Assembly (NCBI GenBank): GCA_964607515.1
Contig: CAZSKU010000003.1
Location: forward strand, 7,154 to 71,153
From: an uncultured bacterium
GTDB lineage: Bacteria; Fermentibacterota; Fermentibacteria; Fermentibacterales; JCC-6
DNA length: 64,000 nt
Direction: 5' to 3'
Of this stretch, positions 1 to 64,000 are shown one piece after another (positions within the stretch are counted from its first letter, which is position 1; each line of letters starts with the position of its first letter). Position numbers and translations under genes: made by a program. The notes below the pieces were generated by a model. The model made no database searches. It had not been told where the DNA came from and was given only the letters and a program-made list of their open reading frames with translations.

Positions 1-3
1 GAG

Positions 4-1014
4 GTGGAGGCCTTGCGCCGGGAACTACAGGGAAAGCACAGCATCGGTGGCATGGACAGCAGAAGCCCTTTGATGCAGCGGATTTTCGAAGTGCTGCCCG
101 CGGTGGCCGCCAGCCCCAGCACGGTGCTCATTCTTGGAGAGACAGGGACAGGGAAGGAGGTTCTGGCCAGAACCATCCACTCCCTGGGCCCCAGGAACGG
201 AGGCCCCTTCGTGGCGGTAAACTGCGGCGCGCTTCCGGACACGCTTCTGGAATCGGAGCTGTTCGGATACAAGGCCGGCGCCTTTACCGGGGCGGTGAGG
301 GACAAGCCCGGGCGTTTCGCCGCAGCCCGGAAGGGCACCCTGTTCCTGGACGAAATCGGAGAGGTCAGCCCGGCCCTTCAGGTCCGGCTTCTCAGGGTTC
401 TTCAGGAAAAGACCTTCGAGCCCCTGGGATCGGTGGCCCCGGAGACCTCCGACGCCAGAATCATGGCCGCCACCAACTGCGATCTTCGCGAGAAGATGAT
501 CCTGGGGGCTTTCCGGGAGGACCTGTACTACAGGATCAACGTGGTCAGGCTGGAACTTCCCCCCCTCCGGAACCGGAGGGAGGACATTCCTCTGCTGGTG
601 TCCAGGTTCGTGGAGAAGTTCAATCTTCTCCAGGACAGGCATGTCTCGGGGATATCCCCGGAGACCCTGTCCCTTTTCATGGCCCATGACTGGCCCGGGA
701 ACATCCGGGAGCTGGAGAACGTCGTCGAGAGGGCCTTCATCCTGTGCGGCGACGGCCCCATAGGAATCGAACACCTCCCCGGGGAGATGAGGGAGCAGCT
801 TTCCCTCCCTTCCCCTTCTCCCGGAAGCGTCAGGGCGCACCAGATCCTGGACGCATCCCTGATAAGAGCCGCCCTGGACAGGAACCGGCAGAACCGGGAC
901 GCCGCCGCCAGGGAACTGGGAATCCACAGGAGCACCCTGTTCCGGCGGATGAAAAAGCTGGGACTCCTTTCGGAACCGGAAGAGCCGAGGAATAATCCCA
1001 ACGGTAATACGTAG
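4..1014 (+). CDS. Sigma-54-dependent transcriptional activator (NtrC/Fis family); 5' end truncated by the window, so the receiver/sensor domain is missing
   Basis: AAA+ Walker A 'LILGETGTGKEVLARTIH', sigma-54 contact motif 'GAFTGA', Walker B 'LFLDEIGEV', C-terminal Fis-type HTH 'AARELGIHRSTLFRRMKKLGL'. The ORF runs to the window edge. Confidence 0.9.
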   Translation: MEALRRELQGKHSIGGMDSRSPLMQRIFEVLPAVAASPSTVLILGETGTGKEVLARTIHSLGPRNGGPFVAVNCGALPDTLLESELFGYKAGAFTGAVRDKPGRFAAARKGTLFLDEIGEVSPALQVRLLRVLQEKTFEPLGSVAPETSDARIMAATNCDLREKMILGAFREDLYYRINVVRLELPPLRNRREDIPLLVSRFVEKFNLLQDRHVSGISPETLSLFMAHDWPGNIRELENVVERAFILCGDGPIGIEHLPGEMREQLSLPSPSPGSVRAHQILDASLIRAALDRNRQNRDAAARELGIHRSTLFRRMKKLGLLSEPEEPRNNPNGNT

Positions 1015-1041
1015 CATATTCACAACACGTATCGGAGGCAC

Positions 1042-1059
1042 TGTTGCATATGTGCAACA
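1042..1059. promoter_or_regulatory. Inverted repeat TGTTGCA-N4-TGCAACA, a candidate upstream activator sequence for the adjacent sigma-54 activator
   Basis: Perfect 7-bp arms read directly in the sequence. It lies about 90 bp upstream of the putative -24/-12 promoter, with an AT-rich tract between them that could be an IHF bend. Confidence 0.4.
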
Positions 1060-1133
1060 TTACCGATTACCTGCTGCCTGACTAACATCATATTTACCAT
1101 GTTTTTGCGAGGTTTTCTGCTTTCGTCTCATAC

Positions 1134-1149
1134 TGGCAATCTTCGTGCT
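1134..1149 (+). promoter_or_regulatory. Putative sigma-54 (-24/-12) promoter TGGCAatcttcgTGCt
   Basis: GG and GC dinucleotides sit at the canonical spacing (TGGCA-N8-GC) about 25 bp upstream of the ATG at 1175. It follows a sigma-54 activator gene. Confidence 0.45.
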
Positions 1150-1174
1150 ATCTCAATTGCGGGAGGACAGGGTT

Positions 1175-1732
1175 ATGAAAGCGGCCTTCGCCGTCTGGGA
1201 AAACAGGATCGCACCGGTCTTCGACGTGGCCCGGAGGGCATGCATCGTGGAATCCGGAGTTGACAGGGCTCCCGGAAGGGAAACCGTCGAACTTCCCGAG
1301 GGACATCCCTCCGGGAAGGCCGACTTCCTGGCGGACCGCCGGGTTGAGACCCTGGTGTGCGGCGCCGTGACCAGGCCCGCCCTCTGGTTCCTGGCCTCCC
1401 GCGGCATCCAGGTGATCGCCTTCGTGGCGGGCGACCTGGAGAAGGTCATAGGGGCATGGCTGGAGGGAAAGTTATCCCTGGACGAGGCCTTCCTGATGCC
1501 CGGTTGCTGCGGTAACCGACGAAGGGGAAAAACGGAAGGGCTCCCCGGCGCCTGCCGCGGCGGCATGGGCGCAAGAAGAATCGGAGGGCCGGGGGCCGGA
1601 AGGCGTTCCGGCGGATGCGTCTGCCCGGTCTGCGGGCACCGTGAGTTTCTGATGCCCGGCGTGCCCTGCGGATCGAGGGAGTGTCCGGTATGCGGCGCTC
1701 CCATGACGAAAAACATGGAAGGGAGGCATTGA
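1175..1732 (+). CDS. NifX/NifB-C-terminal-like dinitrogenase FeMo-cofactor-binding-domain protein (COG1433-type) with a C-terminal Cys-rich CxxC tail
   Basis: ATG preceded by GGGAGGA at 7 nt. N-terminal ~110 aa resemble the NifX/NafY/NifB-C-term fold ('AFAVWENRIAPVFDVAR', 'LVCGAV', 'IQVI'). C-terminal 'CVCPVCGH...CGSRECPVCGAP' looks like a zinc ribbon. Confidence 0.75.
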   Translation: MKAAFAVWENRIAPVFDVARRACIVESGVDRAPGRETVELPEGHPSGKADFLADRRVETLVCGAVTRPALWFLASRGIQVIAFVAGDLEKVIGAWLEGKLSLDEAFLMPGCCGNRRRGKTEGLPGACRGGMGARRIGGPGAGRRSGGCVCPVCGHREFLMPGVPCGSRECPVCGAPMTKNMEGRH

Positions 1733-1733
1733 T

Positions 1734-2021
1734 ATGCCCAGAGGAGACGGAACGGGACCCAACGGAATGGGTGCCATGACAGGACGCAGGATGGGATTCT
1801 GCGCCGGTTTCTCCCTCCCCGGGTTCTCAAATCGGGGCGGATTCGGAGGAATGGGTGCGGGAAGGGGACGGGGCTGGTTACAGGCCTGGCCTGCGCAGCA
1901 GGCGGTCCCGACCCCCGAGGCCGAGAGAAACTACCTCAACAGCCGCGCCGACTCGCTGCAGGCGGAACTCGACTCGATCAGGAAACGCCTCTCCGCGATC
2001 GAGAAAGGGGAAACCTCCTAG
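1734..2021 (+). CDS. DUF5320-like small protein (Gly/Arg-rich N-terminus, C-terminal coiled coil)
   Basis: 'GRRMGFCAGFSLPGFSNRGGFGGMGAGRGRG' followed by 'LQAELDSIRKRLSAIEK'. Start follows the upstream stop by 1 nt with GGGAGG before the ATG. DUF5320 is commonly found next to NifX-like and MinD-ferredoxin ATPase genes. Confidence 0.7.
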   Translation: MPRGDGTGPNGMGAMTGRRMGFCAGFSLPGFSNRGGFGGMGAGRGRGWLQAWPAQQAVPTPEAERNYLNSRADSLQAELDSIRKRLSAIEKGETS

Positions 2022-2076
2022 GACGCGGCCCGAACCGCCCCGGGCGACCGGGGCGGTTCCACATGAAAGGACTACT

Positions 2077-2439
2077 TTGAAAATCGCCTTCACAACCTCC
2101 GGCAGAACCCTCGACTCGCTTCTGGACCCCCGGTTCGGAAGGGCTCCCGGGTTTCTCATCTATGACACCGACGGTGGCTCGGTGGAGTACATCTCCAACA
2201 TTCAGAACTTCAATGCGGTCCAGGGCGCCGGCACCCAGTCGGCCCAGAACCTGGGCAGCGCCGGGGTTTCCGCGGTGGTTACCGGGCACTGCGGCCCCAA
2301 GGCCTTCAGCGTTCTTGCCCGGGCGGGGATCAAGGTCTACAACACGGGCCTCGCCACCGTGGCCGAGGCTCTGGAAGCCCTTCAGTCGGGCGGGTTGTCT
2401 CCCGCTGGGGGGCCTGACAGGGAGAGCCACTGGCAATGA
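2077..2439 (+). CDS. NifX/NifB-C-terminal-like FeMo-cofactor-binding-domain protein (TTG start inferred)
   Basis: 'KIAFTTSG...LDPRFGRAPGFLIYDTDGG...VVTGHCGPKAFSVLARAGIKVY' is the typical COG1433 fold. AAAGGA lies 5 nt before the TTG at 2077. The only in-frame ATG is far upstream, inside the preceding gene. Confidence 0.7.
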   Translation: MKIAFTTSGRTLDSLLDPRFGRAPGFLIYDTDGGSVEYISNIQNFNAVQGAGTQSAQNLGSAGVSAVVTGHCGPKAFSVLARAGIKVYNTGLATVAEALEALQSGGLSPAGGPDRESHWQ

Positions 2440-2729
2440 ACCGATGGACCGCGCGGCACCGGGAGTACCTGGCCCTCCTCGAAGAGCTCCGTCGGATAGC
2501 CGCCGGGGAGGGGCTGGTGCTGAACCCGGACAGCGAGAGGCTTGAAAAGGTTGTGGGTCTCATGACCGAGAACCTTGCCCTGACCGGTGGCAGGTTCTGC
2601 CCGTGCAAGCAGTCGCATCCCCTGAACACCGATACCGACACCACCTGCCCATGCCCGGAATGGAAGGAAGAGATCGGCTCCCTGGGACACTGCTTGTGCC
2701 GGCTCTTCTACCGGAGGCAGTCCGTATGA
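2436..2729 (+). CDS. Ferredoxin-thioredoxin reductase catalytic-subunit-like protein (FtrB-like)
   Basis: CPC...CPC...C-x-C cysteine arrangement ('CPCKQSHPLNTDTDTTCPCPEWKEEIGSLGHCLC') typical of the FTR catalytic chain. ATGA overlap with the upstream stop. Confidence 0.65.
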   Translation: MNRWTARHREYLALLEELRRIAAGEGLVLNPDSERLEKVVGLMTENLALTGGRFCPCKQSHPLNTDTDTTCPCPEWKEEIGSLGHCLCRLFYRRQSV

Positions 2730-3556
2730 AGCTGGCGGTGGCTTCAGGCAAGGGCGGCACAGGCAAAACAACGGTGGCGGTGAACCTTGCCCGGTGCTGG
2801 AACGGCCCTATCCAGCTGCTTGACTGCGATGTAGAGGCGCCGAACGCGGGGCTCTTCCTCGAAGGTGACCTGCTGCTGACCGAGACCGCCGGAGTACCGG
2901 TTCCCGTGGTGGACGAATCGCTGTGCACGGGCTGCGGCATCTGCTCCGCCTTCTGCGAGTACAACGCCATCGCCTGCGCCGGAGGCTCAGCCATGGTTTT
3001 TCCGGAGATGTGTCACGGGTGCGGTGGGTGCGCCCTGGTCTGCCCCGAAAGGGCCATCAAGGAAACGGACCACCGGATCGGAGTGGTCGAGACCCTCAGG
3101 TCCGGAAGCATCACCCTGATCCGGGGCAGGCTGGACGTCGGGGCGGCCATGGCCCCGCCCCTCATCCGTAAGGTGAAACTCATGGCCTCCCCGGAACTCC
3201 CCTGCATCATCGACTGTCCTCCGGGAACCTCGTGCCCGGTGATCGCCGCCATGAAGGGATCCGACAGGGTACTGCTGGTCACGGAGCCCACTCCCTTCGG
3301 CCTGAACGACCTGAAACTGGCGGTGGAAACGGTGAAGGAACTGGGCATACCCTTCGGTGTGGTGCTGAACCGGTCAGGCTCCGGAGACGGCAGGGTACAG
3401 GAGTTCTGCTCCTCAAGAAACATACCCCTTCTCGTGGAAATACCCGACGACCGGCGCTACGCCGAGGCCTACTCCCGGGGTGAACTCCTGGTGGACTCCT
3501 TTCCCGGGCTCAGGGACCTGTTCGTCGGGCTTCTGGTGGAACTGGAGAAACCATGA
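2726..3556 (+). CDS. MinD/Mrp-superfamily P-loop ATPase with inserted double 4Fe-4S ferredoxin domain (COG1149-type)
   Basis: Deviant Walker A 'ASGKGGTGKTTVAVNLA', two CxxCxxC...CP ferredoxin motifs ('CTGCGICSAFCEYNAI', 'CHGCGGCALVCPERAI'), ParA-like C-terminal half. ATGA overlap with the upstream gene. Confidence 0.85.
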   Translation: MKLAVASGKGGTGKTTVAVNLARCWNGPIQLLDCDVEAPNAGLFLEGDLLLTETAGVPVPVVDESLCTGCGICSAFCEYNAIACAGGSAMVFPEMCHGCGGCALVCPERAIKETDHRIGVVETLRSGSITLIRGRLDVGAAMAPPLIRKVKLMASPELPCIIDCPPGTSCPVIAAMKGSDRVLLVTEPTPFGLNDLKLAVETVKELGIPFGVVLNRSGSGDGRVQEFCSSRNIPLLVEIPDDRRYAEAYSRGELLVDSFPGLRDLFVGLLVELEKP

Positions 3557-4434
3557 TTCGCGAGCTGGTGGTCATCAGCGGCAAGGGCGGCACGGGAAAA
3601 ACAAGCGTTGCCGCTTCCCTGGCGGTTCTGGCGGAAAGACCCCTGGTGGCCGACTGCGACGTGGACGCCGCGGACCTGCACCTGCTTCTGGCCCCCCGGG
3701 AGAGGGAAGGCCACGCTTTCGAGAGCGGAAGACTGGCGGTAATCCGGGGAGAGGACTGCACCGGGTGCGGCAAGTGCATGGATCTTTGCCGGTACGGGGC
3801 GGTGGGCCGGGTGGTCACCGCCCCGGGAGACACCGTGTACTTCGTGGACTCCCACGGTTGCGAAGGGTGCGGAGTCTGCGTGCGCTTCTGTCCCGCCGAA
3901 GCCATAGATTTCCCTGTGCGTGTCTGCGGCCGGTGGATGATCTCGGACACCCGGGTGGGCCCCATGGTCCACGCCCGTCTGGGAATCGCCGCGGAGAATT
4001 CGGGAAAGCTCGTTTCCCTGGTGAGGAGGGAGGCCATGAGGCTGGCCCGGGAGGAGGACAGGGGGCTGGTGATCGTCGACGGCCCTCCCGGAGTGGGCTG
4101 CCCGGTGATAGCTTCCCTGACCGGCGCCCATCGGGCGCTGCTGGTGACGGAGCCAACCGTTTCCGGCGAACACGACCTGAGAAGAGCCCTGGAACTGACC
4201 TCTCACTTCGGGATCCCCTCCCATGTCGTAGTAAACAAGTGGGACCTGAACCCGGACATGACAAGGCGGATAGAAACGGCGGCCCGGGAAGCCGGAGCCC
4301 TTCCGGCGGGCAGGATAAGGTACGATTCAGGGGTCACCAGGGCTCAGGTGGCGGGATTGACTCCCGTTGAGGCAGAAACACAGTGCGCCGCCGATATAGT
4401 GGATGTATGGAAAACACTGGACCTGGAACCGTAA
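3553..4434 (+). CDS. Second MinD/Mrp-superfamily ATPase with inserted 4Fe-4S ferredoxin domain (paralog of the preceding gene)
   Basis: 'ISGKGGTGKTSVAASLA', 'CTGCGKCMDLCRYGAV', 'CEGCGVCVRFCPAEAI'. ATGA overlap with the upstream gene. Confidence 0.85.
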   Translation: MIRELVVISGKGGTGKTSVAASLAVLAERPLVADCDVDAADLHLLLAPREREGHAFESGRLAVIRGEDCTGCGKCMDLCRYGAVGRVVTAPGDTVYFVDSHGCEGCGVCVRFCPAEAIDFPVRVCGRWMISDTRVGPMVHARLGIAAENSGKLVSLVRREAMRLAREEDRGLVIVDGPPGVGCPVIASLTGAHRALLVTEPTVSGEHDLRRALELTSHFGIPSHVVVNKWDLNPDMTRRIETAAREAGALPAGRIRYDSGVTRAQVAGLTPVEAETQCAADIVDVWKTLDLEP

Positions 4435-4450
4435 CAATGGAGGATTCGCC

Positions 4451-4789
4451 ATGAAGATAGCCGTACCCCTGGCCGAAGGCCGGCTCGCACTGCATTTCGG
4501 ACACTGCGAGGCTTTCGCCCTTCTGGACGCCGACCCGGCCACCGGAACCGTCACCGGCAGGCAGGATCTTCCGGCCCCCCCCCATCAGCCCGGCCTTCTT
4601 CCCCCATGGCTGGCGGAGAGGGGAGCAGAGATGATTATAGCCGGAGGCATGGGTCAGAGGGCACAGGACCTGTTCCTGGCCCACGGCATCAGGGTGCTGG
4701 TGGGAGCCCCCAGGGAGACTCCCGAAGAGCTGGCGGAATCTTATCTTAGGGGAACCCTGAGTCTCGGCGGAAATGCCTGCGACCACTGA
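4451..4789 (+). CDS. NifX/NifB-C-terminal-like FeMo-cofactor-binding-domain protein (third copy)
   Basis: 'MKIAVPLAEGRLALHFGHCEAFALLD...MIIAGGMGQRAQDLFLAHGIRVLVG'. GGAGGA lies 7 nt upstream of the ATG at 4451. Confidence 0.75.
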   Translation: MKIAVPLAEGRLALHFGHCEAFALLDADPATGTVTGRQDLPAPPHQPGLLPPWLAERGAEMIIAGGMGQRAQDLFLAHGIRVLVGAPRETPEELAESYLRGTLSLGGNACDH

Positions 4790-5189
4790 GCCCCTGGCTT
4801 TCCCTGGACACAGCCACTGCCTCTTCTGCGGGGAGTTGAACCCCCATTCCCTGAGGCTTGTTTTCAGAGCCAGCGACGACGGGGCAGTGGAAACGGAGTT
4901 CACGGCCCCGGAGACCCTGCAGGGCTACGACGGCATGGTTCACGGAGGGATCCTGGCCTCCCTGATGGACGCCGCCATGACCCACTGCCTCTTTCATCTG
5001 GGAATACGGGCCTACACAGGGGACCTGCGGGTCAGGTTCCTCCGCCCGGTGCCCTGGGGCAGGCGGCTGGCGATACGTGCCGCCAGGAGAGCCTCCCGCG
5101 GGCCCGTTCACCGGCTTGAATCGGAGATATGGGAGGGCGGCGAAATGATGGCCAGAGCCTCGGCCACCTTCATGGAGAGCATGTCCTAG
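4773..5189 (+). CDS. PaaI/hotdog-fold thioesterase
   Basis: 'MVHGGILASLMDAAM...GDLRVRFLRPV' is the hotdog thioesterase signature. Its start overlaps the upstream gene by 17 nt. Confidence 0.7.
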   Translation: MPATTEPLAFPGHSHCLFCGELNPHSLRLVFRASDDGAVETEFTAPETLQGYDGMVHGGILASLMDAAMTHCLFHLGIRAYTGDLRVRFLRPVPWGRRLAIRAARRASRGPVHRLESEIWEGGEMMARASATFMESMS

Positions 5190-5233
5190 AACGGCTGCGA
5201 GTGAATTTCGTGATCGGCGGGGAACCGGTCGCC

Positions 5234-5262
5234 TTGACTATCTTTCCATAAAGACATATATT
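5234..5262 (+). promoter_or_regulatory. Sigma-70-type promoter TTGACT-N17-TATATT, overlapping an AT-rich imperfect palindrome that is the likely ArsR operator
   Basis: -35 TTGACT at 5234-5239, 17-nt spacer, -10 TATATT at 5257-5262. 'ATATATTTGTATATATGTATA' runs from 5256 to 5276. This is the only AT-rich island in a GC-rich region and sits ~30 bp upstream of arsR. Confidence 0.55.
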
Positions 5263-5292
5263 TGTATATATGTATAGACGAAAGGATCTGCC

Positions 5293-5646
5293 ATGGAAAG
5301 AGATGCGGGGGTTCTCAAGGCCCTCTCGGAGCCCGTAAGGCTGAAACTGACCGCCCTGCTGGCGGTTGCCGGGGAAACCTGCGTCTGCAGACTCGCAGAG
5401 GCCCTGGACCTCCCCTGCAGCACGATTTCCCGTCATCTGCGGATACTGCGCTCCGAAAACCTTGTGAAGGCACGAAGAGAGGGAACCTGGATGCATTACA
5501 GTCCGGCGGAATCCACGGAAGGCGTATTTCCGCTCCTTCTCTCCTATTTCAGGAACCGGGCGCCGGAAATGCCGGGGATGAAGACCGTGCTCGAAAGGCT
5601 CGAAGGGAATTCCTGCAAGCCACCCCGGACGGCGCAAAATGGCTGA
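5293..5646 (+). CDS. arsR: ArsR/SmtB-family metalloregulatory repressor
   Basis: '[16 protein letters not shown]...[42 protein letters not shown]' is the winged HTH with a Cys pair in the metal site. Directly upstream of acr3. Confidence 0.85.
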
Positions 5647-6802
5647 GAGAAGAATGAGCAACCCCTTCGAAAGGTACCTTACCCTGTGGGTGTCTCTGTG
5701 TATCATCGCCGGTATCATGCTGGGCAAGGCCGCTCCCGGTCTGGCTGCGAGCCTCGATTCCATGGCCCTGACCGTGAACGGCGCCCCGGTGGTCTCTATC
5801 CCCATTGCAGTCTGCCTTTTCCTGATGATGTACCCCATCATGGTTAAAATCGACTTCACCCGAGCGCTCAGAACCGGAGGCAATGCGAAGCCGGTGTTGC
5901 TAACCCTCTTCATCAACTGGTGTGTGAAACCCTTCACCATGTACGGCATAGCGCTTCTTTTCCTTGGATTGCTCTTCAAGCCTCTCATCGGCGTTGAAGC
6001 CACCGACATCGTAAAGCTGCCCTTCGGCCTGGATCTCCCCGCGGGCGCCGTACACGGCGCTGGAACGGTGGTTCTGAGGGAAGGGGTTCCCATGCTGGAA
6101 ATCCCTCTCTGGAGAAGCTATCTGGCGGGGGCGATCCTTCTGGGAATCGCCCCCTGCACCGCCATGGTTCTTGTCTGGAACTACCTCGCGGAAGGCAACG
6201 ACGGTCTGACCCTCATCATGGTGGCTGTGAACTCCCTGACCATGCTCCTCCTCTATGGAGTTCTCGGGGGGTTCCTGCTGGGTGTGGGCCGTCTGCCGGT
6301 TCCCTGGCAAGCTCTTCTGCTGTCCATCGGCGTGTATGTCGCCCTGCCCCTGGCTGCGGGATACCTATCCAGAAAATGGATAATCGCCTCAAAAGGCATG
6401 GCATGGTTCGAAACAAGGTTCCTCAACTTGCTGACTCCGGTCACCGTCGGAGCCCTTCTTCTGACCCTGGTTCTTCTATTCAGCTTCAAGGGAGAGGTCA
6501 TCCTGGACAATCCTCTAACCATCCTGTGGATTGCGGTACCTTTGTTCATCCAGACCGTCATGATTTTCGGTCTGGGCTACTGGCTGGCCAGGCGGCTCCG
6601 ACTGTCCTACGCCGATGCGGCCCCTGCGGCGATGATCGGAGCCTCGAATCACTTCGAAGTGGCAATCGCGACGTCCACCATGCTTTTCGGTCTGTCCTCG
6701 GGAGCAGCTCTCGCAACCGTCGTGGGGGTTCTGATCGAAGTACCCGTTATGCTCCTTCTAGTAAGGTTCTGTCTTCGGACGAGAAACCTGTTCCGCCGAT
6801 GA
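5639..6802 (+). CDS. acr3: ACR3-family arsenite efflux permease
   Basis: About 10 TM segments, '[11 protein letters not shown]' and the conserved ACR3 cysteine in '[13 protein letters not shown]'. Overlaps the arsR stop by 8 nt. Confidence 0.9.
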
Positions 6803-6832
6803 GAAGACAGACGACCTGACCGTTCCGGGGTA

Positions 6833-7702
6833 TTGCGCCGCCTCGGAGGTTTGAGCATACTCCGGCCGGGGAGGAACCCGGAGGGGCAGAAGGGTTGCTT
6901 TCACTTGCCTGACATCTCCCGCGCCGACCATCTTCTCGTGGTGCTGGAAAACCTGTCGGAACCGGTCATCTCCTACGATGATTCCCTTCACATTAACTGG
7001 ATGAACCCCGCAGCGGAGGTGTTCCTCGGGGTCAGCCTGGAGCGGACCCGGGGGCTCTCCTGCGATCAGGTCTTCCCCAGCGGCGCCCCCTGCCGGGACG
7101 ACTGCCCGGTGGCGGACGCTTTCAGGGAATGGCGCATCTCGTCGCTGGTCACCCGGGGGCTATCCCTGGGAGAGCGGCTCGTCACGGCGGTACCCGTGCT
7201 GCACGGACCCGAGGGCAGGAGCGTGCTGGAGATAATACAGTGGCCCTTCATGGAGTACTCCAGGTCGCCGTTTAGAATCAGGGTTCTGGAGGAACTAAAC
7301 GGCGCCTTCGGTCTGGAGGAGGCTGCCGCGGTCATGGTGGAGGCCATGAGGGAGGTGGCCGGCCCGGTGGCGGCGGGGGTATACAGGGAGAACCGGGAAG
7401 GCTACACCCTGGTGAGTGGAACCGGATTGCCCCCCGCGATGGGCAGGATACCACTGTTGGACGACCCTTCCTCCCCCCCCCTCTACACCTCTGCCTCATC
7501 GATCACCGGATGGCCGCAGGACGACCCCTTTCCCGAGGAAGTCTCGGTGCTGCCCCTCTCCAACGGGGAGAGCCCCGGCGGGTTCATGGTCTGCTGCGCC
7601 ATCCCCGACTCCCACGGAAGGGAGAGGCTGGAGGAGCTGCGGGCCGTTATGAACTCAGCCATGCGGAGGCTCCTTCTGGCCGGGGACTGCCGGAGGGTTT
7701 GA
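6833..7702 (+). CDS. Stand-alone PAS/GAF-like sensor-domain protein with no recognisable output domain
   Basis: N-terminal PAS-like segment ('SYDDSLHINWMNPAAEVFLGVSLERTRGLSCDQVF'), then a GAF-like region. The exact start is uncertain. Confidence 0.45.
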   Translation: MRRLGGLSILRPGRNPEGQKGCFHLPDISRADHLLVVLENLSEPVISYDDSLHINWMNPAAEVFLGVSLERTRGLSCDQVFPSGAPCRDDCPVADAFREWRISSLVTRGLSLGERLVTAVPVLHGPEGRSVLEIIQWPFMEYSRSPFRIRVLEELNGAFGLEEAAAVMVEAMREVAGPVAAGVYRENREGYTLVSGTGLPPAMGRIPLLDDPSSPPLYTSASSITGWPQDDPFPEEVSVLPLSNGESPGGFMVCCAIPDSHGRERLEELRAVMNSAMRRLLLAGDCRRV

Positions 7703-7748
7703 GGCAAAAGGAGATATATTCCTTCCTCGATCATCGAAGGGAGGAACA

Positions 7749-8144
7749 GTGGATCTTTCCCCGGCCCTTAACTCCAAAACGGTGGTCACCAGACTGGTGG
7801 AACCCCTGATGTCCGCAGCCGCGTTGGGCTCCGGAAGCCTGGAGGTTCTCTCCACCCCGTGGATGATCGCGATGATGGAGTCCGCCAGCCGCGCCGCGGT
7901 TCAGAAGCACCTTCCGGAAGGCTATACCACGGTGGGCACCCGGGTGGACGTCCGGCACACGGCCCCAGTTTTCGTAGGTGCCGAGGTCACCGTGGAGAGT
8001 AAAGTTGTCGAAATCATCGGCCGGACCCTGCTGTTCCGGGTCGCCGTCCGCCTCGGCGACTTGGAAGTGGGTTCCGGGATTCATGAAAGAGCGGTGGTGA
8101 ACATGGAGAAATTCATGTCCCTCTCCGGGAAAGGCATGTTATGA
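7749..8144 (+). CDS. Hotdog-fold acyl-CoA thioesterase (fluoroacetyl-CoA thioesterase FlK-like family), GTG start
   Basis: 'SGSLEVLSTPWMIAMMESAS...GTRVDVRHTAPVFVGAEVTVESKVVEIIGRTLLFRV'. GGGAGG lies 4 nt before the GTG at 7749. Confidence 0.7.
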   Translation: MDLSPALNSKTVVTRLVEPLMSAAALGSGSLEVLSTPWMIAMMESASRAAVQKHLPEGYTTVGTRVDVRHTAPVFVGAEVTVESKVVEIIGRTLLFRVAVRLGDLEVGSGIHERAVVNMEKFMSLSGKGML

Positions 8145-9964
8145 CCGATACCGCCCCTCTCAGGAGAAGCGAAGTACCAGGGGAGGACACCTGGGACCTG
8201 ACGCCGATGTACAGCTCGGACCGACACTGGACCGCCGCCCTGGAAAAGGCGTCGCAACTCCCCGTGCAATCCTCCCGGTGGAAAGGCACCCTGGGCTCGT
8301 CTCCCGAGAACCTCGCGGCCGTCCTGGAGCAGGTCCTTCAGGCTAACAGAACGGTTGAAAAGCTCTACGTCTACGCCCACCTCAGACAGGACCAGGACCT
8401 TTCCGACTCCGGGGCGGTGGAGATGTTCGAGAAGGCGGCCGCCCTGAACGCCAGACTGATGGCCGAAACCAGCTACCTGGCCCCGGAGATTCTGGCCGTC
8501 CCCCCGGAGACCATGGAACGGTGGCTGCAACTGGACCTGCTGGCCCCCTACAGGACGTGGCTTGACGAGATTCTCAGGGCAAGACCCCACACCCTGGACG
8601 CCCCCCGGGAGGAGCTTCTGGCCAGGGCCTTCGAGGTTTCCCGCTGTTTCAGCGCAGCCTCGGGCAAGCTCACCAACGTGGAGATGCCCGCCAGGCTTCC
8701 GGCAGTCGCCGATGACTACGGCTCCAGGGTGAAACTCACCAACAGCAATTTCATCAGGCTTCTCACGGAAGGCTCCCGGGAGGTGCGCAGGAACGCTTAC
8801 CAGGGATTCTACAGGGAGCTCGCCGGAAACACCGCCACCCTGGCGGCCCTGCTGGAGGGCCAGGTGAAAGCCCACGTGTTCAACGCCCGGGCCAGGAACT
8901 TCCCTTCGGCCCTGGAGGCATCCCTGTTCAATGACCGTGTGGGCGGCGGGGTGTACCGGGAGCTGATCTGTTCGGTCCACAGGAACCTTCCCGCTCTCCA
9001 TCGTTACTACCGGCTGAAGAAGCGGATCCTCGGGCTCGACCGACTGGCCATGTACGACCTGTACGCCCCCATCGCCGGTGAAAGCCCCAGGCGCTACACC
9101 TTCCCGGAAGCGGCGGACCTGACTCTGGAAGCTGTGAAACCTTTGGGCGGCGTCTATGAGAAAACCCTGGCTCAGGGCATAGAGAACCGGTGGATCGACC
9201 GGTACGAAAACGTAGGAAAACGCTCCGGAGCATATTCAAGCGGATGCTACGACAGCGCCCCGTACATTCTTATGAACTTCACCGGCACCCTGGACTCGGT
9301 GTTCACCCTGGCCCACGAGGCCGGACACTCCATGCACAGCAATTTCTCCCGGAAGAACCGTTCCTACCAGGAATCGGACTATCCCATCCTTCTGGCGGAG
9401 GTGGCCAGCATTACCAACGAGGTGCTGCTCTTCGAGCACCTGGTCAGGCAGGCGTCCGGACCCGAGGAGCTGGTGCCGGTTCTGGACCACCTTGTGAACG
9501 CCTTCCGGTCCACCCTGTTCCGGCAGGCCATGTTCGCCGAGTTCGAACTGCTGATCCACGAGCACGTAGAGGCGGACGGCGTTCTCACACCGGACTTCCT
9601 CAGGGAGAGCTACTACTCCCTGGTGAAGGCATACCACGGGGACGCCTTCGCCTGGGACGACACCGACGCAATGATCGGGACCGAGTGGGCCCGGGTCCCC
9701 CATTTCTATTACAATTTCTATGTTTACAAGTACGCCACCGGCATGGCCTCCGCGGTGGCCGCGGGCGAGGCCGTCCTCCGGGGGGCCGACGGGTACGTGG
9801 ACAGATACATGGATTTCCTGGGGGGAGGCCGGAGCAGACCCCCGCTGGACCAGCTCAAGGGGATCGGAATCAACCTGGAGTCCCCGGAACCGGTGGACAC
9901 CGCGGTTGCCCGGTTCGCCCGGACCGTGGCGATGCTGGAGGAAACGCTTGGGCAAAAAGGATAG
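8141..9964 (+). CDS. pepF: Oligoendopeptidase F (M3B family)
   Basis: ~600 aa with the HExxH zinc motif 'FTLAHEAGHSMHS'. Overall PepF architecture. ATGA overlap with the upstream thioesterase. Confidence 0.9.
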   Translation: MTDTAPLRRSEVPGEDTWDLTPMYSSDRHWTAALEKASQLPVQSSRWKGTLGSSPENLAAVLEQVLQANRTVEKLYVYAHLRQDQDLSDSGAVEMFEKAAALNARLMAETSYLAPEILAVPPETMERWLQLDLLAPYRTWLDEILRARPHTLDAPREELLARAFEVSRCFSAASGKLTNVEMPARLPAVADDYGSRVKLTNSNFIRLLTEGSREVRRNAYQGFYRELAGNTATLAALLEGQVKAHVFNARARNFPSALEASLFNDRVGGGVYRELICSVHRNLPALHRYYRLKKRILGLDRLAMYDLYAPIAGESPRRYTFPEAADLTLEAVKPLGGVYEKTLAQGIENRWIDRYENVGKRSGAYSSGCYDSAPYILMNFTGTLDSVFTLAHEAGHSMHSNFSRKNRSYQESDYPILLAEVASITNEVLLFEHLVRQASGPEELVPVLDHLVNAFRSTLFRQAMFAEFELLIHEHVEADGVLTPDFLRESYYSLVKAYHGDAFAWDDTDAMIGTEWARVPHFYYNFYVYKYATGMASAVAAGEAVLRGADGYVDRYMDFLGGGRSRPPLDQLKGIGINLESPEPVDTAVARFARTVAMLEETLGQKG

Positions 9965-11699
9965 TCCCGACCATCTCCTGAACCTGCTTCTCGGCAGCGG
10001 CCAGGACCTGATCACCGTGAAGGACTGCGCCCTCCGCTGCACCACCGTGAGTTCATCCCTGGCGGAGTTCTTCGGCTTCGACGACACCTTCGCCTTCCGG
10101 GGGAAAACCCTGGGCGAGGTTCTCGGGGAGGACACGGCCAGGGAGGAGGAGATCGCGGACCGGCAGGTTCTGGACAGCATGGAGACCAGGACGGTTCTGT
10201 TGAACTACCGGTCTTCCGACGGAAGCGTGCACGATTTCCAGTGCCTCAAGAGCCCCCTGTTCCAGACCGACGGAAGCCTGTGGGGAATTCTCAGCGTCAG
10301 TCGCGACACAACCGAGAGGGAGTCCCGCCTTAAGAAACTTCAGGCAGACGCCGCGGTAAACGAGGCGGTTATCATGAACGCCCCCCTGGGAGTCTCCGTG
10401 AGGGATTCCGCAGGCAATCTCGTGATGGTGAACGACGCCTGGAAGAAGATCTGGGCCCTGCAGGACCAGGAGGTCAGACAGGACATGGACAAACGCCGCC
10501 CCGGCGTCCAGTTCGATGAAACCGACAGCTACCTGGGCGGTTACACCCAGGAGGTCAGCAAGATATACAACGAGGGTGGTCAGCTCTACATTCCCCAGCT
10601 CCGGGTGAAGGAACCCAGGCCAGGAGGTGCATCCTGGGTCAGCCACCACTACTACGCCCTGCACGACGGACAGGGCGATGTGGACAAGGTGGTGGTTCTT
10701 ACGGAAGACCTGACCGAGCAGGTCAGGAGCAGAAGGGCCCTGGAGCAGAGCCAGATCAACTACAGAAACCTTTCGGAAAACGTTCCCGCGGGAATCTTCT
10801 CGGCGGAACTCAGGGTCGGGGGCCCCATCCTCTTCTGCAACCCCGCCTTCAAGCGAATGTTCGGTTTCCAGGAACACGAGACTCCCGTAGGGATGCCCCT
10901 GGAAGCCTTCGTAAGCGACCCGGACTTCTCCGCAGAGGCCATCCCGGGGCTTCTGGACACCGGCAGGGCCGACGACGTGGAACTTCTGATGCACCGGGCT
11001 GACGGCGGCGACTTCTGGGGTTCCATGACCATAAGGCTCCACAGCACCGACGACACCCTGATAATGCAGGGCGTCATAACCGACATCAGCCACCGGCGGG
11101 AGTCCCTGGAGAAGCTTCACAAGACGGTTATGGGAACGGTCTCCGCCATGGGCCGGCTGGTGGACATGAAAGACCCCTACACCGCCGGTCATCAGGAGCG
11201 GGTTGCCCATCTTGCAACGGCGATAGCCACCGAGGCCGGACTGAGCCCCGAAAGGATCGAAGGGGTTAACATCGCGGGAAAACTCCATGACATAGGCAAG
11301 ATGTGCGTTCCCGCGGAAATCCTCACCAAACCCGGAGCCGTCTCGTCGGAGGAGATGCGCCTTCTGAAAACCCACCCGGCAAGCGGCTACAATATCCTGC
11401 GGAACATCGAGTTTCCGTGGCCGGTTGCGGACTACGTGCTCCAGCACCATGAGAGGCTGGACGGGAGCGGATACCCCTCGGGGCTCACGGACAGGGACAT
11501 CTGCATCGAGGCCAAGATTCTGGCTGTGGCCGACGTGGTCGAGGCCATGGCCACCCGAAGGCCGTACCGGGCCGGCAAGGGCATCCACGAGGCGTTGCAG
11601 ACGGTGACCATGGGGTCCGGAATCCTCTATGACAGGAAGATGACCGAGATCTGCGTGCACCTGTTCATGCAGAGGGGCTACGCCCTCCCACCCTACTGA
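9948..11699 (+). CDS. PAS-PAS-HD-GYP c-di-GMP phosphodiesterase (TTG start inferred)
   Basis: Two PAS-like blocks, then an HD-GYP domain: 'HQERVAHLATAIA', 'KLHDIGKMCVP', 'HHERLDGSGYPSGL'. GGAGGA lies 7 nt before the TTG at 9948, overlapping the pepF stop. The only in-frame ATG is inside pepF. Confidence 0.8.
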   Translation: MGKKDSPDHLLNLLLGSGQDLITVKDCALRCTTVSSSLAEFFGFDDTFAFRGKTLGEVLGEDTAREEEIADRQVLDSMETRTVLLNYRSSDGSVHDFQCLKSPLFQTDGSLWGILSVSRDTTERESRLKKLQADAAVNEAVIMNAPLGVSVRDSAGNLVMVNDAWKKIWALQDQEVRQDMDKRRPGVQFDETDSYLGGYTQEVSKIYNEGGQLYIPQLRVKEPRPGGASWVSHHYYALHDGQGDVDKVVVLTEDLTEQVRSRRALEQSQINYRNLSENVPAGIFSAELRVGGPILFCNPAFKRMFGFQEHETPVGMPLEAFVSDPDFSAEAIPGLLDTGRADDVELLMHRADGGDFWGSMTIRLHSTDDTLIMQGVITDISHRRESLEKLHKTVMGTVSAMGRLVDMKDPYTAGHQERVAHLATAIATEAGLSPERIEGVNIAGKLHDIGKMCVPAEILTKPGAVSSEEMRLLKTHPASGYNILRNIEFPWPVADYVLQHHERLDGSGYPSGLTDRDICIEAKILAVADVVEAMATRRPYRAGKGIHEALQTVTMGSGILYDRKMTEICVHLFMQRGYALPPY

Positions 11700-12235
11700 T
11701 CCGAAATCACCCGGGATATCATTCCCCGGACCTCCTCCAGGGAGACTCCGGTGTCGAAGCAGTCACCGTGGGGGCGCAGGTTGGCCACGCCCAGAACCGG
11801 AATGGGAAGAGCGTCGAGAATGCCCTGGCCCAGATCCCTCGGACAGGCCACCGCCACCACGATCCCCGGCTTCCTCTCCCGCAGCAGCCTTCGGGCGAGG
11901 GTTCCGCCGGTGGCAATCCCCGCCGTTACGCCGAGTTCCCTGGAAAGAGCCGAGAGATCGCCGATGGGGCATTTCCCGCACTCCCTGCAGTTGTCCATGG
12001 CGAAAGTGATCCTGTGAGGGCAGCCGTGGAACTGCAGACAGTGGGGAAGCAGCAGGAGTATGCCCCCGGGAGGGGATTTGAAACCTGATTTCAGGGTCCT
12101 CCGGTTCACCATGGTTACCACCCTCTTCTCCGGCTCCTCCCTTCCCATGAGGTTCAGAGTCTCCAGGAGCTTCAGGAGAAGGTAGAACACCTTCACCCGA
12201 AGGCAGAAGAGACCGGGAAGCCTGTTCCTCCTCAC
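11693..12235 (-). CDS. DUF116-family protein
   Basis: 'ILLLLPHCLQ...CRECGKCPIGDL...GIATGGTLARR...IVVAVACPRDL'. It sits immediately downstream of fmt, the usual DUF116 context. Confidence 0.65.
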   Translation of the reverse strand: MRRNRLPGLFCLRVKVFYLLLKLLETLNLMGREEPEKRVVTMVNRRTLKSGFKSPPGGILLLLPHCLQFHGCPHRITFAMDNCRECGKCPIGDLSALSRELGVTAGIATGGTLARRLLRERKPGIVVAVACPRDLGQGILDALPIPVLGVANLRPHGDCFDTGVSLEEVRGMISRVISDQ

Positions 12236-13134
12236 GACCCCGGGGTCCCCCTGACCCCCCGCAGGAACGAACCGGCGTCCATTGGACGGCCCGACTCGGG
12301 CTGCACCTCCAGGAGTTCCAGCATGCCCTCCGCCGCCGCCGCCAGAAGCCTGCCTCCGGTATCGGTGAAGGTCCCGGCTTCCCCGGATCCGTCAATCCTC
12401 CGGGCGCGATGAACCTTCAGCACCTTTCCGCGGAAGATGGTCCATGCCCCGGGACAGGGATTGAAGGCCCTGACGGCTCTTTCCAGCTCTTCGGCGGAGC
12501 GGTTCCAGTCCAGCCGGGCGTCTTCCCTGGAAATCTTCTCGGCATAGGTGCCCTCCCCTGCCTGGGGCACCGGCCTGAGCCTGCCCGAGGCGTAGTCCAT
12601 GAGAACCGGGAGGATCCGGTCAGCAGCGATGAGCGCGAGCCTGGCGGAGAGTTCTCCCGCGGTCTCGCCGGGCAGCACTCCGGTTTCGACCGTGCTCAGC
12701 AGGGGTCCGGTGTCCCATCCCGAGTCGGTGATCATGAAGGATACCCCGGTTGCTTTTCTTCCCGCGAGAATGGTCCTGGCCACCGGCGCCGCCCCCCGGA
12801 AGTCCGGGAGGAGGGAGGGATGAACGTTGACAACCCCGAGGGAGGAGGATCTCAGAAGGCTTCCGGGAAGCCAGCATCCGTATGCGGCGCTCACCATGCC
12901 GTCCACGGAGGGATTGTCCAGGGCTTCCGGGTCGGGTTTCTCCGGTTTTGCCACCCGGAGACCGAGCCTCGCCGCGGCCAGGGCCACGGGGGTGCAGGAA
13001 GCCTTGCGTCCCCTGCCGGCACGGCTGTCCGGCCTGGTGACCACCGCCTTGATGTTGATTTCAGGGGAGCCTGCCAGCACTTCCAGGATGGGTACGGCGA
13101 AATCGGAGGAACCCAGAAAGAGCAGCCTCAGCAA
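12232..13134 (-). CDS. fmt: Methionyl-tRNA formyltransferase (TTG start inferred, overlapping the def stop)
   Basis: 'LRLLFLGSSDFAVPILEVL', '...GVVNVHPSLLPDFRGAAPV' formyltransferase core, C-terminal Fmt domain. The long ORF upstream of the TTG is an N-terminal extension artefact. Confidence 0.85.
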   Translation of the reverse strand: MLRLLFLGSSDFAVPILEVLAGSPEINIKAVVTRPDSRAGRGRKASCTPVALAAARLGLRVAKPEKPDPEALDNPSVDGMVSAAYGCWLPGSLLRSSSLGVVNVHPSLLPDFRGAAPVARTILAGRKATGVSFMITDSGWDTGPLLSTVETGVLPGETAGELSARLALIAADRILPVLMDYASGRLRPVPQAGEGTYAEKISREDARLDWNRSAEELERAVRAFNPCPGAWTIFRGKVLKVHRARRIDGSGEAGTFTDTGGRLLAAAAEGMLELLEVQPESGRPMDAGSFLRGVRGTPGS

Positions 13135-13637
13135 CTCTCCTCCCGGATCCTCCTCAGCCTGTTCCGAAGGAACTTCCTCTTGAGAGCCCCCATCCTGTCC
13201 ACCAGGAGAACTCCCTCCAGGTGGTCGAATTCGTGCTGGGCCAGTCTGGCGGCCAGGCCGGTGAGTTCGAGGACGATGGGTTCCCAGTTCCTGTCCAGGG
13301 CCCGGATCAGCACCCCGTGGCTTCTGTCCACGTCCGCCCATATGCCGGGAAAACTCAGACACCCCTCCTCCCCCCGGACCTGGGGGCCGAAGGGTTCCAG
13401 TTCAGGGTTTACGAACACGGTGTGTCCCGCCAGGGGAAGCCCCGTGTCCTCGCCGGCGATGAACACCCGCACCGGTTCCCCCGCCTGGGGACCCGCCAGC
13501 CCCAGGCCGTCGTGTTCCCGGAGAATGGTCTTCATGTCGAGCAGCAGGGTCTTCAGGAAATCGTCATCTTTTCCGGGCTCCAGAGGTCGGCAGCGCTCCC
13601 TCAGCACATCACGGCCGTAAAGAACGATTTCTCTCAT
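13128..13637 (-). CDS. def: Peptide deformylase
   Basis: The three PDF motifs 'GLAGPQ', 'EGCLSFPG' and 'HEFDHLEG'. Confidence 0.9.
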   Translation of the reverse strand: MREIVLYGRDVLRERCRPLEPGKDDDFLKTLLLDMKTILREHDGLGLAGPQAGEPVRVFIAGEDTGLPLAGHTVFVNPELEPFGPQVRGEEGCLSFPGIWADVDRSHGVLIRALDRNWEPIVLELTGLAARLAQHEFDHLEGVLLVDRMGALKRKFLRNRLRRIREESC

Positions 13638-14017
13638 TTCGTGTCCGGCTCGCCCGCTTCCTGGGAGGATTCCACCACCGTCAGGGATGTCTTGTCCACG
13701 TCCACCTTCACGCTCTCGGCGATCCGGACCGTGGCAACCGATCCCTTGATGTTGGTCACCACTCCGTGGATACCCCCAGCGGTCACCACGCTGTCCCCCC
13801 GCTTCATGGCCTCCCTCATCTGGGTGAGCTTCTTCTGCTGCTTCTGCTGGGGCCTGATGATCAGGAAATAGAAGATGGCCACCATGGCTATGATCGGCAG
13901 GAATCCGGTTATTCCGCCGGACCCCAGGCAGCCGGCCTGGGCCGGATCCTGGGCGGACTGTTCCTGGGCCATGAGGCCCGCTGCGGCCGCCAGAGGCAGG
14001 GTCGTGAAAATCCTCAT
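13634..14017 (-). CDS. yajC: Preprotein translocase subunit YajC
   Basis: Signal/TM segment, then 'RPQQKQQKKLTQMREAMKRGDSVVTAGGIHGVVTNI'. Confidence 0.85.
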   Translation of the reverse strand: MRIFTTLPLAAAAGLMAQEQSAQDPAQAGCLGSGGITGFLPIIAMVAIFYFLIIRPQQKQQKKLTQMREAMKRGDSVVTAGGIHGVVTNIKGSVATVRIAESVKVDVDKTSLTVVESSQEAGEPDTK

Positions 14018-14028
14018 TCCGTTTCTCC

Positions 14029-14931
14029 CTATTTGTTTCCGCCGAAGGCGGCCTTTCCGGGCCTGATGCCCAGAGCTGCCCCCACGGCGCCGGTGGCGCC
14101 CCCCAGGAGTACCACCGCCCAGAACAGCTCCGGGGGCAGGAACGAATGGCCCACCGCCCCCTGGAGCATCATACTCAGTATCGCTGATATCAGCAGGCCC
14201 CCAAGGGCTCCGGCCAAGCCGGTGACGGTACCCTCGATCAGGAAGGGGGCGGTGATGAACCAGCCTGGTGCCCCGACTATGCTCATTATCTCCACGGTAA
14301 GGGACCTCTGCACCGCTGAAAGCCGCACGGTGTAAGCCACCACCATGGCTATGCTCACCGCAAGCACCGCTCCCAGGAAGACCAGGAGCTTCCGGAAGGC
14401 TGACACGGTACTCGTCAGGCCGGGAAGGTACTCCTCCCCGTACACCGCCTCGGAAACCCCTGCCATGGCGGAGATGGCCGCCGCCATGGATCTGACGCCG
14501 TCCTCGTTGTCCCAGCCGGGATCCAGGGACACCTGTATCGAGGCGGGAAGGCTGAACCTGCCGGAAAGAAGGTCCAGGAGCCTCTCCTGTTCCGGCATTT
14601 CCGCCCGGAACAGCGCCTCGGCCTCCTGCACGGACACGTAGTACACCGACCTGACTCCCCGCATGCCGCTGATCAGGTCGGCCAGCGCCCTGCCTCCTGC
14701 AGGGGTGACTTCCGGGTCGAGAAACGCCTCGATCCTCACCGCCTGGAGTTCCCTGCGGAGCATCTCCTCAAGGTTCCAGCTCACCAAAAGGAAGGAGTTG
14801 AATACCACGAACGCAAGACTGACCATCACCAGGGTGACCGCCCGGGCCCCCGGTCTGCTGCCCAGGTGTCCCAGGGTTTCCCTCGCCAGGGCGTTCCAGA
14901 GACTCACCTCTCCTCCTCCAGATCGCTCCAT
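14029..14931 (-). CDS. ftsX: Cell-division ABC transporter permease FtsX
   Basis: Four-TM FtsX topology with a large periplasmic loop. Downstream of, and overlapping, ftsE. Confidence 0.85.
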   Translation of the reverse strand: MERSGGGEVSLWNALARETLGHLGSRPGARAVTLVMVSLAFVVFNSFLLVSWNLEEMLRRELQAVRIEAFLDPEVTPAGGRALADLISGMRGVRSVYYVSVQEAEALFRAEMPEQERLLDLLSGRFSLPASIQVSLDPGWDNEDGVRSMAAAISAMAGVSEAVYGEEYLPGLTSTVSAFRKLLVFLGAVLAVSIAMVVAYTVRLSAVQRSLTVEIMSIVGAPGWFITAPFLIEGTVTGLAGALGGLLISAILSMMLQGAVGHSFLPPELFWAVVLLGGATGAVGAALGIRPGKAAFGGNK

Positions 14932-15590
14932 CTGCCCGAGTCGGCGAGTCTTCCGCCGTCGAGGAAGAGAAACCTGGCGCTTCCCGGGGGAATTCTTCGG
15001 GGATCGTGGGTTGCCATCACCACCGCCGTTCCTCCCCGGTTGATGTCCATAAGCTGCGAGATGACCCTGGCGGAGGCGTCAGGATCCAGGTTCCCCGTGG
15101 GTTCGTCCGCCAGTAGAATCTCCGGGTGAGCCACCATGGCTCTGGCGATGGCCACCCTCTGCTGCTCGCCTCCGGCGAGCTGGTGGGGAAGGGAGTTCCT
15201 GCGATGGCTGAGACCCATCATGGCCAGAAGGCTGAACACCCGCTTCCTCACAGCCCGGCTGGAAGAGCCCGACACAGCCAGGGGAAGCGCCACGTTGTCG
15301 AAAACCGTCCTGTCCGGCAGGAGCCTGAAATCCTGAAAAACTATCCCTATCCTGCGCCGGAGCCTGGGAAAGTGCCCGGGTTTCATCATATCGCTTCTGT
15401 AACCGGCCACCTGGACCACTCCGCGGTCCGGCAGGTCGCCCATCCATATCAGCCTGAGAAGGGTGGTTTTCCCGGCTCCGCTGGGCCCGGAAACCACGAC
15501 GAACTCCCCCGCCGCGACCTGCAGACTGACCTGATCCAGCGCCGGCCAGCGGCCGTAGCTCCTGGAGACGTTCTGGATATCAATCAGCAT
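14904..15590 (-). CDS. ftsE: Cell-division ABC transporter ATP-binding protein FtsE
   Basis: Walker A 'GPSGAGKTTLLRL', ABC signature 'LAGGEQQRVAIARA', Walker B 'ILLADEPTGNLD'. Confidence 0.9.
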   Translation of the reverse strand: MLIDIQNVSRSYGRWPALDQVSLQVAAGEFVVVSGPSGAGKTTLLRLIWMGDLPDRGVVQVAGYRSDMMKPGHFPRLRRRIGIVFQDFRLLPDRTVFDNVALPLAVSGSSSRAVRKRVFSLLAMMGLSHRRNSLPHQLAGGEQQRVAIARAMVAHPEILLADEPTGNLDPDASARVISQLMDINRGGTAVVMATHDPRRIPPGSARFLFLDGGRLADSGRWSDLEEER

Positions 15591-15849
15591 CCGGGTTTTC
15601 TCCCACCACCGTGAAAAGAGACGACCTTCCGGCCCTGGAGACGCTCCTGGATTCGGGAACCGATTCCACCCGGAATGTGAGGGTGTCTCCCTGGGGTCGA
15701 ACCACCGTCACCACGGAACCGGGAAAAACCCTTGAGGCGCTCTTGGCCGTTTTCCCGTCTATCGTTACGGCGCCCGATCCGCAGGCCCTGTCGGCCAGGG
15801 ACCTGGTCTTCAGGATACCGGAAAGCTTCAGGAAAAGGTCTATTCTCAT
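15580..15849 (-). CDS. S4-domain RNA-binding protein
   Basis: 'MRIDLFLKLSGILKTRSLADRACGSGAVTIDGKTAKSASRV' is an S4 fold. Confidence 0.65.
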   Translation of the reverse strand: MRIDLFLKLSGILKTRSLADRACGSGAVTIDGKTAKSASRVFPGSVVTVVRPQGDTLTFRVESVPESRSVSRAGRSSLFTVVGENPDAD

Positions 15850-17108
15850 TCGACTCCCGGGTAGAAGACCGGAATCTCAGCCCGAAGCGAATCCAGGGTC
15901 TGCCGAAAGGAACTCTGCCAGATGTACGACGACACCGCCGATTCCAGGTCCTCCCTGGAATAACCGGAAAAATCGGGCGTCTGGTCCTCGGACAGCCTGA
16001 AAATGGCCAGGGCTGAACCCCCTTCCATGGGCAGGGGCTCGGTTATCTCCCCGGGTGACAGCCTTTCCACGGGCCCCGAAAGACTCTCATCCCATGCGCT
16101 CAGGAATACCGTGCCCAGTTCGCCGCCCCGGTACCTGGTCTCCGGATCGAGGCTGTACCGGGCCGCAGCCTGGACGAAGGATATCCCGCCCGTCGTCAGA
16201 GAGTCGCGAAGGGCTCCGGCCAGGGTTTTGACCCGTTCCCTGTCCAGGTCCTCCAGGGGCACCAGCCTGAGGATGTGGCTTGCCCTAAGGCTGTCGCCGC
16301 TCCGGTCTGTCATCATCACCAGATGCACACCGAAGGGTGTGACGAAGGGGCCCGCCATCTCCCCGGGGGACAGATCGGCGATCCTGGCCTCGAAGGCCGG
16401 AGTCATGTCGCCGGGGCTGAACCAGTTCAGATCTCCGCCGGTCCGGGCGGTGGCGTCTTGGGAGTACTCCATTGCCATGGATTCGAAGTCGGCCTGTCCC
16501 GATTCAACCCTGCCTCGAACCCCGGCCAGCAGGCTTTCCGCCTCCGCGGTGGCTCCGGGAAGGACGGGAAGGTAGATCCATTCCAGGTTCACGACCCCCA
16601 TCTCCTCCCGGAAGGCCTCCATGTTTTCCATCAGGTATCCGGCCGGGTCCGAGGGCATGGATGCGCCGGCGGAGCCGCCGACGGTTCTTGCGAAGTTCTC
16701 CGCGGCGATTCTGTGGGCAATGGTGGTCTGCAGGAGTTCCCGGTAGGTGGCGACGGAGAGTCCAGTGCCCGCCAGGGCCTGTTGAAAGGCAGCTTCACTG
16801 GCGTACTCCTCCCGACGCTGGGCAAGGAACCGCTCCACACTCTGGCTGATCTCCGCGGCGGTGGGGTACAGCCCGTTCCGCCGGGCGGCCTCCACGAGAA
16901 GCTTCTCGTCCACCAGCTCCGCCAGGGCCGCGTCGTACAGCACCTCCCCGGGACCCATCCCCCGGGCGGCGGCGGGTTCCACTCCGGACTCCGAAAGGAG
17001 GGCCACCACATCGGAATGGAGGATGGGCACCGTACCAACCACCGCGGATACTCCGTCAAGGAGGGCCGGTTCCCCGGCCAGCGTCAGAAGGATAAGGGAT
17101 AGCATCAC
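15846..17108 (-). CDS. Periplasmic SurA/PpiD-like chaperone with parvulin PPIase domain
   Basis: Signal peptide, SurA-N-like region, parvulin motif 'GGDLNWFSPGDMTPAFE...PFVTPFGVHLV'. Confidence 0.8.
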   Translation of the reverse strand: MMLSLILLTLAGEPALLDGVSAVVGTVPILHSDVVALLSESGVEPAAARGMGPGEVLYDAALAELVDEKLLVEAARRNGLYPTAAEISQSVERFLAQRREEYASEAAFQQALAGTGLSVATYRELLQTTIAHRIAAENFARTVGGSAGASMPSDPAGYLMENMEAFREEMGVVNLEWIYLPVLPGATAEAESLLAGVRGRVESGQADFESMAMEYSQDATARTGGDLNWFSPGDMTPAFEARIADLSPGEMAGPFVTPFGVHLVMMTDRSGDSLRASHILRLVPLEDLDRERVKTLAGALRDSLTTGGISFVQAAARYSLDPETRYRGGELGTVFLSAWDESLSGPVERLSPGEITEPLPMEGGSALAIFRLSEDQTPDFSGYSREDLESAVSSYIWQSSFRQTLDSLRAEIPVFYPGVE

Positions 17109-17923
17109 AGGTTGACCTCGCAGTCGAATCTCAGGGAAGCGCCGGAAGCCACGCTGTCCAGCGCCGCCTCGAGCCTCTGGTTGAACAGGTATTCACGAAC
17201 CATGGCCGCCACCCGGGTGGTATCCTCCAGGGGGCGGGTGTCGGTGGCCATCAGAATCTGCCAGCCCCCGGGGGTTTCGTAGACAGGGCTCACTCCCTGG
17301 AGTTGAGCGGTCTCCCGGGGTAGACCGGCCAGAAAGAGCTCCCCCCCGGTCACGAAACCGAGGTCCCCCCCCACGGCGGCTTTCTGGCTCAGGGATACTC
17401 TCTGGGCGGTGGTCTGGAAGTTGTCGCCCCCGGCGAGCCTGCGGTGGATGGAGTCGGCCAAAGCGCTGTCCGCCAGGAGAATATGGTAGTAATGCCTTTC
17501 CAGAAGGAACTCGCCGGGATTGCTTTGCATGTAGGCCAGCGCCTCCTGTTCCGTGGGTGTAGCCAGGGAGCCCTCCAACCTGTCCACCATCAGGTCCCTG
17601 AGGTAGACCTGCCGGGCCCGGTGCTGCAGAAGCCCGCTCAGCCGGGGATTTTCCAGCCCGGCCTCCTCGGCGGCCCTGGCCAGGAGTTCGTCCCGGCTCC
17701 ATTCCCGCACATCGCCTGGATCGAGGCCGAGCAGGGGAAGGTCTTCCATGTAGAGAACCGCGTCGCCTACCCGGGCAGCCACGGCTCCCTCCGCCGGGAG
17801 AGCCTCCCCGGACCCGCCGGGGCCGGCAAAGTCGGCCTTCAGCAGGGGAACAGCCACCAGAACCGTAACCGCCGCCATCCCGGCGGAGAGCGCCGGAAAG
17901 ACCCACCGGGGAAAGCTGTTCAT
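17105..17923 (-). CDS. Periplasmic parvulin-like peptidyl-prolyl isomerase
   Basis: Signal peptide, then 'GGDLGFVTGGELFLAGLPRETAQLQGVSPVYETPGGWQIL'. Confidence 0.7.
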   Translation of the reverse strand: MNSFPRWVFPALSAGMAAVTVLVAVPLLKADFAGPGGSGEALPAEGAVAARVGDAVLYMEDLPLLGLDPGDVREWSRDELLARAAEEAGLENPRLSGLLQHRARQVYLRDLMVDRLEGSLATPTEQEALAYMQSNPGEFLLERHYYHILLADSALADSIHRRLAGGDNFQTTAQRVSLSQKAAVGGDLGFVTGGELFLAGLPRETAQLQGVSPVYETPGGWQILMATDTRPLEDTTRVAAMVREYLFNQRLEAALDSVASGASLRFDCEVNL

Positions 17924-17933
17924 TAACCCCCTC

Positions 17934-18743
17934 CTAAAGCCGTTCCAGAAGCCTCTGCGGGTAGGTGACGACGGTATGCTCCGATTCCAGAGACCGCAGA
18001 AGCTCCATCAGAGCTTCCTCCTGACGGCTGGCAAGAAGCTCCTCCCCCGCCAGTTGAATCAGCTCCCCCTGGTTCGGCGGCGCCGCCAGGTTCCTCGTTT
18101 CCAGGAGTTCTACGATGTGAAATCCCGCGGCGGTCTCGACGACTCCGGAGACCTGCCCCGGTTCCAGGGAGCACACCGCCTCCATGAAAGTCGAACTGGT
18201 CATGCCCCGGCGGATCCACCCGAGCTGTCCCCCCTCCCGGGAGCTGGGACAGGAGGAGAAGTTCGCCGCCAGGGACTCGAAGGTTTCCCCGCCGGAGAGC
18301 CGGGAGAGAACGCTCGCAGCCAGCGTGGGACTGTCCAGAAGGATGTGTCTCACCCTGTACTCCCTGGTGTAGGTTTCACCCCAGATGTCCAGGTAGTTCT
18401 CCACCTCCAGCCTGGAAAGCTCTACCCCGTCCAGCACGTCGCCGATGTAGGCTTCTATGAGAACCCTGTCCACGGCTTCCGTCACGGCCTTCTCAACGTC
18501 GGGTCTCAAGGCGATTCCGGATGCCCTGGCCGCTGCCAGGACGAGGCGCTCCCGGACCCATGCGTCCAGTATCTGGGTGGCCTCGGATTCCGAGGCGATT
18601 CCCATGTAGCTCAGGGCTTCCTCGCCTCCGGCCTGCTCCAGGAGTTCCTCCCATGTCAGGACTTCCGAGTCCACCTGGGCCAGGACCTCCGCCGGGGCGG
18701 AGGCAGCCAGGGTCAGAAGAGCCAGCAGAGCAAAGGTCTTCAT
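17934..18743 (-). CDS. Periplasmic parvulin-like peptidyl-prolyl isomerase (start set at the internal ATG 'MKTFALLALL')
   Basis: Signal peptide, then 'REGGQLGWIRRGMTSSTFMEAVCSLEPGQVSGVVETAAGFHIV'. The ORF's upstream 70 codons have no signal-peptide logic. Confidence 0.75.
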   Translation of the reverse strand: MKTFALLALLTLAASAPAEVLAQVDSEVLTWEELLEQAGGEEALSYMGIASESEATQILDAWVRERLVLAAARASGIALRPDVEKAVTEAVDRVLIEAYIGDVLDGVELSRLEVENYLDIWGETYTREYRVRHILLDSPTLAASVLSRLSGGETFESLAANFSSCPSSREGGQLGWIRRGMTSSTFMEAVCSLEPGQVSGVVETAAGFHIVELLETRNLAAPPNQGELIQLAGEELLASRQEEALMELLRSLESEHTVVTYPQRLLERL

Positions 18744-18759
18744 GTTGTCATCCCATCCT

Positions 18760-20310
18760 TCATCGCCGGGACGAAGCGGCCCACGGGTCCACCCGCTCCA
18801 CCGCGGCAGTGTCGACGTCAACTTCCAGTTCCGCCCCCAGGCTGTCCACCAGGGCGGCGAAGAGGGAATCGAACCGGACCCGGAAGAGGTCGTCCTCCAC
18901 GGTACGGTAGATCGCAGAGAGGGGAAGGGTATCCGGCGGGGCCGCTTCCACAACCTGGAAGTACGCCGCCAGGCCTCCCCCGGTGATTACGGGTCCGCAG
19001 AAATCGCCGGGCTGCGCCTGGAAAATCCGCTCGCCGAGTTCCGGGCCGAAAGCCTCGACCGGCTGCAGGGGAGTGGGCACCGGGTCGCCGGCGGAGTCCG
19101 CCATGGTATGGAACTGGTGGAGGTCTTCGAACCCCCCGGCCCCTTCCAGGCCCGGCAGGAGATCCTCCTCCACGTAGCCGAGGAGCACGCTTCTCCGCTC
19201 CGGGAGGCAATACCTGTCATGGTTGGCGCTGTAGAACGCCCGCACTCCGGAGCTGTCGGGAAATGCTGGACGGACCGCCCGTTCCCTGACCAGGGCTTCG
19301 ATCCTGGCGTAGTCCCCCACCCCGTCGGGAGCTGAAGCCCCTCGACTTCTGGCCAGGTCGGCCATGGCCATGGTTCTGGATGCGGACATCACCATGAACC
19401 AGACCGCCGAAGCCGTGTCGGCCGGCCCGCTCAGGGGGGTGAAGGAGGCCAGTTCTCCGGGGACGCTGTCCGGGAACGAGGACCGCCTGACGTCGGTCAG
19501 GAGTTTCCGGAGGAAACCGGGGCTCAGGGAACCTCCCTCCCATGACGCCACGGGCTCCCCGTCCTCCGGATAATCCCGCAGGGAATTCCCCAGAAAGGCG
19601 TTCACCGCCGGAGCGGACAGCGAAACCCCCGCGGCCCGTTCCAGTTCCCAGCCGAAAAGCGACATGGATGCGTTGTAATCGGGTTCGGCGGTGATTCCGG
19701 TCTCTCGGGCCATACCCACCACCCAGGCCCCGTACAGAGGAATCACCGCAGCCGAATCAAGGGAGAGCAGCGGAACCAGCCCCGCCGGAAACTGCCATAC
19801 AGGTCCTGACATGAGCCTGAAGCTGGTTCCGGAACCCATGCTCCACGGGGCCACCAGGGTGCCGCCGGGGTCGGACGGGCCCTGGGAGTTCCATCGGGCG
19901 GCGGTCTCCGAGGCGGTGGCGCTGTCCGGCAGAAGGGCCACTGTCAGCAGGTATACCGAGGAATCGAGACCCGCCAGCACCTCCTGCGGGTCGAACTCCA
20001 CCGCCATGCTTCTCACGAGGGAATCCGAGAGCCACGAGTCCGAGTATATCTCCACCCAGAAGCTCTCGTCAGCCGCGGGGGACATTTCCGAGGCTTCGTC
20101 CAGGAGCCTCTTGGTGATGATGCTCTGAACCAGGGCCATCCGGCCTCCCGGTTCCAGGACCGCCACCTGGCGGTCGGGGGGAAGCCCCTGAAAAGCCTCG
20201 AGAAAATCGTCCACGGTCACCGGTTCACCGGCCACTGTAGCCAGAGTGTCCCCGGAACCGCCGCAGGACAACGTGAGGGCGAAAGCGGCGATGAGTGCGT
20301 ACCTAGCCAA
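18760..20310 (-). CDS. Periplasmic lipoprotein of the SurA-N-like/chaperone type (TTG start inferred)
   Basis: Lipobox 'FALTLSCGGSG'. GGAAGGAAGG lies 5 nt before the TTG at 20310, overlapping the mfd stop. The long ORF upstream would put ~85 aa in front of the signal peptide. Confidence 0.5.
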   Translation of the reverse strand: MARYALIAAFALTLSCGGSGDTLATVAGEPVTVDDFLEAFQGLPPDRQVAVLEPGGRMALVQSIITKRLLDEASEMSPAADESFWVEIYSDSWLSDSLVRSMAVEFDPQEVLAGLDSSVYLLTVALLPDSATASETAARWNSQGPSDPGGTLVAPWSMGSGTSFRLMSGPVWQFPAGLVPLLSLDSAAVIPLYGAWVVGMARETGITAEPDYNASMSLFGWELERAAGVSLSAPAVNAFLGNSLRDYPEDGEPVASWEGGSLSPGFLRKLLTDVRRSSFPDSVPGELASFTPLSGPADTASAVWFMVMSASRTMAMADLARSRGASAPDGVGDYARIEALVRERAVRPAFPDSSGVRAFYSANHDRYCLPERRSVLLGYVEEDLLPGLEGAGGFEDLHQFHTMADSAGDPVPTPLQPVEAFGPELGERIFQAQPGDFCGPVITGGGLAAYFQVVEAAPPDTLPLSAIYRTVEDDLFRVRFDSLFAALVDSLGAELEVDVDTAAVERVDPWAASSRR

Positions 20311-23300
20311 GAGCGCCTTCCTTCCCGGATTTTGAAGCCGAACAACCTTTGAATATACGCAAAACGTTGAGGAGCGTCTCTTTCTCGCCCTGGTGAAAGG
20401 TTTCCCGGAACCTCCTGTGCAGGACGAGCCTTCCGGTGGATTCCGTGGAGGCGGTCCATCCTGGGCCCGTTTTCTCCAGCGCCCTGTCCTTCCTGGGCGC
20501 CGAACCGGCGTGGAAGACGAGTCTGACGGATCCGCCGGAAACCACAACCTCCTCCAGCCCCGCCTGTCGGGCAAGCAGGTGAATCCTGGACCGGTCCGCC
20601 ACTCCTGTGACAGGTTCCGGCACCTCCCCGAACCGGTCCTGAATGTAGCTCAACCACTCCCGGATCATCTCCTCGCCGGAGGCGCGCCACACCCAGCGGT
20701 AGAGGTTCACCCTTTCAGACGTGTCCGGGGCGTACTCCTCCGGGATGAAAGCCTCTCCGGGAATCTCCACCCTCACCGTCCGGACCTCCTCGGATTCCTC
20801 CCCCCGCAGGGATCTGACCTCCCGGGCCAGGAGTTCCTCGAACATCCCGTATCCCACCGCATCCACGTGGCCGTGCTGTCCCGAACCCAGGAGCTCGCCC
20901 CCGCCCCTTATTTCCAGGTCCCTCATGGCCACGTGCCAGCCGGAGCCCAGCTGGGTGTACCTCTGCACCGCCTCCAGTCTTCCCCTGCTCTCGGGCTTCA
21001 GCCTGGCCCTCCCTTCGGGGGTTATCAGGTAGCAGTAGGCCTGGTGATGGCTTCTCCCCACCCTTCCCCTGAGCTGGTACAGATCCGCCAGACCGAAGGC
21101 ATGGGCGTTGTCAATGAAGATCGTGTTAACCCTGGGCAGGTCCAGACCCGACTCGATGATGGAGGTGCACAGCAACACCCTGTACCTACCCTCGATAAAG
21201 GAGTGCATCACATCCTCCAGCATTGCCGGGGGCATCTGGCCGTGCCCCGTGACCACGTCCAGATCAAGGATTTTCTCCAGCCTATCCCTCACCCGGTCCA
21301 GGGTCTGAACCCGGTTGTGCACGAAGAAGGCCTGGCCGTCCCGCTCCAGCTCCCGGTCCACGGCCCGGCGTATAACCGCCTCATCCCACGGGATGATCTG
21401 GGTCTGGATGGGATACCTGTCCCTGGGCGGCGTTGTTATCAGGCTGATGTTCCTGAAGCCGGAAAGGGACATGTGCAGGGTTCTGGGTATCGGGGTTGCG
21501 GTCATGGAGAGGGTGTCCACGGTGGAGCGTATCTCCCGGAGGTACTCCTTCTGCCTGACCCCGAACCGGTGCTCCTCGTCCACTATGAGTAGCCCGAGAT
21601 CATTGAATCTCACGTCCTTCTGAAGGAGCCGGTGGGTCCCGACCACTATTCCCACCCGGCCCTCCGCCAGCCCCCTGAGCACTGTCCTCTGTTCGGGCGG
21701 AGTCTGAAACCTGCTTAGAAGACCGACGGTGAGGGGGAATTCGGCGGTTCTGTCCCTGAAGGTGTTGAAGTGCTGCTCCGCCAGGATGGTGGTGGGCACC
21801 AGCACCGCCACCTGCCTGCCGGTCTCCGCCACCCTGAAGGCGGCCCGGACAGCCACCTCGGTCTTCCCGAAACCCACGTCCCCGCATACCAGCCTGTCCA
21901 TGGGGCTGGGCCGGTCAAAGTCCGACAGAACCGAGTCTATGGCCTTCCTCTGGTCGTCGGTCTCGTCGTAGGGAAAACTCTCCACCAGCGCCTGCATGTG
22001 CCTGCCCGGAGGGGGGAGTACCGGTCTTGTCCTGGCTTTCCTCTCGGCGTAGAGCATCGCCAGCCTTCCGGCTATCTCGCCGGCCTTCCTCCTGGCCCGT
22101 CCGAGCCTTCCCTCCCAGAGGGTTCCACCGATCCTGTCCAGACCGGGCTGGGCTCCCCCGGGGGACAGGTACTTCTTCACCTGGCCGATTTCGTGAAGAG
22201 GGACCAGGAGTTTGTCGCCCCCCTCGTACTCCATCTCAAGACAGTCCCAGGAGCCGTCGGAGGTGATGATTCGCCGGATGCCCAGAAACCTCCCTATCCC
22301 GTGGGCCTCGTGGACCACGAAACACCCCGGGGTGAACTCGTCCCAGTCAGACACAGTCTGTCCGCCCCGGAACTTCCTCACCCTCTCCGGCCTCCGGCGC
22401 CTGCTCAGAAGCCCCCTTTCCACAAGAAAGGCCAGGGGGCCTTCCGGGGTGTCGGAGGCGATGAAGCCCTCTGAAAGCGAGGCCACCGATATGTCCACGG
22501 CGCCTCTCACCTCCTCGGGAAGCAGTTCCGCGATAGTCTCGGATTCCGCCCTGGTGTCGCAGGCGATGAATATCCGATACCCTTCCGACAACCAGACCCT
22601 GAACTGCCTGACCATCTCCCGGGTATGCCCGGCGAAGCCCGAGACCGGTGCGGTGGGCATGGAGAAGTCGGTGTCATCGCTGATTTCCGGAAGGTGCACC
22701 AGGATCTGCCCGGCCTTCTTCATGCCCAGGCAGAGTTCGTCCCATCCTGCGTAGAGGTCCTCCGGGGCGAAGGGCACACCCTGGGGAAAGGATGACCTGC
22801 GGGCTTCCAGGGAGGCTTCCACCGAAGCCTGCAGACGGTCGGGCTCCAGCAGGACCAGGGTGCCTATGGCCGGAAGGTAGTCCAGGATGGTGCCGGTCTC
22901 CCGGAAGAAGAGCGGCGTGTAATGCTCGATCCCGGGAAAGTCGCACGACCCCGAGAGCTGCTCCTCCAGCGGGTGCTCCGGGGGCAGTGCGTCCAGTGCC
23001 CGGTTCCAGTGGTCCGGGGTGAGGAACAGCTCCCGGGCGGGTATCAGGACCACTTCCCTCAGGCTCCTGACACTTCGCTGCGACTGGGGGTCGAAAAGCC
23101 TCAGGGATTCCACCTGGTCGTCCCAGAACTCGACTCTCACAGGGTTGGAGTGGCCGTATGACCCCACGTCCACCACTCCTCCCCGCCGGGACCATCTGCC
23201 CTGTTCGAAAACCCCGGTCTCCCTCCTGAACCCCGCCGCCAGGAGCCAGTCCCCGAGGGTGTCCGGCGCCAGCCTCATACCCTCGTACACCTTCAGAAAC

Positions 23301-23713
23301 GGGAATTCCCCGGGAGGGGGCATCCTCTTGATCAGGGCCGGCGCGGACGCCACCACCAGGGTTTCGCTGTCCCCCTTCAGCAGCCCCGCCATGCACTCGA
23401 TCCTGTCGGCCACCACCCCCTGGTGAGCCTCCTCACCGTGGAAAGGCAGGGTTTCGTGGGATGGGAAGTGGAGCACCGGCCCCGGCAGAAGGGCCGCCAG
23501 ATCATCCCGGATGCTCTCGGCTTCCCTGGCTCCAGGGGCGATGACCATCGTGGGACCCGCCAGCCGGTGGGCCGCCGCCACGGCCAGGGGAAGGGCGGCA
23601 CCCCCCAGCCCACCCATGGATACCACGTCTCCGGCACCCGCGGCGAGCCGCTGGAGAAGGGGGGCGAAAACTCCGTCCCAGAATGCTTCGTCCCGGATCA
23701 GTGATTCAGCCAC
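20303..23713 (-). CDS. mfd: Transcription-repair coupling factor Mfd
   Basis: 1136 aa. UvrB-homology N-terminus, RNAP-interacting domain, superfamily-2 translocase motifs ('GDVGFGKTEVA', 'DEEHRFGV', 'QLRGRVGR'). Confidence 0.95.
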   Translation of the reverse strand: MAESLIRDEAFWDGVFAPLLQRLAAGAGDVVSMGGLGGAALPLAVAAAHRLAGPTMVIAPGAREAESIRDDLAALLPGPVLHFPSHETLPFHGEEAHQGVVADRIECMAGLLKGDSETLVVASAPALIKRMPPPGEFPFLKVYEGMRLAPDTLGDWLLAAGFRRETGVFEQGRWSRRGGVVDVGSYGHSNPVRVEFWDDQVESLRLFDPQSQRSVRSLREVVLIPARELFLTPDHWNRALDALPPEHPLEEQLSGSCDFPGIEHYTPLFFRETGTILDYLPAIGTLVLLEPDRLQASVEASLEARRSSFPQGVPFAPEDLYAGWDELCLGMKKAGQILVHLPEISDDTDFSMPTAPVSGFAGHTREMVRQFRVWLSEGYRIFIACDTRAESETIAELLPEEVRGAVDISVASLSEGFIASDTPEGPLAFLVERGLLSRRRRPERVRKFRGGQTVSDWDEFTPGCFVVHEAHGIGRFLGIRRIITSDGSWDCLEMEYEGGDKLLVPLHEIGQVKKYLSPGGAQPGLDRIGGTLWEGRLGRARRKAGEIAGRLAMLYAERKARTRPVLPPPGRHMQALVESFPYDETDDQRKAIDSVLSDFDRPSPMDRLVCGDVGFGKTEVAVRAAFRVAETGRQVAVLVPTTILAEQHFNTFRDRTAEFPLTVGLLSRFQTPPEQRTVLRGLAEGRVGIVVGTHRLLQKDVRFNDLGLLIVDEEHRFGVRQKEYLREIRSTVDTLSMTATPIPRTLHMSLSGFRNISLITTPPRDRYPIQTQIIPWDEAVIRRAVDRELERDGQAFFVHNRVQTLDRVRDRLEKILDLDVVTGHGQMPPAMLEDVMHSFIEGRYRVLLCTSIIESGLDLPRVNTIFIDNAHAFGLADLYQLRGRVGRSHHQAYCYLITPEGRARLKPESRGRLEAVQRYTQLGSGWHVAMRDLEIRGGGELLGSGQHGHVDAVGYGMFEELLAREVRSLRGEESEEVRTVRVEIPGEAFIPEEYAPDTSERVNLYRWVWRASGEEMIREWLSYIQDRFGEVPEPVTGVADRSRIHLLARQAGLEEVVVSGGSVRLVFHAGSAPRKDRALEKTGPGWTASTESTGRLVLHRRFRETFHQGEKETLLNVLRIFKGCSASKSGKEGALG

Positions 23714-24875
23714 GCCCGAGCAGTTTCTTCAAAAAGCCTACAATGCCCTTGCCCGCTTTGCCATGGCCGCCGTCTTCCAGCCGGTCGAGAGCTTGCAGAA
23801 TGGCGGACGCGTCCACGGAGCCCGCCACCATTCCCTTGATGTACCGGATCTTCTCCTGCTCGCCGGGTTCGGTCTTGAACAGGTTTCTGGAAAGCTTCAG
23901 GGCGGAACCCTCGAGACTCCCCCCGGTGTGGAAGAGGGGGATCCCCGCCGCGGCGCATGCGTCCCGGCGGCGGCGGTCCGGTTCGCCGCCGCAGAGCACG
24001 ACCGCCGGAGGACGGGATCCTCCCGACAGCGCCGACACGATTACGGAGTCCATGACCTCCGGCCGGGAACTGCTTACCAGAAGCACCTTCCCGGGGTCGC
24101 GGTCCATCCTCGAGAGCACCTGATCGGCGGAATCAAAGGCTGTGATGAAACCGCTTCCGGAGGCTCCGAGAGGGACCGAGGACTCGAACATCGGAAAGGC
24201 GCCGATCTCCCGGATGATCGTGGAGACCGAGGGTTGCGCGATCCTCTGGTCGAAGGGAAGGATTCCGAACACCGGAACTCCGTTCTCCCGGAACCACATC
24301 CTCAGCACAGGCTCCACGGCTTCCATCTTGGAGGGCAGAACCCTGTTTATCACCACTCCCAGAACAGGGACCCGGCGGGACTCGAACACCGACCGGCAGA
24401 GGCAGAAGCTGTCTATGGTGCTTCCCACGCCGCCGTCCAGCACCAGGATGGCGGGAATCCCCAGCAGGGATGCCACATCGGCGTTTCCCAGCCGGAAGAC
24501 CGAACCCACTCCGGGGTGTCCCGTTCCCTCCACCAGCACCAGCCCGCTCCCCGTGGAGAACTTCCGGAAGGACCGCTTCACCGATTCTCCAAGCCCCCTG
24601 GGTTCGCCGGTCCGCACGAAACGCTCCGCGGCGCCCCGGGCGGCCAGCACCGGGGTGGAATCCTCCGGAAAGTCCGGCAGCCCCAGAGCCCTGGAGATGA
24701 ACCACGAGTCCTGGCCCACCGATTCGCCGTCCACAACGGTTATCTTCTGACCCAGGGGTTTGAAGAAGGAAACCCCCCCGGGAACCATATCCTGAAGCAG
24801 CCCCCCAAGGCCCAGACACAGGGTCGTCTTTCCGGCGTCCTTGCCGGAACCTGCGATGTAAACCCCCCTGGTCAC
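23706..24875 (-). CDS. DRTGG-domain protein with BioD/CobQ-like P-loop N-terminal domain (phosphotransacetylase-N-terminal-like family)
   Basis: 'IAGSGKDAGKTTLCLGL' P-loop, central DRTGG-like region, overall COG0857-type architecture. Confidence 0.65.
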   Translation of the reverse strand: MTRGVYIAGSGKDAGKTTLCLGLGGLLQDMVPGGVSFFKPLGQKITVVDGESVGQDSWFISRALGLPDFPEDSTPVLAARGAAERFVRTGEPRGLGESVKRSFRKFSTGSGLVLVEGTGHPGVGSVFRLGNADVASLLGIPAILVLDGGVGSTIDSFCLCRSVFESRRVPVLGVVINRVLPSKMEAVEPVLRMWFRENGVPVFGILPFDQRIAQPSVSTIIREIGAFPMFESSVPLGASGSGFITAFDSADQVLSRMDRDPGKVLLVSSSRPEVMDSVIVSALSGGSRPPAVVLCGGEPDRRRRDACAAAGIPLFHTGGSLEGSALKLSRNLFKTEPGEQEKIRYIKGMVAGSVDASAILQALDRLEDGGHGKAGKGIVGFLKKLLGRG

Positions 24876-26275
24876 GAATCCTCCACCGCCGGAGGTACGG
24901 GCGGGGACTGGGAAGGAACCGGGGTAGGGGAACCGTTCAGCATCGTCCAGGCTGCCTCAAGTACGGGAAGCTGTTCCTGGAATGCCGCCAGGTCGTCACC
25001 TTCCAGGGGGTCCGAAGGGGGAACGATTTCTTCCGCCGGGTTCACGTGGCTTCCGTTCCTCAGCATCTCGAAATGCACATGGGGCCCGGTGGACAGCCCA
25101 GTGGACCCGACGTATCCGATTATCTCGCCCTGGCGGACATGGGTTCCCACGGCCTGCCCCGAGGCGAAGCCGTTCAGATGCCCGTAGGCCGTTTCGTAGC
25201 CGTTGGCGTGCCTGATTCTGACGAAGTTTCCGTAGCCTCCCTGCCACTGCCTGGTGGTTATCACCCCGTCTCCCACCGCGTAGATCTCGGTTCCCAGCGG
25301 GGCCGCGTAATCTATTCCCCGGTGGGCTCTGGTGTATCCCAGAACCGGGTGAAGCCTGGCGCTGGAGTACGGCGAACTAACCCTTCCGTAGGGTACCGGC
25401 ATCTTCAGGAACATGGTGCGCAGGGAAGCCCCGTCCCGGTGGAAGTGGTCGAGGTATGCGGTTTCGGTTCCCTCCGGGGTCACATAGAAAGGCAGCGCCT
25501 CCACCAGGCCTCCTCCGGCGAACCTGTACTTGGCGGCGAGGATCCTCAGGAACCCCGACTCGCCGTCCTCTGGATACCTCGTTTCCTCGATGAGGAGCCA
25601 CAGGCTGTCACCGGTGCGCACGTCGTAGTAGAAGTCGATGTCGTAGCAGAAGAGCCGGTCCGTCAGTTCGTGCTGAAGCTCGGCCACGTAACCGACGGCT
25701 CTGGAGGTGTCCCGGGAGCTTAGCAGCATGCCGTTGGGCGTCAGGTCGGAGGGAATAGCCGACTCCCAGAGGGCCCCCCAGACAGTGCTGGTGACCCGGC
25801 ACTGAACCGCCCGGGTGCGGATCCAGCTTTCCTGGGGCGAGAACTCCCAGAGGCTCGGAGCCCCGTCGGCCCAGCAGACCCTGAAGAATCCCCTTCGGTT
25901 GCGGGGGTAGGCCCTCAGTTCCGCCAGCCGGTCCCGGTGGTACACAGCCACGATGGAATCACCGGCCTGCTGGACGTTCCAGCCCAGGCTGTCCACCAGG
26001 AGGACGCAGGCCTGGCCGTAGCAGTTCCCCGAGAGTCCGGCGTCCCGAAGGGCGCCGCCGAGAAAGCCGTCACCCACCACTCCGACCATGGTGTCCACCG
26101 TGTCCGCCATTACCGCCATGGCGTGCCCCCGGTGGTAGTTCAGCGCCGCCATATCCCTGTGAAAGGGCCAGGACGCCCTCTCTCCCCTGCCGTATCCGGG
26201 AATTGACAGCCACGTAATGAGGCCCGCCAGAACGATGATGGTCACCGCCGCGAAGTTGCGTCTGCTTCTCTGCAA
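24872..26275 (-). CDS. M23-family peptidoglycan DD-metalloendopeptidase
   Basis: 'HRGIDYAAPLGTEIYAVGDGVI...YGHL...GEIIGYVGSTGLSTGPHVHFE' is the LytM/M23 signature. N-terminal signal/TM. Confidence 0.85.
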   Translation of the reverse strand: MQRSRRNFAAVTIIVLAGLITWLSIPGYGRGERASWPFHRDMAALNYHRGHAMAVMADTVDTMVGVVGDGFLGGALRDAGLSGNCYGQACVLLVDSLGWNVQQAGDSIVAVYHRDRLAELRAYPRNRRGFFRVCWADGAPSLWEFSPQESWIRTRAVQCRVTSTVWGALWESAIPSDLTPNGMLLSSRDTSRAVGYVAELQHELTDRLFCYDIDFYYDVRTGDSLWLLIEETRYPEDGESGFLRILAAKYRFAGGGLVEALPFYVTPEGTETAYLDHFHRDGASLRTMFLKMPVPYGRVSSPYSSARLHPVLGYTRAHRGIDYAAPLGTEIYAVGDGVITTRQWQGGYGNFVRIRHANGYETAYGHLNGFASGQAVGTHVRQGEIIGYVGSTGLSTGPHVHFEMLRNGSHVNPAEEIVPPSDPLEGDDLAAFQEQLPVLEAAWTMLNGSPTPVPSQSPPVPPAVEDS

Positions 26276-26287
26276 AAAAACCTTCCG

Positions 26288-26908
26288 TCAGCTTCCGCCG
26301 GAGAAGAGCCTTTCCCCGTAGTCGCCCATGCCCGGGCGGATGAACCAGTTCTCGTCCAGTTCCCGGTCAACGTTTGCGGTGATGAGGGTCAGTTCCTGAA
26401 AATCCCTGAGCCTGGCGATACCCTCGGGGGCCGCTATGACCGTGACCAGGATGGCCGACTCGGCCTTCCTTTCCATGAGGTATTCCAGAACCTCCGAAGC
26501 GGTTCCTCCGGTGGCCAGCATAGGGTCCAGGATGATCACCGTCCTGCCGGAGACGTTGGGTATGAAATGGTACTGCCACTGGGCCCTGGCGGTGGTTTCG
26601 TCCCTTCTGAGCCCCGCGAAGGCCACCGGCGAGTCGGGCAGCAGGTCCATGAACGGCTGAAGAAGCCCCAGACCGGCCCTGAGAATGGGCAGCAGGATCG
26701 GGGGCCTTCTGATGACCTCGCCGTAGGTGAACTCGAGGGGGGTCTCCACCTCTACCGGCGCCGTCGGAAGGTTTCTGGTGGCCTCGACAGCCAGCAGGCA
26801 CGCCAGCCTCTGGGTGTAGGCCCGGAACCGGGAAGGGGGAAAATCCTTGCACCGCAACCTGGTGACCAGATCCCGGGCAATCGGATGTTCAAACTCTATA
26901 AGGTTCAT
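26288..26908 (-). CDS. upp: Uracil phosphoribosyltransferase
   Basis: Full-length UPRTase similarity, with the PRPP-binding block 'VIILDPMLATGGTASEVLEYL'. Confidence 0.9.
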   Translation of the reverse strand: MNLIEFEHPIARDLVTRLRCKDFPPSRFRAYTQRLACLLAVEATRNLPTAPVEVETPLEFTYGEVIRRPPILLPILRAGLGLLQPFMDLLPDSPVAFAGLRRDETTARAQWQYHFIPNVSGRTVIILDPMLATGGTASEVLEYLMERKAESAILVTVIAAPEGIARLRDFQELTLITANVDRELDENWFIRPGMGDYGERLFSGGS

Positions 26909-27000
26909 TTGACCGCCCTTCCCTGGGTTTGTTTGTTGACAAGATACACCGAACTGTTTACTGTCGCCAGATGCGGAGGCAACAGGGGAAAGGCGGTTCG

Positions 27001-28233
27001 ATGGAACTTCTTGCTGCGCTTGAGGAAAGAGGCCTGGTCTACCAGATGACCGGTGTGGGGGTTCTTGGGAAGTTTCTCGAGGACAAGCCCAGGGTTTTCT
27101 ACGCCGGATTCGACGCCACAGCGGAGAGTCTGCACCTGGGGCACCTTGTTCCCCTCATGGCCGCCGCCCACATGCAGCGGGCCGGCCACAGACCCCTCAT
27201 CCTGGTGGGCGGCGCCACGGCCCTGGTCGGCGACCCCTCCTTCCGGAACACCGAGCGGCCCCTGCTTTCCCAGGACGACGTGGAGCGCTACGCGGAAGCC
27301 CTGAGAACCCAGATGACCCGTTTCCTGGATTTCGGCCCCGGCGGTGCGGTGCTGCTGAACAACGCCCGCTGGCTGCTGGATCTGAACTACATCGACTTCC
27401 TTCGCCACGTGGGAAGGCATTTCAGCGTGAACAGGATGCTCACCGCGGACAGCGTGAAGTCCAGACTGGAGACCGGCCTGAGTTTCCTGGAATTCAACTA
27501 CATGCTGCTGCAGAGCTACGACTTCCTGCACCTCTTCAGGACGTGGAACTGCGAACTGCAGCTGGGCGGGGCCGACCAGTGGGGAAACATCGTGGCGGGG
27601 GCCGACCTGGTCCGCCGGGTGGAGGGGGTAGAGGTTCACGGCATCACGTGCCCCCTGGTGACCACCACGAGCGGTGAAAAGATGAGCAAGTCCCAGCCGG
27701 GAGGCGCCGTATGGCTGGACCCCGAACTCACGAGCCCCTACCGGTACTACCAGTTCTGGATAAACACCGACGACCGCGACCTGGGCAGATTCCTGAGGCT
27801 CTACACATTCCTGCCCATGGAGGCCATCCTGGAGTTGGAGTCGGACACTGGAGCGGGGCTACGGCGGGGAAAGGAGGTTCTGGCCCTGGAGGCCACCTCC
27901 ATCGCCCACGGCCGGCGGGAAGCCGAAGCCGCGCGGGATGCCAGCAGGGCCCTTTTCCTTGGGGAGGGGGGCCTGGAGGGCGCGCCGACGGTTGAGATTT
28001 CCGGTGAGCGCGTTTTCCGGGGCATGACACTGGTGGACCTGTTCGTGGAATCCGGCCTCTGCCCCTCCAGGGGGGAGGTCCGGCGGCTGGCGGAACAGGG
28101 GGGGCTCTACGCCGGCGGGGAAAGGGTCACGAACCCCATGGAGCCCGTGACCCTTGAATCACTGGCCGGCGGAGGCCTTCTGCTGAGAGCCGGCAAGAAA
28201 CGCTACTGCAGGGCGGTTCTGGCGGGAAACTAA
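27001..28233 (+). CDS. tyrS: Tyrosine--tRNA ligase (start set at 'MELLAALEERGLVYQ')
   Basis: HIGH motif 'HLGHLVPL', KMSKS motif 'GEKMSKS', C-terminal S4-like domain. The ORF's first 24 codons are a likely extension artefact. Confidence 0.9.
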   Translation: MELLAALEERGLVYQMTGVGVLGKFLEDKPRVFYAGFDATAESLHLGHLVPLMAAAHMQRAGHRPLILVGGATALVGDPSFRNTERPLLSQDDVERYAEALRTQMTRFLDFGPGGAVLLNNARWLLDLNYIDFLRHVGRHFSVNRMLTADSVKSRLETGLSFLEFNYMLLQSYDFLHLFRTWNCELQLGGADQWGNIVAGADLVRRVEGVEVHGITCPLVTTTSGEKMSKSQPGGAVWLDPELTSPYRYYQFWINTDDRDLGRFLRLYTFLPMEAILELESDTGAGLRRGKEVLALEATSIAHGRREAEAARDASRALFLGEGGLEGAPTVEISGERVFRGMTLVDLFVESGLCPSRGEVRRLAEQGGLYAGGERVTNPMEPVTLESLAGGGLLLRAGKKRYCRAVLAGN

Positions 28234-28721
28234 CGCCCCCCGCTGGTGCCTCCCGTGGTGCCGCCCCTGCCGCTGGTGCCTCCCGTGGTACTGCCGCGGC
28301 CGCTGGATGAGCTTCCCGAGGAGGAACCGGAGGATCTGTTCTCCAGGGTGGTTATCCGGGAGGAAAGAGATCCGATCTCCTCCTCCAGGTCGGTGATCAC
28401 CGCTCTGAGACTGTCTATCTCGGCCCGGTCCAGGTCCGCCTGAGCCTGGAATTCGGTCTTCACCGAGTCTATGCCCGCCTGAATGTCCTGGAGCAGGAGG
28501 CTCATGTCCGGCATTTCTATGTCGCCGGTATCCGGAAACCGGAGGCCGTCCAGTTGATCCTCGAGGCCTTCCAGCCTCTCCTCGATGTCCTCTCCGGCGG
28601 TCCGGAGCTGGCTCACCTGTCCCGAGACGCCTTCGATCTTCTCCTCCACCTCCTTGACCCCCGGCACCTGGCAAGCGGCCAGTAGAAGCACGAAAACCGC
28701 GACCGTAATAGAAATCTTCAT
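28230..28721 (-). CDS. Lipoprotein with coiled-coil core and Gly/Ser/Thr-rich low-complexity C-terminal tail
   Basis: 'MKISITVAVFVLLLAACQV' lipobox, heptad-rich middle, tail 'SSGSSSGSSSSGRGSTTGGTSGRGGTTGGTSGGR'. Confidence 0.6.
   Translation of the reverse strand: MKISITVAVFVLLLAACQVPGVKEVEEKIEGVSGQVSQLRTAGEDIEERLEGLEDQLDGLRFPDTGDIEMPDMSLLLQDIQAGIDSVKTEFQAQADLDRAEIDSLRAVITDLEEEIGSLSSRITTLENRSSGSSSGSSSSGRGSTTGGTSGRGGTTGGTSGGR
28241..28306. repeat. 2.2 copies of a 30-bp direct repeat (cgctggtgcctcccgtggt...)
   Basis: Read directly in the sequence: 28241-28270 and 28271-28300 share 19/30 leading identities, followed by a partial third unit. It encodes the GGTSGRGGTTGGTSG tail of the lipoprotein. 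Confidence 0.7.
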
Positions 28722-29281
28722 GGTTCCCTCTCCTCCGTTTCTCTGATGACCTGGGCGGTGTATACGAACAACTCGGTGGATCCGTCCCGGAAAGCCCCGG
28801 GATGAAGCCCCGCCTTGAGACATGCGTGGGCCAGGAATGTATCCCTGTCCCAGCCCTCCTCGACGGCTACCTGGGGCAGCAGGGTTCCCGCCCTGTGCCC
28901 CCTTCTGACGTAGACCCCGTGGACCCCGGGAACCACTTCCTCCGGGGAGGCCGGTTTCATGGGGGACAGAAGGGATATTTCCAGATCCAGCGAACCGGTT
29001 TCCTCCGGAGTCACCGGGTGGAACCTGGGGTCCCCCACCGCGGCTTCCCGGGCCATGGCCCGGATGGTGGCCCCCAGGGAACCGGTTCCGGTGAAGCTCC
29101 CGATGCAGCCCCGCAGGCGCCCGTCTTTCTTCAGGGTGACGAAGGCGCCTCCCTGAAGGGAGAAGACGGGGTCGCAGGGAATCTCCGGGGGCGCCCCTTC
29201 AGACGCAGCCCTGACCACCGCCGCCCGGGCCAGCCTGAGAAGGGCGACGGCTTCGTCATGGTCAACCATTCCTGACCTCAT
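28718..29281 (-). CDS. AMMECR1-domain protein (AmmeMemoRadiSam system protein A type)
   Basis: Hallmark 'GAFVTLKKDGRLRGCIGSF' and 'GVHGVYV...GTLLPQVA'. Confidence 0.85.
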   Translation of the reverse strand: MRSGMVDHDEAVALLRLARAAVVRAASEGAPPEIPCDPVFSLQGGAFVTLKKDGRLRGCIGSFTGTGSLGATIRAMAREAAVGDPRFHPVTPEETGSLDLEISLLSPMKPASPEEVVPGVHGVYVRRGHRAGTLLPQVAVEEGWDRDTFLAHACLKAGLHPGAFRDGSTELFVYTAQVIRETEEREP

Positions 29282-30065
29282 CCCTGAGTATCATTCCCGA
29301 GAAGTAGCCCACCACCTGGCTCTCGCCGGCGCCGGCGTCCGCGGAGGTCGAGTAGTGGACCTCGACCCCCCGGTCGGCCCCCGCCAGAGCCGCGTAGTAG
29401 AGAAGAACAGCGATTCCGGCGGAACCGCACGCCTCGCCGCCCCGGGCCAGGGCTGAGGCCAGCCTTTCCGGCGAGAGGGAGATGAACGCGTCCCTGACCG
29501 TCGAATCGAGTCTGACCGCCTCCCCCAGGGGATGGTAGTGGGAAAGGTCGCTGCTGGCTACGAAAAAGGCGCCCCCGGTCTCCCGGTAAAGAACCGAGGC
29601 CAGTTCCCGCTGGAAAACGGGATCGTCCGAAACGGTTACCACGGGCAGAATCCTGGTTCCCGGCCAGCGGTGCTTGACGAAGGGGAGCTGCACCTCCAGG
29701 CTGTGTTCCTGGAATACACCGGAACCGATGCCCATCCGGCGAACCCTTCCGGCGGCTTCCACCTCGACCTCCACCGGCCCGAGGGGGGTCTCGAAGGCGT
29801 CCACGTCGGGAATCACCGCACCCCGAACGTAGAACCGATGGCTCGGGGCGCAGATGATAACCAGGCCCGGATCGTCCGGCGCCGCGGCGTAAGCCTTGCC
29901 CGCGGTGCCGCCGGAGTACTGGAGGCCGGCGTGGGGAACCACCATCCCCACGGCTCCCGGCAGGGGGTGGAAGTCGCCGGTGAGCCTGGCGACGGTTTCC
30001 TGGAGAACAACGGGGTTTCCGGGGTAGAAGCTCCCGGCGAACCCCGGTTCAAGGGTTCTCGCCAA
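29262..30065 (-). CDS. Memo-like protein (AmmeMemoRadiSam system protein B type), TTG start inferred
   Basis: 'AGSFYP', 'VVPHAGLQYSG', 'HSLEVQLPF', 'SSDLSHY'. GGAGGA lies 5 nt before the TTG at 30065. Overlaps AMMECR1 by 20 nt. Confidence 0.8.
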   Translation of the reverse strand: MARTLEPGFAGSFYPGNPVVLQETVARLTGDFHPLPGAVGMVVPHAGLQYSGGTAGKAYAAAPDDPGLVIICAPSHRFYVRGAVIPDVDAFETPLGPVEVEVEAAGRVRRMGIGSGVFQEHSLEVQLPFVKHRWPGTRILPVVTVSDDPVFQRELASVLYRETGGAFFVASSDLSHYHPLGEAVRLDSTVRDAFISLSPERLASALARGGEACGSAGIAVLLYYAALAGADRGVEVHYSTSADAGAGESQVVGYFSGMILRDEVRNG

Positions 30066-30753
30066 GCAGGTCCTCCATCCCGTAGAGCCCCGGCTTTTTC
30101 CCGAGGACGAAAATCGCCGCCCTGAGGGCGCCCAGGGCGAAAACCCTTCTTCCGGTGGCGGCATGGGTCAGACAGAGCCTCTCCCCGTCCCCCAGAAGGT
30201 GTACCTGGTGTTCTCCCGCAACGTCGCCTCCCCTGAGGGAGTGGACTCCGATCTCACCCGGAGGTCGTCCGGCGCCTCGACCGGAGCGGCCGTACACCCT
30301 CTCCCCGGGGATTCCTTCCATAAGGGCCGCCGCGGTGCCGCTGGGGCTGTCGGCTTTGCCCCGATGGTGGATCTCCACGATCTCCATGTCGAAGCCGCCG
30401 CCCAGCATAGACAGGGCTTCCCTCACCAGCCGGTTCAGCACGAATACCCCGGCGCTCATGTTGGCGCTGTAGAAAACCGCCCGGTCCCGGGACCAGCGGG
30501 ACAACATTGAACGATGTTCCCGGGAAAGACCCGTGGTTCCCGTCACCAGCGCGGCGGGGGTGCCCTCGAGAATCCCCTCCAGGTTGCCCCAGGCGTCGGG
30601 TGTGCTGAAATCCACGAGGACTTCCGTTCCCGGGGGAACGTCCAGGGGGGTGTCCCGGTCTATCCGGGCGCTCACGATAATGGACTGCTCCAAGGCTTCC
30701 TGGATCACCAGCCTTCCCATGCGCCCCGAAGCCCCGAAGACGCCTATGGTCAT
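30049..30753 (-). CDS. dapB: 4-hydroxy-tetrahydrodipicolinate reductase
   Basis: '[16 protein letters not shown]' Rossmann N-terminus and the DapB C-terminal domain. Start set at the internal ATG. Confidence 0.9.
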   Translation of the reverse strand: MTIGVFGASGRMGRLVIQEALEQSIIVSARIDRDTPLDVPPGTEVLVDFSTPDAWGNLEGILEGTPAALVTGTTGLSREHRSMLSRWSRDRAVFYSANMSAGVFVLNRLVREALSMLGGGFDMEIVEIHHRGKADSPSGTAAALMEGIPGERVYGRSGRGAGRPPGEIGVHSLRGGDVAGEHQVHLLGDGERLCLTHAATGRRVFALGALRAAIFVLGKKPGLYGMEDLLGENP

Positions 30754-31625
30754 CGGAGGATTCCGGCTCCGGCCAGGGCGCATCGGACGGCCTCCCGGCA
30801 TGACTCCCCCGGGGCCACCAGGGGAAGCCGGGGCGACGGGTCCGGGAAGATTCCCAGCAGGCCCAGAGCGACCTTGACCGGCCCGGGGTTGGTTTCCAGG
30901 AACAGGGCTCTGAACAGGGGGAACAGCCTCTCGTGGATCCTCCTGGCGGCCTCCACGTTTCCCGCGAGCCCCTGGCGGATCATCTCGCCCATGGCTGCGG
31001 GAGCGACGTTGGAGGTCACTGAGACCACCCCCCGGGAACCCAGGAAAGCCTGGGCCAGGGCAAGATGGTCGTCACCGGAGAAGTAGGCGATGTCGCAGGC
31101 CTTCCGGATCTCGGTAACCCTTTCCACAGTGCCGGCGGCGTCCTTGATGGCCGCTATGTTCGGGTGCCCGCCCAGAGCCGCCACGGTGTCCACGTTCATT
31201 CCCACGCCGGTACGGCCCGGAACGTTGTACATCATCACGGGCTTTTCCGAGGCGTCGGCCACCGCGGAAAAGTGGGCGATCTGGCCGGCCGGGGTGGGCT
31301 TGTTGTAGTAGGGGGTTATCACCAGCACCCCGTCTATTCCCGTTCTGACAGCTTCCCGGGTGAAACGCAGGGTGGTCTCCGTGCAGTTGGTGCCGGTGCC
31401 CCCCAGGACGGGTACCGCCCCGGAAGCCCTTTCCACAACGGTCTCCATGACCCGGAGCCTCTCGGCTTCGCTCATGGTGGCCGGCTCTCCGGTGCAGCCG
31501 CACGCCAGAAGCCCTTCAACTCCCTGATCTATCTGGAAGTCCACCAGTCGGCCCAGGGCCCGGTAGTCCGGCGCCCCCTGGGCGAAGGGGGTAGCCAGGG
31601 CGGTGAAGGTTCCCCTGAGGGTCAT
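30750..31625 (-). CDS. dapA: 4-hydroxy-tetrahydrodipicolinate synthase
   Basis: '[10 protein letters not shown]...[10 protein letters not shown]' and full-length DapA architecture. Confidence 0.9.
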
Positions 31626-32380
31626 TTCTGTTCCCGTTTGTCTATCATGTCCAGGAAGGGCTTCATAAGCTCGATGGGAATGGGGAAGGCGATGGTGGAG
31701 TTGTTCTCCGTGGCGATCTCGCCCAGGGTCTGAAGGTACCTCAGCTGAAGGGCCACCGGATGCTGCTCGATCACCTGGGCTGCCTCGCTGAGCTTCTTGG
31801 AGGCCTGGAATTCGGCGTCGGCCCTGATTACCTTGGACCTGCGGTCACGCTCGGCCTCGGCCTCCTTGGCCATGACCCTCTGCATCTCCACGGGCAGGTC
31901 CACGTGCTTGACCTCCACGGCGGTGACTTTGATGCCCCAGGGGTCGGTCATCCGGTCGAGGATGTCCTGGAGCTTGCCGTTAATCTCGTCCCGCTCCGCC
32001 AGGAGCTGGTCCAGGGTGGTCTCGCCCAGAACGCTCCGAAGGGTGGTCTGGGCCAGCTGGTTGGTGGCGTACATGTAGTTGGTGACCTCCAGCACGGCCT
32101 TCTTGGGGTCCATGACCCGGTAGTAGGCCACCGCGTTGACCTTCACGCTGACGTTGTCCCGGGTGATGATGTCCTGGGGAGGCACGTCCATGGTGATGAT
32201 TCGAAGGTCCACCTTCTTGAGGACGTCTATGATCGGGAACACCAGCACCAACCCCGGCCCCTTGAGGCCGATAACCTTGCCGAGCCGGAAAACCACTCCC
32301 CTCTGGTACTCCTTCAGGACCCGTAGGGAGATGAGCAGGAAGAACCCGATGATGCCCAGCGGAATGCAGACAGGACCCAT
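31622..32380 (-). CDS. SPFH/band-7 (stomatin-like) protein
   Basis: N-terminal TM, SPFH domain with '[17 protein letters not shown]'. Paired with the downstream NfeD. Confidence 0.85.
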
Positions 32381-32396
32381 GGAAAGCTCCTTTCGG

Positions 32397-32699
32397 TTAA
32401 CAGGGTTCGACTATGAGAACCGGGTCGTCCGGATCGTAGGCCACAACCTTCGCTTCGGCGCCGGAAGCCAGCGGGGAGCCGGACCTGCACCACCAGAGTT
32501 CCCCCCTGATCTCCATCACCTGCCTCCCCCTGAAGCCCCGGGCTTTTCTGATGATCCCGCATTCCCCGACCATGCCGTCGTAGCCGGTCATTCTGGGGCC
32601 TTTCTGGGCCTTGAGACCCAGAAACAGAAGGAACACCAGTATAAGAAGGACGCATGCGGCGGTGATGATCAAGGCGATCTGGCTCATTCCACCCTCCAA
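32397..32699 (-). CDS. NfeD-family membrane protein (short form)
   Basis: N-terminal TM plus C-terminal OB-like beta domain. The canonical NfeD-stomatin pairing. Confidence 0.7.
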
Positions 32700-33793
32700 T
32701 CCTCAGCGGATTCCACACCCTTTATCCTCAGCATGAGCCCCGTAGGGTTCGTGGCCGCGGACAGGGCGGTCTCCTGGTCTATGGCGCCATCGGAGAGCAG
32801 CCTGTAGAGTGCCATGTCAAAGGTCTGCATGCCGTACTGCCTGCCGCTCTGCTCCATGGTTTCGGGGATGAGGTAGGTCTTCTCCGGGTCGGTTATGCAG
32901 TTCATGATGGTGGATGTGTGCATCATTATCTCGCACGCCAGCACCCTCTCGCCGCTGTCGTCGCACCGGGGAAGAAGCCTCTGGCTTATCACCGCCCGGA
33001 GCAGACCGCCCAGTTGAATCCTGACCTGCTTCTGCTGGTGGGCCGGGAACATGTCAATGATCCGGTTCACGGTTTCCGGAGCGTCGGTGGTATGCAGGGT
33101 GCTCATGACGAGGTGGCCGGTTTCCGCCCCGGTCAGGGCTATCAGGGCGGTTTCCGCGTCTCGCATCTCCCCGATGAGGATGACGTCCGGGTCCTGCCGG
33201 AAAACGGACCGGAGGGCGTTGGCCCAGCCCGGAGTGTCTATGCCGACCTCCCTCTGGCATACGCTGGACTTCCTGTCGGCGTGGAGGAACTCGATGGGGT
33301 CCTCTATCGTCACGATGTGGGCTTTCCTGTGTTCGTTGACGTGTCTTATCATGGCCGCCAGAGTGGTGGACTTGCCGCTCCCGGTGGCCCCGGTGACCAG
33401 CACCAGCCCCCTTCTTGTCATGGCGATGTCCTTCACCGCCTGGGGAAGGCCCAGCTTCTCGATGTCGGGAACGGTGAAGGGGATCTTCCTCATGACCACC
33501 GCCGGGGTTCCCCGCTGGTGGAAGATGTTCACCCTGAACCTCGCCTTGCCCCCGAGGCTGTACGCAAGGTCCACCTCGTTCCCATCACCGAGGCTCGCGA
33601 GTTGTTTCTCGCTGGCCATCTCGCCGATGATCCGCTGCAGGTGCTCGGTGCCGAACTCGGGAAAACCCTTGGCGTGGATGATGTGGCCGGAACGGCGGAC
33701 GATGGGCGGAGAACCCGCCTTGAAGTGAATATCGCTTACCTGGTCGTCAACCAGTGCGTCAAGGATCTGGTCAATAGCCTTGTCCCGAGCCAT
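32684..33793 (-). CDS. pilT: Type IV pilus retraction ATPase PilT
   Basis: Walker A 'GATGSGKSTT', 'GHLVMSTLHT', Asp box and His box characteristic of PilT. Confidence 0.9.
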   Translation of the reverse strand: MARDKAIDQILDALVDDQVSDIHFKAGSPPIVRRSGHIIHAKGFPEFGTEHLQRIIGEMASEKQLASLGDGNEVDLAYSLGGKARFRVNIFHQRGTPAVVMRKIPFTVPDIEKLGLPQAVKDIAMTRRGLVLVTGATGSGKSTTLAAMIRHVNEHRKAHIVTIEDPIEFLHADRKSSVCQREVGIDTPGWANALRSVFRQDPDVILIGEMRDAETALIALTGAETGHLVMSTLHTTDAPETVNRIIDMFPAHQQKQVRIQLGGLLRAVISQRLLPRCDDSGERVLACEIMMHTSTIMNCITDPEKTYLIPETMEQSGRQYGMQTFDMALYRLLSDGAIDQETALSAATNPTGLMLRIKGVESAEDWRVE

Positions 33794-34358
33794 ACAACCC
33801 CTTTTCCCGTATATATGCTCTTACTTCATCGGTTACAAGGTATCTGATGCTGCTTCCCCGGGATACCCTTTCCCTTATCTGGGTTGAGGACAGACATACT
33901 CCCGGGAACTCGAACAGCCTCACCCCGGACAGCCAGTCCCCGGAAACGCCCTCGGTCGAGAAACCCGGCCTGGTGCCCACCACAACGTCGGCCTCCCGGA
34001 GGATCCTGTCAGGTTCCCTCCACAGGTGCATCTCCGCCAGGCTGTCCATTCCCAGGATCAGACAGGGTCTGCCCCGGGAATGAGCCGAAAGGCGTTCTAT
34101 CAGATTGACAGTGTAGGAAGGACCGGTCACGGGTTCCATGTCCAGCACGGAAAACCGGTCGTCGCCGGAGATGGACATCTCAAGCATCCGCAGCCTGTGG
34201 GCGAAAGGGGTAACCCGGGGAAGCCGCTTATGGGGCGGATGCCTGGCGGGGATAAAATGGACTCGGTCCAGGCGGAACCTCTCCATGGCTTCCTGGGCCA
34301 GGACCAGATGCCCCAGGTGGGGCGGATCGAAGGTGCCTCCCAGAAAACCGGGAGTCAT
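33771..34358 (-). CDS. nadD: Nicotinate-nucleotide adenylyltransferase
   Basis: 'GGTFDPPHLGHL' is the (H/T)xGH nucleotidyltransferase motif. Confidence 0.85.
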   Translation of the reverse strand: MTPGFLGGTFDPPHLGHLVLAQEAMERFRLDRVHFIPARHPPHKRLPRVTPFAHRLRMLEMSISGDDRFSVLDMEPVTGPSYTVNLIERLSAHSRGRPCLILGMDSLAEMHLWREPDRILREADVVVGTRPGFSTEGVSGDWLSGVRLFEFPGVCLSSTQIRERVSRGSSIRYLVTDEVRAYIREKGLYGSGQGY

Positions 34359-35095
34359 CTCTCCTCCGAGAGGATCTCCTCCACCCTGAGCAGTTCTTCC
34401 GGCGAGAGAGCGCCTTCGTCCACGGCCCTCCGGTAATAACTCCTGGCGGAATAGTCGTTCCCCTGGGCCTGGTAGGCGTCGCCGATGGTGAGCATTATCC
34501 TGCCGCGGCTGGAGGCCTCGGGATAGCTGTCAAGCGCTTCCCTGAGGTAGAGGATGGCGGCGTCGGGCCTGTCTCTTCGAAGGTAGAAGCGGCCGGTGTC
34601 CAACGCCCTGAGGGCCAGATGATCGTCGATTCTGGAAAGAAGGCTTTCCGCCTGCTCCCTCAGCTCGGAGCCGGGATACCTGTCGAGGAACAGCTCGACC
34701 TCCTCCCGGGCACGGATCACCGGAGCCGGGTCCCGGCGATGGTCGCGCCGCTGCATCCAGAGAGTCTGAGCAAGGGCAAGCTGCGCGTCGTCCGCCCAGG
34801 CTCCCCTGGGAAACTCGTTCACCACCCGGTAGAGCCCGAACTCGGCGTCGGCCCAAAGCCTCATCTCCCGGTTGCACAGGGCTCCCCGGAGAAGGAAGAA
34901 GTCGTAGAGCTCGTCACCGGGGAATCTGAACTGGAGCTCGGTGTAGAGCAGGGAGGCCCGGGACCACTGTCCCTGGTCGAACCTTTCGGCGGCGGCCTGA
35001 ACCAGAGCCTCCCGGGACATTCCCTCGGAGGCCGCGGATGTTCCGCAGGCGCACATCCACAGAAGCGCCGCGACTGTTATCAGCTTCCGGTACAT
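34355..35095 (-). CDS. TPR-repeat outer-membrane lipoprotein (BamD-like)
   Basis: Lipobox 'LLWMCACGTSA' and TPR-like repeats. Confidence 0.55.
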   Translation of the reverse strand: MYRKLITVAALLWMCACGTSAASEGMSREALVQAAAERFDQGQWSRASLLYTELQFRFPGDELYDFFLLRGALCNREMRLWADAEFGLYRVVNEFPRGAWADDAQLALAQTLWMQRRDHRRDPAPVIRAREEVELFLDRYPGSELREQAESLLSRIDDHLALRALDTGRFYLRRDRPDAAILYLREALDSYPEASSRGRIMLTIGDAYQAQGNDYSARSYYRRAVDEGALSPEELLRVEEILSEER

Positions 35096-35102
35096 TCCTC
35101 TC

Positions 35103-36107
35103 CTAAGGCGTTACGAAAAACCTGAGGGAATCCCTGCGGGCTGCGGCGGTCATGGCGGCCTGGGTTCCCAGCCCCGGGGAGACCTGGCAGGCCCTCGTAT
35201 ACCAGAGCAGCGCGGTCTGCGGGTCGCCGGAGCCTTGAGCGATCTCCCCGAGGATCACCGCGGCCTCCACTCTCACACCTGTGAAACTGGAGTTCCAGAC
35301 CTCCATCAGCAACTCCCTGGCCAGGGGACCCTGCCCCTGTTCCAGTTCCTGCCGGGCTGAACGGATCAGGAGTTCCATCCGCCGATACCTCCAGCCCGGG
35401 TCAATCTCGTCCATCCGGTCCAGCTCGGTGAGAACCGACATCTCGTCTCTCCATCGGGCGGGCACGTACTGCATCAGCCTGGCAGCGGCCCTTAGCCTGG
35501 GAGTCCGCAGATCGGTTCTCACCAGGGGAATCCTGTCCAGTTCCACCAGATGCCGTTCCGCGTGGACCGCCAGCAGGCTGTCCCCGCGGGGGGTTCCGGA
35601 AAGGCTGTCGGGAACCCCGGCCACCGCCGGAAGGTGTCCCGCCGCGAAGGCCCCCCGGACGAGCCACTCCTCCTCGAAAACCTCCGCCAGTTCAGGGGAG
35701 CACTCCACGGCCTGTCCGAAGGCCGTGTACGCCTGAAGAGAGTCGGCGTCCCTGGCCATCTCCCACCCGAGTCTGCGCCAGAGTTCACCGATCCTTCGGG
35801 GCTCTGCTTCCCCGGGGGATCCGGTGAGTACCTGCAGCGCCTCCAGAGCCTTCTGCCTGGCGGTCCTGTTCCTCTCCACCTGGGATGCCAGAACCGCGGC
35901 CTCCGCCAGTTCCAGCTGAAGGGCGGGATCGTATTCCTCCTGCAGGAGGGCGGCTTCCTGATAGAAGAGCAACGCCTGGGAATACTGTCCCGAGGCCATG
36001 AACGCCCTGGCCTGTTCCAGAAGCCCCGCCTGCTCCCGGGAGGCCCCCGTGTCGCAACCCGGCAGGGTGAGAATCAGGCAGAGAAGAAAAGGCAGGGCGT
36101 TGCGCAT
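35103..36107 (-). CDS. TPR-repeat lipoprotein
   Basis: Lipobox 'LTLPGCDTG' and multiple TPR-like helices. Confidence 0.55.
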   Translation of the reverse strand: MRNALPFLLCLILTLPGCDTGASREQAGLLEQARAFMASGQYSQALLFYQEAALLQEEYDPALQLELAEAAVLASQVERNRTARQKALEALQVLTGSPGEAEPRRIGELWRRLGWEMARDADSLQAYTAFGQAVECSPELAEVFEEEWLVRGAFAAGHLPAVAGVPDSLSGTPRGDSLLAVHAERHLVELDRIPLVRTDLRTPRLRAAARLMQYVPARWRDEMSVLTELDRMDEIDPGWRYRRMELLIRSARQELEQGQGPLARELLMEVWNSSFTGVRVEAAVILGEIAQGSGDPQTALLWYTRACQVSPGLGTQAAMTAAARRDSLRFFVTP

Positions 36108-36691
36108 CAGTCCGCCCTGCTGGAATAGAAGAGGTAGATCAGGGCCGCCACCACCCCGGTGACCACAACCGGTTCCAGGACCTTGTTCCCGGTGGCCTCG
36201 GGTATCTCGTCGTTAACCCAGCGCTCCGTCCGGTGTTCAAAATCCTGGGCGTCGTCCGGGGAAACCGTGTCCTGCACCAGCCCCTCGGTTCTCCAGGTGT
36301 CCACCACCGTGCCGCTCTCGTCGGTGAGGGTGAAGGAGAGGCGGCAGACCGCGGACCTTCCCATCCGTCTGCCTCCCAGCAGCCATGATCTTTCCACGGC
36401 CCCGTAGAGGACCCCCAGCTCCATGGGCCGCACCATCAGCTGGCAACCCAGGCGTTCGGTTCTCTCGGCTTCCACCCTGACACCCCGTCCCGCCAGAAGG
36501 TCGGTGACGGACTGGCGGATGAGCCATCCGCCCTCGTGCTCTCCCTCCACGAGGATGAAAAGGCTTTCCACGCCCTCGAGGGCCACGGCGTCGGCCACCG
36601 GAACCACCGCCTGGTAGACGGCTTCCTCGAGCATCTCGAGGTTTCCCTGAACACCGGTCAGGATCGAGAGCACCAGCGCGAATGGTATCAT
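36107..36691 (-). CDS. Hypothetical secreted/membrane protein (N-terminal signal, C-terminal TM)
   Basis: The ORF has a hydrophobic N-terminus and a C-terminal 'VVVTGVVAALIYLFY'. No recognisable motif. Confidence 0.4.
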   Translation of the reverse strand: MIPFALVLSILTGVQGNLEMLEEAVYQAVVPVADAVALEGVESLFILVEGEHEGGWLIRQSVTDLLAGRGVRVEAERTERLGCQLMVRPMELGVLYGAVERSWLLGGRRMGRSAVCRLSFTLTDESGTVVDTWRTEGLVQDTVSPDDAQDFEHRTERWVNDEIPEATGNKVLEPVVVTGVVAALIYLFYSSRAD

Positions 36692-36744
36692 TTGGTCACC
36701 CTTCCTTCAAAGTGGAATTCCGCTGTTTCCCGGCAAATATAGGT

Positions 36745-37989
36745 TCATGGAAGGGGTTCGACTACCATGAACCCGTCTCCCCCCTCCACCAGACTGCAAT
36801 TGTAGACCCTTCCCGGTTCCACCGGCCGGGTGAACTCCGCCGGGGGGTCAGATTCCGGGGAATCGTAACAGGAATGCCCCTCCCACGGTGAATCCGCCAG
36901 CACCGGAACGGCGGCTCCGGAAAGCCTCTCCGCCCATGACTGGTACAGGCACTCCCCCAGGGACGACAGCGCCGCGAGCCGTCGGGAAGCCTCGGGGCCC
37001 GCTACGGCGTCCCCCTCTGCGGCCGCTCGAAGGTACTCCCTGGTGCCCTCCTCGGGCCACCAGGGGAAAGCGGCGATGTGCCGAAGCGACCGCCAGCGGC
37101 CGAGAAACGACTCCAGGGCGGCGAAGTCCCCGGTGGTCTCCCCCGGGTAGCCGGTTATCACGGTGAATCTGACCGCCACCTCCCGGGAAAGCCCCTCCAG
37201 GTCCTCCATTATGCGGGTGATCCGGTCGGGGCCGTAACCCCTTCCCATCCTTTCCAGCACCCGCCCGGAGACGTGCTGAATGGGAAGGTCCACGTAGGGG
37301 GCAAGGTTGGGGCGGTTCTCCAGAAGTTTCAACAGCCCCTTCGGGAAGTGGGCGGGATGAAGATAGTAGAGCCTGAACCAGACCTCCGGGTGGGCAAGAA
37401 TCACCCTGTCAAGCATTCCCGTCAGGTCCGGGTGCGCCCCGGAATCCTGGGCCACCAGCCCGATCTCCCGGGCGCCCTGCCGGACCACGTGGTCCACTGA
37501 CTTCTCAACCTCCCGGGAGTCCGTCGGGCGGAACGGTCCCCGGATCATGGGGATGGTGCAGTAGCTGCAGTTGTTGCCGCACCCGTCGGCGATCTTCACG
37601 AACCGCGACACCCCCCGTCCCTCCTGAAGGGGCGCAGCCGGGGATGCTCCCAGCCACAGTGCCAGCCGGTGGACTTCCCCCGGTTTCATCACCAGGTCTA
37701 TGTCCTCCAGACCACCGCTGCCGTCGTCGGAGAACCGGCCCGGCAGACAGCCCGCCAGGACCACCTTTCTCCCCTTCCCCGAAGCCTTCCATGCCAGCAC
37801 GTCCCCGAGCCTCTCCAGGCTCTCCTCCACCGCGGGGGCGATGAAGGCGCAGGTGTTCAGGATTATCAGGTCCGCCCGGTCGGGATCGTTCCGGAACCGG
37901 AGTCCCGCGCTCCTGCACACCGCCCCGAGCACCTCGGAATCCACCAGATTCTTGGGACAGCCCAGGGTAATCACGTGGAAGCTGTTCAA
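36745..37989 (-). CDS. rimO: Ribosomal protein S12 methylthiotransferase RimO (radical SAM, MTTase family)
   Basis: 'ITLGCPKNLVDSE' MTTase N-terminus, radical SAM 'CGNNCSYCTIP', C-terminal TRAM-like region. Confidence 0.85.
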   Translation of the reverse strand: MNSFHVITLGCPKNLVDSEVLGAVCRSAGLRFRNDPDRADLIILNTCAFIAPAVEESLERLGDVLAWKASGKGRKVVLAGCLPGRFSDDGSGGLEDIDLVMKPGEVHRLALWLGASPAAPLQEGRGVSRFVKIADGCGNNCSYCTIPMIRGPFRPTDSREVEKSVDHVVRQGAREIGLVAQDSGAHPDLTGMLDRVILAHPEVWFRLYYLHPAHFPKGLLKLLENRPNLAPYVDLPIQHVSGRVLERMGRGYGPDRITRIMEDLEGLSREVAVRFTVITGYPGETTGDFAALESFLGRWRSLRHIAAFPWWPEEGTREYLRAAAEGDAVAGPEASRRLAALSSLGECLYQSWAERLSGAAVPVLADSPWEGHSCYDSPESDPPAEFTRPVEPGRVYNCSLVEGGDGFMVVEPLP

Positions 37990-38565
37990 TCACTCGTCCC
38001 CGGATACCACGGCGTATCCTTCCGGAACCGGCATGTCGAAGAGTCCTCCGGGAACCCGCATCCCGGTCTCCAGCCCGCTCAGGGCCCATTCGGTGGCGTT
38101 CCCGTTGACATCGGAGGTGGAGAAGAGAACCGGCAGGGAATCCGCGGCCGAGTAACGTACCCGGAGCATCGAGATGCCTCCGCCCAGGTCCCCCTGGACC
38201 GTCACCGTCACAAGACCGTCCAGGGTCTCCCCCCGGATGTCCATGCCCTCGTCCCCGGCACGGTGCAGGAGATGGAGAAAGCCTTCGGGACTGGAGTCCC
38301 CGTAGACCATGACTTCCCCGTAAAGGGGCTCCACCGTGTAGACCGCAGTGCCGTCGCAACCGGTTATCCTGCCAGGGGGGTCGGTGAAGTCCAGTCTGAA
38401 CAGGTTGGGGTGCGCCAGGGACATGACGCCCCGGCTGACCTCGGTTTCCAGGGTTAGGGCCCAGGTGTCGGTCTGCACGAAATTCCCGGTGAGGAACACC
38501 GAGTCTTCCAGTTTGGCCGTCAGCGGGTCCAGAAGACCCGCGGCTAGTATCAGCAGAAACATCAA
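37990..38565 (-). CDS. LolA-like periplasmic lipoprotein-carrier-fold protein
   Basis: ~190 aa, signal peptide, beta-rich. It occupies the position downstream of ftsK that lolA has in E. coli. Assigned by fold and length only. Confidence 0.45.
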   Translation of the reverse strand: MMFLLILAAGLLDPLTAKLEDSVFLTGNFVQTDTWALTLETEVSRGVMSLAHPNLFRLDFTDPPGRITGCDGTAVYTVEPLYGEVMVYGDSSPEGFLHLLHRAGDEGMDIRGETLDGLVTVTVQGDLGGGISMLRVRYSAADSLPVLFSTSDVNGNATEWALSGLETGMRVPGGLFDMPVPEGYAVVSGDE

Positions 38566-38577
38566 TGGCTTCCTCCG

Positions 38578-39204
38578 TCAGGGAAACGATTGTCCCAGCA
38601 TTGCGTCGGTTCCCACCACCACCATGACCCCTCCACCCTGGGGCGCCACAGCGTCTATAAGGCTCCCGCCTCCCTGATGTTCCACCGACTCGGGTCTTGA
38701 GAGCCACCGGCTCAGGGAATCCGACAACGCCTCCGCTTCGGCCTCCATTCCCTGGCGGTGGAGCACCACGGTCACCTCAGGCGCTTCAGGGTCCATCACC
38801 GTCTCCACGGAGCAGCCCATCCCGGTGAGCCGTCCGGAGATCCATTCCATGACCTCCCCGCCGGCGGACTGGCCCACCACCACCACCGAGAGCCCCCGGA
38901 GGATGCTGTCCGACCCGGAATCTGCAATCCCGCCGGTCTCCTCCCCCAGTTCGGCTTCGATTCTGCGCACCGCCAGCCGGGCGTCCTCCGCCAGGGACGA
39001 GCCAGGGTGCCTGTATACAACCCCGTTGAACTCCTCCCTGGACGCCGACAGGCTTCCCCTCCAGTAGAGCTGGCTTGCCCTGGCGAACTGGACCAGAGCC
39101 GACTCCCCCTCGGCCAGCCCGTTCCCGTCCAGATTCTCCCCCCCGCCGCCGCAGGAGGCGAAAAAAAGCGCCGGCAGAAGAACCGCAGCCTCTAGCAGCT
39201 TCAT
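38578..39204 (-). CDS. Hypothetical lipoprotein (208 aa); ATG overlaps the ftsK stop (ATGA)
   Basis: 'MKLLEAAVLLPALFFASCGGGG' lipobox. The rest of the 692-aa ORF upstream is antisense to ftsK and is rejected. Confidence 0.55.
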   Translation of the reverse strand: MKLLEAAVLLPALFFASCGGGGENLDGNGLAEGESALVQFARASQLYWRGSLSASREEFNGVVYRHPGSSLAEDARLAVRRIEAELGEETGGIADSGSDSILRGLSVVVVGQSAGGEVMEWISGRLTGMGCSVETVMDPEAPEVTVVLHRQGMEAEAEALSDSLSRWLSRPESVEHQGGGSLIDAVAPQGGGVMVVVGTDAMLGQSFP

Positions 39205-41417
39205 CACATCTCCATTTCGTCGTCGGGAGGCAGCACCCCGGATTCCGGCTTCTGCAACACCTCCCGGGCCTTGCTTCCGCAATAGGGTCCCACCACGCCC
39301 ACCTGCTCCAGCATCTCCAGGAGTCTGGCGGCCCTGGTGTAACCCACCTTCAGCCTGCGCTGCAGCAACGAGGCGGACCCCCTCTGGTACATCACCACCA
39401 CCCTGCGGGCCTCGTCCAGCAGAGGATCGTCGAGGCTTATGTCGCCGAGGGCGTCCGGCCCCTCCTGCTCGTCGTCGGAAGGTTCGTAGTCGTAGGGCAT
39501 GTGGGGCTGTCCCTTCCAGAAGGTCACCAGCTCCTTGATCTCCCGGGAGGATACGAAGGAGCCGTGAACCCTCACGGGGTCCGGCGCCCCGGCGGGCATG
39601 AAGAGCATGTCCCCCTGGCCCAGGAGCTTCTCGGCGCCGTTCATATCCAGGATGGTTCTTGAGTCGGTCTTGGATTTGACGTTGAAGGCTATCCGGGAGG
39701 GGAAGTTTGCCTTGATCATGCCTGTTATGACGTCCACCGAGGGCCGCTGGGTGGCCACCACCAGGTGTATGCCCACCGCCCGGGCCTTCTGGGCCAGCCG
39801 GGCTATGGGCTGTTCGATGTCGTTCCCCAGAACCATCCTGAGATCGGCCAGCTCGTCGATCACCGTCACTATGGATGGCATGGTATCGGGGGTTTCCGGT
39901 GAATCGGAATCGGCTCTGCCTGATTTTTCCGCCTGGGCGGCGCTCCGGATGTTGCCGTTGTACTCGTCTATGGAACGGACTCCCTGCCGGGTGAGAAGGG
40001 CGTACCTGTCCTCCATCTCCCTGACCAGCCTGTCCAGCAGGGCCCTGGCCCGCTGGGGGTTGAGCACCACCGGAGACCAGAGGTGCGGAATCCCCTCGTA
40101 AATGGAAAGCTCCAGCATCTTGGGGTCTATCAGGGCCATCCTCACCTGGTTCGGGGTTCTCGTCATGAGGATGGAGGTGAGAATCGAGTGGATGCAAATG
40201 CTCTTGCCGCTTCCGGTGGCTCCGGCGATAAGCAGGTGGGGCATGTCGGCGATGTCCACCACCAATGGTCTTCCCTCGGCGTTCTTGCCCAGGGCAACTG
40301 GAATCCTCTCGTTCTCCACGGAAGTGAGAACCTCCCGGAGGTAGACCATCTCGGGATTCTTGTTGGGCACCTCGATGCCCACGGTACCCTTGCCGGGTAT
40401 GGGCGCCAGTATCCTTATCCTCTTGGCTGCCAGGGCCAGGGCGAGGTCGTCGGCCATGTTCACGATCCGGTTCACCTTCACCCCGAGCCCGGGAGTGAGT
40501 TCGTACCGGGTGAGAACCGGTCCCGCGCAGACGGTGTTCTCCAGGCGGCACTCGATACCGAAATCGGCCAGCTTCTCCACCAGCACCGCGCCCCGCTCCT
40601 GGATCTCCCTGGCGGACTGCCTGGTGCGTTCCCCAGGCGCGGGCATCTTCAGGCACCTGACGTCCGGAAGGGTGTAGGCGGATTCGTCTCTTTCACCGGT
40701 GTCCGCCGGAATCCGAAGCCTTGGCTTGGAGACCGTTCCGGAGGGCGACCCGGTGCTCCGCTGCTCCACCGCGGGAACCGGCGAGTCGTGGAACACCACC
40801 TTCACAGGGGACGGTTCCGGGAGCGTTTCCACCGGCGCGCCCCGGACCCACGGGCTGGAAGAAGGCTCCGGGGGCAGCCCGGCCACGACCTGGGGCACCG
40901 CTCTTGGCTTGGGCCTGCGGGATCCGAACCTGCGGAACAGCCCCTCCAGACTGCCGCCGATGTCCCACCCGGTGAGGGTCGTGAGGGACGCGGTGAAAAG
41001 GAGGAACATGGCCAGCCACGTGAGCACCCCTCCGATCAACTCCTCCAGGATGGCCACCAGCCTCATGGCCAGCCGGCCGCCAGGAAACAGCGCCGACTCC
41101 GGAAGTACTCTGGCCAGGATCACCGTGGCGGCGGCCGCCAGGAAGAACGCCGTGAGGAAGATTCCGAACAGGGTCTTCAGCCAGGGCCGGGCAAAGCCGA
41201 AACCCATGGAAAGACACCCGGCCAGGAGAACCCCTGCGGGAATGAAAAAGGCCAGCAGACCCGCGGCTTCCCTGAGCAGCAGTCCGGTCTGGGCCAGTAT
41301 ATCGGACCTTTCCGGTGGAAGAATCAGGGCCGAGACCAGGGCCGCGAACAGGAAGAGGGACAGAAAGAACAGGACGGCCCTGACGGGGCGGGGTCTGCGG
41401 GGAGCTTTCCTTTTCAT
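39204..41417 (-). CDS. ftsK: DNA translocase FtsK/SpoIIIE
   Basis: N-terminal TM segments, Pro/Ser-rich linker, motor domain with Walker A 'AGATGSGKSICI', C-terminal gamma winged helix. Confidence 0.9.
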   Translation of the reverse strand: MKRKAPRRPRPVRAVLFFLSLFLFAALVSALILPPERSDILAQTGLLLREAAGLLAFFIPAGVLLAGCLSMGFGFARPWLKTLFGIFLTAFFLAAAATVILARVLPESALFPGGRLAMRLVAILEELIGGVLTWLAMFLLFTASLTTLTGWDIGGSLEGLFRRFGSRRPKPRAVPQVVAGLPPEPSSSPWVRGAPVETLPEPSPVKVVFHDSPVPAVEQRSTGSPSGTVSKPRLRIPADTGERDESAYTLPDVRCLKMPAPGERTRQSAREIQERGAVLVEKLADFGIECRLENTVCAGPVLTRYELTPGLGVKVNRIVNMADDLALALAAKRIRILAPIPGKGTVGIEVPNKNPEMVYLREVLTSVENERIPVALGKNAEGRPLVVDIADMPHLLIAGATGSGKSICIHSILTSILMTRTPNQVRMALIDPKMLELSIYEGIPHLWSPVVLNPQRARALLDRLVREMEDRYALLTRQGVRSIDEYNGNIRSAAQAEKSGRADSDSPETPDTMPSIVTVIDELADLRMVLGNDIEQPIARLAQKARAVGIHLVVATQRPSVDVITGMIKANFPSRIAFNVKSKTDSRTILDMNGAEKLLGQGDMLFMPAGAPDPVRVHGSFVSSREIKELVTFWKGQPHMPYDYEPSDDEQEGPDALGDISLDDPLLDEARRVVVMYQRGSASLLQRRLKVGYTRAARLLEMLEQVGVVGPYCGSKAREVLQKPESGVLPPDDEMEM

Positions 41418-41947
41418 ACCCGCCTCGCCGAGGTTCCGCCGGAAACCCTCGGCGGATAGAGAGTATCGGGCCTCAGAACGCCGTCAACGTTGTAGGAGTA
41501 ACTGATGGTCCGCCCGGCGTGCAGGGAAATCTCCGCGACCCAGCTTCCGTCAGGCAGCTTCTGCATGGGATTCGCTGCCGGGTCCCAGCCGTTCCAGTCG
41601 CCCACCACGGAAACCGCCGCGGCTCCGGGGCAGCCCAGGCAGAGGAATTCCACCCTTACCCTCTCTGAAAGGCCCAGGTGCACGGCTTCCTTGAGACCAT
41701 CGTAGGGCTTGAAGACCGGCTTCACCCGGGGAGGAATCTCCATGACGCCCCCCCTGCCGGGGTCCCTGGCCCTCCTCTGCTTTCCCTTTCGCGCGAAAAA
41801 ACAGCCGAAACCCCTGAGAAAAACGCTCTCCCCGGAACTGAGGGTCTCGGTGATGATGTCCAGCAGCACCACCGTCAGGGACTGGACCTCGCGTACCGTG
41901 AGCCCGGTCCTTCTGGCGGCCTCCCTGGCGAGCTCCTCCCTGGTCAA
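41414..41947 (-). CDS. HU/IHF-family DNA-binding protein fused to a C-terminal CBM48/AMPK-beta-like (E-set) glycogen-binding-type domain
   Basis: N-terminal 'ELAREAARRTGLTVREVQSLTVVLLDIITETL...GFGCFFARKGKQRRARDPGRG' is the HU fold with its beta-arm. C-terminal 'VEFLCLGCPGAAAVSVVGDWNGWDPAANPMQKLPDGSWVAEISLHAGRTISYSYNVDG' is a CBM48-like signature. ATGA overlap with ftsK. Confidence 0.65.
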   Translation of the reverse strand: MTREELAREAARRTGLTVREVQSLTVVLLDIITETLSSGESVFLRGFGCFFARKGKQRRARDPGRGGVMEIPPRVKPVFKPYDGLKEAVHLGLSERVRVEFLCLGCPGAAAVSVVGDWNGWDPAANPMQKLPDGSWVAEISLHAGRTISYSYNVDGVLRPDTLYPPRVSGGTSARRV

Positions 41948-42045
41948 GGCGCACCTCCCCTGGCAAATGGGTATCTTCTCATGTCATGATGGATTGAATA
42001 TAGTCATAATCCGCCCGGGAAGCCCCGGGCCTCTGCCGTCAGGAG

Positions 42046-42561
42046 GTGCGTGTGCAGTCCCTTTGGGTGATCGCGGGGCCCCCGTTCTCCGGGAAGACCA
42101 CGATAGGCTCGCTTCTGGGGGAAATTCTCGGCTGCCCGTTCGTGGACCTGGACCAGATGGTGGCCTCTCGGGCGGGGGCTTCCGTGGAGGAGGTCTTCAG
42201 GCTTCAGGGCCCGGAGGCGTTCCGAAGCATGGAAACACTGTGCCTTCTTGAAATCCTCGAGATGACCGGACCCGCGGTGGCCGCTCTGGGAGGCGGGACG
42301 CTGCTTTCCCCGGAAAACCTGCATGCCGTCATGAAGAGGGCCGTTATCTTCACCCTGGTCCCGGGAGAGGCGGAACTGGAAACCAGGATCGCCCCGGGCC
42401 GCCCACTCTCCCGGGACCGAAGGGAGTTGAGGGATCTCCTCGAAAACAGGCGGGAGCACTACCTGTCCCTGCCGAACCGGGTGGACATCCGCGGGCTTTC
42501 CCCTGCCGAAGCCGCCCGGCTCATCGCCGCCAGGATCGGTCCTACTCGGATGACTCGGTGA
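42046..42561 (+). CDS. aroK: Shikimate kinase
   Basis: P-loop 'GPPFSGKTTIGSLL', 'FVDLDQ', LID region. Confidence 0.8.
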   Translation: MRVQSLWVIAGPPFSGKTTIGSLLGEILGCPFVDLDQMVASRAGASVEEVFRLQGPEAFRSMETLCLLEILEMTGPAVAALGGGTLLSPENLHAVMKRAVIFTLVPGEAELETRIAPGRPLSRDRRELRDLLENRREHYLSLPNRVDIRGLSPAEAARLIAARIGPTRMTR

Positions 42562-43531
42562 GTCCCGCCCGGGCGATGGTTTCCCGGGCGTGGGCCAGCC
42601 CCACGTAAAAACGGTCGGTGTAGAGGGTGTATTCATCCCGAAGCCCGGGCGGGGTCATGTTCACCGTGATCACGTTGGCCCCGGCGTGGAAACACCGGAG
42701 CTGTCCGTCGGGAAGCAGTTTCTGGAAGGTGCTCGTGGCGGGAATCAGTGTGTTCCCCAGGTAGAGCCTCATGGCGGCCACGAATCTCAGCCCCAGTTCC
42801 GGGTCTCCGGAAGGCTGGTGTTCCAGCGGCGTGCCCGCCGCGGGCATGAAGATGGAGACGCTGGACATCTCCACGGCCAGATCCTTCATCAGCAGAAGAT
42901 CCCCCACCAGGCTTTCAAGGGTCTGGCCGGGAAGGCCGAGAAGCGTGCCGGACCCCACGCTGAACCCCCGTTCCCGGAGGGTCCTGAGCATGGCTATCCT
43001 GTCCCGGAGGGAGAAACCGGGCTTCATCCTGGAGAAGAGCTCCGGGTCCGACGTCTCGTGCTTCAGTATGAATTTGCCCGCTCCGGCCCGTCGCCATGCA
43101 TCCAGTTCCTCCACCCCGTGGAATCCCACGCAGAGTATGACCTCCATGCCCATGGCGGATATCCCGGAGATCACCCCGGTGAGCCATCCCGCCTCGTAGG
43201 TCTCGCTTTCCGCCGCCTGCAGGAAGAAGGTCCCGATTCCGTTCCTCCGGGCTGTTGCCGCGGTGTCCAATATCTCCTCTGCGCTGAGTTCGTAACCTTC
43301 AGCGCCCCTGTTTCCCAGACGCATTCCGCAGTACAGACAGCTGCACCGGCACCGGTTCGAGAACTCGATAACCGCCCTGAGGTAGGCTTTCCGACCGAAG
43401 TGAGTCTCTCTTACCCTTGCCGCTTCCCGGCAGATCACCCCGAAATCCTCTTCGCCTGCTTCCAGAAGCGCCCGCAGATCATCCGGAGCAAAACCCTTCC
43501 GGACCCTGTCCCTAACCCAGCGCTCATCCAC
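42542..43531 (-). CDS. Radical SAM enzyme of the BioB/HydE/PylB-like family
   Basis: CX3CX2C 'CRCSCLYCGMR' at ~residue 60, 329 aa, TIM-barrel-type rSAM core. Exact subfamily not assignable by eye. Confidence 0.7.
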   Translation of the reverse strand: MDERWVRDRVRKGFAPDDLRALLEAGEEDFGVICREAARVRETHFGRKAYLRAVIEFSNRCRCSCLYCGMRLGNRGAEGYELSAEEILDTAATARRNGIGTFFLQAAESETYEAGWLTGVISGISAMGMEVILCVGFHGVEELDAWRRAGAGKFILKHETSDPELFSRMKPGFSLRDRIAMLRTLRERGFSVGSGTLLGLPGQTLESLVGDLLLMKDLAVEMSSVSIFMPAAGTPLEHQPSGDPELGLRFVAAMRLYLGNTLIPATSTFQKLLPDGQLRCFHAGANVITVNMTPPGLRDEYTLYTDRFYVGLAHARETIARAGLTESSE

Positions 43532-44282
43532 CCATCAACCTCCTGACATGTTCCAGAGCGGAGTGGTACGCCTCCGGGGGCAGCTCAACTCCGGTCCAGT
43601 ATGAAAACGAAAGGATCGCCTGTCTTACCAGCATGCCTTCCCCGGTGACCACCCTCACACCCCCTTCCCGCAGGCCGTTCCTCCATCTCCAGCGGGGGTT
43701 GTAGTTAAGGTCCATGAAAGTCCAGCCCCTGCCCGGCATGAGGGGAAAGGGGTCATCATCGTTCCAGCCCAGGGGGGTGGCGTTCACCAGGGTGCCCGGC
43801 GGCCCCTCCATGTCCGTCCGAGCCTGGTCCAGGGGATGCTGCGACGGGTCCCGGGGGTTCCTGCAGTAAACCGTGAAATCCCTTCCGGAAAGCGCCGCCG
43901 CGACTGCCGACGAGGCCCCTCCGGCACCCACCACCAGGAAGGGTTCCCGGAGCCGGGCCGCCTCCCGGGAAAAGGCTTCCAGATCCGTATTGTGCCCGGC
44001 CAGAATCCCGCCCGAAGCCCTGACGGCGTTCACGGCCCGGGTTCCAAGGGCTTCCGGCGACCTTTCGTCGCAAAGGTCGAAAACCCTTCTCTTGAATGGA
44101 ACAGTCACGTTCATGCCCGCGTATTCTCCCCCCCTGAGGGCTTCCAGCACCGACTTCAGCCGCCGGGGACGGGTGGGGAGAAGCACGTACTCGCCTGACA
44201 GCCCGGACTCTTTCAGGAAGAGCAGGTGTATCTCCGGAGACAGGGAGTGGGCCACGGGGAAGCCCACCAGCCCGAACCTCAC
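43524..44282 (-). CDS. aroE: Shikimate dehydrogenase (GTG start inferred)
   Basis: 'FGLVGFPVAHSLSPEIH', 'NVTVPFK', NADP Rossmann 'LVVGAGGASSAVAAAL'. GGAGG lies 5 nt before the GTG. The long N-terminal ORF extension is rejected. Confidence 0.8.
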   Translation of the reverse strand: MRFGLVGFPVAHSLSPEIHLLFLKESGLSGEYVLLPTRPRRLKSVLEALRGGEYAGMNVTVPFKRRVFDLCDERSPEALGTRAVNAVRASGGILAGHNTDLEAFSREAARLREPFLVVGAGGASSAVAAALSGRDFTVYCRNPRDPSQHPLDQARTDMEGPPGTLVNATPLGWNDDDPFPLMPGRGWTFMDLNYNPRWRWRNGLREGGVRVVTGEGMLVRQAILSFSYWTGVELPPEAYHSALEHVRRLMGG

Positions 44283-45502
44283 CGGTGCCTCCTTCTTCGC
44301 AGCGCCGCGAGCATTCTGTGGACGGCCGCAGAAACACCCCTGGGGGCCATGAACACCGGTTCCATCAGGTCCGTCCCCCGGGGGAGGTCCATGGCCATTG
44401 GGCTTCCCGGGTATATCCGGATGGTCCCGATGTTCACGAAGGTTCTGCGGAAGCCCAACAGAAGCCTTGCGGCGACCATGAAGGCGAGTTTCAGAACCAG
44501 CGCCGGGAATCCCTCTCCGGGATTGCCGTTGAAGAAGTTGACCCCCACCGTGAGCCCGGCTCTGCGGGCGTCCCTGACCACCGTGAAGAGCGGTCTTCCT
44601 CCGGACGGCTTTCCGAGAAGCCGCATACCCTTCCGGGTGACGGCGTCCGGCGAGAAATCCACCCAGGAACACCCGTTCGCCCTGAGCAGACGCAGAAAAT
44701 CACGGTTCACGGATTCCGAAAGCCAGGCTCCCCACTCAATAGAGATCCCGGACGCACCCAGGGCCCTGACCAGATCCTCGGCGTAATCCCTGGGATGGTC
44801 GAACACCGAGTCCACGAACATGAAGGAACGGGCCCCAAGCTCTTCAAGCCTTCGTGCGTCCTCCACCACCTCCTCCACGGGACGGGTTCTGAAGGATCGG
44901 CCGCCTATCCGGCCGTAGGTGCAGTAGCGACATCCGAAGGGGCAACCCCGGCGGCTCTGTACCCCTACTGATCCCCTGTCAGGGTAGTCCGACAGGGGGA
45001 AAACCGTGTAGTCAGGGTTCAGAAGGGTTCCCGCATCCGTCATGGGCGGCGTCAGAAGCCTCTCCGCCGGCGCGGTGCCGGCTTCGATGCTCTCCAGCAG
45101 CTCCGGGAACACCTCCTCTCCCTCTCCGGAGATGCCGAACCGTATGCCGGGCCACCGGTGCAGAATGGTTTCGGCGTATATCGAAAAGCCCGGACCGCCA
45201 ACCACCAGGGTCCCCCGGAAGTCCCGCAGCGCGTCCATGACCATTCCGAAGGCATCCATATAGGACCAGGTGACCGGCCAGCTGCTGTCGTCGATATTTC
45301 TCAGGGACACCGCTGCCACATCGGGTTCCGTCTCCCTCACCGCCAGCAGGAGCGCCGGAACGGGGTTGACGTGGAGACTAAGGTCCACCCCCGAAACCCT
45401 GTGTCCACGGGCCTTGAGGTGGGCCGAGAGAAAAGCCGGCCCCAGGGGATAGATCGGCGCTTCCCGGCGTCCCGTGGGTGACTGGATCAGAAGAACCTTC
45501 AT
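44279..45502 (-). CDS. B12-binding-domain radical SAM protein (class B rSAM)
   Basis: N-terminal B12-binding-like domain ('MKVLLIQSP...'), rSAM 'CPFGCRYCTYG'. Confidence 0.75.
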   Translation of the reverse strand: MKVLLIQSPTGRREAPIYPLGPAFLSAHLKARGHRVSGVDLSLHVNPVPALLLAVRETEPDVAAVSLRNIDDSSWPVTWSYMDAFGMVMDALRDFRGTLVVGGPGFSIYAETILHRWPGIRFGISGEGEEVFPELLESIEAGTAPAERLLTPPMTDAGTLLNPDYTVFPLSDYPDRGSVGVQSRRGCPFGCRYCTYGRIGGRSFRTRPVEEVVEDARRLEELGARSFMFVDSVFDHPRDYAEDLVRALGASGISIEWGAWLSESVNRDFLRLLRANGCSWVDFSPDAVTRKGMRLLGKPSGGRPLFTVVRDARRAGLTVGVNFFNGNPGEGFPALVLKLAFMVAARLLLGFRRTFVNIGTIRIYPGSPMAMDLPRGTDLMEPVFMAPRGVSAAVHRMLAALRRRRHR

Positions 45503-45551
45503 GGAACCGCCCTTTCAGGGGGGATTTGACCGGACGTGCCGAAAAACTATA

Positions 45552-46475
45552 ATGAAAACCATGGAAAGCGGCCTGTACCTCATCCTTCTCCTGGCGGCGC
45601 CACCCCCCACCGGAGGCAGGCACCCGGCTCTCGACAGCCTGGCGGCCTCCATACTGGCCATGGACAGCATCCCCACGGGAACGGACCTTCTCAGAATGGC
45701 CGCCCTGAAAGGATGGGTCTGGCCTCTCGGGGAGGTGTCCCTGCTGCGGGAACCGCAGGAACCGGAGCCAGACTCCCCCTTCTGGGGCAGCGGCGAGTCC
45801 GCGGACGGCTTCTGCCTGGTCACGGCTCCGGCGCCGTCCTTCCGCCTGGACCCCCTGCCCCCGGCATCGGTGGATCCCGGAGAATTCGTGGAGCTTTCCC
45901 CCAGGGGTCAGCCCCGGGACATGAGGGGGGCGGTGCTCTCCCCCTGTCTGGATGTGATCCCATTGAAGGAACCGGGGTTCCGGGCTTTCCGGGAGGGGAC
46001 CTGGTGGGTGGAGTTCATGGCCGATACCCCCTACGGTCCGCAGGTGCTCATGCTCACCCCGGTCACCGCCGGCGAACCCGGCGGATGGCCGGGCAACGGC
46101 TGGGGTCGTGACAGGATCATCGAGGGAATCAACGGGCTTCGCAGGAAGCTCGGAATCGGGGAACTTCGGGAAAACCCGGTGCTCAACGTACTATGCGGCA
46201 TCAGGGCAAGGCAGGCCGGCAGTTGGGGAGGGGCCTTTCACTCCTTTCCAGGAAGCCCCGGGACGGGGGCCATGATGCCGCCCGCTTTCGGCGCCTGGGC
46301 CGAGAACATCGCCACCGGTTCCACCGTGGAAGAGGCCCTGGAGATGATCCTGGTCAGCCCCTTCCACCTGGCCTCATGCCTTCAGGAAAGGTATCGCTTC
46401 ATGGGGACCGGAACTGTCTCCGGCGGCCGGGGAGCGACCCTTGTTATCATCCTGTCGGAGGCTGCCGATGAGTGA
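45552..46475 (+). CDS. Hypothetical secreted protein
   Basis: Signal-like 'MKTMESGLYLILLLAAP'. No recognisable domain. Start uncertain (45552 or 45561). Confidence 0.4.
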   Translation: MKTMESGLYLILLLAAPPPTGGRHPALDSLAASILAMDSIPTGTDLLRMAALKGWVWPLGEVSLLREPQEPEPDSPFWGSGESADGFCLVTAPAPSFRLDPLPPASVDPGEFVELSPRGQPRDMRGAVLSPCLDVIPLKEPGFRAFREGTWWVEFMADTPYGPQVLMLTPVTAGEPGGWPGNGWGRDRIIEGINGLRRKLGIGELRENPVLNVLCGIRARQAGSWGGAFHSFPGSPGTGAMMPPAFGAWAENIATGSTVEEALEMILVSPFHLASCLQERYRFMGTGTVSGGRGATLVIILSEAADE

Positions 46476-48024
46476 CCCTCTGCTCCGCCGGACTCCCTTG
46501 ATCCCCTTCGCCGCCGGCTTCCTGGGCGTCCTTTCCGCCGCCGGAGCGGCGGCTCTGTCGCCCGACCCGGGAATCACCCTCATGCTCGCCCTCACCGCCA
46601 TGGTCTGCGCCGCCCTGAGGATATCCGTGGACGGCCGGGAGTACGAGACGGTCCACACCATGCTCCTTTTCCTCTGCTTCTGGTACGGCGGCGTCGGCGC
46701 CGGTCTTCTTGCGGTGCCGGTACTGGCCTCGGGGTCTGTTCTGGACCCACGGGATTCCCTCCGTACGGGCGCCTTCCACGTGGGCACCGTGATTCAGGGG
46801 CTGCTGATCCTCCCCATGGCGCTCCTCTTCCCCGGTGGTTCCGGAGGATACCCGCCGCCGGTCTACCTCATGCTGGTGCCCCTGCTCTTCCTCGCCAGAA
46901 GGCTGGCCGCACCCGTCCCGCACCGGAGGCCCAGGAGGAGTCTGGCCTTTCTGGGTTTCCTGGCCAACGTGCCAGCCGTGCTGCTGGCGATCCACGTAAC
47001 TGAGGCATTCGGAAGGGCGGCAACCCTGGTGCTGTGCGGACTCTGCATCTTCTACCTGATCCTGGTCCGACGGGAAACGCTGGCCATCGAGAAAAGGGCC
47101 GTCACGCTCCGCCGCATCACCCGGCACAACAGCGTTTCCAGGGCTCTGCTCTCGTCGGCTTCCCTGCCTGAGTTCATTTCAATCCTGGAGGCCGGAACAG
47201 GACCCGGTTTCACTTTCTACGAGAAGGGATCCGAGGGGTGGACCCGGTGGACCTCCTCCGGGTCCGGGAATGTTTCCGCCCTCCCGAAACCCCTTCCCGG
47301 AGGTCTCAGCTACTCGAGCCCCGCTGTACCCGGGCTTCTGATCACCGCCGAAGGGCCCGCGGCCGAGGCCGTCTCGGGTCACGTCAGGAGCGAAGCCCGG
47401 GACTTCAGTGAGCAGATCGCAAGAACCTGGCAGGTGGCCTCCGCCAGAATCCACCAGGAGGAGGCTCTTTTCAGCGTCGCCCTGCTGCTGGCAAGGATAG
47501 CGGACCTGAAGGACAGGTACACGAAGATGCACTCCCTCAGGGTCGCCGCCCTTTCCTCGGCCCTCGGATCGGAACTGGGGCTTTCGGAACCGGAACTGGC
47601 GATGCTCCGGACCGGCGCTTTGCTGCACGACATCGGCAAGGTAAGCCTGCCGTCGGAAATCCTGGGCAAGAAGGGCATCCTTACTTCCCGGGAAAGGGCA
47701 GTAATCAGGGACCATCCTGGTGAGGGCGCGGCCCTGGTATCGGGCCTCAGCAGGTTCCGGAAGGCTGCTGAAACGGTTCTGCACCACCACGAAAGGATGG
47801 ACGGCAGCGGCTACCCTTCCGGGCTTCGGGGCTCCGGTATTCCCCTGCACAGCAGGATAGTGGCGGTGGCTGACACCTTCGACGCCATCACCGCCGACAG
47901 ACCCTACCACCCGGAGGTTCAGAGCGGCAGCGCCCTCAGGGAGATCCAGGCGGGCAGGGGAACCCTGTACGACGCCCGGGTGGTGGATGCCCTGGCCAGA
48001 CTGGTGGAGGCCGGAAAATGGTGA
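46468..48024 (+). CDS. Membrane-anchored HD-GYP domain phosphodiesterase
   Basis: ~8 N-terminal TM helices, then 'HSLRVAALSSALG', 'LHDIGKVSLP', 'HHERMDGSGYPSGL'. GGAGG lies 6 nt before the ATG at 46468. Confidence 0.8.
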   Translation: MSDPLLRRTPLIPFAAGFLGVLSAAGAAALSPDPGITLMLALTAMVCAALRISVDGREYETVHTMLLFLCFWYGGVGAGLLAVPVLASGSVLDPRDSLRTGAFHVGTVIQGLLILPMALLFPGGSGGYPPPVYLMLVPLLFLARRLAAPVPHRRPRRSLAFLGFLANVPAVLLAIHVTEAFGRAATLVLCGLCIFYLILVRRETLAIEKRAVTLRRITRHNSVSRALLSSASLPEFISILEAGTGPGFTFYEKGSEGWTRWTSSGSGNVSALPKPLPGGLSYSSPAVPGLLITAEGPAAEAVSGHVRSEARDFSEQIARTWQVASARIHQEEALFSVALLLARIADLKDRYTKMHSLRVAALSSALGSELGLSEPELAMLRTGALLHDIGKVSLPSEILGKKGILTSRERAVIRDHPGEGAALVSGLSRFRKAAETVLHHHERMDGSGYPSGLRGSGIPLHSRIVAVADTFDAITADRPYHPEVQSGSALREIQAGRGTLYDARVVDALARLVEAGKW

Positions 48025-49547
48025 AGACCACCAGGCGCGCCGTATCCCCCTTCTTCGCCGCGGCCATATTCACCGCGGCCATAGCGGTACCCTCCGCCCC
48101 GGGCGCCGATTCACCTCCGCAGCTTCCCGTTATGCTGGCACTTTCCGCGGGCATTCTCATATCCGTGGTGTTCAACGGGTTTTCCACCTCCGGGACCCCG
48201 CTCTCGGTTTTCCCCTTCATGCTCACCGTTTCCGCGGTCCTTCAGCGCTCCCTCGCGGCGGGGCTGGTGTTCTCGACGGTGGCGGGAGTGGGTTCCCTGT
48301 TCCTGGAGTCCAGGCTCGGGCTGGAAAAATGGCAGGGAAGAAAGGGTTTGGCGGAGATGATCGCCTCGACTCTCCTGCTCTGCCGGATTCTCTCCCTGCT
48401 GGCGGGCATCGGGGAGGAAACGGTTCCGGGCCATTCCCTGGGTGCCGGGCTGGCGATCCTCCCGGTGCTCACAGGTCTGTCGGTGCTGGCCCTGCGGATT
48501 CTGCCGGCCCCCCCGGAACTCCGGACCGGCGGCGCCACAAGGCTTCTTTTCAACCTGCTGCCGATCCCGGTCGCCTTTCCGCTGCTGGAATACATGCCGG
48601 ACTACGGTTCCCTCCCGGTCCCTCTGGCCGGATCGGTGTTCCTGGTGGGGGTGGTTCAGGTCGGCACCTTCCTGCTCAGCTCCAGACGCCGGTCCCTGGA
48701 GAGAAGCATGGAAATGGAAAAGGCTCTGGCGGACCTGACTTCGGCCCTGTCCTCCGCCGGCAACCGGGCGGAGGTTCTTCGAATGGTGGCGGATGAACTG
48801 CTCCGGGGCAGCGGTGCCACCAGGGTTACCGTCACCCACGACAACCTTTCCGTATCACTGCCTGTACAGCCGTCGCCTCCGGGATGCAGCGTGAGCAGGG
48901 ACGTCCAGGGACTGAGAGCCGTGCTGGAGTTTCCGGTTATGCCCCTGGTCAGCCCGGAGAGGGTGGATGCATTCCTGACCAGAACCGGGGTGATGCTGCA
49001 GTGGATCACCGTGAGCGAGACCATCACCCGGGAGACATGGGAGAGCGTCGAGACCCTGGTGCTCTCTCTGGAGCGAACCGATGAGAAGGTGGCGGACTTC
49101 AGCAAGAGGGTTGCCCAGACGGTATCCGGCCTGGCTGAACACCTGGGTTTCGACAGCTGGACCGTTCATTCCCTGAGGATCGCTTCGCTGCTCCACTCCG
49201 GCTCAGGAGCCGTTTCGGGAAGCCTTGAAAGGGACGACTCCGAACCGGAATCCCCCGGTATCTCCCGGATCACCCTGGACGCCATGAAGTACCAGGGAGA
49301 GTGCTGGGACGGTTCGGGCGCCAGGGGGCTTCGGGGGGAGGACATTCCCATGGCCGCCAGAATACTGGCCGTGGGAATAGGCTGGGAAAAGGCTTTCACT
49401 GCCGGAGGCGTCAGGGAAGCTGAAAAGGCCATGAGAATAGGAAGCGGCCTGCTCTACGACCCTTCCCTGGCGCTGGCCCTGACCGAGTTGAAACGCCGGA
49501 CGGCCCCGGAGGAGCCGTCCGGCGTGTCCGTCAGTGGTCGATGGTGA
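48018..49547 (+). CDS. Membrane-anchored degenerate HD-GYP-like protein (catalytic HD and GYP residues not conserved)
   Basis: TM-rich N-terminus. C-terminus aligns with the preceding gene but reads 'HSLRIASLLHSGSGA' and 'CWDGSGARGL' where HD...DGSGYP is expected. ATGGTGA overlap with the upstream gene. Confidence 0.55.
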   Translation: MVKTTRRAVSPFFAAAIFTAAIAVPSAPGADSPPQLPVMLALSAGILISVVFNGFSTSGTPLSVFPFMLTVSAVLQRSLAAGLVFSTVAGVGSLFLESRLGLEKWQGRKGLAEMIASTLLLCRILSLLAGIGEETVPGHSLGAGLAILPVLTGLSVLALRILPAPPELRTGGATRLLFNLLPIPVAFPLLEYMPDYGSLPVPLAGSVFLVGVVQVGTFLLSSRRRSLERSMEMEKALADLTSALSSAGNRAEVLRMVADELLRGSGATRVTVTHDNLSVSLPVQPSPPGCSVSRDVQGLRAVLEFPVMPLVSPERVDAFLTRTGVMLQWITVSETITRETWESVETLVLSLERTDEKVADFSKRVAQTVSGLAEHLGFDSWTVHSLRIASLLHSGSGAVSGSLERDDSEPESPGISRITLDAMKYQGECWDGSGARGLRGEDIPMAARILAVGIGWEKAFTAGGVREAEKAMRIGSGLLYDPSLALALTELKRRTAPEEPSGVSVSGRW

Positions 49548-52077
49548 GCATTCCCTCGCTGTAGACCTCGAAACTCCCGTCCAGCGTCGGATCCGAAAGC
49601 ACGCCGTAGATGTAGTAGCTGCCCTCCGGCACCCCGCTGCAGTCCCACAGGTAGTCGCTGAGGTAGTCCGGGCACTGGATGTCGGACGATATGGGAACAA
49701 GTCCCCCCGAAGGATCGGTGTCGGTGTCGTAGTACAGGTCTACGGTTCGCCCGGAGGGCCCCACCGAATACCACTCCAGATTGTAGCTGTCGTCCGCGGT
49801 GGCCCCGGGGGGCGGCGGTGAGTAGAATGACATCCAGAGAGGTTCCCGGTCGATGGTCAGAGTGCCTTCGCTGTAGTCGGCAAGGGTCTGCTGGGGGTTT
49901 TCCAGCTTCGCGTAGATGTAGTAGACCCCCTCCGGGGTGGCGGAGCAGTCCCAGGAGTATTCGAACTCGTCCCACTGGATGCCCCCGGTTATGAAGGTCA
50001 TTCCGTTCCCTGGATCCGTGTCCACATCGTAGTAGAGGCTCACAGTGCCTCCGTAGGGAGTATCGGCTGCCCACTGGACGGTGTACTCGGTCTGGGCATA
50101 GGCCCCCCAGGGCGGCGGGGCGGTGACGATGATGTAGCTGTATTCGTGGGTGACCGAGAGGGTGCCGTCGCTGTAGTCAGCCGCGAAACCGTCCGATCCT
50201 GGATCGGGTCTTCCCAGGGAGGGATCGTATATCACCGCGTAGACGTACCAGTCGCCCTCGGGGACCATGCTGGTGTCCCACAGGTAGCTTCCGGTGTTGG
50301 GCAGCCCCTCGGCGATGGGGTACAGCTGGGAGGGGTTGTTGTCGCTGTCATAGTACAGGGCGATGGCACTGCCCGAACCGCCTGCCGCGGTCCACTGCAC
50401 GGCATAACTGCTGTCCGCGGAAGCTCCTTCCGCCGGAGGCGCTGTGACTGTGATGCTGTAGCCGGAGTGGTCAACCGTCAGGGTGCCCTCGCTCCAGGCG
50501 CTGCCGGAACCCTTCAGATCCCGTGGATTCCGCTGCCTGGTGTCGGTCACGAAACCGTAGATCCAGTACACACCTTCGGGAACGTCCGAGCAGTTCCAGT
50601 TGAACTGCCCCGAGTTCGGGGTGCCCGCCACGATGCTGTGCAGGGTTCCACCGGGCTGGTTGGTGGTGCTGTAGAAAAGATACACCCAGGTGGATCCATA
50701 GGGGGCGTCGGTGTCCCACTGCAGCAGGTACTCCTCGTCCGCCGAGGCTCCTTCCGGCGGTGGAGCGGTGAAGGTGAAGGTGTACTCCTGCCCGTGGACG
50801 ATGCTCACTGCGCCGGCGCTCCAGTCACTGCCCTGGCCGTCGCTCTCCAGGGCGGCGAACACGAACCAGTCGCCCTGGGGAACCATTGAGGTGTCCCAGA
50901 GGTGCTCCCCGGTGTTCTGCACCCCGGAGGCTACGGGATACAGGGGCGCTCCGGAAGTGTCCGCGGCGTAGAACAGCGACATCGTCGCTGAACTCGGTGC
51001 ATCGGACTCCCATTCGACCAGATAGCTTTCATCCGCCTGGGCCCCCTCCTCCGGAGGCGCCGTCACCGTGACGTAGAACTGGGTGTCGTGGGCGATGTTC
51101 AGGGTTCCCTGGCTGTAGTCCGAGGCCAGGATGCCCCGGCACGCTCCACCCACGGGGGCAGCTCCGCCCCGGGCCCCCTTGGCCGGGGACATGAGCGCGG
51201 CGTAGACGTAGTATGAGCCCTCCGGCACGTCGGAGCAGTCCCAGGTGTAGTAGCCGTCGTTGTACAGGTTCTGGGCGACAGGTTCGAGCCCTTCGGAGGG
51301 GTCGGTGTCAGTGTCGTACCAGAGGGTCACCGTGGCCCCGGAAGGAGCTTCGCTGAGCCACTCGACGGTGTAGTAGCTGTCGGCGGACTCCCCTCCGGCT
51401 GGTGGTTTCTCGACTGTAATCCAGGGATCCTCCCCGTGGTTGACGTACAGGGTTCCCAGGCTGTACCCAGAGGCGGTCTCCTCCCCGTCGGTTATCTCGG
51501 CCCGGACGAAGTAGAATCCGTCAGGGACCTGCGAGCAGTCCCATAGGTACTGCCCGGTATCTTCGAGCCCCGAAGCTATCTCCGTCAGCCCCTGGTCCGG
51601 AAGGGTGTCGGTGTCCATCCAAAGGGTCACCGTTCCCACCTGGAACCCGGAAGAAACCCACATAACCGTATACGATCCGTCCGCCATGGCGCCCTCGGCG
51701 GGAGGGGCGGTCACCGTTATTCCGGGCTGGCCCTGGCTGTGGTCCACCGTGAGGGTTCCGTCGGAGTAGTCCGAAACCGCCTCCATTCCGCTGGTGAGCA
51801 CGGCCCTGACGTAGTAGTCGCCGTTGGGGACGGCCGCCAGGTCCCATTCGAAGGCTCCGGACACCGGCCGGTCCCCGGATATAAACTGCTGCCCTGAGGG
51901 GCTCTGGACGGTGTTGTAGTAGAGAGCCACCGAACCGCTGCCCTGGCCTGTCCACTCCACGGTGTAGGAGTCCGAGGCGGAAGCTCCCTGGACCGGTGGC
52001 GCGGTGACCGTCACCGCGAGCCCTCCGGAGGGTCCCGAGGGGTCGTCCCCGCAGGAAAGCAGCAGAAGGAACAGCAT
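49531..52077 (-). CDS. Large surface lipoprotein (848 aa) built from eight ~100-aa tandem repeat domains
   Basis: Lipobox 'MLFLLLLSCGDD'. Eight repeats each carry 'VTAPP-EGA-AD-SY-V-W ... LYYD-D ... Y-WD-S-VP-G-YYVYA ... GTL'. The ORF's first 91 codons are rejected. Confidence 0.7.
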   Translation of the reverse strand: MLFLLLLSCGDDPSGPSGGLAVTVTAPPVQGASASDSYTVEWTGQGSGSVALYYNTVQSPSGQQFISGDRPVSGAFEWDLAAVPNGDYYVRAVLTSGMEAVSDYSDGTLTVDHSQGQPGITVTAPPAEGAMADGSYTVMWVSSGFQVGTVTLWMDTDTLPDQGLTEIASGLEDTGQYLWDCSQVPDGFYFVRAEITDGEETASGYSLGTLYVNHGEDPWITVEKPPAGGESADSYYTVEWLSEAPSGATVTLWYDTDTDPSEGLEPVAQNLYNDGYYTWDCSDVPEGSYYVYAALMSPAKGARGGAAPVGGACRGILASDYSQGTLNIAHDTQFYVTVTAPPEEGAQADESYLVEWESDAPSSATMSLFYAADTSGAPLYPVASGVQNTGEHLWDTSMVPQGDWFVFAALESDGQGSDWSAGAVSIVHGQEYTFTFTAPPPEGASADEEYLLQWDTDAPYGSTWVYLFYSTTNQPGGTLHSIVAGTPNSGQFNWNCSDVPEGVYWIYGFVTDTRQRNPRDLKGSGSAWSEGTLTVDHSGYSITVTAPPAEGASADSSYAVQWTAAGGSGSAIALYYDSDNNPSQLYPIAEGLPNTGSYLWDTSMVPEGDWYVYAVIYDPSLGRPDPGSDGFAADYSDGTLSVTHEYSYIIVTAPPPWGAYAQTEYTVQWAADTPYGGTVSLYYDVDTDPGNGMTFITGGIQWDEFEYSWDCSATPEGVYYIYAKLENPQQTLADYSEGTLTIDREPLWMSFYSPPPPGATADDSYNLEWYSVGPSGRTVDLYYDTDTDPSGGLVPISSDIQCPDYLSDYLWDCSGVPEGSYYIYGVLSDPTLDGSFEVYSEGMLTIDH
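49580..52030. repeat. Intragenic tandem repeat region (~300-nt period, eight copies, diverged at DNA level)
   Basis: The periodicity is seen in the translated protein. Codon-level divergence between copies argues for old, selected repeats rather than recent slippage. Confidence 0.6.
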
Positions 52078-52103
52078 GGAAACCGCAGCCGGCAGCCTTC
52101 GGA

Positions 52104-55004
52104 TCACCTCGACACCTCCCCGGACAGGTCGTGGAGAGGTATCACGACCGGGTTGTCGAACCTGGGCGTCGGAGGCCCACCCCCGGCGGCGGACGACGGG
52201 TCGCCGGCCCCCGGGACGAAGCCGCCGGGCGACACGCCGTTTATAGCGCCGTGGGTGATGTTGGACAACCAGGTATCCGAGCTGAAGAACCTGAGCCCGT
52301 CGATGTTCCATCCGCCTTCGGTGTTCGCGGAGTTGCTCAGCATGCGCCACCGGAAGATCACCTTCCTTCCGGCCCCGAACACCGGAAGGTTGTCAACCCG
52401 GTAACGGTAGTAGCCCCATCCCGAGGATATGCCGGAGGTGGTGAGCACCGGATGCCATGTTGAGGGGGCCACGTTGCCGAATTCCGCCACCTCCAGGTAT
52501 CCGTAGTCCTGGTCGGACTCGAAGCGGGGACAGGCGTAGAACTCGACGTAGGCGTAGGTGTCGTAGTTGTCCAGGGTGTAGTGCATGGGAGGGGTGATCA
52601 GAGCGTTGTGCTGGCTGTTCTCGTACCGGTAGTTCCACCAGCGGTCGGACCAGTACCCGCTGTACATGTCGTTCCCGGCCCAGTTCTGGCCGTCGGGGGT
52701 GGAAAGCGGGTCGTACGATCCGCCGGTTACCTTGGTGTAGGCCATCCAGTCGGCCATCTCGTAGACCTGCATGTTCCAGATTATCTGCGGCCAGTCGGCC
52801 CCGGGCCTGCTCCGGGTGTAGTCCACCTCCCAGCCGGTGTTTGACGAGTTGCCCACGGTGCCGTAGTTGAACCTCAGACGTACCTGCTTGCCGGCGTACT
52901 CGGTGATGTCTATGACCGAGAAGTTCCACATGGTGCCCGATGTGCTGCCGGTCCAGCCCGGCTCCATTTCCAGGGCCGGAACCGCCGCGGTGTAGTAGCC
53001 CCAGTAGGGAACGATGAGACGCCATGTTTCGCCGTTGTTCTCGGTTATCTTCACGTTGCATCCGTCCCCCTGGCTGCCGAAGCTGTACCTGTGGAAGAAA
53101 GCCACCGCCAGTCTCTGACCCTCGGCGTAGGATGACAGGTCAATCACGGGACTCTGCAGCCACGCCCTCGTCGGAGTCTGCTGATAGCTGCCGCTTCCTG
53201 CGGTGGCGTAGCACCAGCTGCCTGAGTAGGCGGCGTGGTTCGATGGAATCCATTCGTCGGTGGTGTAGCCTGGCCAGGGTCCGTGGGACCATCCGGCCAT
53301 GCCCCATCCCATCTCCTCGATAGCTATCTGGTCGCAGGCTATTCCCCTGACGGGCATCGGCTGGTCGCCCCTCTGGGCGAAGCCGATGAGGAACGAGTCG
53401 GTGAAGGGTATTCCGGCCTGCTGGGCGGCCTGGGTCAGGTCCACCGTGGCCTCGGTCCAGCCGGGAAAACTCTCCGGGGCTGCGAGGATCCTGTGACTCA
53501 TGTCCCAGTAGCCTTCGCTGCCGGTGGAGACCACCACGTTGTCTATGCTGATTCCTCCGTCGCCGGTGGGGGAGACGGTGCAACCGGTTCCCTGCTGGGC
53601 GAACACTATCCGGGTGTTGGCAAGATCGTAGCCCTCGGGGATCAGATCGGAAAGGTTGATAACCACCTGGGACCAGGACCCCGGGGGGTACGCCCCGGGA
53701 TTGAGAGCCACCTGGGCCAGCGGAGTGCTGTTGATCCCCCCGGGCCCCATGATTCCTACGAAATCGTTGGCGGTGGTGATGTCGCCCCGGTTGCACATGT
53801 CGAAGGTCAGGGCGATGTCCGAACCCGCATAGGCGGAGAGGTCCAGGGTCGCCATCACCCTGTTGGTGCCGGTGTAACCCTGCCGTCGAGTGTCGAGGTT
53901 CAGGTAGGGACCAGTGGCGGGGAACTCTTCGGTCACCTGAACCCTTCCGTAATCGTTGGTCCAGAAGGTCCAGCTCCTGGGAAAACCGTTCCGGAAACCG
54001 CTGAAGTCCTCGTTGAGCACCTCCACCTGGCTGTCGGGCACCCATACCGGAAGGAAGACGCCGTCCTCGTAGTCGAGAAGGTCGCTGAACTCCCTCCAGA
54101 AGAAATGGAGCCGCAGCTCATCGCTCCAGGTGTATTCCGACAGGTCCACCCGCCAGATGGCCATCTGGGTGCTGTACCCCTGCCGGTGGCAGTCCAGGGC
54201 CAGACAACTGGCTCCCTCAAAGGCCTCCGGATCGGTCCAGCGGCGGATCCTTCCGTAGCCGTCGTCCTCGATCCACAGCTGCCAGTCGGCGTTCCAGCTG
54301 ACCGGATCCTCGAAGTACTCGGTGATCACGGGAACCCACATGTCTCCGGCCTCCATGAAGTCCTGAAAGGCAAAGCTGCTGGCGACCTCGAAGCTCTCCT
54401 GGAAGACCGTGTTCTGGTAACGGGACCCGCCGTCTTCACCGTATGAGGCGAACAGGTCCCGGAGCATCGCCGGGTCGCCGGCGGCGGCCAGGTTGTACGG
54501 GGAGACGCTTCCGGAAACCTCCGCCCCGCCCGGGGAGGAGAGGGTGTAGTCGATGCGCCTCACCAGTGCCGGTTCCGCGACCCTGTTCCCCGAGGCATCG
54601 AAATAGTCGAAGACCAGCTCACCCGGAAAACCGGGATGGACTTCCCGGCCCGCGGCGTCGCGAACGGTGACCGTTCCTCCGGCGGACATCACGGTGATGG
54701 TGTCCTCGGGGCCGAAGGCTTCGGGGGCGTCCAGGTTGGCCACCACGGTAAGTCTGTGGTTTTCGGATGCCAGTACCGGGCACCAGACACCGGGAAACAC
54801 GTTGCCCATGTAGCCGGCGTTCGACAGGAGCACTTCCAGTCGGGCCGCGACCAGTCCGGCGTCCGCCTCCGCCGCCTGTCTGGCAGCGTTTTCAGTGGCC
54901 CGGCCGGTCCCCTGGATGAACAGGTACAATCCTGCCAGGACCACACCCAGAAGGACCATGGCCAGCAGCCCCTCCACCAGGGTGAATCCCTTCTTGGTTC
55001 TCAT
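52104..55004 (-). CDS. Giant (966 aa) type IV prepilin-signal protein: PilW-like minor pilin fused to adhesin-like C-terminal modules (MAM/choice-of-anchor-J-like)
   Basis: N-terminus 'MRTKKGFTLVEGLLAMVLLGVVLAGL' is a class III prepilin cleavage/methylation motif (G|FTLVE). The remaining ~900 aa are beta-rich, with 'GGWNIDGLRFF' near the C-terminus. Confidence 0.75.
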   Translation of the reverse strand: MRTKKGFTLVEGLLAMVLLGVVLAGLYLFIQGTGRATENAARQAAEADAGLVAARLEVLLSNAGYMGNVFPGVWCPVLASENHRLTVVANLDAPEAFGPEDTITVMSAGGTVTVRDAAGREVHPGFPGELVFDYFDASGNRVAEPALVRRIDYTLSSPGGAEVSGSVSPYNLAAAGDPAMLRDLFASYGEDGGSRYQNTVFQESFEVASSFAFQDFMEAGDMWVPVITEYFEDPVSWNADWQLWIEDDGYGRIRRWTDPEAFEGASCLALDCHRQGYSTQMAIWRVDLSEYTWSDELRLHFFWREFSDLLDYEDGVFLPVWVPDSQVEVLNEDFSGFRNGFPRSWTFWTNDYGRVQVTEEFPATGPYLNLDTRRQGYTGTNRVMATLDLSAYAGSDIALTFDMCNRGDITTANDFVGIMGPGGINSTPLAQVALNPGAYPPGSWSQVVINLSDLIPEGYDLANTRIVFAQQGTGCTVSPTGDGGISIDNVVVSTGSEGYWDMSHRILAAPESFPGWTEATVDLTQAAQQAGIPFTDSFLIGFAQRGDQPMPVRGIACDQIAIEEMGWGMAGWSHGPWPGYTTDEWIPSNHAAYSGSWCYATAGSGSYQQTPTRAWLQSPVIDLSSYAEGQRLAVAFFHRYSFGSQGDGCNVKITENNGETWRLIVPYWGYYTAAVPALEMEPGWTGSTSGTMWNFSVIDITEYAGKQVRLRFNYGTVGNSSNTGWEVDYTRSRPGADWPQIIWNMQVYEMADWMAYTKVTGGSYDPLSTPDGQNWAGNDMYSGYWSDRWWNYRYENSQHNALITPPMHYTLDNYDTYAYVEFYACPRFESDQDYGYLEVAEFGNVAPSTWHPVLTTSGISSGWGYYRYRVDNLPVFGAGRKVIFRWRMLSNSANTEGGWNIDGLRFFSSDTWLSNITHGAINGVSPGGFVPGAGDPSSAAGGGPPTPRFDNPVVIPLHDLSGEVSR

Positions 55005-55066
55005 TCTTCGCCGCCTTTCCAGGAAACAGTGATTGCCGATTCTATCATAATGTCATCCGATTCCCT

Positions 55067-56413
55067 TCAGAAATCCTCCTCCGGCACGTCCATTAGCCAC
55101 GAGACCGGTGTCCACTTCCATACCTGGGGAAACCCCGGCGGATGTCGGGACACCAGTCCCGGATCCATGGCGATGCCCAGGGTGTAGCCGGTGCTTCCCG
55201 AAGAGGTCCAGGAGAACATGCCCGTCGCCAGCCCGCCGTGAATGGCCACCCTGGCGGGATTCCCGGGATACGTGTTGCTTCTGGGCCTGAACCTGCCGGT
55301 TGGAGCCGCCAGAAAGGCTCTGACCATGAACGATCTGTCGGTCTCTATATCCCAGGGGGATTCCCAGTCCTCCCCCCCGATGCAGTCCGGGTCTGTTTCG
55401 ATCACTATGTCCCCCAGGGATACCAGCCCCAGGGGGCCTCCCGCGCCGGCCAGGGCTCCCGTGATGCTCCCTCCCAGCACCAGGTCTCCGGCGCTGAAAA
55501 TCGTGAGGGGAGCGGCGAGGGGGCTCAGGGATTTCAGAACCGTGCCGCTGTAGCCTCCGGAGAGCTGTATGCAGTTCACGCCCCTCAGGGAGAGGGTTTC
55601 CGGGGGAGACTGGATTCCCCGGCGGAAAATGGCCCGGCTGCCGTCCAGAAGCACCCTGGATGCGCTCACGGAAACGGCCCCCTGAAGGCTCGCTCTCAGA
55701 TCGAGAGCCGCCTGCTGCATGTCCACGGGTTCCTGGTTCATCCTCCATGATGGTCTGCCCCGGTTGTGTCTGGGCCACGGCCGCACCCAGGTGCGGCTTC
55801 CCTCGGGGTGAGGAACCCGTGCCATGCCCACGTCCGAGAAACAGACGCCCCCCCGGGAGGTGACGCTCACCTCGTACAGCCATGGGTCGTCGGAGGAGTC
55901 CGGCGAGAAACTGTCGAAGTGGATCGTTCCATTGGAATGCACGGGTCCGTCCACCATGGTCCCCGTGGTGAAGAAGCCCGAAGGGATGTCTCCGTTCACC
56001 GCCAGGGCGAAGCCCGAGAGGAACCTTGGCACCGCCCTGACGATGATCCTGTACTCCTGGGACCTGTAGGACCCCGTGCTTCGGATTTCCGCGGCTCCGT
56101 TGGACGTGGCCGGGTCGCCGGCGGGAAATGGGTGCACCGCGACCGTTACGGTGGAACCGTCAGGCAGGTCCAGCCCTTCGGGGAAAATATCGAAGGGAAC
56201 CCCCGGAAGCGGATCCAGGCCCGCCAGGTGATGCAGGGCAAGGTTCACCCCGGACTCCGCTGCGTAGGCCGCAGCCATCCGGTCGCGCCGGAAGACCGCC
56301 GTATTGACGCTGCTCCGGAAGTAGGCCCATGCTCCCAGCACAAGGATCATCATAACCGCGGCCACCGCGATGACCATGGCCAGCGCCATGCCCCGGCTGG
56401 TTCCCCTTCTCAT
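55067..56413 (-). CDS. PilX-N-domain minor-pilin-like protein (449 aa)
   Basis: 'MRRGTSRGMALAMVIAVAAVMMILVLGAWAYF...AAESGVNLALHHL' resembles the PilX N-terminal domain. Start set at the internal ATG 56413. Confidence 0.7.
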   Translation of the reverse strand: MRRGTSRGMALAMVIAVAAVMMILVLGAWAYFRSSVNTAVFRRDRMAAAYAAESGVNLALHHLAGLDPLPGVPFDIFPEGLDLPDGSTVTVAVHPFPAGDPATSNGAAEIRSTGSYRSQEYRIIVRAVPRFLSGFALAVNGDIPSGFFTTGTMVDGPVHSNGTIHFDSFSPDSSDDPWLYEVSVTSRGGVCFSDVGMARVPHPEGSRTWVRPWPRHNRGRPSWRMNQEPVDMQQAALDLRASLQGAVSVSASRVLLDGSRAIFRRGIQSPPETLSLRGVNCIQLSGGYSGTVLKSLSPLAAPLTIFSAGDLVLGGSITGALAGAGGPLGLVSLGDIVIETDPDCIGGEDWESPWDIETDRSFMVRAFLAAPTGRFRPRSNTYPGNPARVAIHGGLATGMFSWTSSGSTGYTLGIAMDPGLVSRHPPGFPQVWKWTPVSWLMDVPEEDF

Positions 56414-56430
56414 AACCTTCACCGGAGCCT

Positions 56431-57936
56431 CTAGTAGTTGTTGAACATTATCAGACTGTCGTTCAGCGCCGGATCCTCCGTCCAGTAGAGAGTGTGCCAC
56501 CGGCCGTTGTTGGGGAAGTACGGGGGATGCATGGTCATGAGCCTGGTGTCGAAGTACACCTGGATGTCATGCCCGGTGCTATTGGTGCTGGTGTACCCCT
56601 CCTCCTGGATCATGTACCCCCCCACTATCGTCAGTTCCCCCCCGGGGTTGGGGAAGTAGTACCCGTTCTGGTTGTAGCTTCCGCTCAGGATTTGAGACTT
56701 CAGTTCACCGTCCAGGGCCAGGAGCACTGCGTCCACCTCGATGCTCTGGTTGGTGCTTATGCTGAAGCCCTGGTTCCAGTTGGTGTGATTCATCGGGTGG
56801 GCTATCAGTATGTCGCCGTTCACCGACATGAGCCCCAACATGATGTCGTTGTCGGGGTCCAGCGGGTCGTTGTTCTGGTAGAAGAGGTTCCCCGCCAGGC
56901 CGATGTTGCCCATGGTGCCGATCGAGAGCGGAATGCTGAGACCGTCCTCCTGCAGCATTCCGTAGCTCCTGATGTAAACGTTTTCATTCGGGCCCAGAGC
57001 CAGCCAGACGGCGTTCTTCGTGTACTCGGAGAGGGCGTACTTCACCACCGGCGACAGGGAGTTGAGCCTTACCATGAGGGTATCCCGACGGATGAGAATC
57101 CTCATGTTGTTGGCCACGCTGTCCCCCGACAGGTAGAGACCCCCGGTCTGGGCTGCGGTCCTGACCGACGTCCAGTCCAGTTCGTCGCTGCCGAAGGGGA
57201 TAGGTTCGGCGTTCAGCTCGAACCAGGGAACCCCCATCCTGTGCCTGTTTATGGGCTGCATCTGAAGGTTGCCGATTTCCGGTCCGGTGGCCTGCACCGA
57301 GCTGAAGCCCGAGGTTCCGTACAGGTAGTAGGGCGCCGTATTGGTGAAACTGTAGAAAAACGGGTCGTTGCTGTGGCCGGAGGAACCGCTGTAAACGCAT
57401 ACCGGTCCGTTGGCGTAGAAGGGACCGTCGAACTTGTAGCCGTCGCCGTAGTAGCCCGAGGTGCTGGGATTATCCATAAACACGCTGAAACGGGCTACGT
57501 TCTCGGGCATCACCGCGGTGCGCAACCCGTAGGTCAGCAGCCCTCCGGTGCCGCTGATCCCGGCTATCCGCCCCAGTGATCTCACCTCGTAGGCGTTGGC
57601 CGAAAGGACCCGGTCGTTGAGGTCGTTGGGGTCCACCGCCACCTTGGCCACCCCCAGGGGCGCGGGAAGGTCGTACCAGTCGTTGCCCTCGCCGCCCAGG
57701 AACCACTGGGGCTCCGTGCCCTGGGGAACGTCTGCTCCGCCCATGATCATGTGAATCGCCAGGTTGACTCCGGACTCGGCGGTGAGCCTGACCTGAATCC
57801 TCTCCCTGGCCCAGGTCTGGGACCGCCCGCTGGAGCGCAGGTAGGTGTAGGCGGCCCCGGTAAGGATGATCAGGACCAGCGCCGATATGACCACCAGGGC
57901 CAGCGCCGATCCCCGGGAGCGGTGTGTCGTCCGCAT
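56431..57936 (-). CDS. PilX-N-domain minor-pilin-like protein (501 aa), paralog of the downstream gene
   Basis: 'MRTTHRSRGSALALVVISALVLIILTGAAYTYL...TAESGVNLAIHMI'. The ORF's upstream 123 codons are rejected. GAGG lies 6 nt before the ATG at 57936. Confidence 0.7.
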   Translation of the reverse strand: MRTTHRSRGSALALVVISALVLIILTGAAYTYLRSSGRSQTWARERIQVRLTAESGVNLAIHMIMGGADVPQGTEPQWFLGGEGNDWYDLPAPLGVAKVAVDPNDLNDRVLSANAYEVRSLGRIAGISGTGGLLTYGLRTAVMPENVARFSVFMDNPSTSGYYGDGYKFDGPFYANGPVCVYSGSSGHSNDPFFYSFTNTAPYYLYGTSGFSSVQATGPEIGNLQMQPINRHRMGVPWFELNAEPIPFGSDELDWTSVRTAAQTGGLYLSGDSVANNMRILIRRDTLMVRLNSLSPVVKYALSEYTKNAVWLALGPNENVYIRSYGMLQEDGLSIPLSIGTMGNIGLAGNLFYQNNDPLDPDNDIMLGLMSVNGDILIAHPMNHTNWNQGFSISTNQSIEVDAVLLALDGELKSQILSGSYNQNGYYFPNPGGELTIVGGYMIQEEGYTSTNSTGHDIQVYFDTRLMTMHPPYFPNNGRWHTLYWTEDPALNDSLIMFNNY

Positions 57937-57944
57937 CTCCTGCC

Positions 57945-60900
57945 TCACTTTCCACCGGCGGTACGGCCGAAGAATTGAATGTTGTCCAGGTTCCAGCCGC
58001 CCCGGACTCCGAAGACGCCCGAGTCCAGAACGAACCTGATGTAGTAGCAGAGGTAGGAGGGGTGGTCGTTGAAGTGCTGGGTCAGGTTGATGGTCTCGTA
58101 CTGCCAGTTGTTGTCGTAGAAGCCGTTGTAGGTTCTCACGGTGATCCAGTCGCCCTCCGTCGGAATCTGTTCGGGGTCGGTGCCGAAGGCCAGCTGCACG
58201 TGAGCCAGGTCGTTGGTGGCCAGCCGGAGGCAGCGGAAGAACCTGACGCTCACCGTGTCGTAAACGGCCGCCTCCTCCATGGGGTAACCGCTTGAGGCGA
58301 ACCACGCCCAGGAGTTGTTGTTGTAGTAGCCGTCGGTGGTGAGGTCCGTCCCCGCGACCATGTTAAGGTTAGCGGGAAGCAGGGCCGGATCCACCGCCGG
58401 GAAGAACAGGGGCGCCCCGATCTCCCAGTCGTTTCCGGTGCCACCGGAGGTCCAGGTGACTCCGCTCCCCAGTTCCATGTCCTCGCCGGTGTAGATGGCC
58501 TCGCAGTCGCCGTAGTTGTAGAGGAAGGTCATGGGTACGTTCTGGCTGAACTGGGTGCCGTCGTCGTGGATCAACACGGTCTTGCCGCCGATATTGACCC
58601 GCAGCGCCGGTCTGGTGGTCATGAGGTTCAGAAAGGTGGGCGGCGAGGCCAGGCTCTGGGCCGACCTGCAGGCATTGGTGATCTCCCCGTGGACGAAGTT
58701 CCCGGAAGGACCCAGGGGGGGCTGCACCGTGCGCACCTTCACCACCAGGTTCATTCCCGCGGGAAGGAAGTAGCTTGGACTCACGGGGATGGTCTGCCAC
58801 TCCTCCAGGTTGTTCAGGGTGTACGGGCCGCTGTAGGCGTGGAACAGGCTTTCGGTGTTCAGCATGCCCCCGGAGGGGAAGCTGGTCAGGTCCGTGGCGC
58901 CCAGGTACACGTCCAGCTGCCCGAAGGTGTACTCGGGCACCCAGGTCTTCTTGAAGGCGATCTCCGTAATCTCGTAGCCGTTGATGGTGCATTCCGCAAG
59001 AAAGTCGTCAAGGTACCATCCGGTCTGGGTCACCCCGGCGTCGGAGAAGAACACGAACCGGAACCTGACGCTCTCCCCCTTGTAGGGGTCCAGGTCCACG
59101 TGCTCCATGAACCAGCCCCTGCTCCCGGAGAACACGCTGCGTCCGTTCACGGTGTGGCTGTACGCCAGGCCGCTCTCCGGGCCTAGGTCCGTCCATGGTC
59201 CCCCTGAAACGGACACCTGGACGTAGCCGTAGTCCACCCCGGTCTGCATGCTCAGGGCGTGTCTGAAGGACAGTTCTGGGTCCACCGCCTCCAGGGGCAC
59301 CGAGAACTCCGGCGTGGCGAGCCAGCAGTCGCTGTTGTTGCTGTAGGAGCCTGGATTGTTGGCGAAGAGCGACCACATGAAGTCCAGGGGGTTGGCGGGA
59401 TTCTGCCTGACGCTCCAGTCGTCCACCCCGCCGGGGAAGAAGCCATGGGACCAGCCGGGGATGGTGAGAATCTGTTCTATGATCCCCACCTCGAAGTCGT
59501 CCCAGCTTATCCCGTGGGTGTTCCAGGGGCCCGTTCCTGACTGGCTGAGTACCACTCCGAGAGAATCGTCGAACTCCATTCCGTGGTTCCTCAGGGCTGC
59601 GCTCAGGTCCAGGGCCAGGGTGTTCCAGTCCGGGCCGGCCGACGGAGTCCCTATCCGGGTGTATATGGTGTCGGAGGCTCCGGCTATCACAACCACGTTG
59701 TCCAGGCTTATCCCCCGGTTGCCCGTGAAGTCCGTGGCCCTGCCGTTGTCGTACTGGCCGAAGACGATGTACAGAGGGTTCGGTGGAGTGCCGGAAATGG
59801 AGAAAGTGGTCGAGCGTTCGTGCCACTGGTCGTCGCTGTAGGATTCGGGGGTAAGTTCAGCCGCCGGCGTGACCGGCCCCTCAATGACTCCTGTGGAGTT
59901 CCAGCCGATGAAGTCGCCGGATTCAGCCACCGGATCGTAGGGATGGTCGAGGTCACCGTGGTCGTGGAACCTGTAGTTCACGGTGAATTCTGTGTTGCTT
60001 CCCAGCCCGGTGGTTGGAACCTCTATCATCATCCGCACCCGGCCGTAGGTGTTGTCGGTCCTGCTGTCCAGGGTTGCGAATCCGCCGTCCCCCTGCCAGC
60101 CGTCGGGGCTGTGGATACGGCTTCTTCCGTAAAGGTCCCCCCAGAAGGTCACGTCGCCGGGCGCCAGGAACACCGAGTTGAAGTCCTCGGTGAGCAGGAC
60201 CTGGGGCGAGCCGGAGAGGTCGATGAAGAAAACGCCGTCGTTGAGGCCCACGGTCTCCAGGGAACCGGTCAGGGTGGCCACCTTCAGATAGATGTCGTCC
60301 ACCCAGGCGCTGTAGCCGGTCATGTCCATGAAGGTGCCGGCCACGTTCCTGGTCTCCGCTCCGAAGTCGAGCCTCTGCATCCTCAGGGTTTCATCCACTA
60401 CCGATACGCTGCCCATGGGGCCCAGAGGCATCATGGTCCAGGCGAGCGCCTTGGCGGCGAAATCGTCGGAGTGGATGGGAATCGAGTCGGGCATGATCTG
60501 GGGGTTGTTCAGATCGTCCTCCCACAGGACAACGTTGGTGGACTGCCCGCTCTCTCCCTCGAAGTTCTCCTCCGCTGTTATGGGATCCCCCGGAGTGCCG
60601 CCGCCGCCGCTCCCTCCCAGGGCCCAGTAGAGTACGTTGTAGAAGAAGTCGAGCCCGTCGCTGGAGTAGGTGTTGGCGGAAGGCAGCCCGTAGAGCACCC
60701 GACGGACCGGCAGGAACTCGTCCCTCACGCACACCAGCGCCGGCACGTCTCCGGGAATACTGTCTATTGAGGTGATGTTGGTGGTTTCCAGGGACAGGTC
60801 CAGCAGGTAGTTCATCACCCCTGGAGCCGGGAACATCTCGAAGGTGTCGGCGTCGGGCTGGGCCGATGGAATCTCATAGGGGAACTTGTGTATCTGATGG

Positions 60901-61889
60901 TCGTGCACGACCTTGAAACAGGTCTCGTAAAGGGATGAGGTCATTGGGGTAAGCCCCATGGAGAAGACCAGGGACGCGTCGTCCGGATCCAGGCAGATGA
61001 CCGGGCAGGGGATCGCCTGAAGGGCGCCGCTCATTCCGGAGTGATAGAGAGAGCCGCCGCTGGTGATATCCCTGAGGATCACCAGGTCAATCTCGTTGCT
61101 GACGTAATCGTAGGTGGGCAGGGCATCGTCCGCCAGGGGAATGACCTTCAGCCCCCAGTACTCCATAAGAAGGATCATGGTGTACTCGCCCGGGGTCGGG
61201 GTGAGGGAGTCGGGCTGTCCCGCCACGTTCATCACCACGTTGCCCTCCAGGGGAGGCGGCGGAATGAACGACGGGTCTATGTCCCTGTATACCCCCAGGT
61301 TTCTGGGGCTGATGGTGGTTCGAACCGAGGTCTGGTAAACGTTGCCCATGTAGGTGTCCTGAAGCACCAGCCTCACCCGGATGTGCCTCACCGCGTCACG
61401 GTCCTGCAGGCTCAGGGGCTGGGTGAAGACGTTGCCCGTCTCGCTCAGGTACTCGAACTGAAGGCTGATGATGTTGTGCCCCAGACGGCGCTGCATGGAG
61501 CCGTTGTCGGTTATGTACACGAAGCCGTCCGTTCCCAGCAGCACGTTCCGGTGTTCGTCGTCATCCACCTGTCCCCAGGGAGCCTCGTAATCTGCGTAGA
61601 ACGAGAAGCTTCCCGGTTCGGTGGTCTCAACCGGGTGCCAGAGGTCTCCGTCTATCCCTCCGTGGGGCAGATAACCGGCCCATATAACCTCGTCGGCAAT
61701 CTGCTCCAGGGCGAGCCTTCCGGCGGTGGCCAGCTCGTTCTGCCTCCGGCTGAAGTGGAACTGCTGCATTCCCTTGGTGAAGAAGAGGAAAACCGCGGCG
61801 AAAATCACCCCGAGGACGCCGATCACTATCGCCAGCTCCACCAGGGACATTCCCCGAAGCCGGCGGTTGCCTGATTCACTGAGCCTCAT
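57945..61889 (-). CDS. Giant (1314 aa) type IV prepilin-signal protein: PilW-like minor pilin fused to repeated MAM/choice-of-anchor-J-like beta-sandwich modules
   Basis: 'MRLSESGNRRLRGMSLVELAIVIGVLGVIFAAVFLFF' prepilin motif (G|MSLVE). Downstream modules end in 'GISLDNVVV', 'TGWYLDDFLAEC' and 'GGWNLDNIQFFG'. Confidence 0.75.
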   Translation of the reverse strand: MRLSESGNRRLRGMSLVELAIVIGVLGVIFAAVFLFFTKGMQQFHFSRRQNELATAGRLALEQIADEVIWAGYLPHGGIDGDLWHPVETTEPGSFSFYADYEAPWGQVDDDEHRNVLLGTDGFVYITDNGSMQRRLGHNIISLQFEYLSETGNVFTQPLSLQDRDAVRHIRVRLVLQDTYMGNVYQTSVRTTISPRNLGVYRDIDPSFIPPPPLEGNVVMNVAGQPDSLTPTPGEYTMILLMEYWGLKVIPLADDALPTYDYVSNEIDLVILRDITSGGSLYHSGMSGALQAIPCPVICLDPDDASLVFSMGLTPMTSSLYETCFKVVHDHQIHKFPYEIPSAQPDADTFEMFPAPGVMNYLLDLSLETTNITSIDSIPGDVPALVCVRDEFLPVRRVLYGLPSANTYSSDGLDFFYNVLYWALGGSGGGGTPGDPITAEENFEGESGQSTNVVLWEDDLNNPQIMPDSIPIHSDDFAAKALAWTMMPLGPMGSVSVVDETLRMQRLDFGAETRNVAGTFMDMTGYSAWVDDIYLKVATLTGSLETVGLNDGVFFIDLSGSPQVLLTEDFNSVFLAPGDVTFWGDLYGRSRIHSPDGWQGDGGFATLDSRTDNTYGRVRMMIEVPTTGLGSNTEFTVNYRFHDHGDLDHPYDPVAESGDFIGWNSTGVIEGPVTPAAELTPESYSDDQWHERSTTFSISGTPPNPLYIVFGQYDNGRATDFTGNRGISLDNVVVIAGASDTIYTRIGTPSAGPDWNTLALDLSAALRNHGMEFDDSLGVVLSQSGTGPWNTHGISWDDFEVGIIEQILTIPGWSHGFFPGGVDDWSVRQNPANPLDFMWSLFANNPGSYSNNSDCWLATPEFSVPLEAVDPELSFRHALSMQTGVDYGYVQVSVSGGPWTDLGPESGLAYSHTVNGRSVFSGSRGWFMEHVDLDPYKGESVRFRFVFFSDAGVTQTGWYLDDFLAECTINGYEITEIAFKKTWVPEYTFGQLDVYLGATDLTSFPSGGMLNTESLFHAYSGPYTLNNLEEWQTIPVSPSYFLPAGMNLVVKVRTVQPPLGPSGNFVHGEITNACRSAQSLASPPTFLNLMTTRPALRVNIGGKTVLIHDDGTQFSQNVPMTFLYNYGDCEAIYTGEDMELGSGVTWTSGGTGNDWEIGAPLFFPAVDPALLPANLNMVAGTDLTTDGYYNNNSWAWFASSGYPMEEAAVYDTVSVRFFRCLRLATNDLAHVQLAFGTDPEQIPTEGDWITVRTYNGFYDNNWQYETINLTQHFNDHPSYLCYYIRFVLDSGVFGVRGGWNLDNIQFFGRTAGGK

Positions 61890-61903
61890 CGTCTTCACCC
61901 CCC

Positions 61904-62272
61904 TTAGAACAGGATGCTGAGGCTGGTGGAATCGGCCCCTTCGGGGCCGTTCCAGGTGACCCGGCATCTGACGAGTTTCGCCGCCGGGTACTCCGAATAG
62001 GGTGTGGAGATGACCACGACCCTCTCGAAACCCTCCGGAAGCACCTCCAGCGGGCCGGCGCCGTCGGGCATGGAAGCCACGTCCAGGGTGCGCATCTCCT
62101 CGAGCTTCTCCCGGCAGTACTGAAGCCCCTTGGTCATGAGATCCATCTCGTTCGAGCTTCTGACGATGTGGAAGAAGAACACCGCGATTCCCGCCACGAT
62201 GATGGCCAGCAGAATGGACGCGATGACCACTTCCATAAGGGTGAAACCGCCGCTGCCGCGGATTCTGTTCAT
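61904..62272 (-). CDS. PilV/GspI-like minor (pseudo)pilin
   Basis: 'GSGGFTLMEVVIASILLAIIVAGI' prepilin motif, ~120 aa. Confidence 0.7.
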   Translation of the reverse strand: MNRIRGSGGFTLMEVVIASILLAIIVAGIAVFFFHIVRSSNEMDLMTKGLQYCREKLEEMRTLDVASMPDGAGPLEVLPEGFERVVVISTPYSEYPAAKLVRCRVTWNGPEGADSTSLSILF

Positions 62273-62640
62273 GGACAGGCCTCCTGACTTCTAACGCTGA
62301 ACTCCCTTGACAACTCCACAGAAATAGAATCTCCCCTGAAAACCCTGACCGAAAGGAGCCGGGTGTGGTCGCCGGTCCAGATCAGGGATGTTCTGACTCC
62401 GTATCCACGGCCCATGATGGTATCCTCCCTCTGGGCCGTGAAGGGTTCCGGAAGGGGCTGCATGGCCTGGATCTCCTGCGCCTCCAGGGTCGCCAGGGTG
62501 AGAGCGTCGGAGCGCATCTCCAGATTCCTGCTTCCCCGGAAGAAATAGCGCAGCGCCATGGCCAGCACGCCCAGCACGAGCACCATCACCAGGCCCGCCA
62601 CCACCACCTCCACCAGGGTGAATCCCCTCCTCTTCATCAT
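62269..62640 (-). CDS. FimU/GspH-like minor (pseudo)pilin
   Basis: 'MMKRRGFTLVEVVVAGLVMVLVLGVLA' prepilin motif, ~125 aa. Confidence 0.7.
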   Translation of the reverse strand: MMKRRGFTLVEVVVAGLVMVLVLGVLAMALRYFFRGSRNLEMRSDALTLATLEAQEIQAMQPLPEPFTAQREDTIMGRGYGVRTSLIWTGDHTRLLSVRVFRGDSISVELSREFSVRSQEACP

Positions 62641-64000
62641 CTGCCGGGCCTTTCCCGCTGGGCGAACACCCTCCATTCGCCGGGTCCGTCGAAGATCAGC
62701 AGAGTGTACACCCCCGATCTGACGATCCTCTCGCCGGTGCTCCTGGAGTTGACGGTCTGGGCGAGACCGTCGCCGGACAGCGGGTTGAACACCGCCAGGA
62801 ACTCCCCGGGGGAAGCGGAGAAAAGGTCCACGTCAGCTCCGTCACCGTCGCCCCAGGTGTACGGGCCGTTCTCCAGCAGGACGGTGGAGTATCCTCCGCC
62901 GGCTGCAAGCAGCGCCCGGCCTTCCGATACTCCCGCCACTCCTGACACGCTTCCGTAGAAGGCCCCCTCCCATGGCAGGGAAAGGGCGCCGGCGGGTGTG
63001 AACTCGCCGAATCCGTCGTGGTTGAGCCTCGTCCACAGAGTAACGCCTCCCGGCAGTATCCATCGGCCGCCCAGACCCAGGCTGCCCTCCACGGAACCCC
63101 AGGCGCAGAGAAACGCGTCCGGAGAGGGAGACCCCCGGTACAGACCCGAGGAGGTGAGACAGACCAGCGACCGGGGACCGGCCCAGGCGATGTCTTCCCG
63201 GCCGTCCCTGTTAAAGTCGCCGAAGAAGGCATCGTTGACGGGGGGGGCAAGGGTGAAGGAGCTGGGAGCCCCCGGTTCCCCGAAGACCCTGCCCGAAGGG
63301 GTGACCAGGGGACAGGTGCCCGGAGGGGATATGAGCCTTCCGGTTGCTCCTTCGGAAAGATCCACCAGAGTTCCGAGGTTGTGACCGTCGCTCACCGCCA
63401 GCAGGGGCTCCCCGGGGTCGCCCCCGAAGGTTATCACCGAACCGGGACCGACCCGGCCGAGCCCGGTCTCCACCGTCCGGACGACACCCTCCCGGTTTAC
63501 CACCAGCACGCTGCACGATTCCCCCGTACCAAAGACGAGCACCGCCCCGTCGGCTCCCTGCCACTGGGCACGGCACGCGCCGGTCAATTCCCTTTCTATT
63601 CCCAGCCGGAAGCTCCCTATGCGCTCCCCTGAGGCTCCGGAGAAAACCGTCACGGTATGCCCGTCATCGGGGGTGACGGCGAAAATGGATTCCCCGGAGG
63701 GAACCAGGACCGGCGCCGATTCGCCTCCCACGGGAAATCCCGCGGTGCGGGGAGGCGCTGGCTCCGAACCGCCCACCGTAAGGGTGGTGGTTACGCCCCC
63801 CAGCTGGAAGCACCTGACGGCGCCCCGTTCCAGGGGACCGCCCATGGAAACCTCCAGCATCAGAGCGTCCAGGGCTCCCTCCTCGGTGAGCCCCATCTGG
63901 ACTTCCTCCTCCCGGCGGAGCTGGTCCGAGACCATCCGGTCCAGCATGAAGAACAGGATCCCCACCGCCATCATGACGATCATGGCCGCGGCCACCGCTA
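62637..64000 (-). CDS. Membrane protein with FG-GAP/VCBS-like repeat, first gene of the pilin-like operon; start at 63995 (ORF-track first ATG), 5' extension beyond the window edge not excluded
   Basis: Hydrophobic N-terminal segment 'MAAAMIVMMAVGILFFML'. 'FFGDFNRDGREDIAW' is an FG-GAP-like motif. Beta-propeller-like Gly-rich body. The ORF-track first ATG is at 63995; an upstream start beyond the window edge cannot be excluded. Confidence 0.45.
   Translation of the reverse strand, partial: AVAAAMIVMMAVGILFFMLDRMVSDQLRREEEVQMGLTEEGALDALMLEVSMGGPLERGAVRCFQLGGVTTTLTVGGSEPAPPRTAGFPVGGESAPVLVPSGESIFAVTPDDGHTVTVFSGASGERIGSFRLGIERELTGACRAQWQGADGAVLVFGTGESCSVLVVNREGVVRTVETGLGRVGPGSVITFGGDPGEPLLAVSDGHNLGTLVDLSEGATGRLISPPGTCPLVTPSGRVFGEPGAPSSFTLAPPVNDAFFGDFNRDGREDIAWAGPRSLVCLTSSGLYRGSPSPDAFLCAWGSVEGSLGLGGRWILPGGVTLWTRLNHDGFGEFTPAGALSLPWEGAFYGSVSGVAGVSEGRALLAAGGGYSTVLLENGPYTWGDGDGADVDLFSASPGEFLAVFNPLSGDGLAQTVNSRSTGERIVRSGVYTLLIFDGPGEWRVFAQRERPGR

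Follow-up and report, generated by a model that had tools for sequence, protein, structure and literature searches.

A putative orp (ORange Protein complex) operon with a predicted OrpR-type sigma-54 activator gene in an uncultured bacterium

Close to its start, the window (the whole 64-kb stretch of DNA that was analysed) very probably carries an operon of the orp (ORange Protein complex) type, preceded by a gene for the OrpR-type sigma-54 activator that would control it; to this reading, along with the mechanism and function set out below, we assign a probability of roughly 0.85. Homology with the orp clusters of Desulfovibrio vulgaris Hildenborough (DvH) and Oleidesulfovibrio alaskensis G20 is one-to-one: the activator corresponds to OrpR; g1, g2, g3, g5, and g6 to Orp7, Orp5, Orp8, Orp4, and Orp3, respectively; and g7 to the C-terminal domain of Orp9. 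The reference loci were L130 for G20 and, for the DvH type, the Nitratidesulfovibrio locus L131. The order activator, long NifX, DUF5320, ORP, MinD-ferredoxin pair, Di-Nase is shared by L127, L135, L136, L128 (named Syntrophales), and L132 (named Fermentibacteria), so the synteny comparison proposed in an earlier note on this DNA bore out its expectation that the NifX-like, DUF5320, and MinD-ferredoxin genes are co-conserved in related loci. Relative to the Desulfovibrio clusters, the window operon has an inserted FTR-like gene, a zinc-ribbon tail on the Orp7 homologue, a hotdog thioesterase at its end, a different activator site, and a conserved hairpin in the g2-g3 spacer.

The earlier note had taken these genes for an uncharacterised module, a label that had to be given up since the Orange Protein complex and its regulation by sigma-54, IHF, and OrpR have been studied (PMC3897727, PMC8359166, PMC6345978). 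A previously uncharacterised Fe-S or cofactor assembly module is accordingly very improbable, given the gene-for-gene homology and shared regulation with orp/OrpR described in the same papers; the supposition that the module has no studied relative was rejected on its homology to the studied orp loci. In that reading's favor, DUF5320 is still listed as unknown in Pfam, and the literature searched for DUF5320, COG1149, and COG1433 yielded nothing relevant.

The activator gene is represented in the window by its 3' part (4-1014, + strand), which encodes an AAA+ domain with GAFTGA, a lid, and a Fis-type HTH (Pfam Sigma54_activat, 217 bits, plus AAA_lid_14 and HTH_8). The gene had been described as truncated, which is true of the fragment in the window, although the cut is due to the window edge only, the 5' part with the PAS sensor domain lying upstream. 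The full protein, taken from an identical contig (L004:4431-5888), has 485 aa and a PAS-AAA+-HTH architecture, and is thus of the PAS type rather than the NtrC (receiver-domain) type that had been proposed. Its PAS domain holds CSEVFRCSMCESDC, a C-x-E-x6-C-x3-C motif with the exact spacing of C52/E54/C61/C65, the Fe-S cysteine motif of OrpR (PMC8359166), which recurs in 120/120 of the best homologues listed and in all nine activators compared at locus level, namely that of the window, that of L037, and seven that adjoin orp clusters. Identity to the G20 and Nitratidesulfovibrio OrpR proteins is 57% over 370 aa, the PAS domain included. Judged from its sequence, the activator is OrpR-like and probably the cognate activator of the adjoining operon, with the palindromic site that the earlier note had described close by.

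That site, TGTTGCA-TATG-TGCAACA (1042-1059), is the sole perfect match in 64 kb, and its center lies ~110 bp upstream of the predicted transcription start. L135 has the same arms around a different spacer (CTAT), and L127 retains the GTTGC/GCAAC core (5/7 bases per arm); the activators of these loci, the two closest relatives, have an HTH helix identical to that of the window's, and across the related loci a conserved helix goes with conserved arms and a changed helix with changed arms. We infer from this covariation that the palindrome is probably the activator binding site, although it is completely different from the DvH OrpR site, GGGCGYRTTTTGCGCCC (PMC8359166). Between the palindrome and the promoter lies an AT-rich spacer with T-tracts (1060-1133; 40.5% G+C vs 63.8% for the window), within a 160-nt spacer that is overall 44% G+C vs 64% for the window. 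The sole match to the IHF consensus, WATCARNNNNTTR, is a poor one with 2 mismatches, at 1095-1107; by analogy with DvH (PMC3897727) the tract may be a bend or IHF region.

The candidate sigma-54 promoter follows on the + strand (TGGCAA-TCTTC-GTGCT, 1134-1149; -24 GG at 1135-1136 and -12 GC at 1147-1148), with TGGCAATCTTCGTGC at 1134-1148 showing canonical GG-N10-GC spacing. TGGCA-N7-TGC has one match in the window, at 1134-1148; since 1.6 matches per 64 kb are expected by chance on both strands (~0.002 for this strand of the 160-nt spacer), the count by itself is not significant, and it is position and conservation that carry weight. Each of the nine promoter regions compared has a GG-N10-GC element in the corresponding place, namely those of the window, L127 (TGGCACCCTTCGTGCT), L135 (TGGCAACCTTCGTGCT), L136 (TGGCACCTCCCTTGCT), L132 (TGGCATGCTGTATGCT), L128 (TGGCAGCGCTTTTGCA), and G20 (CGGCATCATTCCTGCC) and both Nitratidesulfovibrio promoters. 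Canonical spacing and a constant position in every related locus support the sigma-54 control of the operon that had been predicted earlier. The presence of sigma-54 is itself assumed because neither the rpoN gene that the earlier note had proposed to seek nor an ihf gene was found in the 64-kb window.

The eight genes, all on the + strand, are tightly coupled, with a 1-nt gap between g1 and g2, a 55-nt spacer between g2 and g3, 4-nt ATGA overlaps at g3/g4, g4/g5, and g5/g6, a 16-nt gap between g6 and g7, and a 17-nt overlap of g7 and g8. This coupling, the domain calls, the perfect palindrome, the -24/-12 element, and the AT-rich tract after the palindrome are all present where the earlier note had placed them. 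The first gene, g1 (1175-1732; RBS GGGAGGA at 1161-1167), encodes an Orp7/Dde_3197-like NifX-fold protein (Nitro_FeMo-Co, 30 bits) with VCG and MPGC invariant. Its similarity to the 142-aa G20 protein and to Nitratidesulfovibrio Orp7 is weak (26-28% identity; E 5e-7 and 7e-6), which counts against the orp reading; in addition, a Gly/Arg-rich linker leads to a C-terminal zinc-ribbon-like tail with four Cys, CxCPxCG...PCxxRxCPxCG, that is kept in L127, L128, and L132 and that Desulfovibrio Orp7 does not have. The Orp5 counterpart g2 (1734-2021) is a DUF5320 protein (PF17253, 89.7 bits) in which a Gly/Arg linker joins the N-terminal motif MPRGDGTGP..G.C to an amphipathic helix at the C-terminus, and a DUF5320 gene also occupies the Orp5 position in the Nitratidesulfovibrio loci. 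The g2-g3 spacer holds a G+C-rich stem-loop (2032-2059, + strand) with a 12-bp stem, a GCGA loop, and no U-tract (dG -28.2 kcal/mol, z -3.35), which is kept in L127 and L135 and which in L136 has another sequence, yet one in which 4 pairs differ on both sides while pairing is retained. It probably serves in mRNA stability, processing, or attenuation.

The orange protein (ORP/Orp8) homologue is encoded by g3 (2077-2439; TTG start, RBS AAAGGA; Nitro_FeMo-Co, 81 bits), whose best match among solved structures is 2WFB, 'ORP' (E 1.4e-20, full length), and which is 50-52% identical to Dde_3198 of G20 and to Nitratidesulfovibrio ORP. Given that ORP binds [S2MoS2CuS2MoS2] non-covalently (PMC6345978), the protein might sequester thiomolybdate-copper clusters rather than act as a biosynthetic chaperone, the operon then serving the handling and detoxification of thiometallates or metalloids (Mo/W/Cu sulfides, possibly thioarsenic). 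In copper-exposure transcriptomes of G20, Dde_3197-3199 rank with the genes that show the strongest regulation (PMC10533852); arsR-acr3 follows immediately downstream in the window and L135, and arsR lies downstream in L136; feoAB and a DtxR-like repressor gene lie upstream. We nevertheless regard this explanation as distinctly unlikely: the ars genes have a sigma-70-like promoter of their own, are absent beside the orp clusters of L127, L128, L130, L131, and L132, and may merely reflect the common ancestry of three related genomes, and the DvH regulon follows redox potential, not metals (PMC8359166).

The MinD-type P-loop ATPases g5 (2726-3556, Orp4-like) and g6 (3553-4434, Orp3-like) are Pfam CbiA/ParA proteins with a 2x[4Fe-4S] ferredoxin domain (2x Fer4) inserted at ~residues 58-120. 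The best matches of g5 are a 316-aa G20 protein (47%) and a 282-aa Syntrophales protein (64%), in a pattern reciprocal to that of g6, which is 47-48% identical to a 308-aa G20 protein and Nitratidesulfovibrio Orp3 and 68% to a 289-aa Syntrophales protein. The original orp papers hypothesized a cell-division or cell-pole positioning system, with the two ATPases acting as MinD/ParA and the other proteins as accessories: OrpR inactivation in DvH produced morphological defects, and the Orp proteins have been described as 'putatively involved in cell division' (PMC8359166, PMC3897727); MrpORP has a polar localization, and a C-terminal MinD-like amphipathic helix is reported for Orp3 and Orp4 (PMC6345978). 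The P-loop domains of g5 and g6 are indeed MinD/ParA-like in Pfam, but they fall far under the MinD cut-offs (57 vs 201.75 bits for minD_arch, 39 vs 212.9 for minD_bact), every partner is a metal-cluster protein, the cluster contains no minC/minE or partition genes, and the original authors call the role 'still unclear'. Cell division is therefore unlikely, if the strongest of the competing explanations, and is not mutually exclusive with metal-cluster handling.

The product of g7 (4451-4789; Nitro_FeMo-Co, 66 bits) is homologous to the C-terminal Di-Nase domain of Orp9/MrpORP but stands alone: it matches NCBIfam MrpORP (NF041136, 121 bits) at profile positions 265-365 of 365 only, and the Mrp/NBP35 P-loop domain of Orp9, the part that transfers Fe-S in vitro, is missing from the window operon, a point against the orp reading. 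The g7 protein shares 48-54% identity with the C-terminal ends of MrpORP from G20 and Nitratidesulfovibrio and keeps HFGHCE, PPHxPG, and the terminal CDH, with Ala at the first Cys of CXHFGHCE (motifs from PMC6345978). Three Nitro_FeMo-Co proteins (Pfam) beside MinD-type ATPases, distant relatives of NifH, might also suggest a NifX/NafY-type accessory set for the maturation of the nitrogenase cofactor FeMo-co. This is the least probable explanation of all, since no nifHDK, nifEN, or nifB was found in the window or the nine related loci, the three proteins matched none of the NCBIfam NifX/NafY models (MrpORP was the sole NCBIfam match), and the best structural match, the orange protein, binds a Mo-Cu-S cluster and not FeMo-co.

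In DvH, orp transcription depends on sigma-54, OrpR, and IHF (PMC3897727, PMC8359166) and is switched off as redox potential rises, via the PAS [4Fe-4S] cluster, with orp as the whole OrpR regulon (PMC8359166); the signal-dependent expression suggested earlier can thus be made specific, redox potential being the signal in DvH. By homology, the window activator would carry a redox-sensitive [4Fe-4S] cluster on its three PAS cysteines, sit on TGTTGCA-N4-TGCAACA, and reach the promoter across a spacer that is IHF-assisted in DvH; rising redox potential would cause the PAS domain to block activation and leave the operon silent. The transcript would otherwise yield the Orp7-like and Orp5-like (DUF5320) proteins, the orange protein, an FDR/FTR-like disulfide reductase, the Orp4/Orp3 ATPase pair with its ferredoxin inserts, the Orp9-type Di-Nase, and the hotdog thioesterase. 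Orp3, Orp4, and Orp8 co-purify, and MrpORP, whose Di-Nase domain carries [3Fe-4S], hands Fe-S clusters to all three (PMC6345978). The products may form an Fe-S-rich, ATP-driven complex, with the ferredoxin domains as electron supply, that binds and passes on a non-covalent metal-sulfide cluster of the type of the orange protein and its NifX/NafY/IssA relatives. We infer this last step from domain families, a cell-division role having also been proposed for ORP complexes; the metal-cluster theme of the earlier note is supported.

Although all eight genes of the module described earlier are present, two are accessory to it. The first, g4 (2436-2729), encodes a stand-alone protein resembling FDR and the FTR catalytic subunit (CPC...CPC...CLC; FeThRed_B, 41.8 bits). 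It matches the PDB sequences 7PWE and 4TPU with six of six Cys aligned, these Cys being invariant in 30 homologues, and its AF2 model (pLDDT 94) retrieved 7PWE (TM 0.74) and 4TPU (0.70) as the best Foldseek matches, followed by classical FTR at 0.64-0.67. In this lineage, the subunit may reduce a partner protein's disulfide or persulfide. FTR-like genes occur in 5/9 sampled clusters, the Desulfovibrio orp loci having none, and thus lie outside the core. The second, g8 (4773-5189), is the last gene of the operon and encodes a PaaI-like hotdog-fold thioesterase (4HBT, 40.4 bits); the earlier assignment to PaaI holds at that level, but the protein falls below the NCBIfam PaaI cut-off (21.7 against 118.9). 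The thioesterase gene was absent from the seven other orp loci sampled and is lineage-specific, accessory, and not core, being present in two of the nine sampled clusters; L136 carries an orthologue of 63% identity in the same overlapping position.

Genes g1-g8, which lie at 1175-5189 on the forward strand, are closely packed, with gaps of 1 nt, 55 nt, and 16 nt and with overlaps of ATGA at three junctions and of 17 nt at a fourth, and Pfam searches recovered every domain that the earlier note had named in them, confirming the operon as it was described. Its designation there as uncharacterised did not hold, as the cluster matches gene for gene the experimentally studied system composed of the ORange Protein complex genes (orp) and their sigma-54 activator, OrpR. 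Window proteins were compared by BLASTP with those of two reference loci, the locus of O. alaskensis G20 (CP000112; L130) and the divergent Nitratidesulfovibrio locus of the type found in Desulfovibrio vulgaris Hildenborough, hereafter DvH (L131; also L059), and the correspondence was one-to-one. The G20 locus tags were mapped by combining two published accounts (PMC10533852; PMC6345978) with the gene order in L130, by which tag 3197 is the 142-aa protein, 3198 is ORP, 3199 is an 89-aa protein, and 3202 is MrpORP. The product of g1 corresponds to the 142/143-aa protein that follows orpR (Orp7; Dde_3197), which its N-domain matches at 26-28% identity (E 5e-7 and 7e-6), a similarity that is weak but consistent and in which VCG and MPGC are invariant. 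The DUF5320 protein g2 (89.7 bits) corresponds to Orp5, the Nitratidesulfovibrio gene at the Orp5 position likewise being DUF5320 (28.4 bits; alignment A4); g3 is 50-52% identical to ORP of G20 and Nitratidesulfovibrio, and its best match among solved structures is PDB 2WFB, 'ORP', over its full length (E 1.4e-20). Both g5 and g6 carry a CbiA/ParA domain and two Fer4 domains and are nearest to the Orp4 type (38-47% identity) and the Orp3 type (47-48%), respectively, with lower cross-matches, and g7 is 48-54% identical to the final 112 residues of MrpORP (Orp9). This one-to-one homology agrees with the checks against 2WFB and the MrpORP profile, and we identify the cluster as an orp operon, governed by sigma-54 and an activator of the OrpR type, with a probability of roughly 0.9. 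Searches of the literature for DUF5320, for COG1149/COG1433, and for FTR combined with the orange protein returned nothing relevant; DUF5320, an orphan family in Pfam, and the gene neighbourhood of COG1149/COG1433 are now tied to a named, experimentally studied system, and a false 'unknown system' is struck off the list.

The likeness to the orp clusters of DvH (DVU2103-DVU2109) and G20 (Dde_3196-Dde_3202) takes in Orp7, Orp5, ORP, the Orp4/Orp3 pair, and the Di-Nase domain (the C-terminal domain of MrpORP), along with the adjoining gene for an OrpR-type activator and the sigma-54 promoter. As in G20, orp here forms one operon, unidirectional and located downstream of the gene for the activator, whereas DvH has two divergent operons; the G20 order of 142-aa protein, ORP, and 89-aa protein differs from the g1, DUF5320, and ORP of the window. 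Unlike both reference clusters, the window cluster has a gene (g4) resembling ferredoxin-dependent disulfide reductase (FDR) and ferredoxin:thioredoxin reductase (FTR) before the Orp4 gene and a terminal hotdog thioesterase gene (g8), and its host is not Desulfovibrio, the proteins being 26-57% identical. The orange protein g3 consists, like ORP of Desulfovibrio gigas (2WFB), of a single Nitro_FeMo-Co domain of ~120 aa alignable over its full length, but the two are only ~45-50% identical, and Desulfovibrio ORP has Val where g3 has Cys in the segment GHCGPKAF.

The Nitro_FeMo-Co domain (PF02579), which holds complex metal-sulfide clusters non-covalently, is common to g1, g3, and g7 and to NifX, NafY, the C-terminal domain of NifB, and IssA. 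A nitrogenase-related reading, with these proteins as NifX/NafY carriers, was weighed and rejected on family cut-offs and gene context: only the generic PF02579 was matched, there was neither a NifX/NafY equivalog match nor a nif context, and nif genes were found neither in the window nor in any of the related loci examined. A Pfam scan of ~30 larger window ORFs likewise found no nitrogenase, hydrogenase, CODH, or Mrp. We also rejected g5 and g6 as MinD septum-site ATPases, as they scored 57.1 and 45.9 bits against minD_arch (cut-off 201.75) and 26.7 and 38.7 bits against minD_bact (cut-off 212.9), and the gene context was also against it.

The window opens inside the activator gene, whose stop codon is at 1012-1014 and whose product within the window contains Sigma54_activat (217 bits), AAA_lid_14, and Fis-type HTH domains by Pfam. 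The complete protein, read from an identical contig of another sample that reaches further upstream (L004:4431-5888), has 485 aa arranged as PAS, AAA+, and HTH; because its N-terminus is a PAS domain and the full-length protein has no receiver domain, it is not the NtrC-type activator proposed in the earlier note, and it scored below every NCBIfam equivalog cut-off. Its PAS domain carries CSEVFRCSMCESDC (C-x-E-x6-C-x3-C), the spacing of which is exactly that of C52, E54, C61, and C65 of OrpR (DVU2106), residues that OrpR of DvH needs for a redox-sensitive [4Fe-4S] cluster by which sigma-54 activation is gated (PMC8359166). The motif begins at residue 52 in the OrpR proteins of G20 and Nitratidesulfovibrio, to which the activator is 57% identical over 370 residues including the PAS domain, and it is present in 120/120 of the best homologues listed from the protein database. 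The activator thus resembles OrpR in its PAS-AAA+-HTH layout, in the C-x-[DE]-x6-C-x3-C of its PAS domain, and in the adjacency of its gene to orp, but differs in having GAFTGA where Desulfovibrio has GAFTDA, in its HTH recognition helix, and in its putative DNA site (TGTTGCA-N4-TGCAACA vs GGGCGYRTTTTGCGCCC), a single clear palindrome being seen in place of two sites. GAFTDA occurs in 8 of the best 120 homologues listed, and relatives of ~800 aa (P0005-P0009, P0018, P0028) have additional N-terminal PAS domains and an identical Cys motif. OrpR-type Fe-S/PAS activators also stand beside orp in MAGs named Syntrophales and Fermentibacteria, and are thus not limited to Desulfovibrio-like deltaproteobacteria, contrary to the suggestion of a 2021 paper. 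Going by the conservation of the motif and the DvH experiments, expression of the operon probably tracks low redox potential via a PAS-domain Fe-S cluster.

The spacer of 160 nt between the activator gene and g1 contains the palindrome TGTTGCA-TATG-TGCAACA (1042-1059), the only perfect copy in the 64 kb, followed by an AT-rich stretch (1060-1133; 40.5% G+C vs 63.8% for the window), a -24/-12 element TGGCAATCTTCGTGCT with the canonical GG-N10-GC spacing of sigma-54 on the forward strand (1134-1149), and a GGGAGGA ribosome binding site ahead of the g1 ATG at 1175. The pattern TGGCA-N7-TGC matched once in the window vs 1.6 times expected by chance, a count that alone proves nothing, and a chance match in this spacer on the correct strand has p ~0.002. 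We compared the corresponding spacers, from the activator gene to the first orp gene, of L127 and L135 (activators 88% identical to that of the window), L136 (76%), L128 (a MAG named Syntrophales; 74%), L132 (a MAG named Fermentibacteria), G20, and Nitratidesulfovibrio, and found GG-N10-GC at the equivalent place in every one (TGGCACCCTTCGTGCT, TGGCAACCTTCGTGCT, TGGCACCTCCCTTGCT, TGGCATGCTGTATGCT, TGGCAGCGCTTTTGCA, CGGCATCATTCCTGCC, and the pair TGGAACGGTTCGTGCT and TGGCATCATGCATGCT). The earlier note had named the sigma-54 spacing and the co-conservation of the genes in related genomes as its refuting tests; the spacing was canonical and conserved in position, the genes were co-conserved across the compared loci, and both tests therefore favour the finding. 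A sigma-54 promoter is thus predicted from sequence to front the operon and to be used by sigma-54.

A four-way alignment of the spacers showed invariant blocks at the stop codon, at the core of the palindrome, at the -24/-12 element, and at the ribosome binding site. Both palindrome arms of L135 are those of the window around a different 4-nt spacer (CTAT vs TATG), L127 retains the core GTTGC-N6-GCAAC, and the window, L127, and L135 activators have the HTH helix AAARELGIHRSTLFRRMKKLGLL in common; L128 has another HTH helix together with another perfect palindrome, TGCAGTAGC-N6-GCTACTGCA, and the Desulfovibrio activators have a third helix, with the published GGGCG...CGCCC site. The palindrome therefore behaves like a protein binding site and is a putative site of the activator, one that would have evolved in concert with the HTH helix, the sigma-54 promoter remaining fixed. 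The DvH OrpR site GGGCGYRTTTTGCGCCC was not found in the window spacer, and among the loci examined this Desulfovibrio-type motif was present only in L130, L131, and L059. Scanning genome contigs for the DvH site returned mainly chance matches in unrelated genomes, the informative ones being L059, a true orp locus that ends at the contig end, and L037 (Desulfovibrio sp. W18). The latter encodes an OrpR-like activator (3405-4880) with the Cys motif at residue 52 and GAFTDA, and its gene has the published OrpR palindrome upstream and a PAS histidine kinase gene as its divergent neighbour, with no orp genes within the 8-kb locus. The best match to the IHF consensus WATCARNNNNTTR in the AT-rich window spacer, at 1095, has 2 mismatches and is not a convincing site. 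Neither rpoN nor ihf genes were found in the 64-kb window, in which a six-frame translation search gave no RpoN box; a terminator scan of the window gave 8 matches vs 5.3 expected, none of them placed after g8, and an Rfam scan gave zero, the window having no rRNA gene.

Among the differences from the Desulfovibrio clusters, the most interesting is the recurrent FDR-like gene, g4, which offers a testable clue to the role of the ORP complex. It encodes a stand-alone, single-domain FeThRed_B protein of 97 aa, lies in translational coupling between the genes for the orange protein and Orp4, and has no counterpart in the Desulfovibrio orp loci compared. None of its Cys pairs C55/C57, C71/C73, and C86/C88 (CPC, CPC, CLC) varies across 30 homologues, and all six Cys align with those of the solved FDRs 7PWE and 4TPU. 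An AlphaFold (AF2) model (pLDDT 94.3) gave Foldseek TM scores of 0.74 to 7PWE, 0.70 to 4TPU, and 0.64-0.67 to classical FTR (1DJ7 0.65), and g4 is accordingly predicted to have the fold of the FTR catalytic subunit. The middle residue of the third motif is Leu or Phe (Leu in g4), and that of both solved FDR chains is Tyr; classical FTR has His (CHC). The protein therefore resembles the FDRs of M. acetivorans (4TPU) and of Desulfotalea, a glutaredoxin-FDR fusion (7PWE), in its fold and six-Cys CPC...CPC...CxC signature, but lacks a fused rubredoxin or glutaredoxin and is embedded in an orp operon; it shares its fold with the plant/cyanobacterial FTR catalytic subunit but has no variable subunit gene nearby. 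The g4 clade is small, comprising 58 clusters (90% identity) and 26 representatives with E < 1e-10, the most distant homologue lying in an unrelated gene context. A g4-type gene is present in 5/9 sampled orp loci (the window, L127, L136, L132, and L133, a MAG named Calditrichaeota) and missing from L135, L128, G20, and Nitratidesulfovibrio. That g4 is a genuine ORP subunit that has so far escaped notice, belonging to a widespread form of the system outside Desulfovibrio and revealing, together with a zinc-ribbon Orp7 and a stand-alone Di-Nase, the missing ORP chemistry, strikes us as unlikely. On that reading, electrons from the ferredoxin inserts of the ATPases would reduce a disulfide or persulfide, and a metal-sulfide cluster would thereby be loaded or released.

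Orp7 and Di-Nase also depart from their Desulfovibrio counterparts. In the g1 protein, a Gly/Arg linker is followed by a tail, CxCPxCG...PCxxRxCPxCG, that is kept in L127, L128, and L132, and this zinc-ribbon tail is absent from Desulfovibrio Orp7. The g7 protein matches the NCBIfam MrpORP profile NF041136 only at positions 265-365 of 365 (121 bits vs a cut-off of 450), being the C-terminal Di-Nase domain of MrpORP without its Mrp/NBP35 P-loop/CXXC Fe-S carrier domain, and neither the operon nor the scanned ORFs of the window included an Mrp gene. It retains HFGHCE, PPHxPGxLP, and terminal CDH motifs, and HFGHCE, PPHxPG, and the terminal CDH are described for MrpORP's Di-Nase domain (PMC6345978). 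The first Cys of CXHFGHCE is Ala in the stand-alone copies (window, L127, L135, L136, and L133) and is kept in the Mrp-fused copies (L128, L130, and L131; alignment A2), which suggests that the Di-Nase ligand set changes where the Mrp domain has been lost. Other variants were seen at single loci or pairs of loci: the L128 cluster ends in a 555-aa NifU_N-Mrp-Di-Nase triple fusion, a radical-SAM gene lies between both MinD-ferredoxin genes in L128 (11883-13138, with a Zn_ribbon_8 protein alongside) and L133 (2868-3812), and the L133 cluster also holds genes for an ARMT1-like protein and a CGGC-domain protein.

The DvH orp genes form two operons, which depend on sigma-54 RNA polymerase for their transcription and require OrpR and IHF (PMC3897727), and ChIP-seq showed them to be the only OrpR targets (PMC8359166). 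Orp3, Orp4, and Orp8 co-purify, MrpORP can pass Fe-S clusters to all three, its Di-Nase domain carries a [3Fe-4S] cluster, and ORP holds an [S2MoS2CuS2MoS2] cluster non-covalently (PMC6345978). Judging from the domain families and the DvH in-vitro data, we tentatively suggest, at slightly less than even odds, that the operon's products assemble into an ATPase complex rich in Fe-S that both binds a metal-sulfide cluster and passes it on, and in which the FDR-like protein reduces a partner's disulfide or persulfide. The cellular role of orp has been called 'still unclear', and cell division has been suggested (PMC8359166), a hypothesis that may fit alongside the reading as a metal-sulfide cluster complex.

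The last gene, g8, encodes a generic hotdog protein (4HBT, 40.4 bits vs a cut-off of 20.6) with weak PDB matches (E 1e-5), and was rejected as a PaaI phenylacetyl-CoA thioesterase, as it scored 21.7 bits against the PaaI/PaaD equivalog cut-off of 118.9. Its orthologue in L136 is 63% identical and in the same overlapping position, and no other sampled locus has it. The g2-g3 spacer contains a G+C-rich hairpin (2032-2059; 12 bp, GCGA loop, dG -28, z -3.35) that is conserved in L127 and L135, keeps its structure in L136 with four compensatory pair changes, and is absent in L128 and L132; since it has no U-tract, we read it as an element that may serve in the processing or stability of the mRNA.

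Upstream of the OrpR-like gene and outside the window, three related genomes carry a divergent feoB-feoA-DtxR-like (Fe_dep_repress and FeoA) set (L004 1166-4346; L127 4665-7839; L136 2656-5832), and feoA and Dde_3197-3199 are co-regulated in G20 transcriptomes (PMC10533852). Directly downstream of the orp operon are arsR (5293-5646) and acr3 (5639-6802), encoding an ACR3 arsenite efflux carrier (370 bits), with a sigma-70-like promoter (TTGACT-17-TATATT, 5234-5262) separate from that of orp. ArsR and acr3 also follow orp in L135, as does arsR in L136; L127 has 129 bp in place of the 1.8 kb of the window that comprises g8, arsR, and most of acr3, all of which it has lost, with ~175 bp of homology to the acr3 3'-end remaining. 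A 254-289-aa protein without a Pfam match (6833-7702) and, after it, a second hotdog thioesterase (FlK/4HBT, 7749-8144) are conserved as a pair in L127; with g8, the ars genes thus have a hotdog thioesterase on either side. Elsewhere the window encodes housekeeping functions (FtsEX, SurA-like isomerases, Mfd, TyrRS, DapA, BamD, and FtsK), with radical-SAM enzymes, HD-GYP (HD_5) proteins at 9720-11699 (with PAS domains) and 46441-48024, and giant pilin-like proteins, and BamD and the SurA-like proteins indicate a diderm host. Very large ORFs of 939, 966, and 1340 aa on the reverse strand (49531-55004 and 57945-61967) look like giant pilin-like or surface proteins; a prepilin methylation motif stands at the N-terminus of one, another contains Kre9/KNH Ig-like repeats, and the third has an InhA-like MAM domain.

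What the first reader, a model, noticed from the sequence alone, without database searches (positions are those of the whole stretch)
49531..64000. Minor-pilin-like operon in which giant prepilin-adhesin fusion proteins take the place of PilY1
Eight co-directional, tightly packed genes on the minus strand reproduce the fimU-pilV-pilW-pilX-pilY1 logic of type IV pilus minor-pilin/tip-priming operons.

- **Gene order:** an FG-GAP membrane protein, then a FimU/GspH-like pseudopilin, then a PilV/GspI-like pseudopilin. These are followed by a 1314-aa protein, a PilX-like protein (501 aa) and a second PilX-like protein (449 aa). The operon ends with a 966-aa protein and an 848-aa repeat lipoprotein.
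- **The twist:** the two giant proteins themselves begin with canonical class III prepilin cleavage/methylation motifs (G|MSLVE, G|FTLVE). A globular PilY1-type protein would normally sit there. They carry ~900-1200 aa of beta-rich adhesin-like modules ending in W-x-[IL]-D-[DGN] signatures that I associate with MAM/choice-of-anchor-J-type beta sandwiches.
- **Implication:** the adhesin would be built into the pilus tip as a pilin subunit rather than docked onto it.
- **Missing components:** no major pilin, PilB/C/D/M-Q or secretin is in the window. pilT sits about 20 kb away.

The composition (giant pilin fusions, two PilX paralogs, a repeat lipoprotein) is, to my knowledge, not a described system.
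Basis: partly seen in the sequence, partly recalled or inferred. Interest (0 to 1): 0.85.

Follow-up and report, generated by a model that had tools for sequence, protein, structure and literature searches.

The report
Fermentibacteria pilus-tip operon with giant pilins
This is a type IV pilus "minor pilin" operon shared across the uncultured phylum Fermentibacterota, in which pilin subunits carry very large sugar-binding-like modules; it is an unusually large example of the known "modular pilin" design, not a new kind of system.

Summary
The eight co-directional genes are real (gaps -4 to 62 nt). 28 of 29 Fermentibacterota genomes with enough flank keep the core g1, g3, g4, g5 and g6 in order.

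- **Canonical prepilins:** four products have Gly-1/Glu+5 signals: two small pilins (g2, g3) and two giants (g4, 1314 aa; g7, 966 aa). The signal is conserved wherever the leader is called.
- **Giant pilin g7:** its model shows a pilin helix and sheet, then about five MAM/CBM-like jelly-rolls.
- **g5/g6:** paralogs of a wider PilX_N + DUF4900 family, which weakly matches Thermus ComZ.
- **The "FG-GAP membrane protein" (g1):** it is a 60-residue pilin-like helix fused to a beta-propeller.
- **g7 and the lipoprotein g8:** an accessory pair, present after g6 in 9 of 30 loci.

The giants are pilin-adhesin fusions, and no PilY1 family hit was seen in the five loci checked. But modular pilins and their parallel with PilY1 were published in 2021. 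g4 sits in the PilW/GspJ position. PilY1's plug role could equally fall to g5/g6 or to g1.

Verdict: a new variant of a known kind, of moderate interest. Assembly, cleavage and ligands are all inferred.

The parts
62637..64000 (-). g1: 475-aa protein whose first ~23 aa lie beyond the window end. N-terminus SRG|AAILLAVAAAM... resembles PilX_N/GspK (Gly-1, no Glu+5). A 60-residue helix is followed by a beta-propeller with weak FG-GAP motifs.
62269..62640 (-). g2: small minor pilin of 123 aa, MMKRRG|FTLVE. Weakly GspI/XpsI-like.
   Evidence: N_methyl E 8e-4; XpsI E 8.7e-6, below its cut-off. A profile of orthologues gives T2SS GspI chains 5bw0_B and 5vtm_V as the top PDB hits, at E ~0.1. The motif is degenerate in the L011/L012 lineage.
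61904..62272 (-). g3: small minor pilin of 122 aa, GG|FTLME. Weakly PilV/GspI-like.
   Evidence: N_methyl 22.0 bits against a cut-off of 21.2; TIGR02532 18.5 against 16.3; PilV TIGR02523 E 4.6e-5, below its cut-off. The motif is invariant in orthologues.
57945..61889 (-). g4: giant modular pilin of 1314 aa. LRG|MSLVE leader; pilin module (~1-200); conserved unassigned domain (~215-445); jelly-roll modules (~446-848); choice-of-anchor J/MAM domain (~850-965); further C-terminal beta modules ending in GGWNLDN.
   Evidence: Pfam and NCBIfam hits. Paralogy with g7 in the N-terminal, central and C-terminal regions. Leader conserved in the family. N-terminal profile hits type IV pilins in PDB, and N_methyl matches 7 of 7 members. 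Aegiribacteria forms lack ~446-848. The family is found only in Fermentibacterota.
56431..57936 (-). g5: 501-aa PilX/GspK/ComZ-type protein. SRG|SALALV leader (Gly-1, no Glu+5), a TAEAG motif, and a GPxxANG... body that looks like a solenoid.
   Evidence: Paralogue of g6, 29% identity over the full length, E 1e-35. Gly-1 is invariant. Distant relatives carry PilX_N + DUF4900. The broad family profile hits ComZ 6qvi at E 1.8e-4. The Fermentibacteria-only profile does not.
55067..56413 (-). g6: 448-aa second PilX/GspK/ComZ-type paralogue.
   Evidence: Weak GspK N-terminal hit (E 0.028) and weak DUF4900 hit (E 0.004). Present in every core locus.
52104..55004 (-). g7: giant modular pilin of 966 aa, an accessory gene. 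KKG|FTLVE leader, pilin module, about five jelly-roll/MAM/CBM-like modules, and a disordered C-terminal tail ending in a conserved motif.
   Evidence: N_methyl 28.8 bits; TIGR02532 19.0. G6, T8, L9 and E11 are invariant in 21 homologues. AF2 gives helix 9-60, a sheet at 77-167, then beta modules; mean pLDDT 65.7. Foldseek hits reelin repeats, meprin/enteropeptidase/neuropilin MAM, and CBM11/CBM22.
49531..52107 (-). g8: lipoprotein with eight Kre9_KNH Ig-like repeats. 848 aa from the ATG at 52077, or more likely 858 aa from the GTG at 52107. Always paired with g7.
   Evidence: Kre9_KNH E 1e-25. Repeat anchors. Start-codon context. The g7-g8 pair stands alone in GCA_002900505.1.
32684..33793 (-). 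pilT: PilT/PilU-family type IVa pilus retraction ATPase. Not part of the operon; it shows that the genome has type IVa pilus machinery.
   Evidence: TIGR01420 439.6 bits against a cut-off of 319.1. Housekeeping gene neighbourhood.

Best explanation
This is the Fermentibacterota version of a type IV pilus minor-pilin operon, encoding the priming or tip complex.

Shown:
- Seven of the eight products begin with a pilin-type hydrophobic N-terminus.
- Four are canonical prepilins with Gly-1/Glu+5.
- The giants are modular pilins: a pilin module with jelly-roll, MAM or CBM-like modules grafted onto it.
- g5 and g6 belong to a widespread PilX_N + DUF4900 family.
- g1 is a pilin-like helix fused to a beta-propeller.
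- The genome encodes PilT.

Inferred:
- A prepilin peptidase encoded elsewhere cleaves the leaders.
- The small pilins g2 and g3, the giant g4 (in the PilW/GspJ position) and a PilX-type subunit (g5 and/or g6) assemble through their N-terminal helices into the complex that primes pilus polymerisation and stays at the tip.
- The bulky modules of g4, and of g7 where present, project from the tip as built-in adhesins. The likely ligands are glycans or partner-cell surfaces.
- No separate PilY1 is needed. Its capping role is taken by the bulky PilX-type subunits and/or by the g1 propeller.
- g7 and g8 are an optional add-on adhesin module.
For: - Gene packing and content.
- Class III motif conserved across the phylum in g2, g3, g4 and g7.
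- N-terminal module profile hits solved type IV pilins, and N_methyl matches 7 of 7 members (best E 1.6e-8).
- The g7 model shows a pilin helix and sheet, then jelly-rolls matching MAM and CBM structures.
- g4 passes the choice-of-anchor J and MAM cut-offs.
- g4 and g7 are paralogous, and so are g5 and g6.
- The g5/g6 family contains PilX_N + DUF4900 members and weakly matches ComZ.
- g1 fold.
- PilT in the window.
- Core synteny in 28 of 29 loci across Fermentibacter, Sabulitectum and Aegiribacteria.
- No PilY1 family hit in the Pfam lists of five loci.
- Literature precedents: modular pilins at pilus tips (PMC8179133); ComZ as a tip pilin (PMC6561018); beta-solenoid PilX proposed to replace PilY1 (10.64898/2026.02.12.705559); type IV pilus genes reported in Hyd24-12 genomes (PMC5030696).
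Against: - No major pilin, PilB/C/D/M-Q or secretin could be shown here for this genome. Only PilT is in the window, and a paper states that pilus genes exist.
- Cleavage, assembly, tip location and ligands are all untested.
- The pilin-subtype assignments are weak. All GspI, PilV and GspK hits are below the curated cut-offs, and PilX_N is not detected in g5 or g6 themselves.
- The ComZ link is indirect, because the Fermentibacteria-only profile misses it.
- No structure of g5 or g6 was predicted, so the solenoid is inferred from sequence pattern and family.
- Up to five bulky subunits (g1, g4, g5, g6, g7) are hard to fit on one pilus tip. Alternative tips, or non-tip roles for some, are likely.
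- The g7 model has only moderate confidence (pLDDT 65.7, pTM 0.43).
Confidence: 0.6

Rival explanations
1. The two giant prepilin fusions are the direct substitutes for PilY1. They occupy its slot and perform its adhesin and tip role, while the rest of the operon is an ordinary FimU-PilV-PilW-PilX set.
For: - No PilY1 family hit in the operon or in the five annotated loci.
- The giants carry adhesin-like modules on a pilin module.
- g7 sits after the PilX-like genes, where pilY1 would be.
- The published analogy between modular pilins and PilY1.
Against: - g4 lies before the PilX-like genes, in the PilW/GspJ position. No other PilW/GspJ candidate exists, so g4 more likely IS the PilW-position subunit with extra modules.
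- g7 is missing from about two thirds of loci, so it cannot be an essential PilY1 substitute.
- g1 (propeller) and g5/g6 (ComZ-type) are equally good or better candidates for the PilY1 plug role.
- g2 is not FimU/GspH-like.
Confidence: 0.2
2. A competence (DNA-uptake) pilus tip set. The operon primes a short pilus that captures DNA, as ComZ-PilA2 do in Thermus and the Com minor-pilin set does in cyanobacteria.
For: - dprA lies immediately upstream and co-directional in 22 of 37 loci. RecJ and a helicase lie further upstream in L013.
- The g5/g6 family weakly matches the DNA receptor ComZ.
- Cyanobacteria use a dedicated beta-solenoid PilX set for competence.
Against: - dprA is absent next to the operon in all Aegiribacteria-type loci and in some others. 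dprA is also widespread in bacteria not known to be transformable (general knowledge).
- MAM/CBM-like jelly-roll arrays suggest protein or glycan ligands more than DNA.
- No ComEA, ComEC or ComF is in the window.
- The ComZ match is weak and covers the pilin part, not the DNA-binding region.
Confidence: 0.15
3. A pseudopilus of a type II secretion-like or polysaccharide-secretion (Hps-like) type IV filament, which does not form a surface pilus. The bulky subunits act as a piston tip or as substrate adaptors.
For: - The best, though weak, hits of g2 and g6 are to T2SS GspI and GspK.
- The ComZ pilin domain is closest to GspK.
- Weak HpsC hits for g2 and g3.
Against: - No GspC-F, L, M or secretin genes lie near the operon in any of about 30 genomes. 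This was judged from Pfam lists for five loci and from tblastn synteny for the rest.
- PilT, which is specific to retractile type IVa pili, is present.
- A subunit of 1,300 aa would have to sit in the periplasm and pass a secretin, which is hard to reconcile with a short pseudopilus.
- All the T2SS hits are far below the curated cut-offs.
Confidence: 0.1
4. Not pilins at all. The N-termini are ordinary signal anchors or Sec signals, and the products are membrane-anchored or secreted surface proteins that happen to be clustered.
For: - g1, g5 and g6 lack Glu+5, and g1 lacks Gly-1 in one lineage.
- g2 loses the motif in the L011 lineage.
- The solenoid-like body of g5/g6 also occurs with a Sec signal and a T9SS-type C-terminal tail.
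Against: - Gly-1, Phe/Met+1 and Glu+5 are kept in g3, g4 and g7 across sequences that are otherwise only 35-45% identical.
- N_methyl and TIGR02532 are above threshold for g3 and g7.
- A long helix plus sheet, the pilin fold, is predicted for g7.
- Seven pilin-like N-termini in one operon is the hallmark of minor-pilin sets.
Confidence: 0.05

Closest known systems
Type IVa pilus core minor-pilin/PilY1 operon (Pseudomonas aeruginosa fimU-pilV-pilW-pilX-pilY1-pilE; Myxococcus xanthus minor-pilin/PilY1 clusters)
   Same: A tight operon of several prepilin-type genes. Small GspI/PilV-like pilins come first, then a larger pilin in the PilW position, then PilX/GspK-type proteins without Glu+5. It lies apart from the machinery genes, and PilT is present in the genome.
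   Different: - No PilY1 family protein.
- No recognisable FimU/GspH or PilE.
- The PilW-position subunit is 830-1314 aa with grafted modules.
- There are two PilX-type paralogues, each of about 450-500 aa.
- The first gene is a pilin-like helix fused to a beta-propeller.
- An optional second giant pilin comes with a repeat lipoprotein.
Modular pilins (Streptococcus sanguinis PilB with vWA and PilC with a lectin module; ETEC CofB; Raynaud et al. 2021, PMC8179133)
   Same: A class III signal peptide and pilin module are followed by non-pilin, ligand-binding-type modules. These pilins are predicted to be exposed at the tip, and the source paper draws the explicit analogy with PilY1.
   Different: - Much larger: 966 and 1314 aa, against about 450-520 aa for PilB, PilC and CofB. 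The most extreme case that paper highlights is 860 aa.
- The modules are arrays of MAM/choice-of-anchor J/CBM-like jelly-rolls, plus an unassigned ~230-aa domain.
- The host is a diderm of the FCB superphylum.
- No function has been tested.
ComZ of Thermus thermophilus and the beta-solenoid PilX proteins of cyanobacteria (PMC6561018; bioRxiv 10.64898/2026.02.12.705559)
   Same: g5 and g6 have a GspK/PilX-type N-terminus without Glu+5 and a large body. They belong to a family whose joint profile matches ComZ. These lineages also lack PilY1, and the bulky PilX has been proposed as the tip plug. Two PilX paralogues occur in cyanobacteria as well.
   Different: - The match is weak and indirect (E 1.8e-4, and only with the broad profile).
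- No structure was obtained here.
- Both paralogues sit in one operon. In cyanobacteria they belong to two separate minor-pilin sets.
- DNA binding is untested.
PilY1/PilC tip adhesin (C-terminal beta-propeller, IPR008707/PF05567)
   Same: g1 has a beta-propeller with DxDxDG-like motifs and is encoded in a minor-pilin operon. The giants have variable adhesive modules on a carrier, as the PilY1 N-terminal regions do.
   Different: - No sequence similarity of g1 to PF05567.
- The structural matches are to generic propellers only.
- g1 is anchored by a pilin-like helix where PilY1 is a Sec-exported soluble protein.
- g1 is the first gene in the operon, not the fifth.
Type II secretion pseudopilus tip GspH-I-J-K
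   Same: g2 gives weak GspI-like hits and g6 gives a weak GspK N-terminal hit. The logic is the same: small pilins plus a bulky cap without Glu+5.
   Different: - No T2SS machinery nearby.
- The subunits are far larger.
- PilT is present.

Membership tests
Type IV pilin / prepilin (class III signal peptide; PF07963 N_methyl, TIGR02532) | Short basic leader ending in Gly-1, then Phe/Met+1, a hydrophobic stretch and Glu+5 | tested here: met
   The g2, g3, g4 and g7 leaders are shown. HMM hits are: g3 and g7 are above the cut-offs, g2 and g4 just below. 7 of 7 N-terminal modules match N_methyl. The motif is invariant across the families. It is not met by g1, g5 or g6, which have no Glu+5, as in GspK and PilX.
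Type IV pilin / prepilin (class III signal peptide; PF07963 N_methyl, TIGR02532) | About 50-residue N-terminal alpha-helix packed on an antiparallel beta-sheet (the pilin fold) | tested here: met
   The g7 AF2 model has helix 9-60 followed by strands 77-167, at moderate confidence. The g4 N-terminal module aligns with that of g7. The profile hits solved pilins only over the helix. g4, g2 and g3 were not modelled.
Type IV pilin / prepilin (class III signal peptide; PF07963 N_methyl, TIGR02532) | Cleavage and N-methylation by a prepilin peptidase, and incorporation into a filament | not testable with these tools
   No PilD is in the window, and whole genomes could not be scanned. This needs proteomics or biochemistry.
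Modular pilin (Raynaud et al. 2021) | An N-terminal pilin module followed by one or more domains not specific to pilus biology | tested here: met
   g4 has choice-of-anchor J at 38.9 bits (cut-off 30) and InhA-like MAM at 34.4 bits (cut-off 26.9). The g7 jelly-roll modules match MAM, CBM and reelin structures.
PilX / GspK / ComZ-type tip pilin | PilX_N-type N-terminus (Gly-1, no Glu+5, AEAG motif) | tested here: inconclusive
   PF14341 does not hit g5 or g6 at E<=0.1, and the GspK N-terminal hit on g6 is only E 0.028. The motif is visible by eye, and Gly-1 is invariant. Relatives found with the g5+g6 profile do carry PilX_N: P0143 at 33.6 bits and P0127 at 26.1, against a cut-off of 25.5.
PilX / GspK / ComZ-type tip pilin | Pilin fold with a large inserted domain (a beta-solenoid in ComZ) | tested here: inconclusive
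   The broad family profile hits ComZ 6qvi at E 1.8e-4, over the pilin part and the start of the solenoid. The Fermentibacteria-only profile does not.
PilY1/PilC (PF05567 / IPR008707) | Sequence membership of the PilY1 C-terminal beta-propeller family | tested here: not met
   No hit for any of the eight proteins at E<=0.1. None for the 18 g1 homologues at E<=10. None in the precomputed Pfam lists of loci L001, L007, L011, L012 and L013.
PilY1/PilC (PF05567 / IPR008707) | Beta-propeller fold | tested here: met
Type IVa pilus minor-pilin operon (fimU-pilVWXY1E type) | Four core minor pilins of the GspH/FimU, GspI/PilV, GspJ/PilW and GspK/PilX types encoded together | tested here: inconclusive
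   GspI/PilV-like genes (g2, g3) and GspK/PilX-like genes (g5, g6) have weak support. PilW/GspJ is assigned to g4 by position only. No FimU/GspH candidate was identified.
MAM / choice-of-anchor J domain | Score above the curated cut-off of NF038128 or PF20773 | tested here: met
   Met for g4. g7 is below both cut-offs (25.2 against 26.9, and 19.4 against 30), but its model matches MAM domains 5l73 and 4gwm.
Kre9_KNH Ig-like repeat lipoprotein (g8) | PF10342 above its cut-off, and a lipobox | tested here: met
   90.7 bits against a cut-off of 24.6, in four scored stretches. Eight repeat anchors and LLLLS|C. Lipidation itself was not tested.

The most novel reading that the evidence does not exclude
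Fermentibacterota may build a PilY1-free pilus tip organelle in which every bulky function is carried by a subunit with its own pilin-type helix. The functions would be a beta-propeller (g1), an adhesin array of up to 1,300 aa (g4, with or without g7), and two solenoid-type caps (g5, g6). In this reading g1 is a PilY1-like propeller turned into a pilin-like subunit, either by convergence or as a relic. The two PilX paralogues would define two alternative tips on one machine.
Probability: 0.2. Interest if true: 0.7.

Novelty: new variant of a known kind. Interest (0 to 1): 0.5.

Why it matters
- **Scale of pilin fusions:** these pilins would be larger than the modular pilins highlighted in the 2021 survey. 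Five or more jelly-roll/MAM/CBM-type modules would ride on one pilin helix.
- **Conservation:** the design would be fixed across a whole uncultured phylum that is abundant in anaerobic digesters and anoxic sediments.
- **Testable physiology:** it gives a concrete idea of how these non-flagellated fermenters attach to polysaccharide particles or to syntrophic partners.
- **PilY1-free pili:** it adds a third lineage, after Thermus and cyanobacteria, in which PilY1 is absent and bulky PilX-type subunits are present.
- **A new architecture:** the pilin-like helix fused to a beta-propeller (g1) has, to my knowledge, not been described. It bears on how PilY1-type tip proteins are attached to pili.

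Tried and rejected
- **Exact look-up of g1:** it failed because the window truncates the gene. Looking up g7 instead solved this.
- **AlphaFold database fold search:** the library was not available.
- **Locus search with the g5/g6 alignments:** The g4 alignment was used instead.
- **The conserved g4 domain (~215-445):** no PDB or Pfam match was found.
- **Direct ComZ link:** the Fermentibacteria-only g5/g6 profile does not hit ComZ.
- **Pilin subtype of the g4/g7 N-terminal module:** only the helix matches known pilins. The PilW/GspJ label rests on position alone.
- **Promoter and terminator scan of the operon:** the counts equal those from shuffled sequence, so it is uninformative.
- **Supplementary tables:** those of the Hyd24-12 genome paper and of the modular-pilin survey are not held as text.
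- **Pilus machinery elsewhere in the genome:** PilB, C, D, M-Q and a major pilin could not be looked for with the tools available.
- **tRNA scan:** no tRNA gene in the window.

Full report
**1. What is there**

The stretch 49531-64000 is filled by eight minus-strand ORFs. Identical contigs from public assemblies carry the same genes, called as 475, 123, 122, 1314, 501, 448, 966 and 848 aa. dprA lies upstream and two convergent HD-domain genes lie downstream. I call the genes g1 to g8, in the direction of transcription.

- **Packing.** Gaps between g2 and g8 are -4, 14, 8, 14, 62 and 26 nt. g1 and g2 overlap by 4 nt.
- **g1 is cut by the window end.** About 23 residues are missing.
- **g8 start.** g8 probably starts at the GTG at 52107. 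This overlaps the g7 stop as GTGA and is preceded by GGAGG. It gives a proper lipoprotein signal, MIRRLPAAVSMLFLLLLS|C.
- **Promoters and terminators.** A consensus scan finds nothing beyond what shuffled sequence gives.

**2. Organism and conservation**

Named homologues of g4 are all from Candidatus Fermentibacteria, formerly Hyd24-12.

- Of the 5.8 billion sequence clusters searched, g7 has 22 full-length relatives and g4 has 35.
- In one genome per GTDB species, g4 relatives occur in about 60 loci. All are from Fermentibacter, Sabulitectum, Aegiribacteria and unnamed Fermentibacterales. A few weak hits elsewhere cover only the C-terminal domain.
- A tblastn synteny tally gives these counts:

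| Feature | Loci with the feature | Loci with enough flank |
|---|---|---|
| g1, g3, g4, g5, g6 in order | 28 | 29 |
| g7 following g6 | 9 | 30 |
| dprA upstream | 22 | 37 |

- In one genome the g7-g8 pair stands alone, far from the other genes.
- The core is therefore g1-g6, and g7-g8 is an accessory pair.
- Aegiribacteria-type g4 is about 830 aa and lacks residues ~446-848.

**3. The pilin signals**

- **HMM hits.** N_methyl/TIGR02532 hit g2, g3, g4 and g7. The hits on g3 and g7 are above the curated cut-offs.
- **Leaders.** They are RRG|FTLVE, GG|FTLME, LRG|MSLVE and KKG|FTLVE.
- **Conservation in g7.** G6, T8, L9 and E11 are invariant in 21 sequences that are down to 44% identical.
- **Conservation in g4.** E18 is invariant, and G|M[ST]L[VI]E is present wherever the gene call includes the leader.
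- **Across the phylum.** A motif scan of 13 loci finds the same motif in the orthologues and no further pilin gene within 10 kb.
- **N-terminal modules.** The first ~195 residues of g4 and the first ~175 of g7 align with each other. All 7 members match N_methyl, with a best E of 1.6e-8. As a profile they hit solved type IV pilins such as geopilin, PilA, MshA, TcpA and GspG, but only over the helix.

**4. The giants**

- **g7 model.** The AF2 model was built from a 21-sequence alignment, with mean pLDDT 65.7 and pTM 0.43. It shows a helix at 9-60, a sheet at 77-167, about five beta-sandwich modules, and a disordered tail.
- **g7 fold matches.** Foldseek against PDB matches reelin repeats, the MAM domains of enteropeptidase, meprin and neuropilin, and CBM11/CBM22.
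- **g4 domains.** g4 passes the curated cut-offs for choice-of-anchor J and InhA-like MAM at residues ~850-965.
- **Paralogy.** g4 is paralogous to g7 in the N-terminal, central (27% identity over 459 aa, E 2e-28) and C-terminal parts.
- **Unassigned domain.** g4 residues ~215-445 are conserved in all orthologues but match no family or solved chain.

These are modular pilins in the sense of Raynaud et al. 2021. That paper reports more than 1,200 such proteins in 264 architectures. It highlights an 860-residue extreme case and draws the parallel with PilY1 explicitly (PMC8179133).

**5. The PilX-like pair**

- g5 and g6 are paralogues, 29% identical over their full length. Both have an invariant Gly-1, no Glu+5 and a TAEAG motif.
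- Pfam's PilX_N model does not hit them directly.
- A profile of g5+g6 was searched against 1.84 billion representative proteins. It finds 208 relatives. Distant full-length ones carry PilX_N and DUF4900, with the same GPVHSNG and PPxFP motifs.
- The joint family profile hits Thermus ComZ (6qvi) at E 1.8e-4. The Fermentibacteria-only profile does not, so the link is indirect.
- ComZ is a GspK-like pilin with an inserted beta-solenoid, and it is proposed to cap the competence pilus (PMC6561018).
- A 2026 preprint shows that cyanobacterial PilX proteins share this design. It proposes that the solenoid replaces the PilY1 plug in a phylum without PilY1.

**6. The first gene**

- g1 is more than an FG-GAP membrane protein. 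Its full N-terminus, SRG|AAILLAVAAAM..., is PilX_N-like in most homologues.
- The AF2 model is confident (pLDDT 86.3, pTM 0.72). It has a 60-residue helix followed by an all-beta domain.
- FG-GAP motifs are weakly detected in 17 of 18 homologues, and PF05567 (PilY1) is detected in none.
- The PilY1 C-terminal domain is also a beta-propeller (general knowledge; IPR008707). g1 is thus a candidate analogue, but homology is not shown.

**7. The small pilins**

- g2 gives XpsI/GspI as its best hit (E 8.7e-6). An orthologue profile puts GspI chains at the top of the PDB list, at E ~0.1.
- g3 gives PilV (E 4.6e-5).
- All of these are below the curated cut-offs, and no FimU/GspH-like protein is evident.

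**8. Context**

- pilT at 32684-33793 is a bona fide PilT/PilU-family ATPase.
- No other pilus gene is in the window.
- The original Hyd24-12 genome paper reports type IV pilus genes and no flagella (PMC5030696).
- I could not verify PilB, C, D, M-Q or a major pilin for this genome.

**9. Interpretation**

- **Best reading (confidence 0.6).** This is a phylum-specific minor-pilin, tip or priming operon of a type IVa pilus. g2, g3, g4 and a PilX-type subunit assemble by their helices. The g4 modules, and the g7 modules where present, are displayed as built-in adhesins. The capping role of the absent PilY1 falls to g5/g6 and/or g1.
- **What is shown.** The motifs, the folds of g1 and g7, the paralogies, the family links and the synteny.
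- **What is inferred.** Cleavage, assembly, tip location and ligands.
- **An open problem.** Up to five bulky subunits must fit on one tip, which suggests alternative tips.
- **Rivals.**
  - A competence pilus, suggested by the dprA adjacency and the ComZ-type link: 0.15.
  - A T2SS- or Hps-like pseudopilus: 0.1.
  - Not pilins at all: 0.05.

**10. Novelty**

The building principles are all published: modular pilins, bulky PilX in place of PilY1, and minor-pilin operons. Four things appear to be new:

- the size and module type of the pilin fusions;
- the fusion of a pilin-like helix to a beta-propeller;
- the pairing of two ComZ-type paralogues in one operon;
- the phylum-wide conservation in Fermentibacterota.

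No paper on this phylum in the searchable library describes the operon. This is a new variant of a known kind, of moderate interest.

Noticed in passing
L001:1-818 (just beyond window base 64000); also L007, L013 and others: dprA (TIGR00732, 247.9 bits for the L013 copy) lies immediately upstream of g1 and is co-directional. This holds in 22 of 37 loci with enough flank, but in no Aegiribacteria-type locus. RecJ and a helicase lie further upstream in L013.
   Followed up: partly
window 46441-49547 (+), and 9720-11699 (+): Two tandem HD_5/HD-domain genes converge on the operon, and the 3' end of the last one overlaps g8 by 17 nt. They are a conserved neighbour in most Fermentibacteraceae and Sabulitectum loci. 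A third gene, PAS-HD_5, lies at 9720-11699. These could be cyclic-nucleotide signalling genes; any link to the pilus is untested.
   Followed up: no
window 60555-61247 (-), g4 residues ~215-445: A conserved domain is present in all g4 orthologues, including the short Aegiribacteria forms. It matches no Pfam family and no PDB sequence. The sequence pattern looks alpha/beta.
   Followed up: partly
window 52107-52250 (-), g7 residues 919-966: The AF2 model leaves the g7 C-terminal tail disordered, yet the tail ends in a motif conserved in all 21 homologues (P956, E963). It could be a docking peptide, for example for the always co-occurring lipoprotein g8.
   Followed up: no
proteins P0091-P0103, sequences: A family of ~420-455-aa proteins matches only residues ~147-483 of g5/g6 (E ~1e-59). 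They have a Sec-type signal, and their C-terminal tail looks like a T9SS sorting domain. The same solenoid-like body therefore seems to be exported by a second route.
   Followed up: partly
L011:1835-2173 and L012 (g2 orthologue): In this lineage the g2 orthologue has lost the G|FTLVE motif (MSDSLKSTFFRVFGG...). g3 and g4 in the same loci keep it.
   Followed up: no
window 52077-52107 (-): The public gene call starts g8 at the ATG at 52077, which leaves the signal MLFLLLLSC with no charged n-region. The GTG at 52107 overlaps the g7 stop as GTGA, has a GGAGG upstream, and gives MIRRLPAAVSMLFLLLLSC. Orthologous loci also show a 4-nt g7/g8 overlap.
   Followed up: yes
window 15846-20574 (-): Four consecutive genes encode PPIase-domain proteins, one of them SurA-like. 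They lie next to ftsE/ftsX-like genes at 14029-15590.
   Followed up: no
window 4-1014 (+): A sigma-54 activator (Sigma54_activat + HTH_8) is cut by the window start. PilR-type regulators belong to this class, but nothing links this gene to the operon.
   Followed up: no
L069:16787-19220: In one uncultured genome g6 is followed by a 211-aa ORF and a 560-aa g8-like repeat protein (33% identity), with no g7. This is an exception to the g7-g8 pairing.
   Followed up: no

Follow-up and report, generated by a model that had tools for sequence, protein, structure and literature searches.

A probable giant modular type IV minor pilin with five predicted jelly-roll domains in a Fermentibacteria operon with a duplicated minor-pilin set

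Modular pilins combine a pilin module with at least one domain that is not specific to pili, and they are the accepted route by which simple type IV filaments gain functions. Few of them have been studied. Streptococcus sanguinis provides two, PilB, in which the pilin is joined to a vWA domain, and PilC, in which it is joined to a ConA-like lectin (PMC8179133, PMC9934059). In Thermus the GspJ/XcpW-like pilin TTHA1219 adjoins ComZ (PMC5131608, PMC6561018). The PilY1/PilC proteins are not pilins; they have a Sec signal, carry a beta-propeller at the C-terminus and are held by a 12-residue plug (bioRxiv 10.64898/2026.09.18.752573). Cyanobacteria possess two core minor-pilin sets with a beta-solenoid PilX, for which two specialised pili served by one machinery have been proposed (bioRxiv 10.64898/2026.02.12.705559). 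The modular-pilin principle behind the protein described here is already known; none of the studied examples is this large.

The gene for this protein, G2, lies in an operon within a 64-kb window, the whole stretch of DNA that was analysed (Table 1). A previous sequence-only reading had described its product as a giant protein of 966 residues with a prepilin signal, and this description holds. The G2 start codon is the first possible one in the open frame, and the N-terminus reads MRTKKG followed by FTLVEGLLAMVLLGVVLAGLYLF. The leader is short and basic and ends in Gly, with an aromatic residue at +1, a position for aromatic residues or Met in class III signals, and Glu at +5. The Pfam family N_methyl (PF07963) reaches 28.8 bits with the full-length protein and 31.7 bits with its N-terminal fragment (cut-off 21.2), and TIGR02532 scores 19.0 bits (cut-off 16.3). 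There are 21 full-length orthologues with 45–93% identity, and G6, T8, L9 and E11 are invariant in their alignment. Scanning the genome contigs with G2 returned one locus. The GC3 of G2 is 0.83, similar to that of the neighbouring genes, and horizontal acquisition is not indicated. A phage origin of G2, or of its paralogue G1, was rejected, as PHROGs gave no matches for either.

Table 1. Coordinates of the operon genes, the G2 protein regions and the spacer within the 64-kb window.
Feature	Coordinates	Strand	Description	Basis
Lipoprotein gene	49531..52107	-	858 aa; lipobox LLLLSC19; 8 Kre9/KNH-type Ig-like repeats	Pfam Kre9_KNH, E 1e-25
G2	52104..55004	-	966-aa modular type IV minor pilin	ORF and translation; N_methyl and TIGR02532 above cut-offs
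G2 leader	54987..55004	-	class III (prepilin) leader MRTKKG, predicted to be cleaved before F7; +5 Glu at E11	sequence reading
G2 pilin module	54480..55004	-	aa 1-175; alpha1 helix 9-60 and beta-sheet; ends at invariant P169-x-N171-L172	
G2 D1	54027..54419	-	aa 196-326; beta-sandwich like reelin subrepeat B	AF2 model; reelin is top Foldseek match
G2 D2	53517..54026	-	aa 327-496; jelly-roll closing in GGISIDNVVV	AF2; homologous to G1 aa 566-739
G2 D3	53301..53516	-	aa 497-568; small beta domain	AF2; homologous to G1 aa 741-802
G2 D4	52800..53300	-	aa 569-735; MAM / choice-of-anchor-J-like jelly-roll closing in GWEVDY	family and structural matches
G2 D5	52269..52658	-	aa 783-912; second MAM-like jelly-roll, closed by GGWNIDGLRFF	AF2 model
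G2 tail	52107..52268	-	aa 913-966; C-terminal, Gly/Pro-rich	pLDDT <50 over aa 919-966; alignment
Spacer	55005..55066	-	62 nt; candidate internal promoter, TGATAGAAT at 55039-55047 and SD-like GGAAAGG	
X2	55067..56413	-	448-aa ComZ-like beta-solenoid minor pilin (GspK/PilX position, no +5 Glu)	AF2, pLDDT 82.5
X1	56431..57933	-	500-aa X2 paralogue	BLASTP, 29% identity over full length, E 1e-35
G1	57945..61892	-	1315-aa G2 paralogue; ~250-aa extra insert, additional C-terminal domains	BLASTP, hhalign
S2	61904-62272	-	small prepilin, 122 aa	prepilin motif, N_methyl
S1	62269-62676	-	small prepilin; probable start 62640, giving 123 aa	prepilin motif, N_methyl
First operon gene	62637..63995	-	452 aa; N-terminal hydrophobic helix, weak FG-GAP match	translation and Pfam

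The AF2 model of G2 is of moderate confidence (mean pLDDT 65.7; 50–78 in the pilin part). It shows residues 1–175 with the predicted fold of the core minor pilins of the GspJ/PilW/PilA3 class, a long N-terminal alpha-helix packed on a beta-sheet, and the module is structurally similar to GspJ-class pilins, with the PilA3 fold. The genomic context is also that of the GspJ class, as G2 adjoins the ComZ-like X2 and X1 and the small prepilins S1 and S2. The same module is found alone in proteins of 186–208 residues. At the sequence level the module does not belong to the Pfam families PilW or T2SSJ. Ten N-terminal fragments covering it matched only N_methyl in Pfam at E<=10, with no PilW, GspJ, GspH or other minor-pilin family, and an NCBIfam GspH match spans the helix only. 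PDB searches with full-length and pilin-module profiles gave matches confined to the N-terminal helix of assorted pilins.

Beyond the invariant PxNL of the pilin module G2 contains five jelly-roll domains of the reelin/MAM/CBM type, which makes it a modular pilin in the sense given above. Residues 236–319, within D1, are present in up to 22 copies in other giant proteins, and the giant proteins that share this region match the Pfam families Reelin_subrepeat-B and BNR. D3 also recurs as a repeat in other proteins. D4 is the most conserved part of G2, with 57% identity to the far clade compared with 37% for the pilin module, and conservation of the grafted domains in general exceeds that of the pilin module. 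D4 has a homologue in the MAM / choice_anch_J domain of G1. In G1 both families score above their cut-offs (MAM 34.4 bits, choice_anch_J 38.9 bits); in G2 InhA-like_MAM reaches 25.2 bits on D4, slightly below its cut-off of 26.9, and choice_anch_J reaches 19.4 bits (cut-off 30). NCBIfam gives matches on D4 to choice_anch_J and to accessory domains of M36 peptidases. For D5, alignments were obtained with both the MAM domain (E 1e-5) and the C-terminus of G1. The G2 domains resemble one another only marginally in sequence (E 0.003–0.02); we therefore consider them old and diverged and not recent repeats.

The structural matches of these jelly-rolls include CBM4/11/22/30/61, modules that bind hyaluronan, alginate and porphyran, reelin repeats, the gingipain adhesin domain and the MAM domains of neuropilin, PTPmu and meprin. 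No catalytic family matched G2 in Pfam and NCBIfam scans. The predicted likeness to MAM domains, carbohydrate-binding modules, reelin repeats and the gingipain adhesin domain makes a binding or adhesin role for the G2 body plausible.

The sequence-only reading had a long beta-rich body ending in GGWNIDGLRFF. The beta-rich body stands, the ending does not, as this motif occupies residues 897–907 (nucleotides 52284–52316) and is followed by a Gly/Pro-rich tail of 59 residues, mostly predicted with low confidence, in which only P956 and E963 are invariant. G1 ends in GGWNLDNIQFF and seven further residues. The shared motif forms the last strand of a type of jelly-roll that is found repeatedly within each of the two proteins, and is no special terminal signal; comparable closing strands within G2 are GISIDNVVV and GWEVDY.

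That G2 is paralogous to the other giant gene of the operon, as had been proposed, is borne out well past the N-terminal helix, by BLASTP over residues 286–728 (E 2e-28) and by profile–profile comparison with hhalign over 706 columns (E 1e-47). A similarity confined to the helix would have spoken against this proposal, and the comparisons show otherwise. The product of the other giant gene has 1315 residues from MRLSESG, not 1314, with its cleavage site between G and MSLVE. The X2 model matches Thermus ComZ (6qvi) in Foldseek with E 2e-9 and probability 1.0. Since X1 and X2, the two genes that separate the giant pilins, are ComZ-like paralogues (beta-solenoid, GspK position), the operon is a duplicated minor-pilin set, putatively of the tip, and the pairs G1/X1 and X2/G2 represent an old duplication. 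The prepilin motifs of S2 and S1 are GGFTLME and RRGFTLVE. A gene of 414–492 codons occupies the first position in all full operons compared, and the gene order around G2 is kept in eight full or partial operon loci. The 64-kb window contains no pilus machinery except a PilT-like ATPase and no prepilin peptidase gene.

The start of the lipoprotein gene overlaps the G2 stop codon by 4 nt (GTGA). This gene directly follows G2 in every locus in which downstream sequence is covered, and its orthologues do not extend beyond the lineage. In three groups of loci (L010, L011/L012 and L013) the slot of G2 is occupied by a plain pilin of 186–204 residues and the lipoprotein gene is absent, and in L002/L003 and L006 the G2–lipoprotein pair stands alone, outside the operon. 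The Sabulitectum operon (L014/L015) stops at X2. In a lineage with 37% identity (L016) the same operon is present, including G2 and the lipoprotein gene, in a neighbourhood that differs on the downstream side. Comparison of the loci shows that G2 and the lipoprotein gene behave as a separable cassette.

The operon genes are all on one strand with short gaps, and the spacer upstream of G2 is the sole gap of more than 17 nt. It is richer in AT than its surroundings and has a minus-strand TAGAAT, as was pointed out before: its G+C content is 46.8% (62–65% in 2-kb blocks of the region), and the hexamer lies at 55039–55044, within TGATAGAAT. The suggestion of an internal promoter here stands in part. 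A −10 hexamer with a preceding TG, as in sigma-70 promoters, is present in TGATAGAAT, and TGnTAnAAT has its only copy in the 64-kb window at this place and is expected in 0.5% of shuffled spacers. An ATGATA(GA) core is conserved 35–50 nt upstream of the start codon in the orthologous spacers of seven in-operon loci, down to 37% protein identity, and is absent where a short pilin replaces G2. A −35 element is lacking: inspection found AAGGGA/AGGGAA and no −35 hexamer at 16–18 nt spacing, and a two-hexamer sigma-70 scan gave no site in the spacer; these conventions may not be those of the host phylum. The single match of that scan (56376–56349) lies inside X2 and is below chance expectation.

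The spacer is consistent with a putative internal promoter, and an extended −10 promoter within it probably drives the G2–lipoprotein cassette. A substantial though lesser chance belongs to transcription of both genes solely by read-through from the operon promoter, with ATGATA acting in translation, in RNA stability or as a site for a regulator, or left over from insertion of the cassette. The arrangement of the operon on one strand with short gaps, the lack of both a −35 element and a two-hexamer match, and the 19% of shuffled spacers that contain a lone 5/6 match to the −10 hexamer by chance all agree with read-through. The rarity of TGnTAnAAT, and a core that is kept in the in-operon loci and lost with G2, speak against it. 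The pair is also independent in other genomes and therefore needs its own promoter there. The conserved motif may also represent a cis element of a different kind.

The best explanation overall, which we consider rather likely, is that G2 belongs, as a modular type IV minor pilin, to the tip (priming) complex of Fermentibacteria. Its class III signal and its family predict that a prepilin peptidase would cut the leader, and that the hydrophobic alpha1 helix would anchor G2 first in the inner membrane and then in the core of the filament. G2 would pair with the adjacent X2, ComZ-like and in the GspK position, and probably also with S1/S2, to form the pilus cap. Domains D1–D5 would be strung beyond the tip as a lectin-like adhesin with a conserved ligand, most likely a glycan or a polymer surface; the ligand may instead be the co-translated lipoprotein. 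Given the duplication of G1/X1 and X2/G2, one operon could therefore build two different tips, and we infer that the giant pilins may be the 'alternative or combinatorial tip adhesins' suggested earlier. G2 shows no allele-like hypervariability: conservation is higher in the grafted domains than in the pilin module, and phase variation is rejected, with only trivial two-copy repeats and no homopolymer or microsatellite array found.

A more ambitious and rather doubtful scenario is that, through a mobile, separately transcribed G2–lipoprotein cassette, an otherwise ordinary core minor pilin of the GspJ class becomes a giant tip that bears a lectin. With the G1-X1/X2-G2 duplication, one operon and one machinery would then give two functionally different pili or tips. 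The surface lipoprotein would serve the G2 modules as their dedicated receptor, dock or chaperone (for example in cell-to-cell or cell-to-particle tethering), and the G2 tail would plug into X2 in the way that the PilC/PilY1 plug fits into PilK.

Other readings of the operon place less weight on adhesion or on the filament. It may be the Fermentibacteria counterpart of Thermus pilA1-3/comZ, with pili mainly for DNA uptake and with G1 and G2 as accessory or DNA-binding tip parts instead of glycan adhesins. The ComZ fold of X2, the PilA3 fold of the G2 pilin module and the proposed role of ComZ/PilA2 as DNA receptor (PMC6561018) point in this direction, as does dprA, which immediately precedes each of the full operons with a covered upstream flank (the L016 flank is not among these). 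The dprA linkage is, however, no stronger than the regional synteny, as obg, an HD-GYP pair, radical-SAM genes and ftsK are also conserved; the downstream neighbourhood of L016 differs, and the jelly-rolls resemble glycan- and protein-binding modules and not DNA-binding folds. We regard a competence pilus as unlikely; the competence and adhesin readings can both be true together.

It is similarly improbable that the class III signal is a mere membrane anchor or export tag, with G2 displayed on a short pseudopilus or on the cell surface and forming a binding layer with the Ig-repeat lipoprotein. Analogues are the T2SS pseudopili and the archaeal 'bindosome' of sugar-binding proteins with prepilin signals. 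G2 is very large for a filament subunit, its lipoprotein partner is obligate and translationally coupled, and the pathways for twitching motility were judged incomplete in the Sabulitectum study (PMC5763382). Against this, G2 belongs to a complete core-minor-pilin-like set with ComZ-like cappers, the PilT-like ATPase of the window is of the retraction type, type IV pilus genes have been reported from Hyd24-12 genomes (PMC5030696), and display of bulky modules at the tip is the accepted model for modular pilins and ComZ (PMC8179133, PMC6561018). An enzyme-bearing pilin, with a peptidase or glycosidase hidden in the G2 body, is very improbable: the NCBIfam matches myxo_dep_M36 and rhom_dep_M36 and the Pfam match InhA-like_MAM recall M36 and M6/InhA metallopeptidases, but they span only the accessory MAM-like domain, and a hidden peptidase is rejected.

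The Fermentibacteria, uncultured and described as non-motile, are abundant as fermenters in digesters and sediments. A conserved lectin-tipped pilus, if true, would bear on their attachment to particles or partner cells. One operon slot holds either a bare pilin of ~190 residues or a pilin with five lectin-like domains and a partner lipoprotein, a natural contrast in which the graft point (PxNL) can be read straight from the alignment. This contrast provides a template for studying how a GspJ-class tip subunit would carry bulky cargo and how such cargo would pass the secretin.

G2 resembles the modular pilins of S. sanguinis in its class III signal, its small pilin module and the binding module grafted C-terminally. 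Such pilins, and G2 with them, would be of low abundance and are expected at the tip, and lectin-type modules are common in the class. There is no sequence relationship to S. sanguinis PilB or PilC, and G2 has five tandem jelly-rolls where these have one module. It further differs in its diderm host, its GspJ/PilA3-like module, its dedicated lipoprotein gene and the paralogous second copy in the operon. At 966 and 1315 residues, G2 and G1 exceed the extreme case of 860 residues in the modular-pilin survey (PMC8179133). Among other large minor pilins, CofB/TcpB of the type IVb systems also have beta-rich domains after the pilin module, and have been proposed as tip-located initiators (PMC8179133).

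The earlier comparison with PilY1 or PilC alleles does not hold. Pfam at E<=0.1 gives only N_methyl and InhA-like_MAM on G2, the signal is of the prepilin and not the Sec type, and anchoring would be by its own pilin module. Homology to PilY1/PilC is rejected, as Pfam and NCBIfam at E<=0.1 give no propeller family and the structural matches are jelly-rolls. The likeness lies in a very large adhesin-like protein that is encoded with minor pilins and presumed to functionalise the tip, and the flexible C-terminal tail of G2 could in principle touch the GspK-type pilin.

Like GspJ/XcpW/EpsJ and PilW, G2 takes its place in a four-member minor-pilin set beside a GspK-type capper (GspI-J-K / PilV-W-X), and its fold is linked to the GspJ class through the XcpW-like TTHA1219 (PMC5131608); it differs in matching no minor-pilin sequence family and in its ~790 extra residues. 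TTHA1219, the PilA3 of T. thermophilus, has 236 residues and no grafted modules (PMC5131608, PMC6561018), whereas G2 has five. The Thermus pilA1-4/comZ locus (ComZ is TTHA1220) contains one set, the operon described here contains two paralogous G–X pairs, and the order of X2 and G2 is inverted relative to PilA3 and ComZ. Paralogous priming sets with beta-solenoid PilX-type cappers are shared with the cyanobacteria. In cyanobacteria these are two separate conserved sets, whereas the duplication described here (G1-X1 / X2-G2) is internal to a single operon and does not extend to the small pilins.

The gene for G2, the giant minor pilin studied here, is a real open reading frame whose product begins with a textbook class III (prepilin) signal, MRTKKG/FTLVEGLLAMVLLGVVLAGLYLF. 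That G2 is a giant prepilin-signal protein, as claimed from the sequence alone, is borne out by this canonical motif and by matches above the cut-offs to Pfam N_methyl (28.8 bits for the whole protein and 31.7 bits for the N-terminal fragment, cut-off 21.2) and to TIGR02532 (19.0 bits, cut-off 16.3). The Gly at -1 and the Glu at +5 are invariant in 21/21 full-length orthologues.

The AlphaFold2 model of G2 was built from 21 sequences and has a mean pLDDT of 65.7, most domains lying at 70-88. It consists of a helix (aa 9-60), a pilin beta-sheet (aa 77-167) and five beta-sandwich domains, D1 to D5 (approximately aa 196-326, 327-496, 497-568, 569-735 and 783-912), followed by a low-confidence tail. 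Structural comparison with the PDB (Foldseek) relates the sandwich domains to known binding folds, namely reelin repeats (E 6e-13), MAM regions (enteropeptidase and meprin), the MAM domain of neuropilin, CBM11, CBM22 and sugar-binding domains of the Fbs1 type. By sequence D1 is of the reelin-subrepeat-B type, and D4 is a MAM / choice-of-anchor-J domain that falls just under the cut-offs in G2 and over them in its paralogue G1. No catalytic family was matched.

The protein had been described as ending in GGWNIDGLRFF. This motif is present at aa 897-907 but is not the C-terminus, a 59-aa Gly/Pro-rich tail, mostly of low confidence in the model, lies beyond it. The motifs GGISIDNVVV, GWEVDY and GGWNIDGLRFF each supply the final strand of a jelly-roll, one after another along the chain, which is why the two giant proteins appear to end alike. 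Among the last residues of the G2 tail only P956 and E963 are invariant, and G1 has no such tail. Speculatively, the tail may form a plug-like contact to the neighbouring minor pilin X2, after the plug of PilC/PilY1.

The pilin module of G2 is a GspJ/PilA3-class minor pilin. No match to PilW, GspJ or other minor-pilin sequence families was found for this module, thus the class is assigned by fold and gene order. Stand-alone pilins of 186-208 aa that match G2 aa 4-175 (E 1e-19 to 1e-29) came from a profile search run exhaustively over 1.84 billion representative proteins. Five of the six end 2-5 residues beyond an invariant PxNL motif (P169-Y-N-L in G2); the alignment thus shows the graft point directly.

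BLASTP of G2 against G1 gives three collinear matches: G2 aa 286-728 with G1 aa 522-962 (27% identity over 459 columns, E 2e-28), the pilin modules (G2 aa 2-177 with G1 aa 10-204, 26% identity, E 2e-8) and the C-terminal domains (25% identity, E 0.03). Aligned as profiles, the two sets of orthologues match over 706 columns (E 1.1e-47). The pairwise and profile alignments therefore uphold the proposed relationship and show that G1 and G2 are true, old paralogues; G1 has one residue more than the 1314 aa given for it. Compared with G2, G1 has extra C-terminal domains and an insert of about 250 aa directly after the pilin module. The insert (about aa 205-450, VVMNVAG...ILLMEYWGLKVIPLADD...DLVILRD) has no Pfam or NCBIfam match.

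The minor pilins X1 and X2 are likewise paralogues, with 29% identity over their full length (E 1e-35). The model of X2 (pLDDT 82.5) combines an N-terminal helix with a small sheet and a beta-solenoid, and its only significant PDB matches are three Thermus ComZ chains (E 2e-9 to 4e-8, probability 1.0). ComZ is a GspK-like pilin with a beta-solenoid insert, for which a capping role on the competence pilus has been argued (PMC6561018). From the two paralogous pairs and the likeness of X2 to ComZ it follows that the operon is a core-minor-pilin (tip/priming) set with its J-type and K-type members doubled, in the order G1-X1-X2-G2. A recent preprint reports that cyanobacteria use two sets of this kind, with beta-solenoid PilX subunits, to prime two specialised pili (bioRxiv 10.64898/2026.02.12.705559).

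Features of the pilin operon and its surroundings (window positions unless a related locus is named)
Feature	Position	Strand	Description
First gene of operon	62637-63995	-	452 aa; N-terminal hydrophobic helix; weak FG-GAP match (E 0.004)
S1, second		-	Small prepilin, 123-135 aa
Probable S1 start	62637-62640	-	13th codon (MMKRRGFTLVE); ATGA overlap with upstream stop codon
S2, third		-	Small prepilin, 122 aa
G1, fourth	57945-61892	-	Giant pilin, 1315 aa counted from MRLSESG; cleavage site G/MSLVE; ends GGWNLDNIQFF plus 7 residues
X1, fifth		-	ComZ-like minor pilin, 500 aa
X2, sixth		-	ComZ-like minor pilin, 448 aa
Spacer	55005-55066		62 nt, 46.8% G+C
Motif TGATAGAAT	55039-55047		Contains TAGAAT
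G2, seventh	52104-55004	-	Giant pilin, 966 aa
G2 tail	52107-52268	-	aa 913-966
Lipoprotein, eighth	49531-52107	-	858 aa; 8 Ig-like repeats
Stem	about 49485-49527	-	Perfect 11 bp (CGCCGGACGGC-N9-GCCGTCCGGCG), then TTTCAA; likely bidirectional terminator
HD-GYP pair	46441-48024, 48018-49547	+	Two tandem HD-GYP-type (HD_5/HD) proteins, convergent with operon
HU-CBM48 fusion	41414-41947	-	177 aa; HU DNA-binding domain fused to CBM48 / AMPK glycogen-binding-type domain
PilT-size ATPase	32684-33793	-	T2SSE family, 369 aa
L010, X1 orthologue	612-2119		Broken into 278-aa and 224-aa ORFs
L016, transposase gene	13061-13909		IS200-type (Y1_Tnp), immediately 3' of lipoprotein gene

In every full operon the first position is filled by a gene of 414-492 aa, which could encode a membrane- or pilin-anchored propeller-like component. 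S1 probably starts at the 13th codon rather than at the start of the longest ORF (135 aa), which would give 123 aa, as in the orthologues. The stem lies directly 3' of the lipoprotein stop codon, within the 3' end of the convergent HD-GYP gene.

The operon position after X2 is found in four states. The complete operon, including both G2 and the lipoprotein gene, is present in the window and in L004, L005, L007, L008 and L009, throughout with dprA upstream and the convergent HD-GYP pair downstream. The distant lineage L016 has the same operon with a G2 of 37% identity and a different downstream neighbourhood. In L010, L011/L012 and L013 a stand-alone pilin of 186-204 aa follows X2 and there is no lipoprotein gene; in L010, where X2 is 40% identical to that of the window, and in L011/L012, the short pilin lies directly ahead of the HD-GYP pair. 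Nothing follows X2 in the operon of Ca. Sabulitectum (L014/L015), and a G2-lipoprotein pair stands alone elsewhere in L002/L003 and L006. The lipoprotein gene is 3' of G2 in every locus whose downstream sequence was covered, the start and stop codons usually overlapping by 4 nt (GTGA in the window). Lipoprotein orthologues occur only in the lineage of G2, often on contigs shared with it. On these comparisons, the G2 modules and the lipoprotein thus behave as a single accessory unit, carried by a conserved pilin scaffold and separable from it. L016 is the most divergent operon and has another genomic neighbourhood. The broken X1 orthologue of L010 reflects a frameshift or an assembly error.

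The presence of two giant pilins had been likened to multiple PilY1 or PilC alleles. Between G2 and the far clade, identity is 57% in D4, 48-51% in D1-D3, 37% in the pilin module and 21% in the tail, so that the grafted domains are better conserved than the pilin module; the lipoprotein is more conserved still (53-73%). No repeat tracts suggesting phase variation were found. This pattern speaks for a conserved ligand and against the allele-like diversity that the PilC comparison implies.

An internal promoter had been proposed in the spacer between X2 and G2. The spacer is AT-richer than its surroundings (2-kb blocks of 62-65% G+C) and contains the reported TAGAAT hexamer. The gaps in the operon are, in order, -40 (-4 if S1 has its likelier start), -4, 11, 11, 17, 62 and -4 nt; the spacer is therefore the only real gap. 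The motif TGATAGAAT is the sole TGnTAnAAT on both strands of the 64-kb window (0.73 copies expected), and this pattern appears in 0.5% of shuffled spacers, compared with 19% for a bare 5/6 -10 hexamer. The spacers of L005, L007, L008, L004, L009 (shifted) and L016 retain an ATGATA(GA) core 35-50 nt ahead of the start codon, and also an SD-like GGAAAGG, amid diverging flanks; the core is missing where a short pilin takes the place of G2. The solo G2-lipoprotein pairs must have a promoter of their own. Against this, no -35 element is visible in the spacer and a two-hexamer scan of it gave no match. On this evidence the spacer is a reasonably good candidate for an internal promoter, with the balance somewhat in its favour.

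Only about 22 orthologues of G2 were found among 5.8 billion clustered proteins (4 full-length representatives at 50% clustering), and the source names of X2 and lipoprotein homologues are Ca. Fermentibacteraceae, Ca. Fermentibacterales or Ca. Sabulitectum. L002 and 'Sabulitectum silens' were obtained from one and the same metagenome. The G+C content of the window (62-66%) agrees with that of Ca. Fermentibacter (about 64%, PMC5030696), and the window itself is ordinary chromosome of a diderm organism, encoding BamD, LolA, SurA, FtsK, Mfd and TyrRS. The PilT-size ATPase, which is PilT-like and isolated among housekeeping genes, is the sole pilus-motor gene found in the window. Most of the related loci (L004, L005, L007-L011, L014) show synteny for the HD-GYP pair; this may reflect a c-di-GMP signalling link to the pilus operon or mere conserved synteny. 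The HU-CBM48 fusion, an unusual combination, is kept in L004, L009, L011 and L014.

What is established for GspI-J-K/PilVWX tip complexes, for ComZ and for modular pilins suggests that the prepilin peptidase would cut G2, that G2 would enter an assembly-priming tip complex together with X2 and the small pilins, and that its modules would be displayed past the tip and serve as a lectin-like adhesin. G1 and X1 would form a second tip, either alternative or co-resident. In the lipoprotein the lipid-modified Cys is followed by GDD (CGDD), which resembles the acidic signal by which Bacteroidota lipoproteins are exported. The lipoprotein may be surface-exposed, and could then be a partner, dock or ligand. 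We regard the picture as a whole as moderately probable.

G2 follows the known modular pilin strategy, in a survey of which (>1,200 proteins, 264 architectures) an 860-residue protein was the extreme case noted (PMC8179133). Like PilY1/PilC, to which it had been compared, G2 is a putative large tip adhesin encoded with minor pilins; it is not a member of that family, however, and is held by its own pilin module. What is new is the size and the combination of a J-class pilin with five reelin/MAM/CBM-like domains, the duplicated J/K pairs inside one operon, an obligate partner lipoprotein with Ig repeats, and the natural variation between short, giant and relocated forms.
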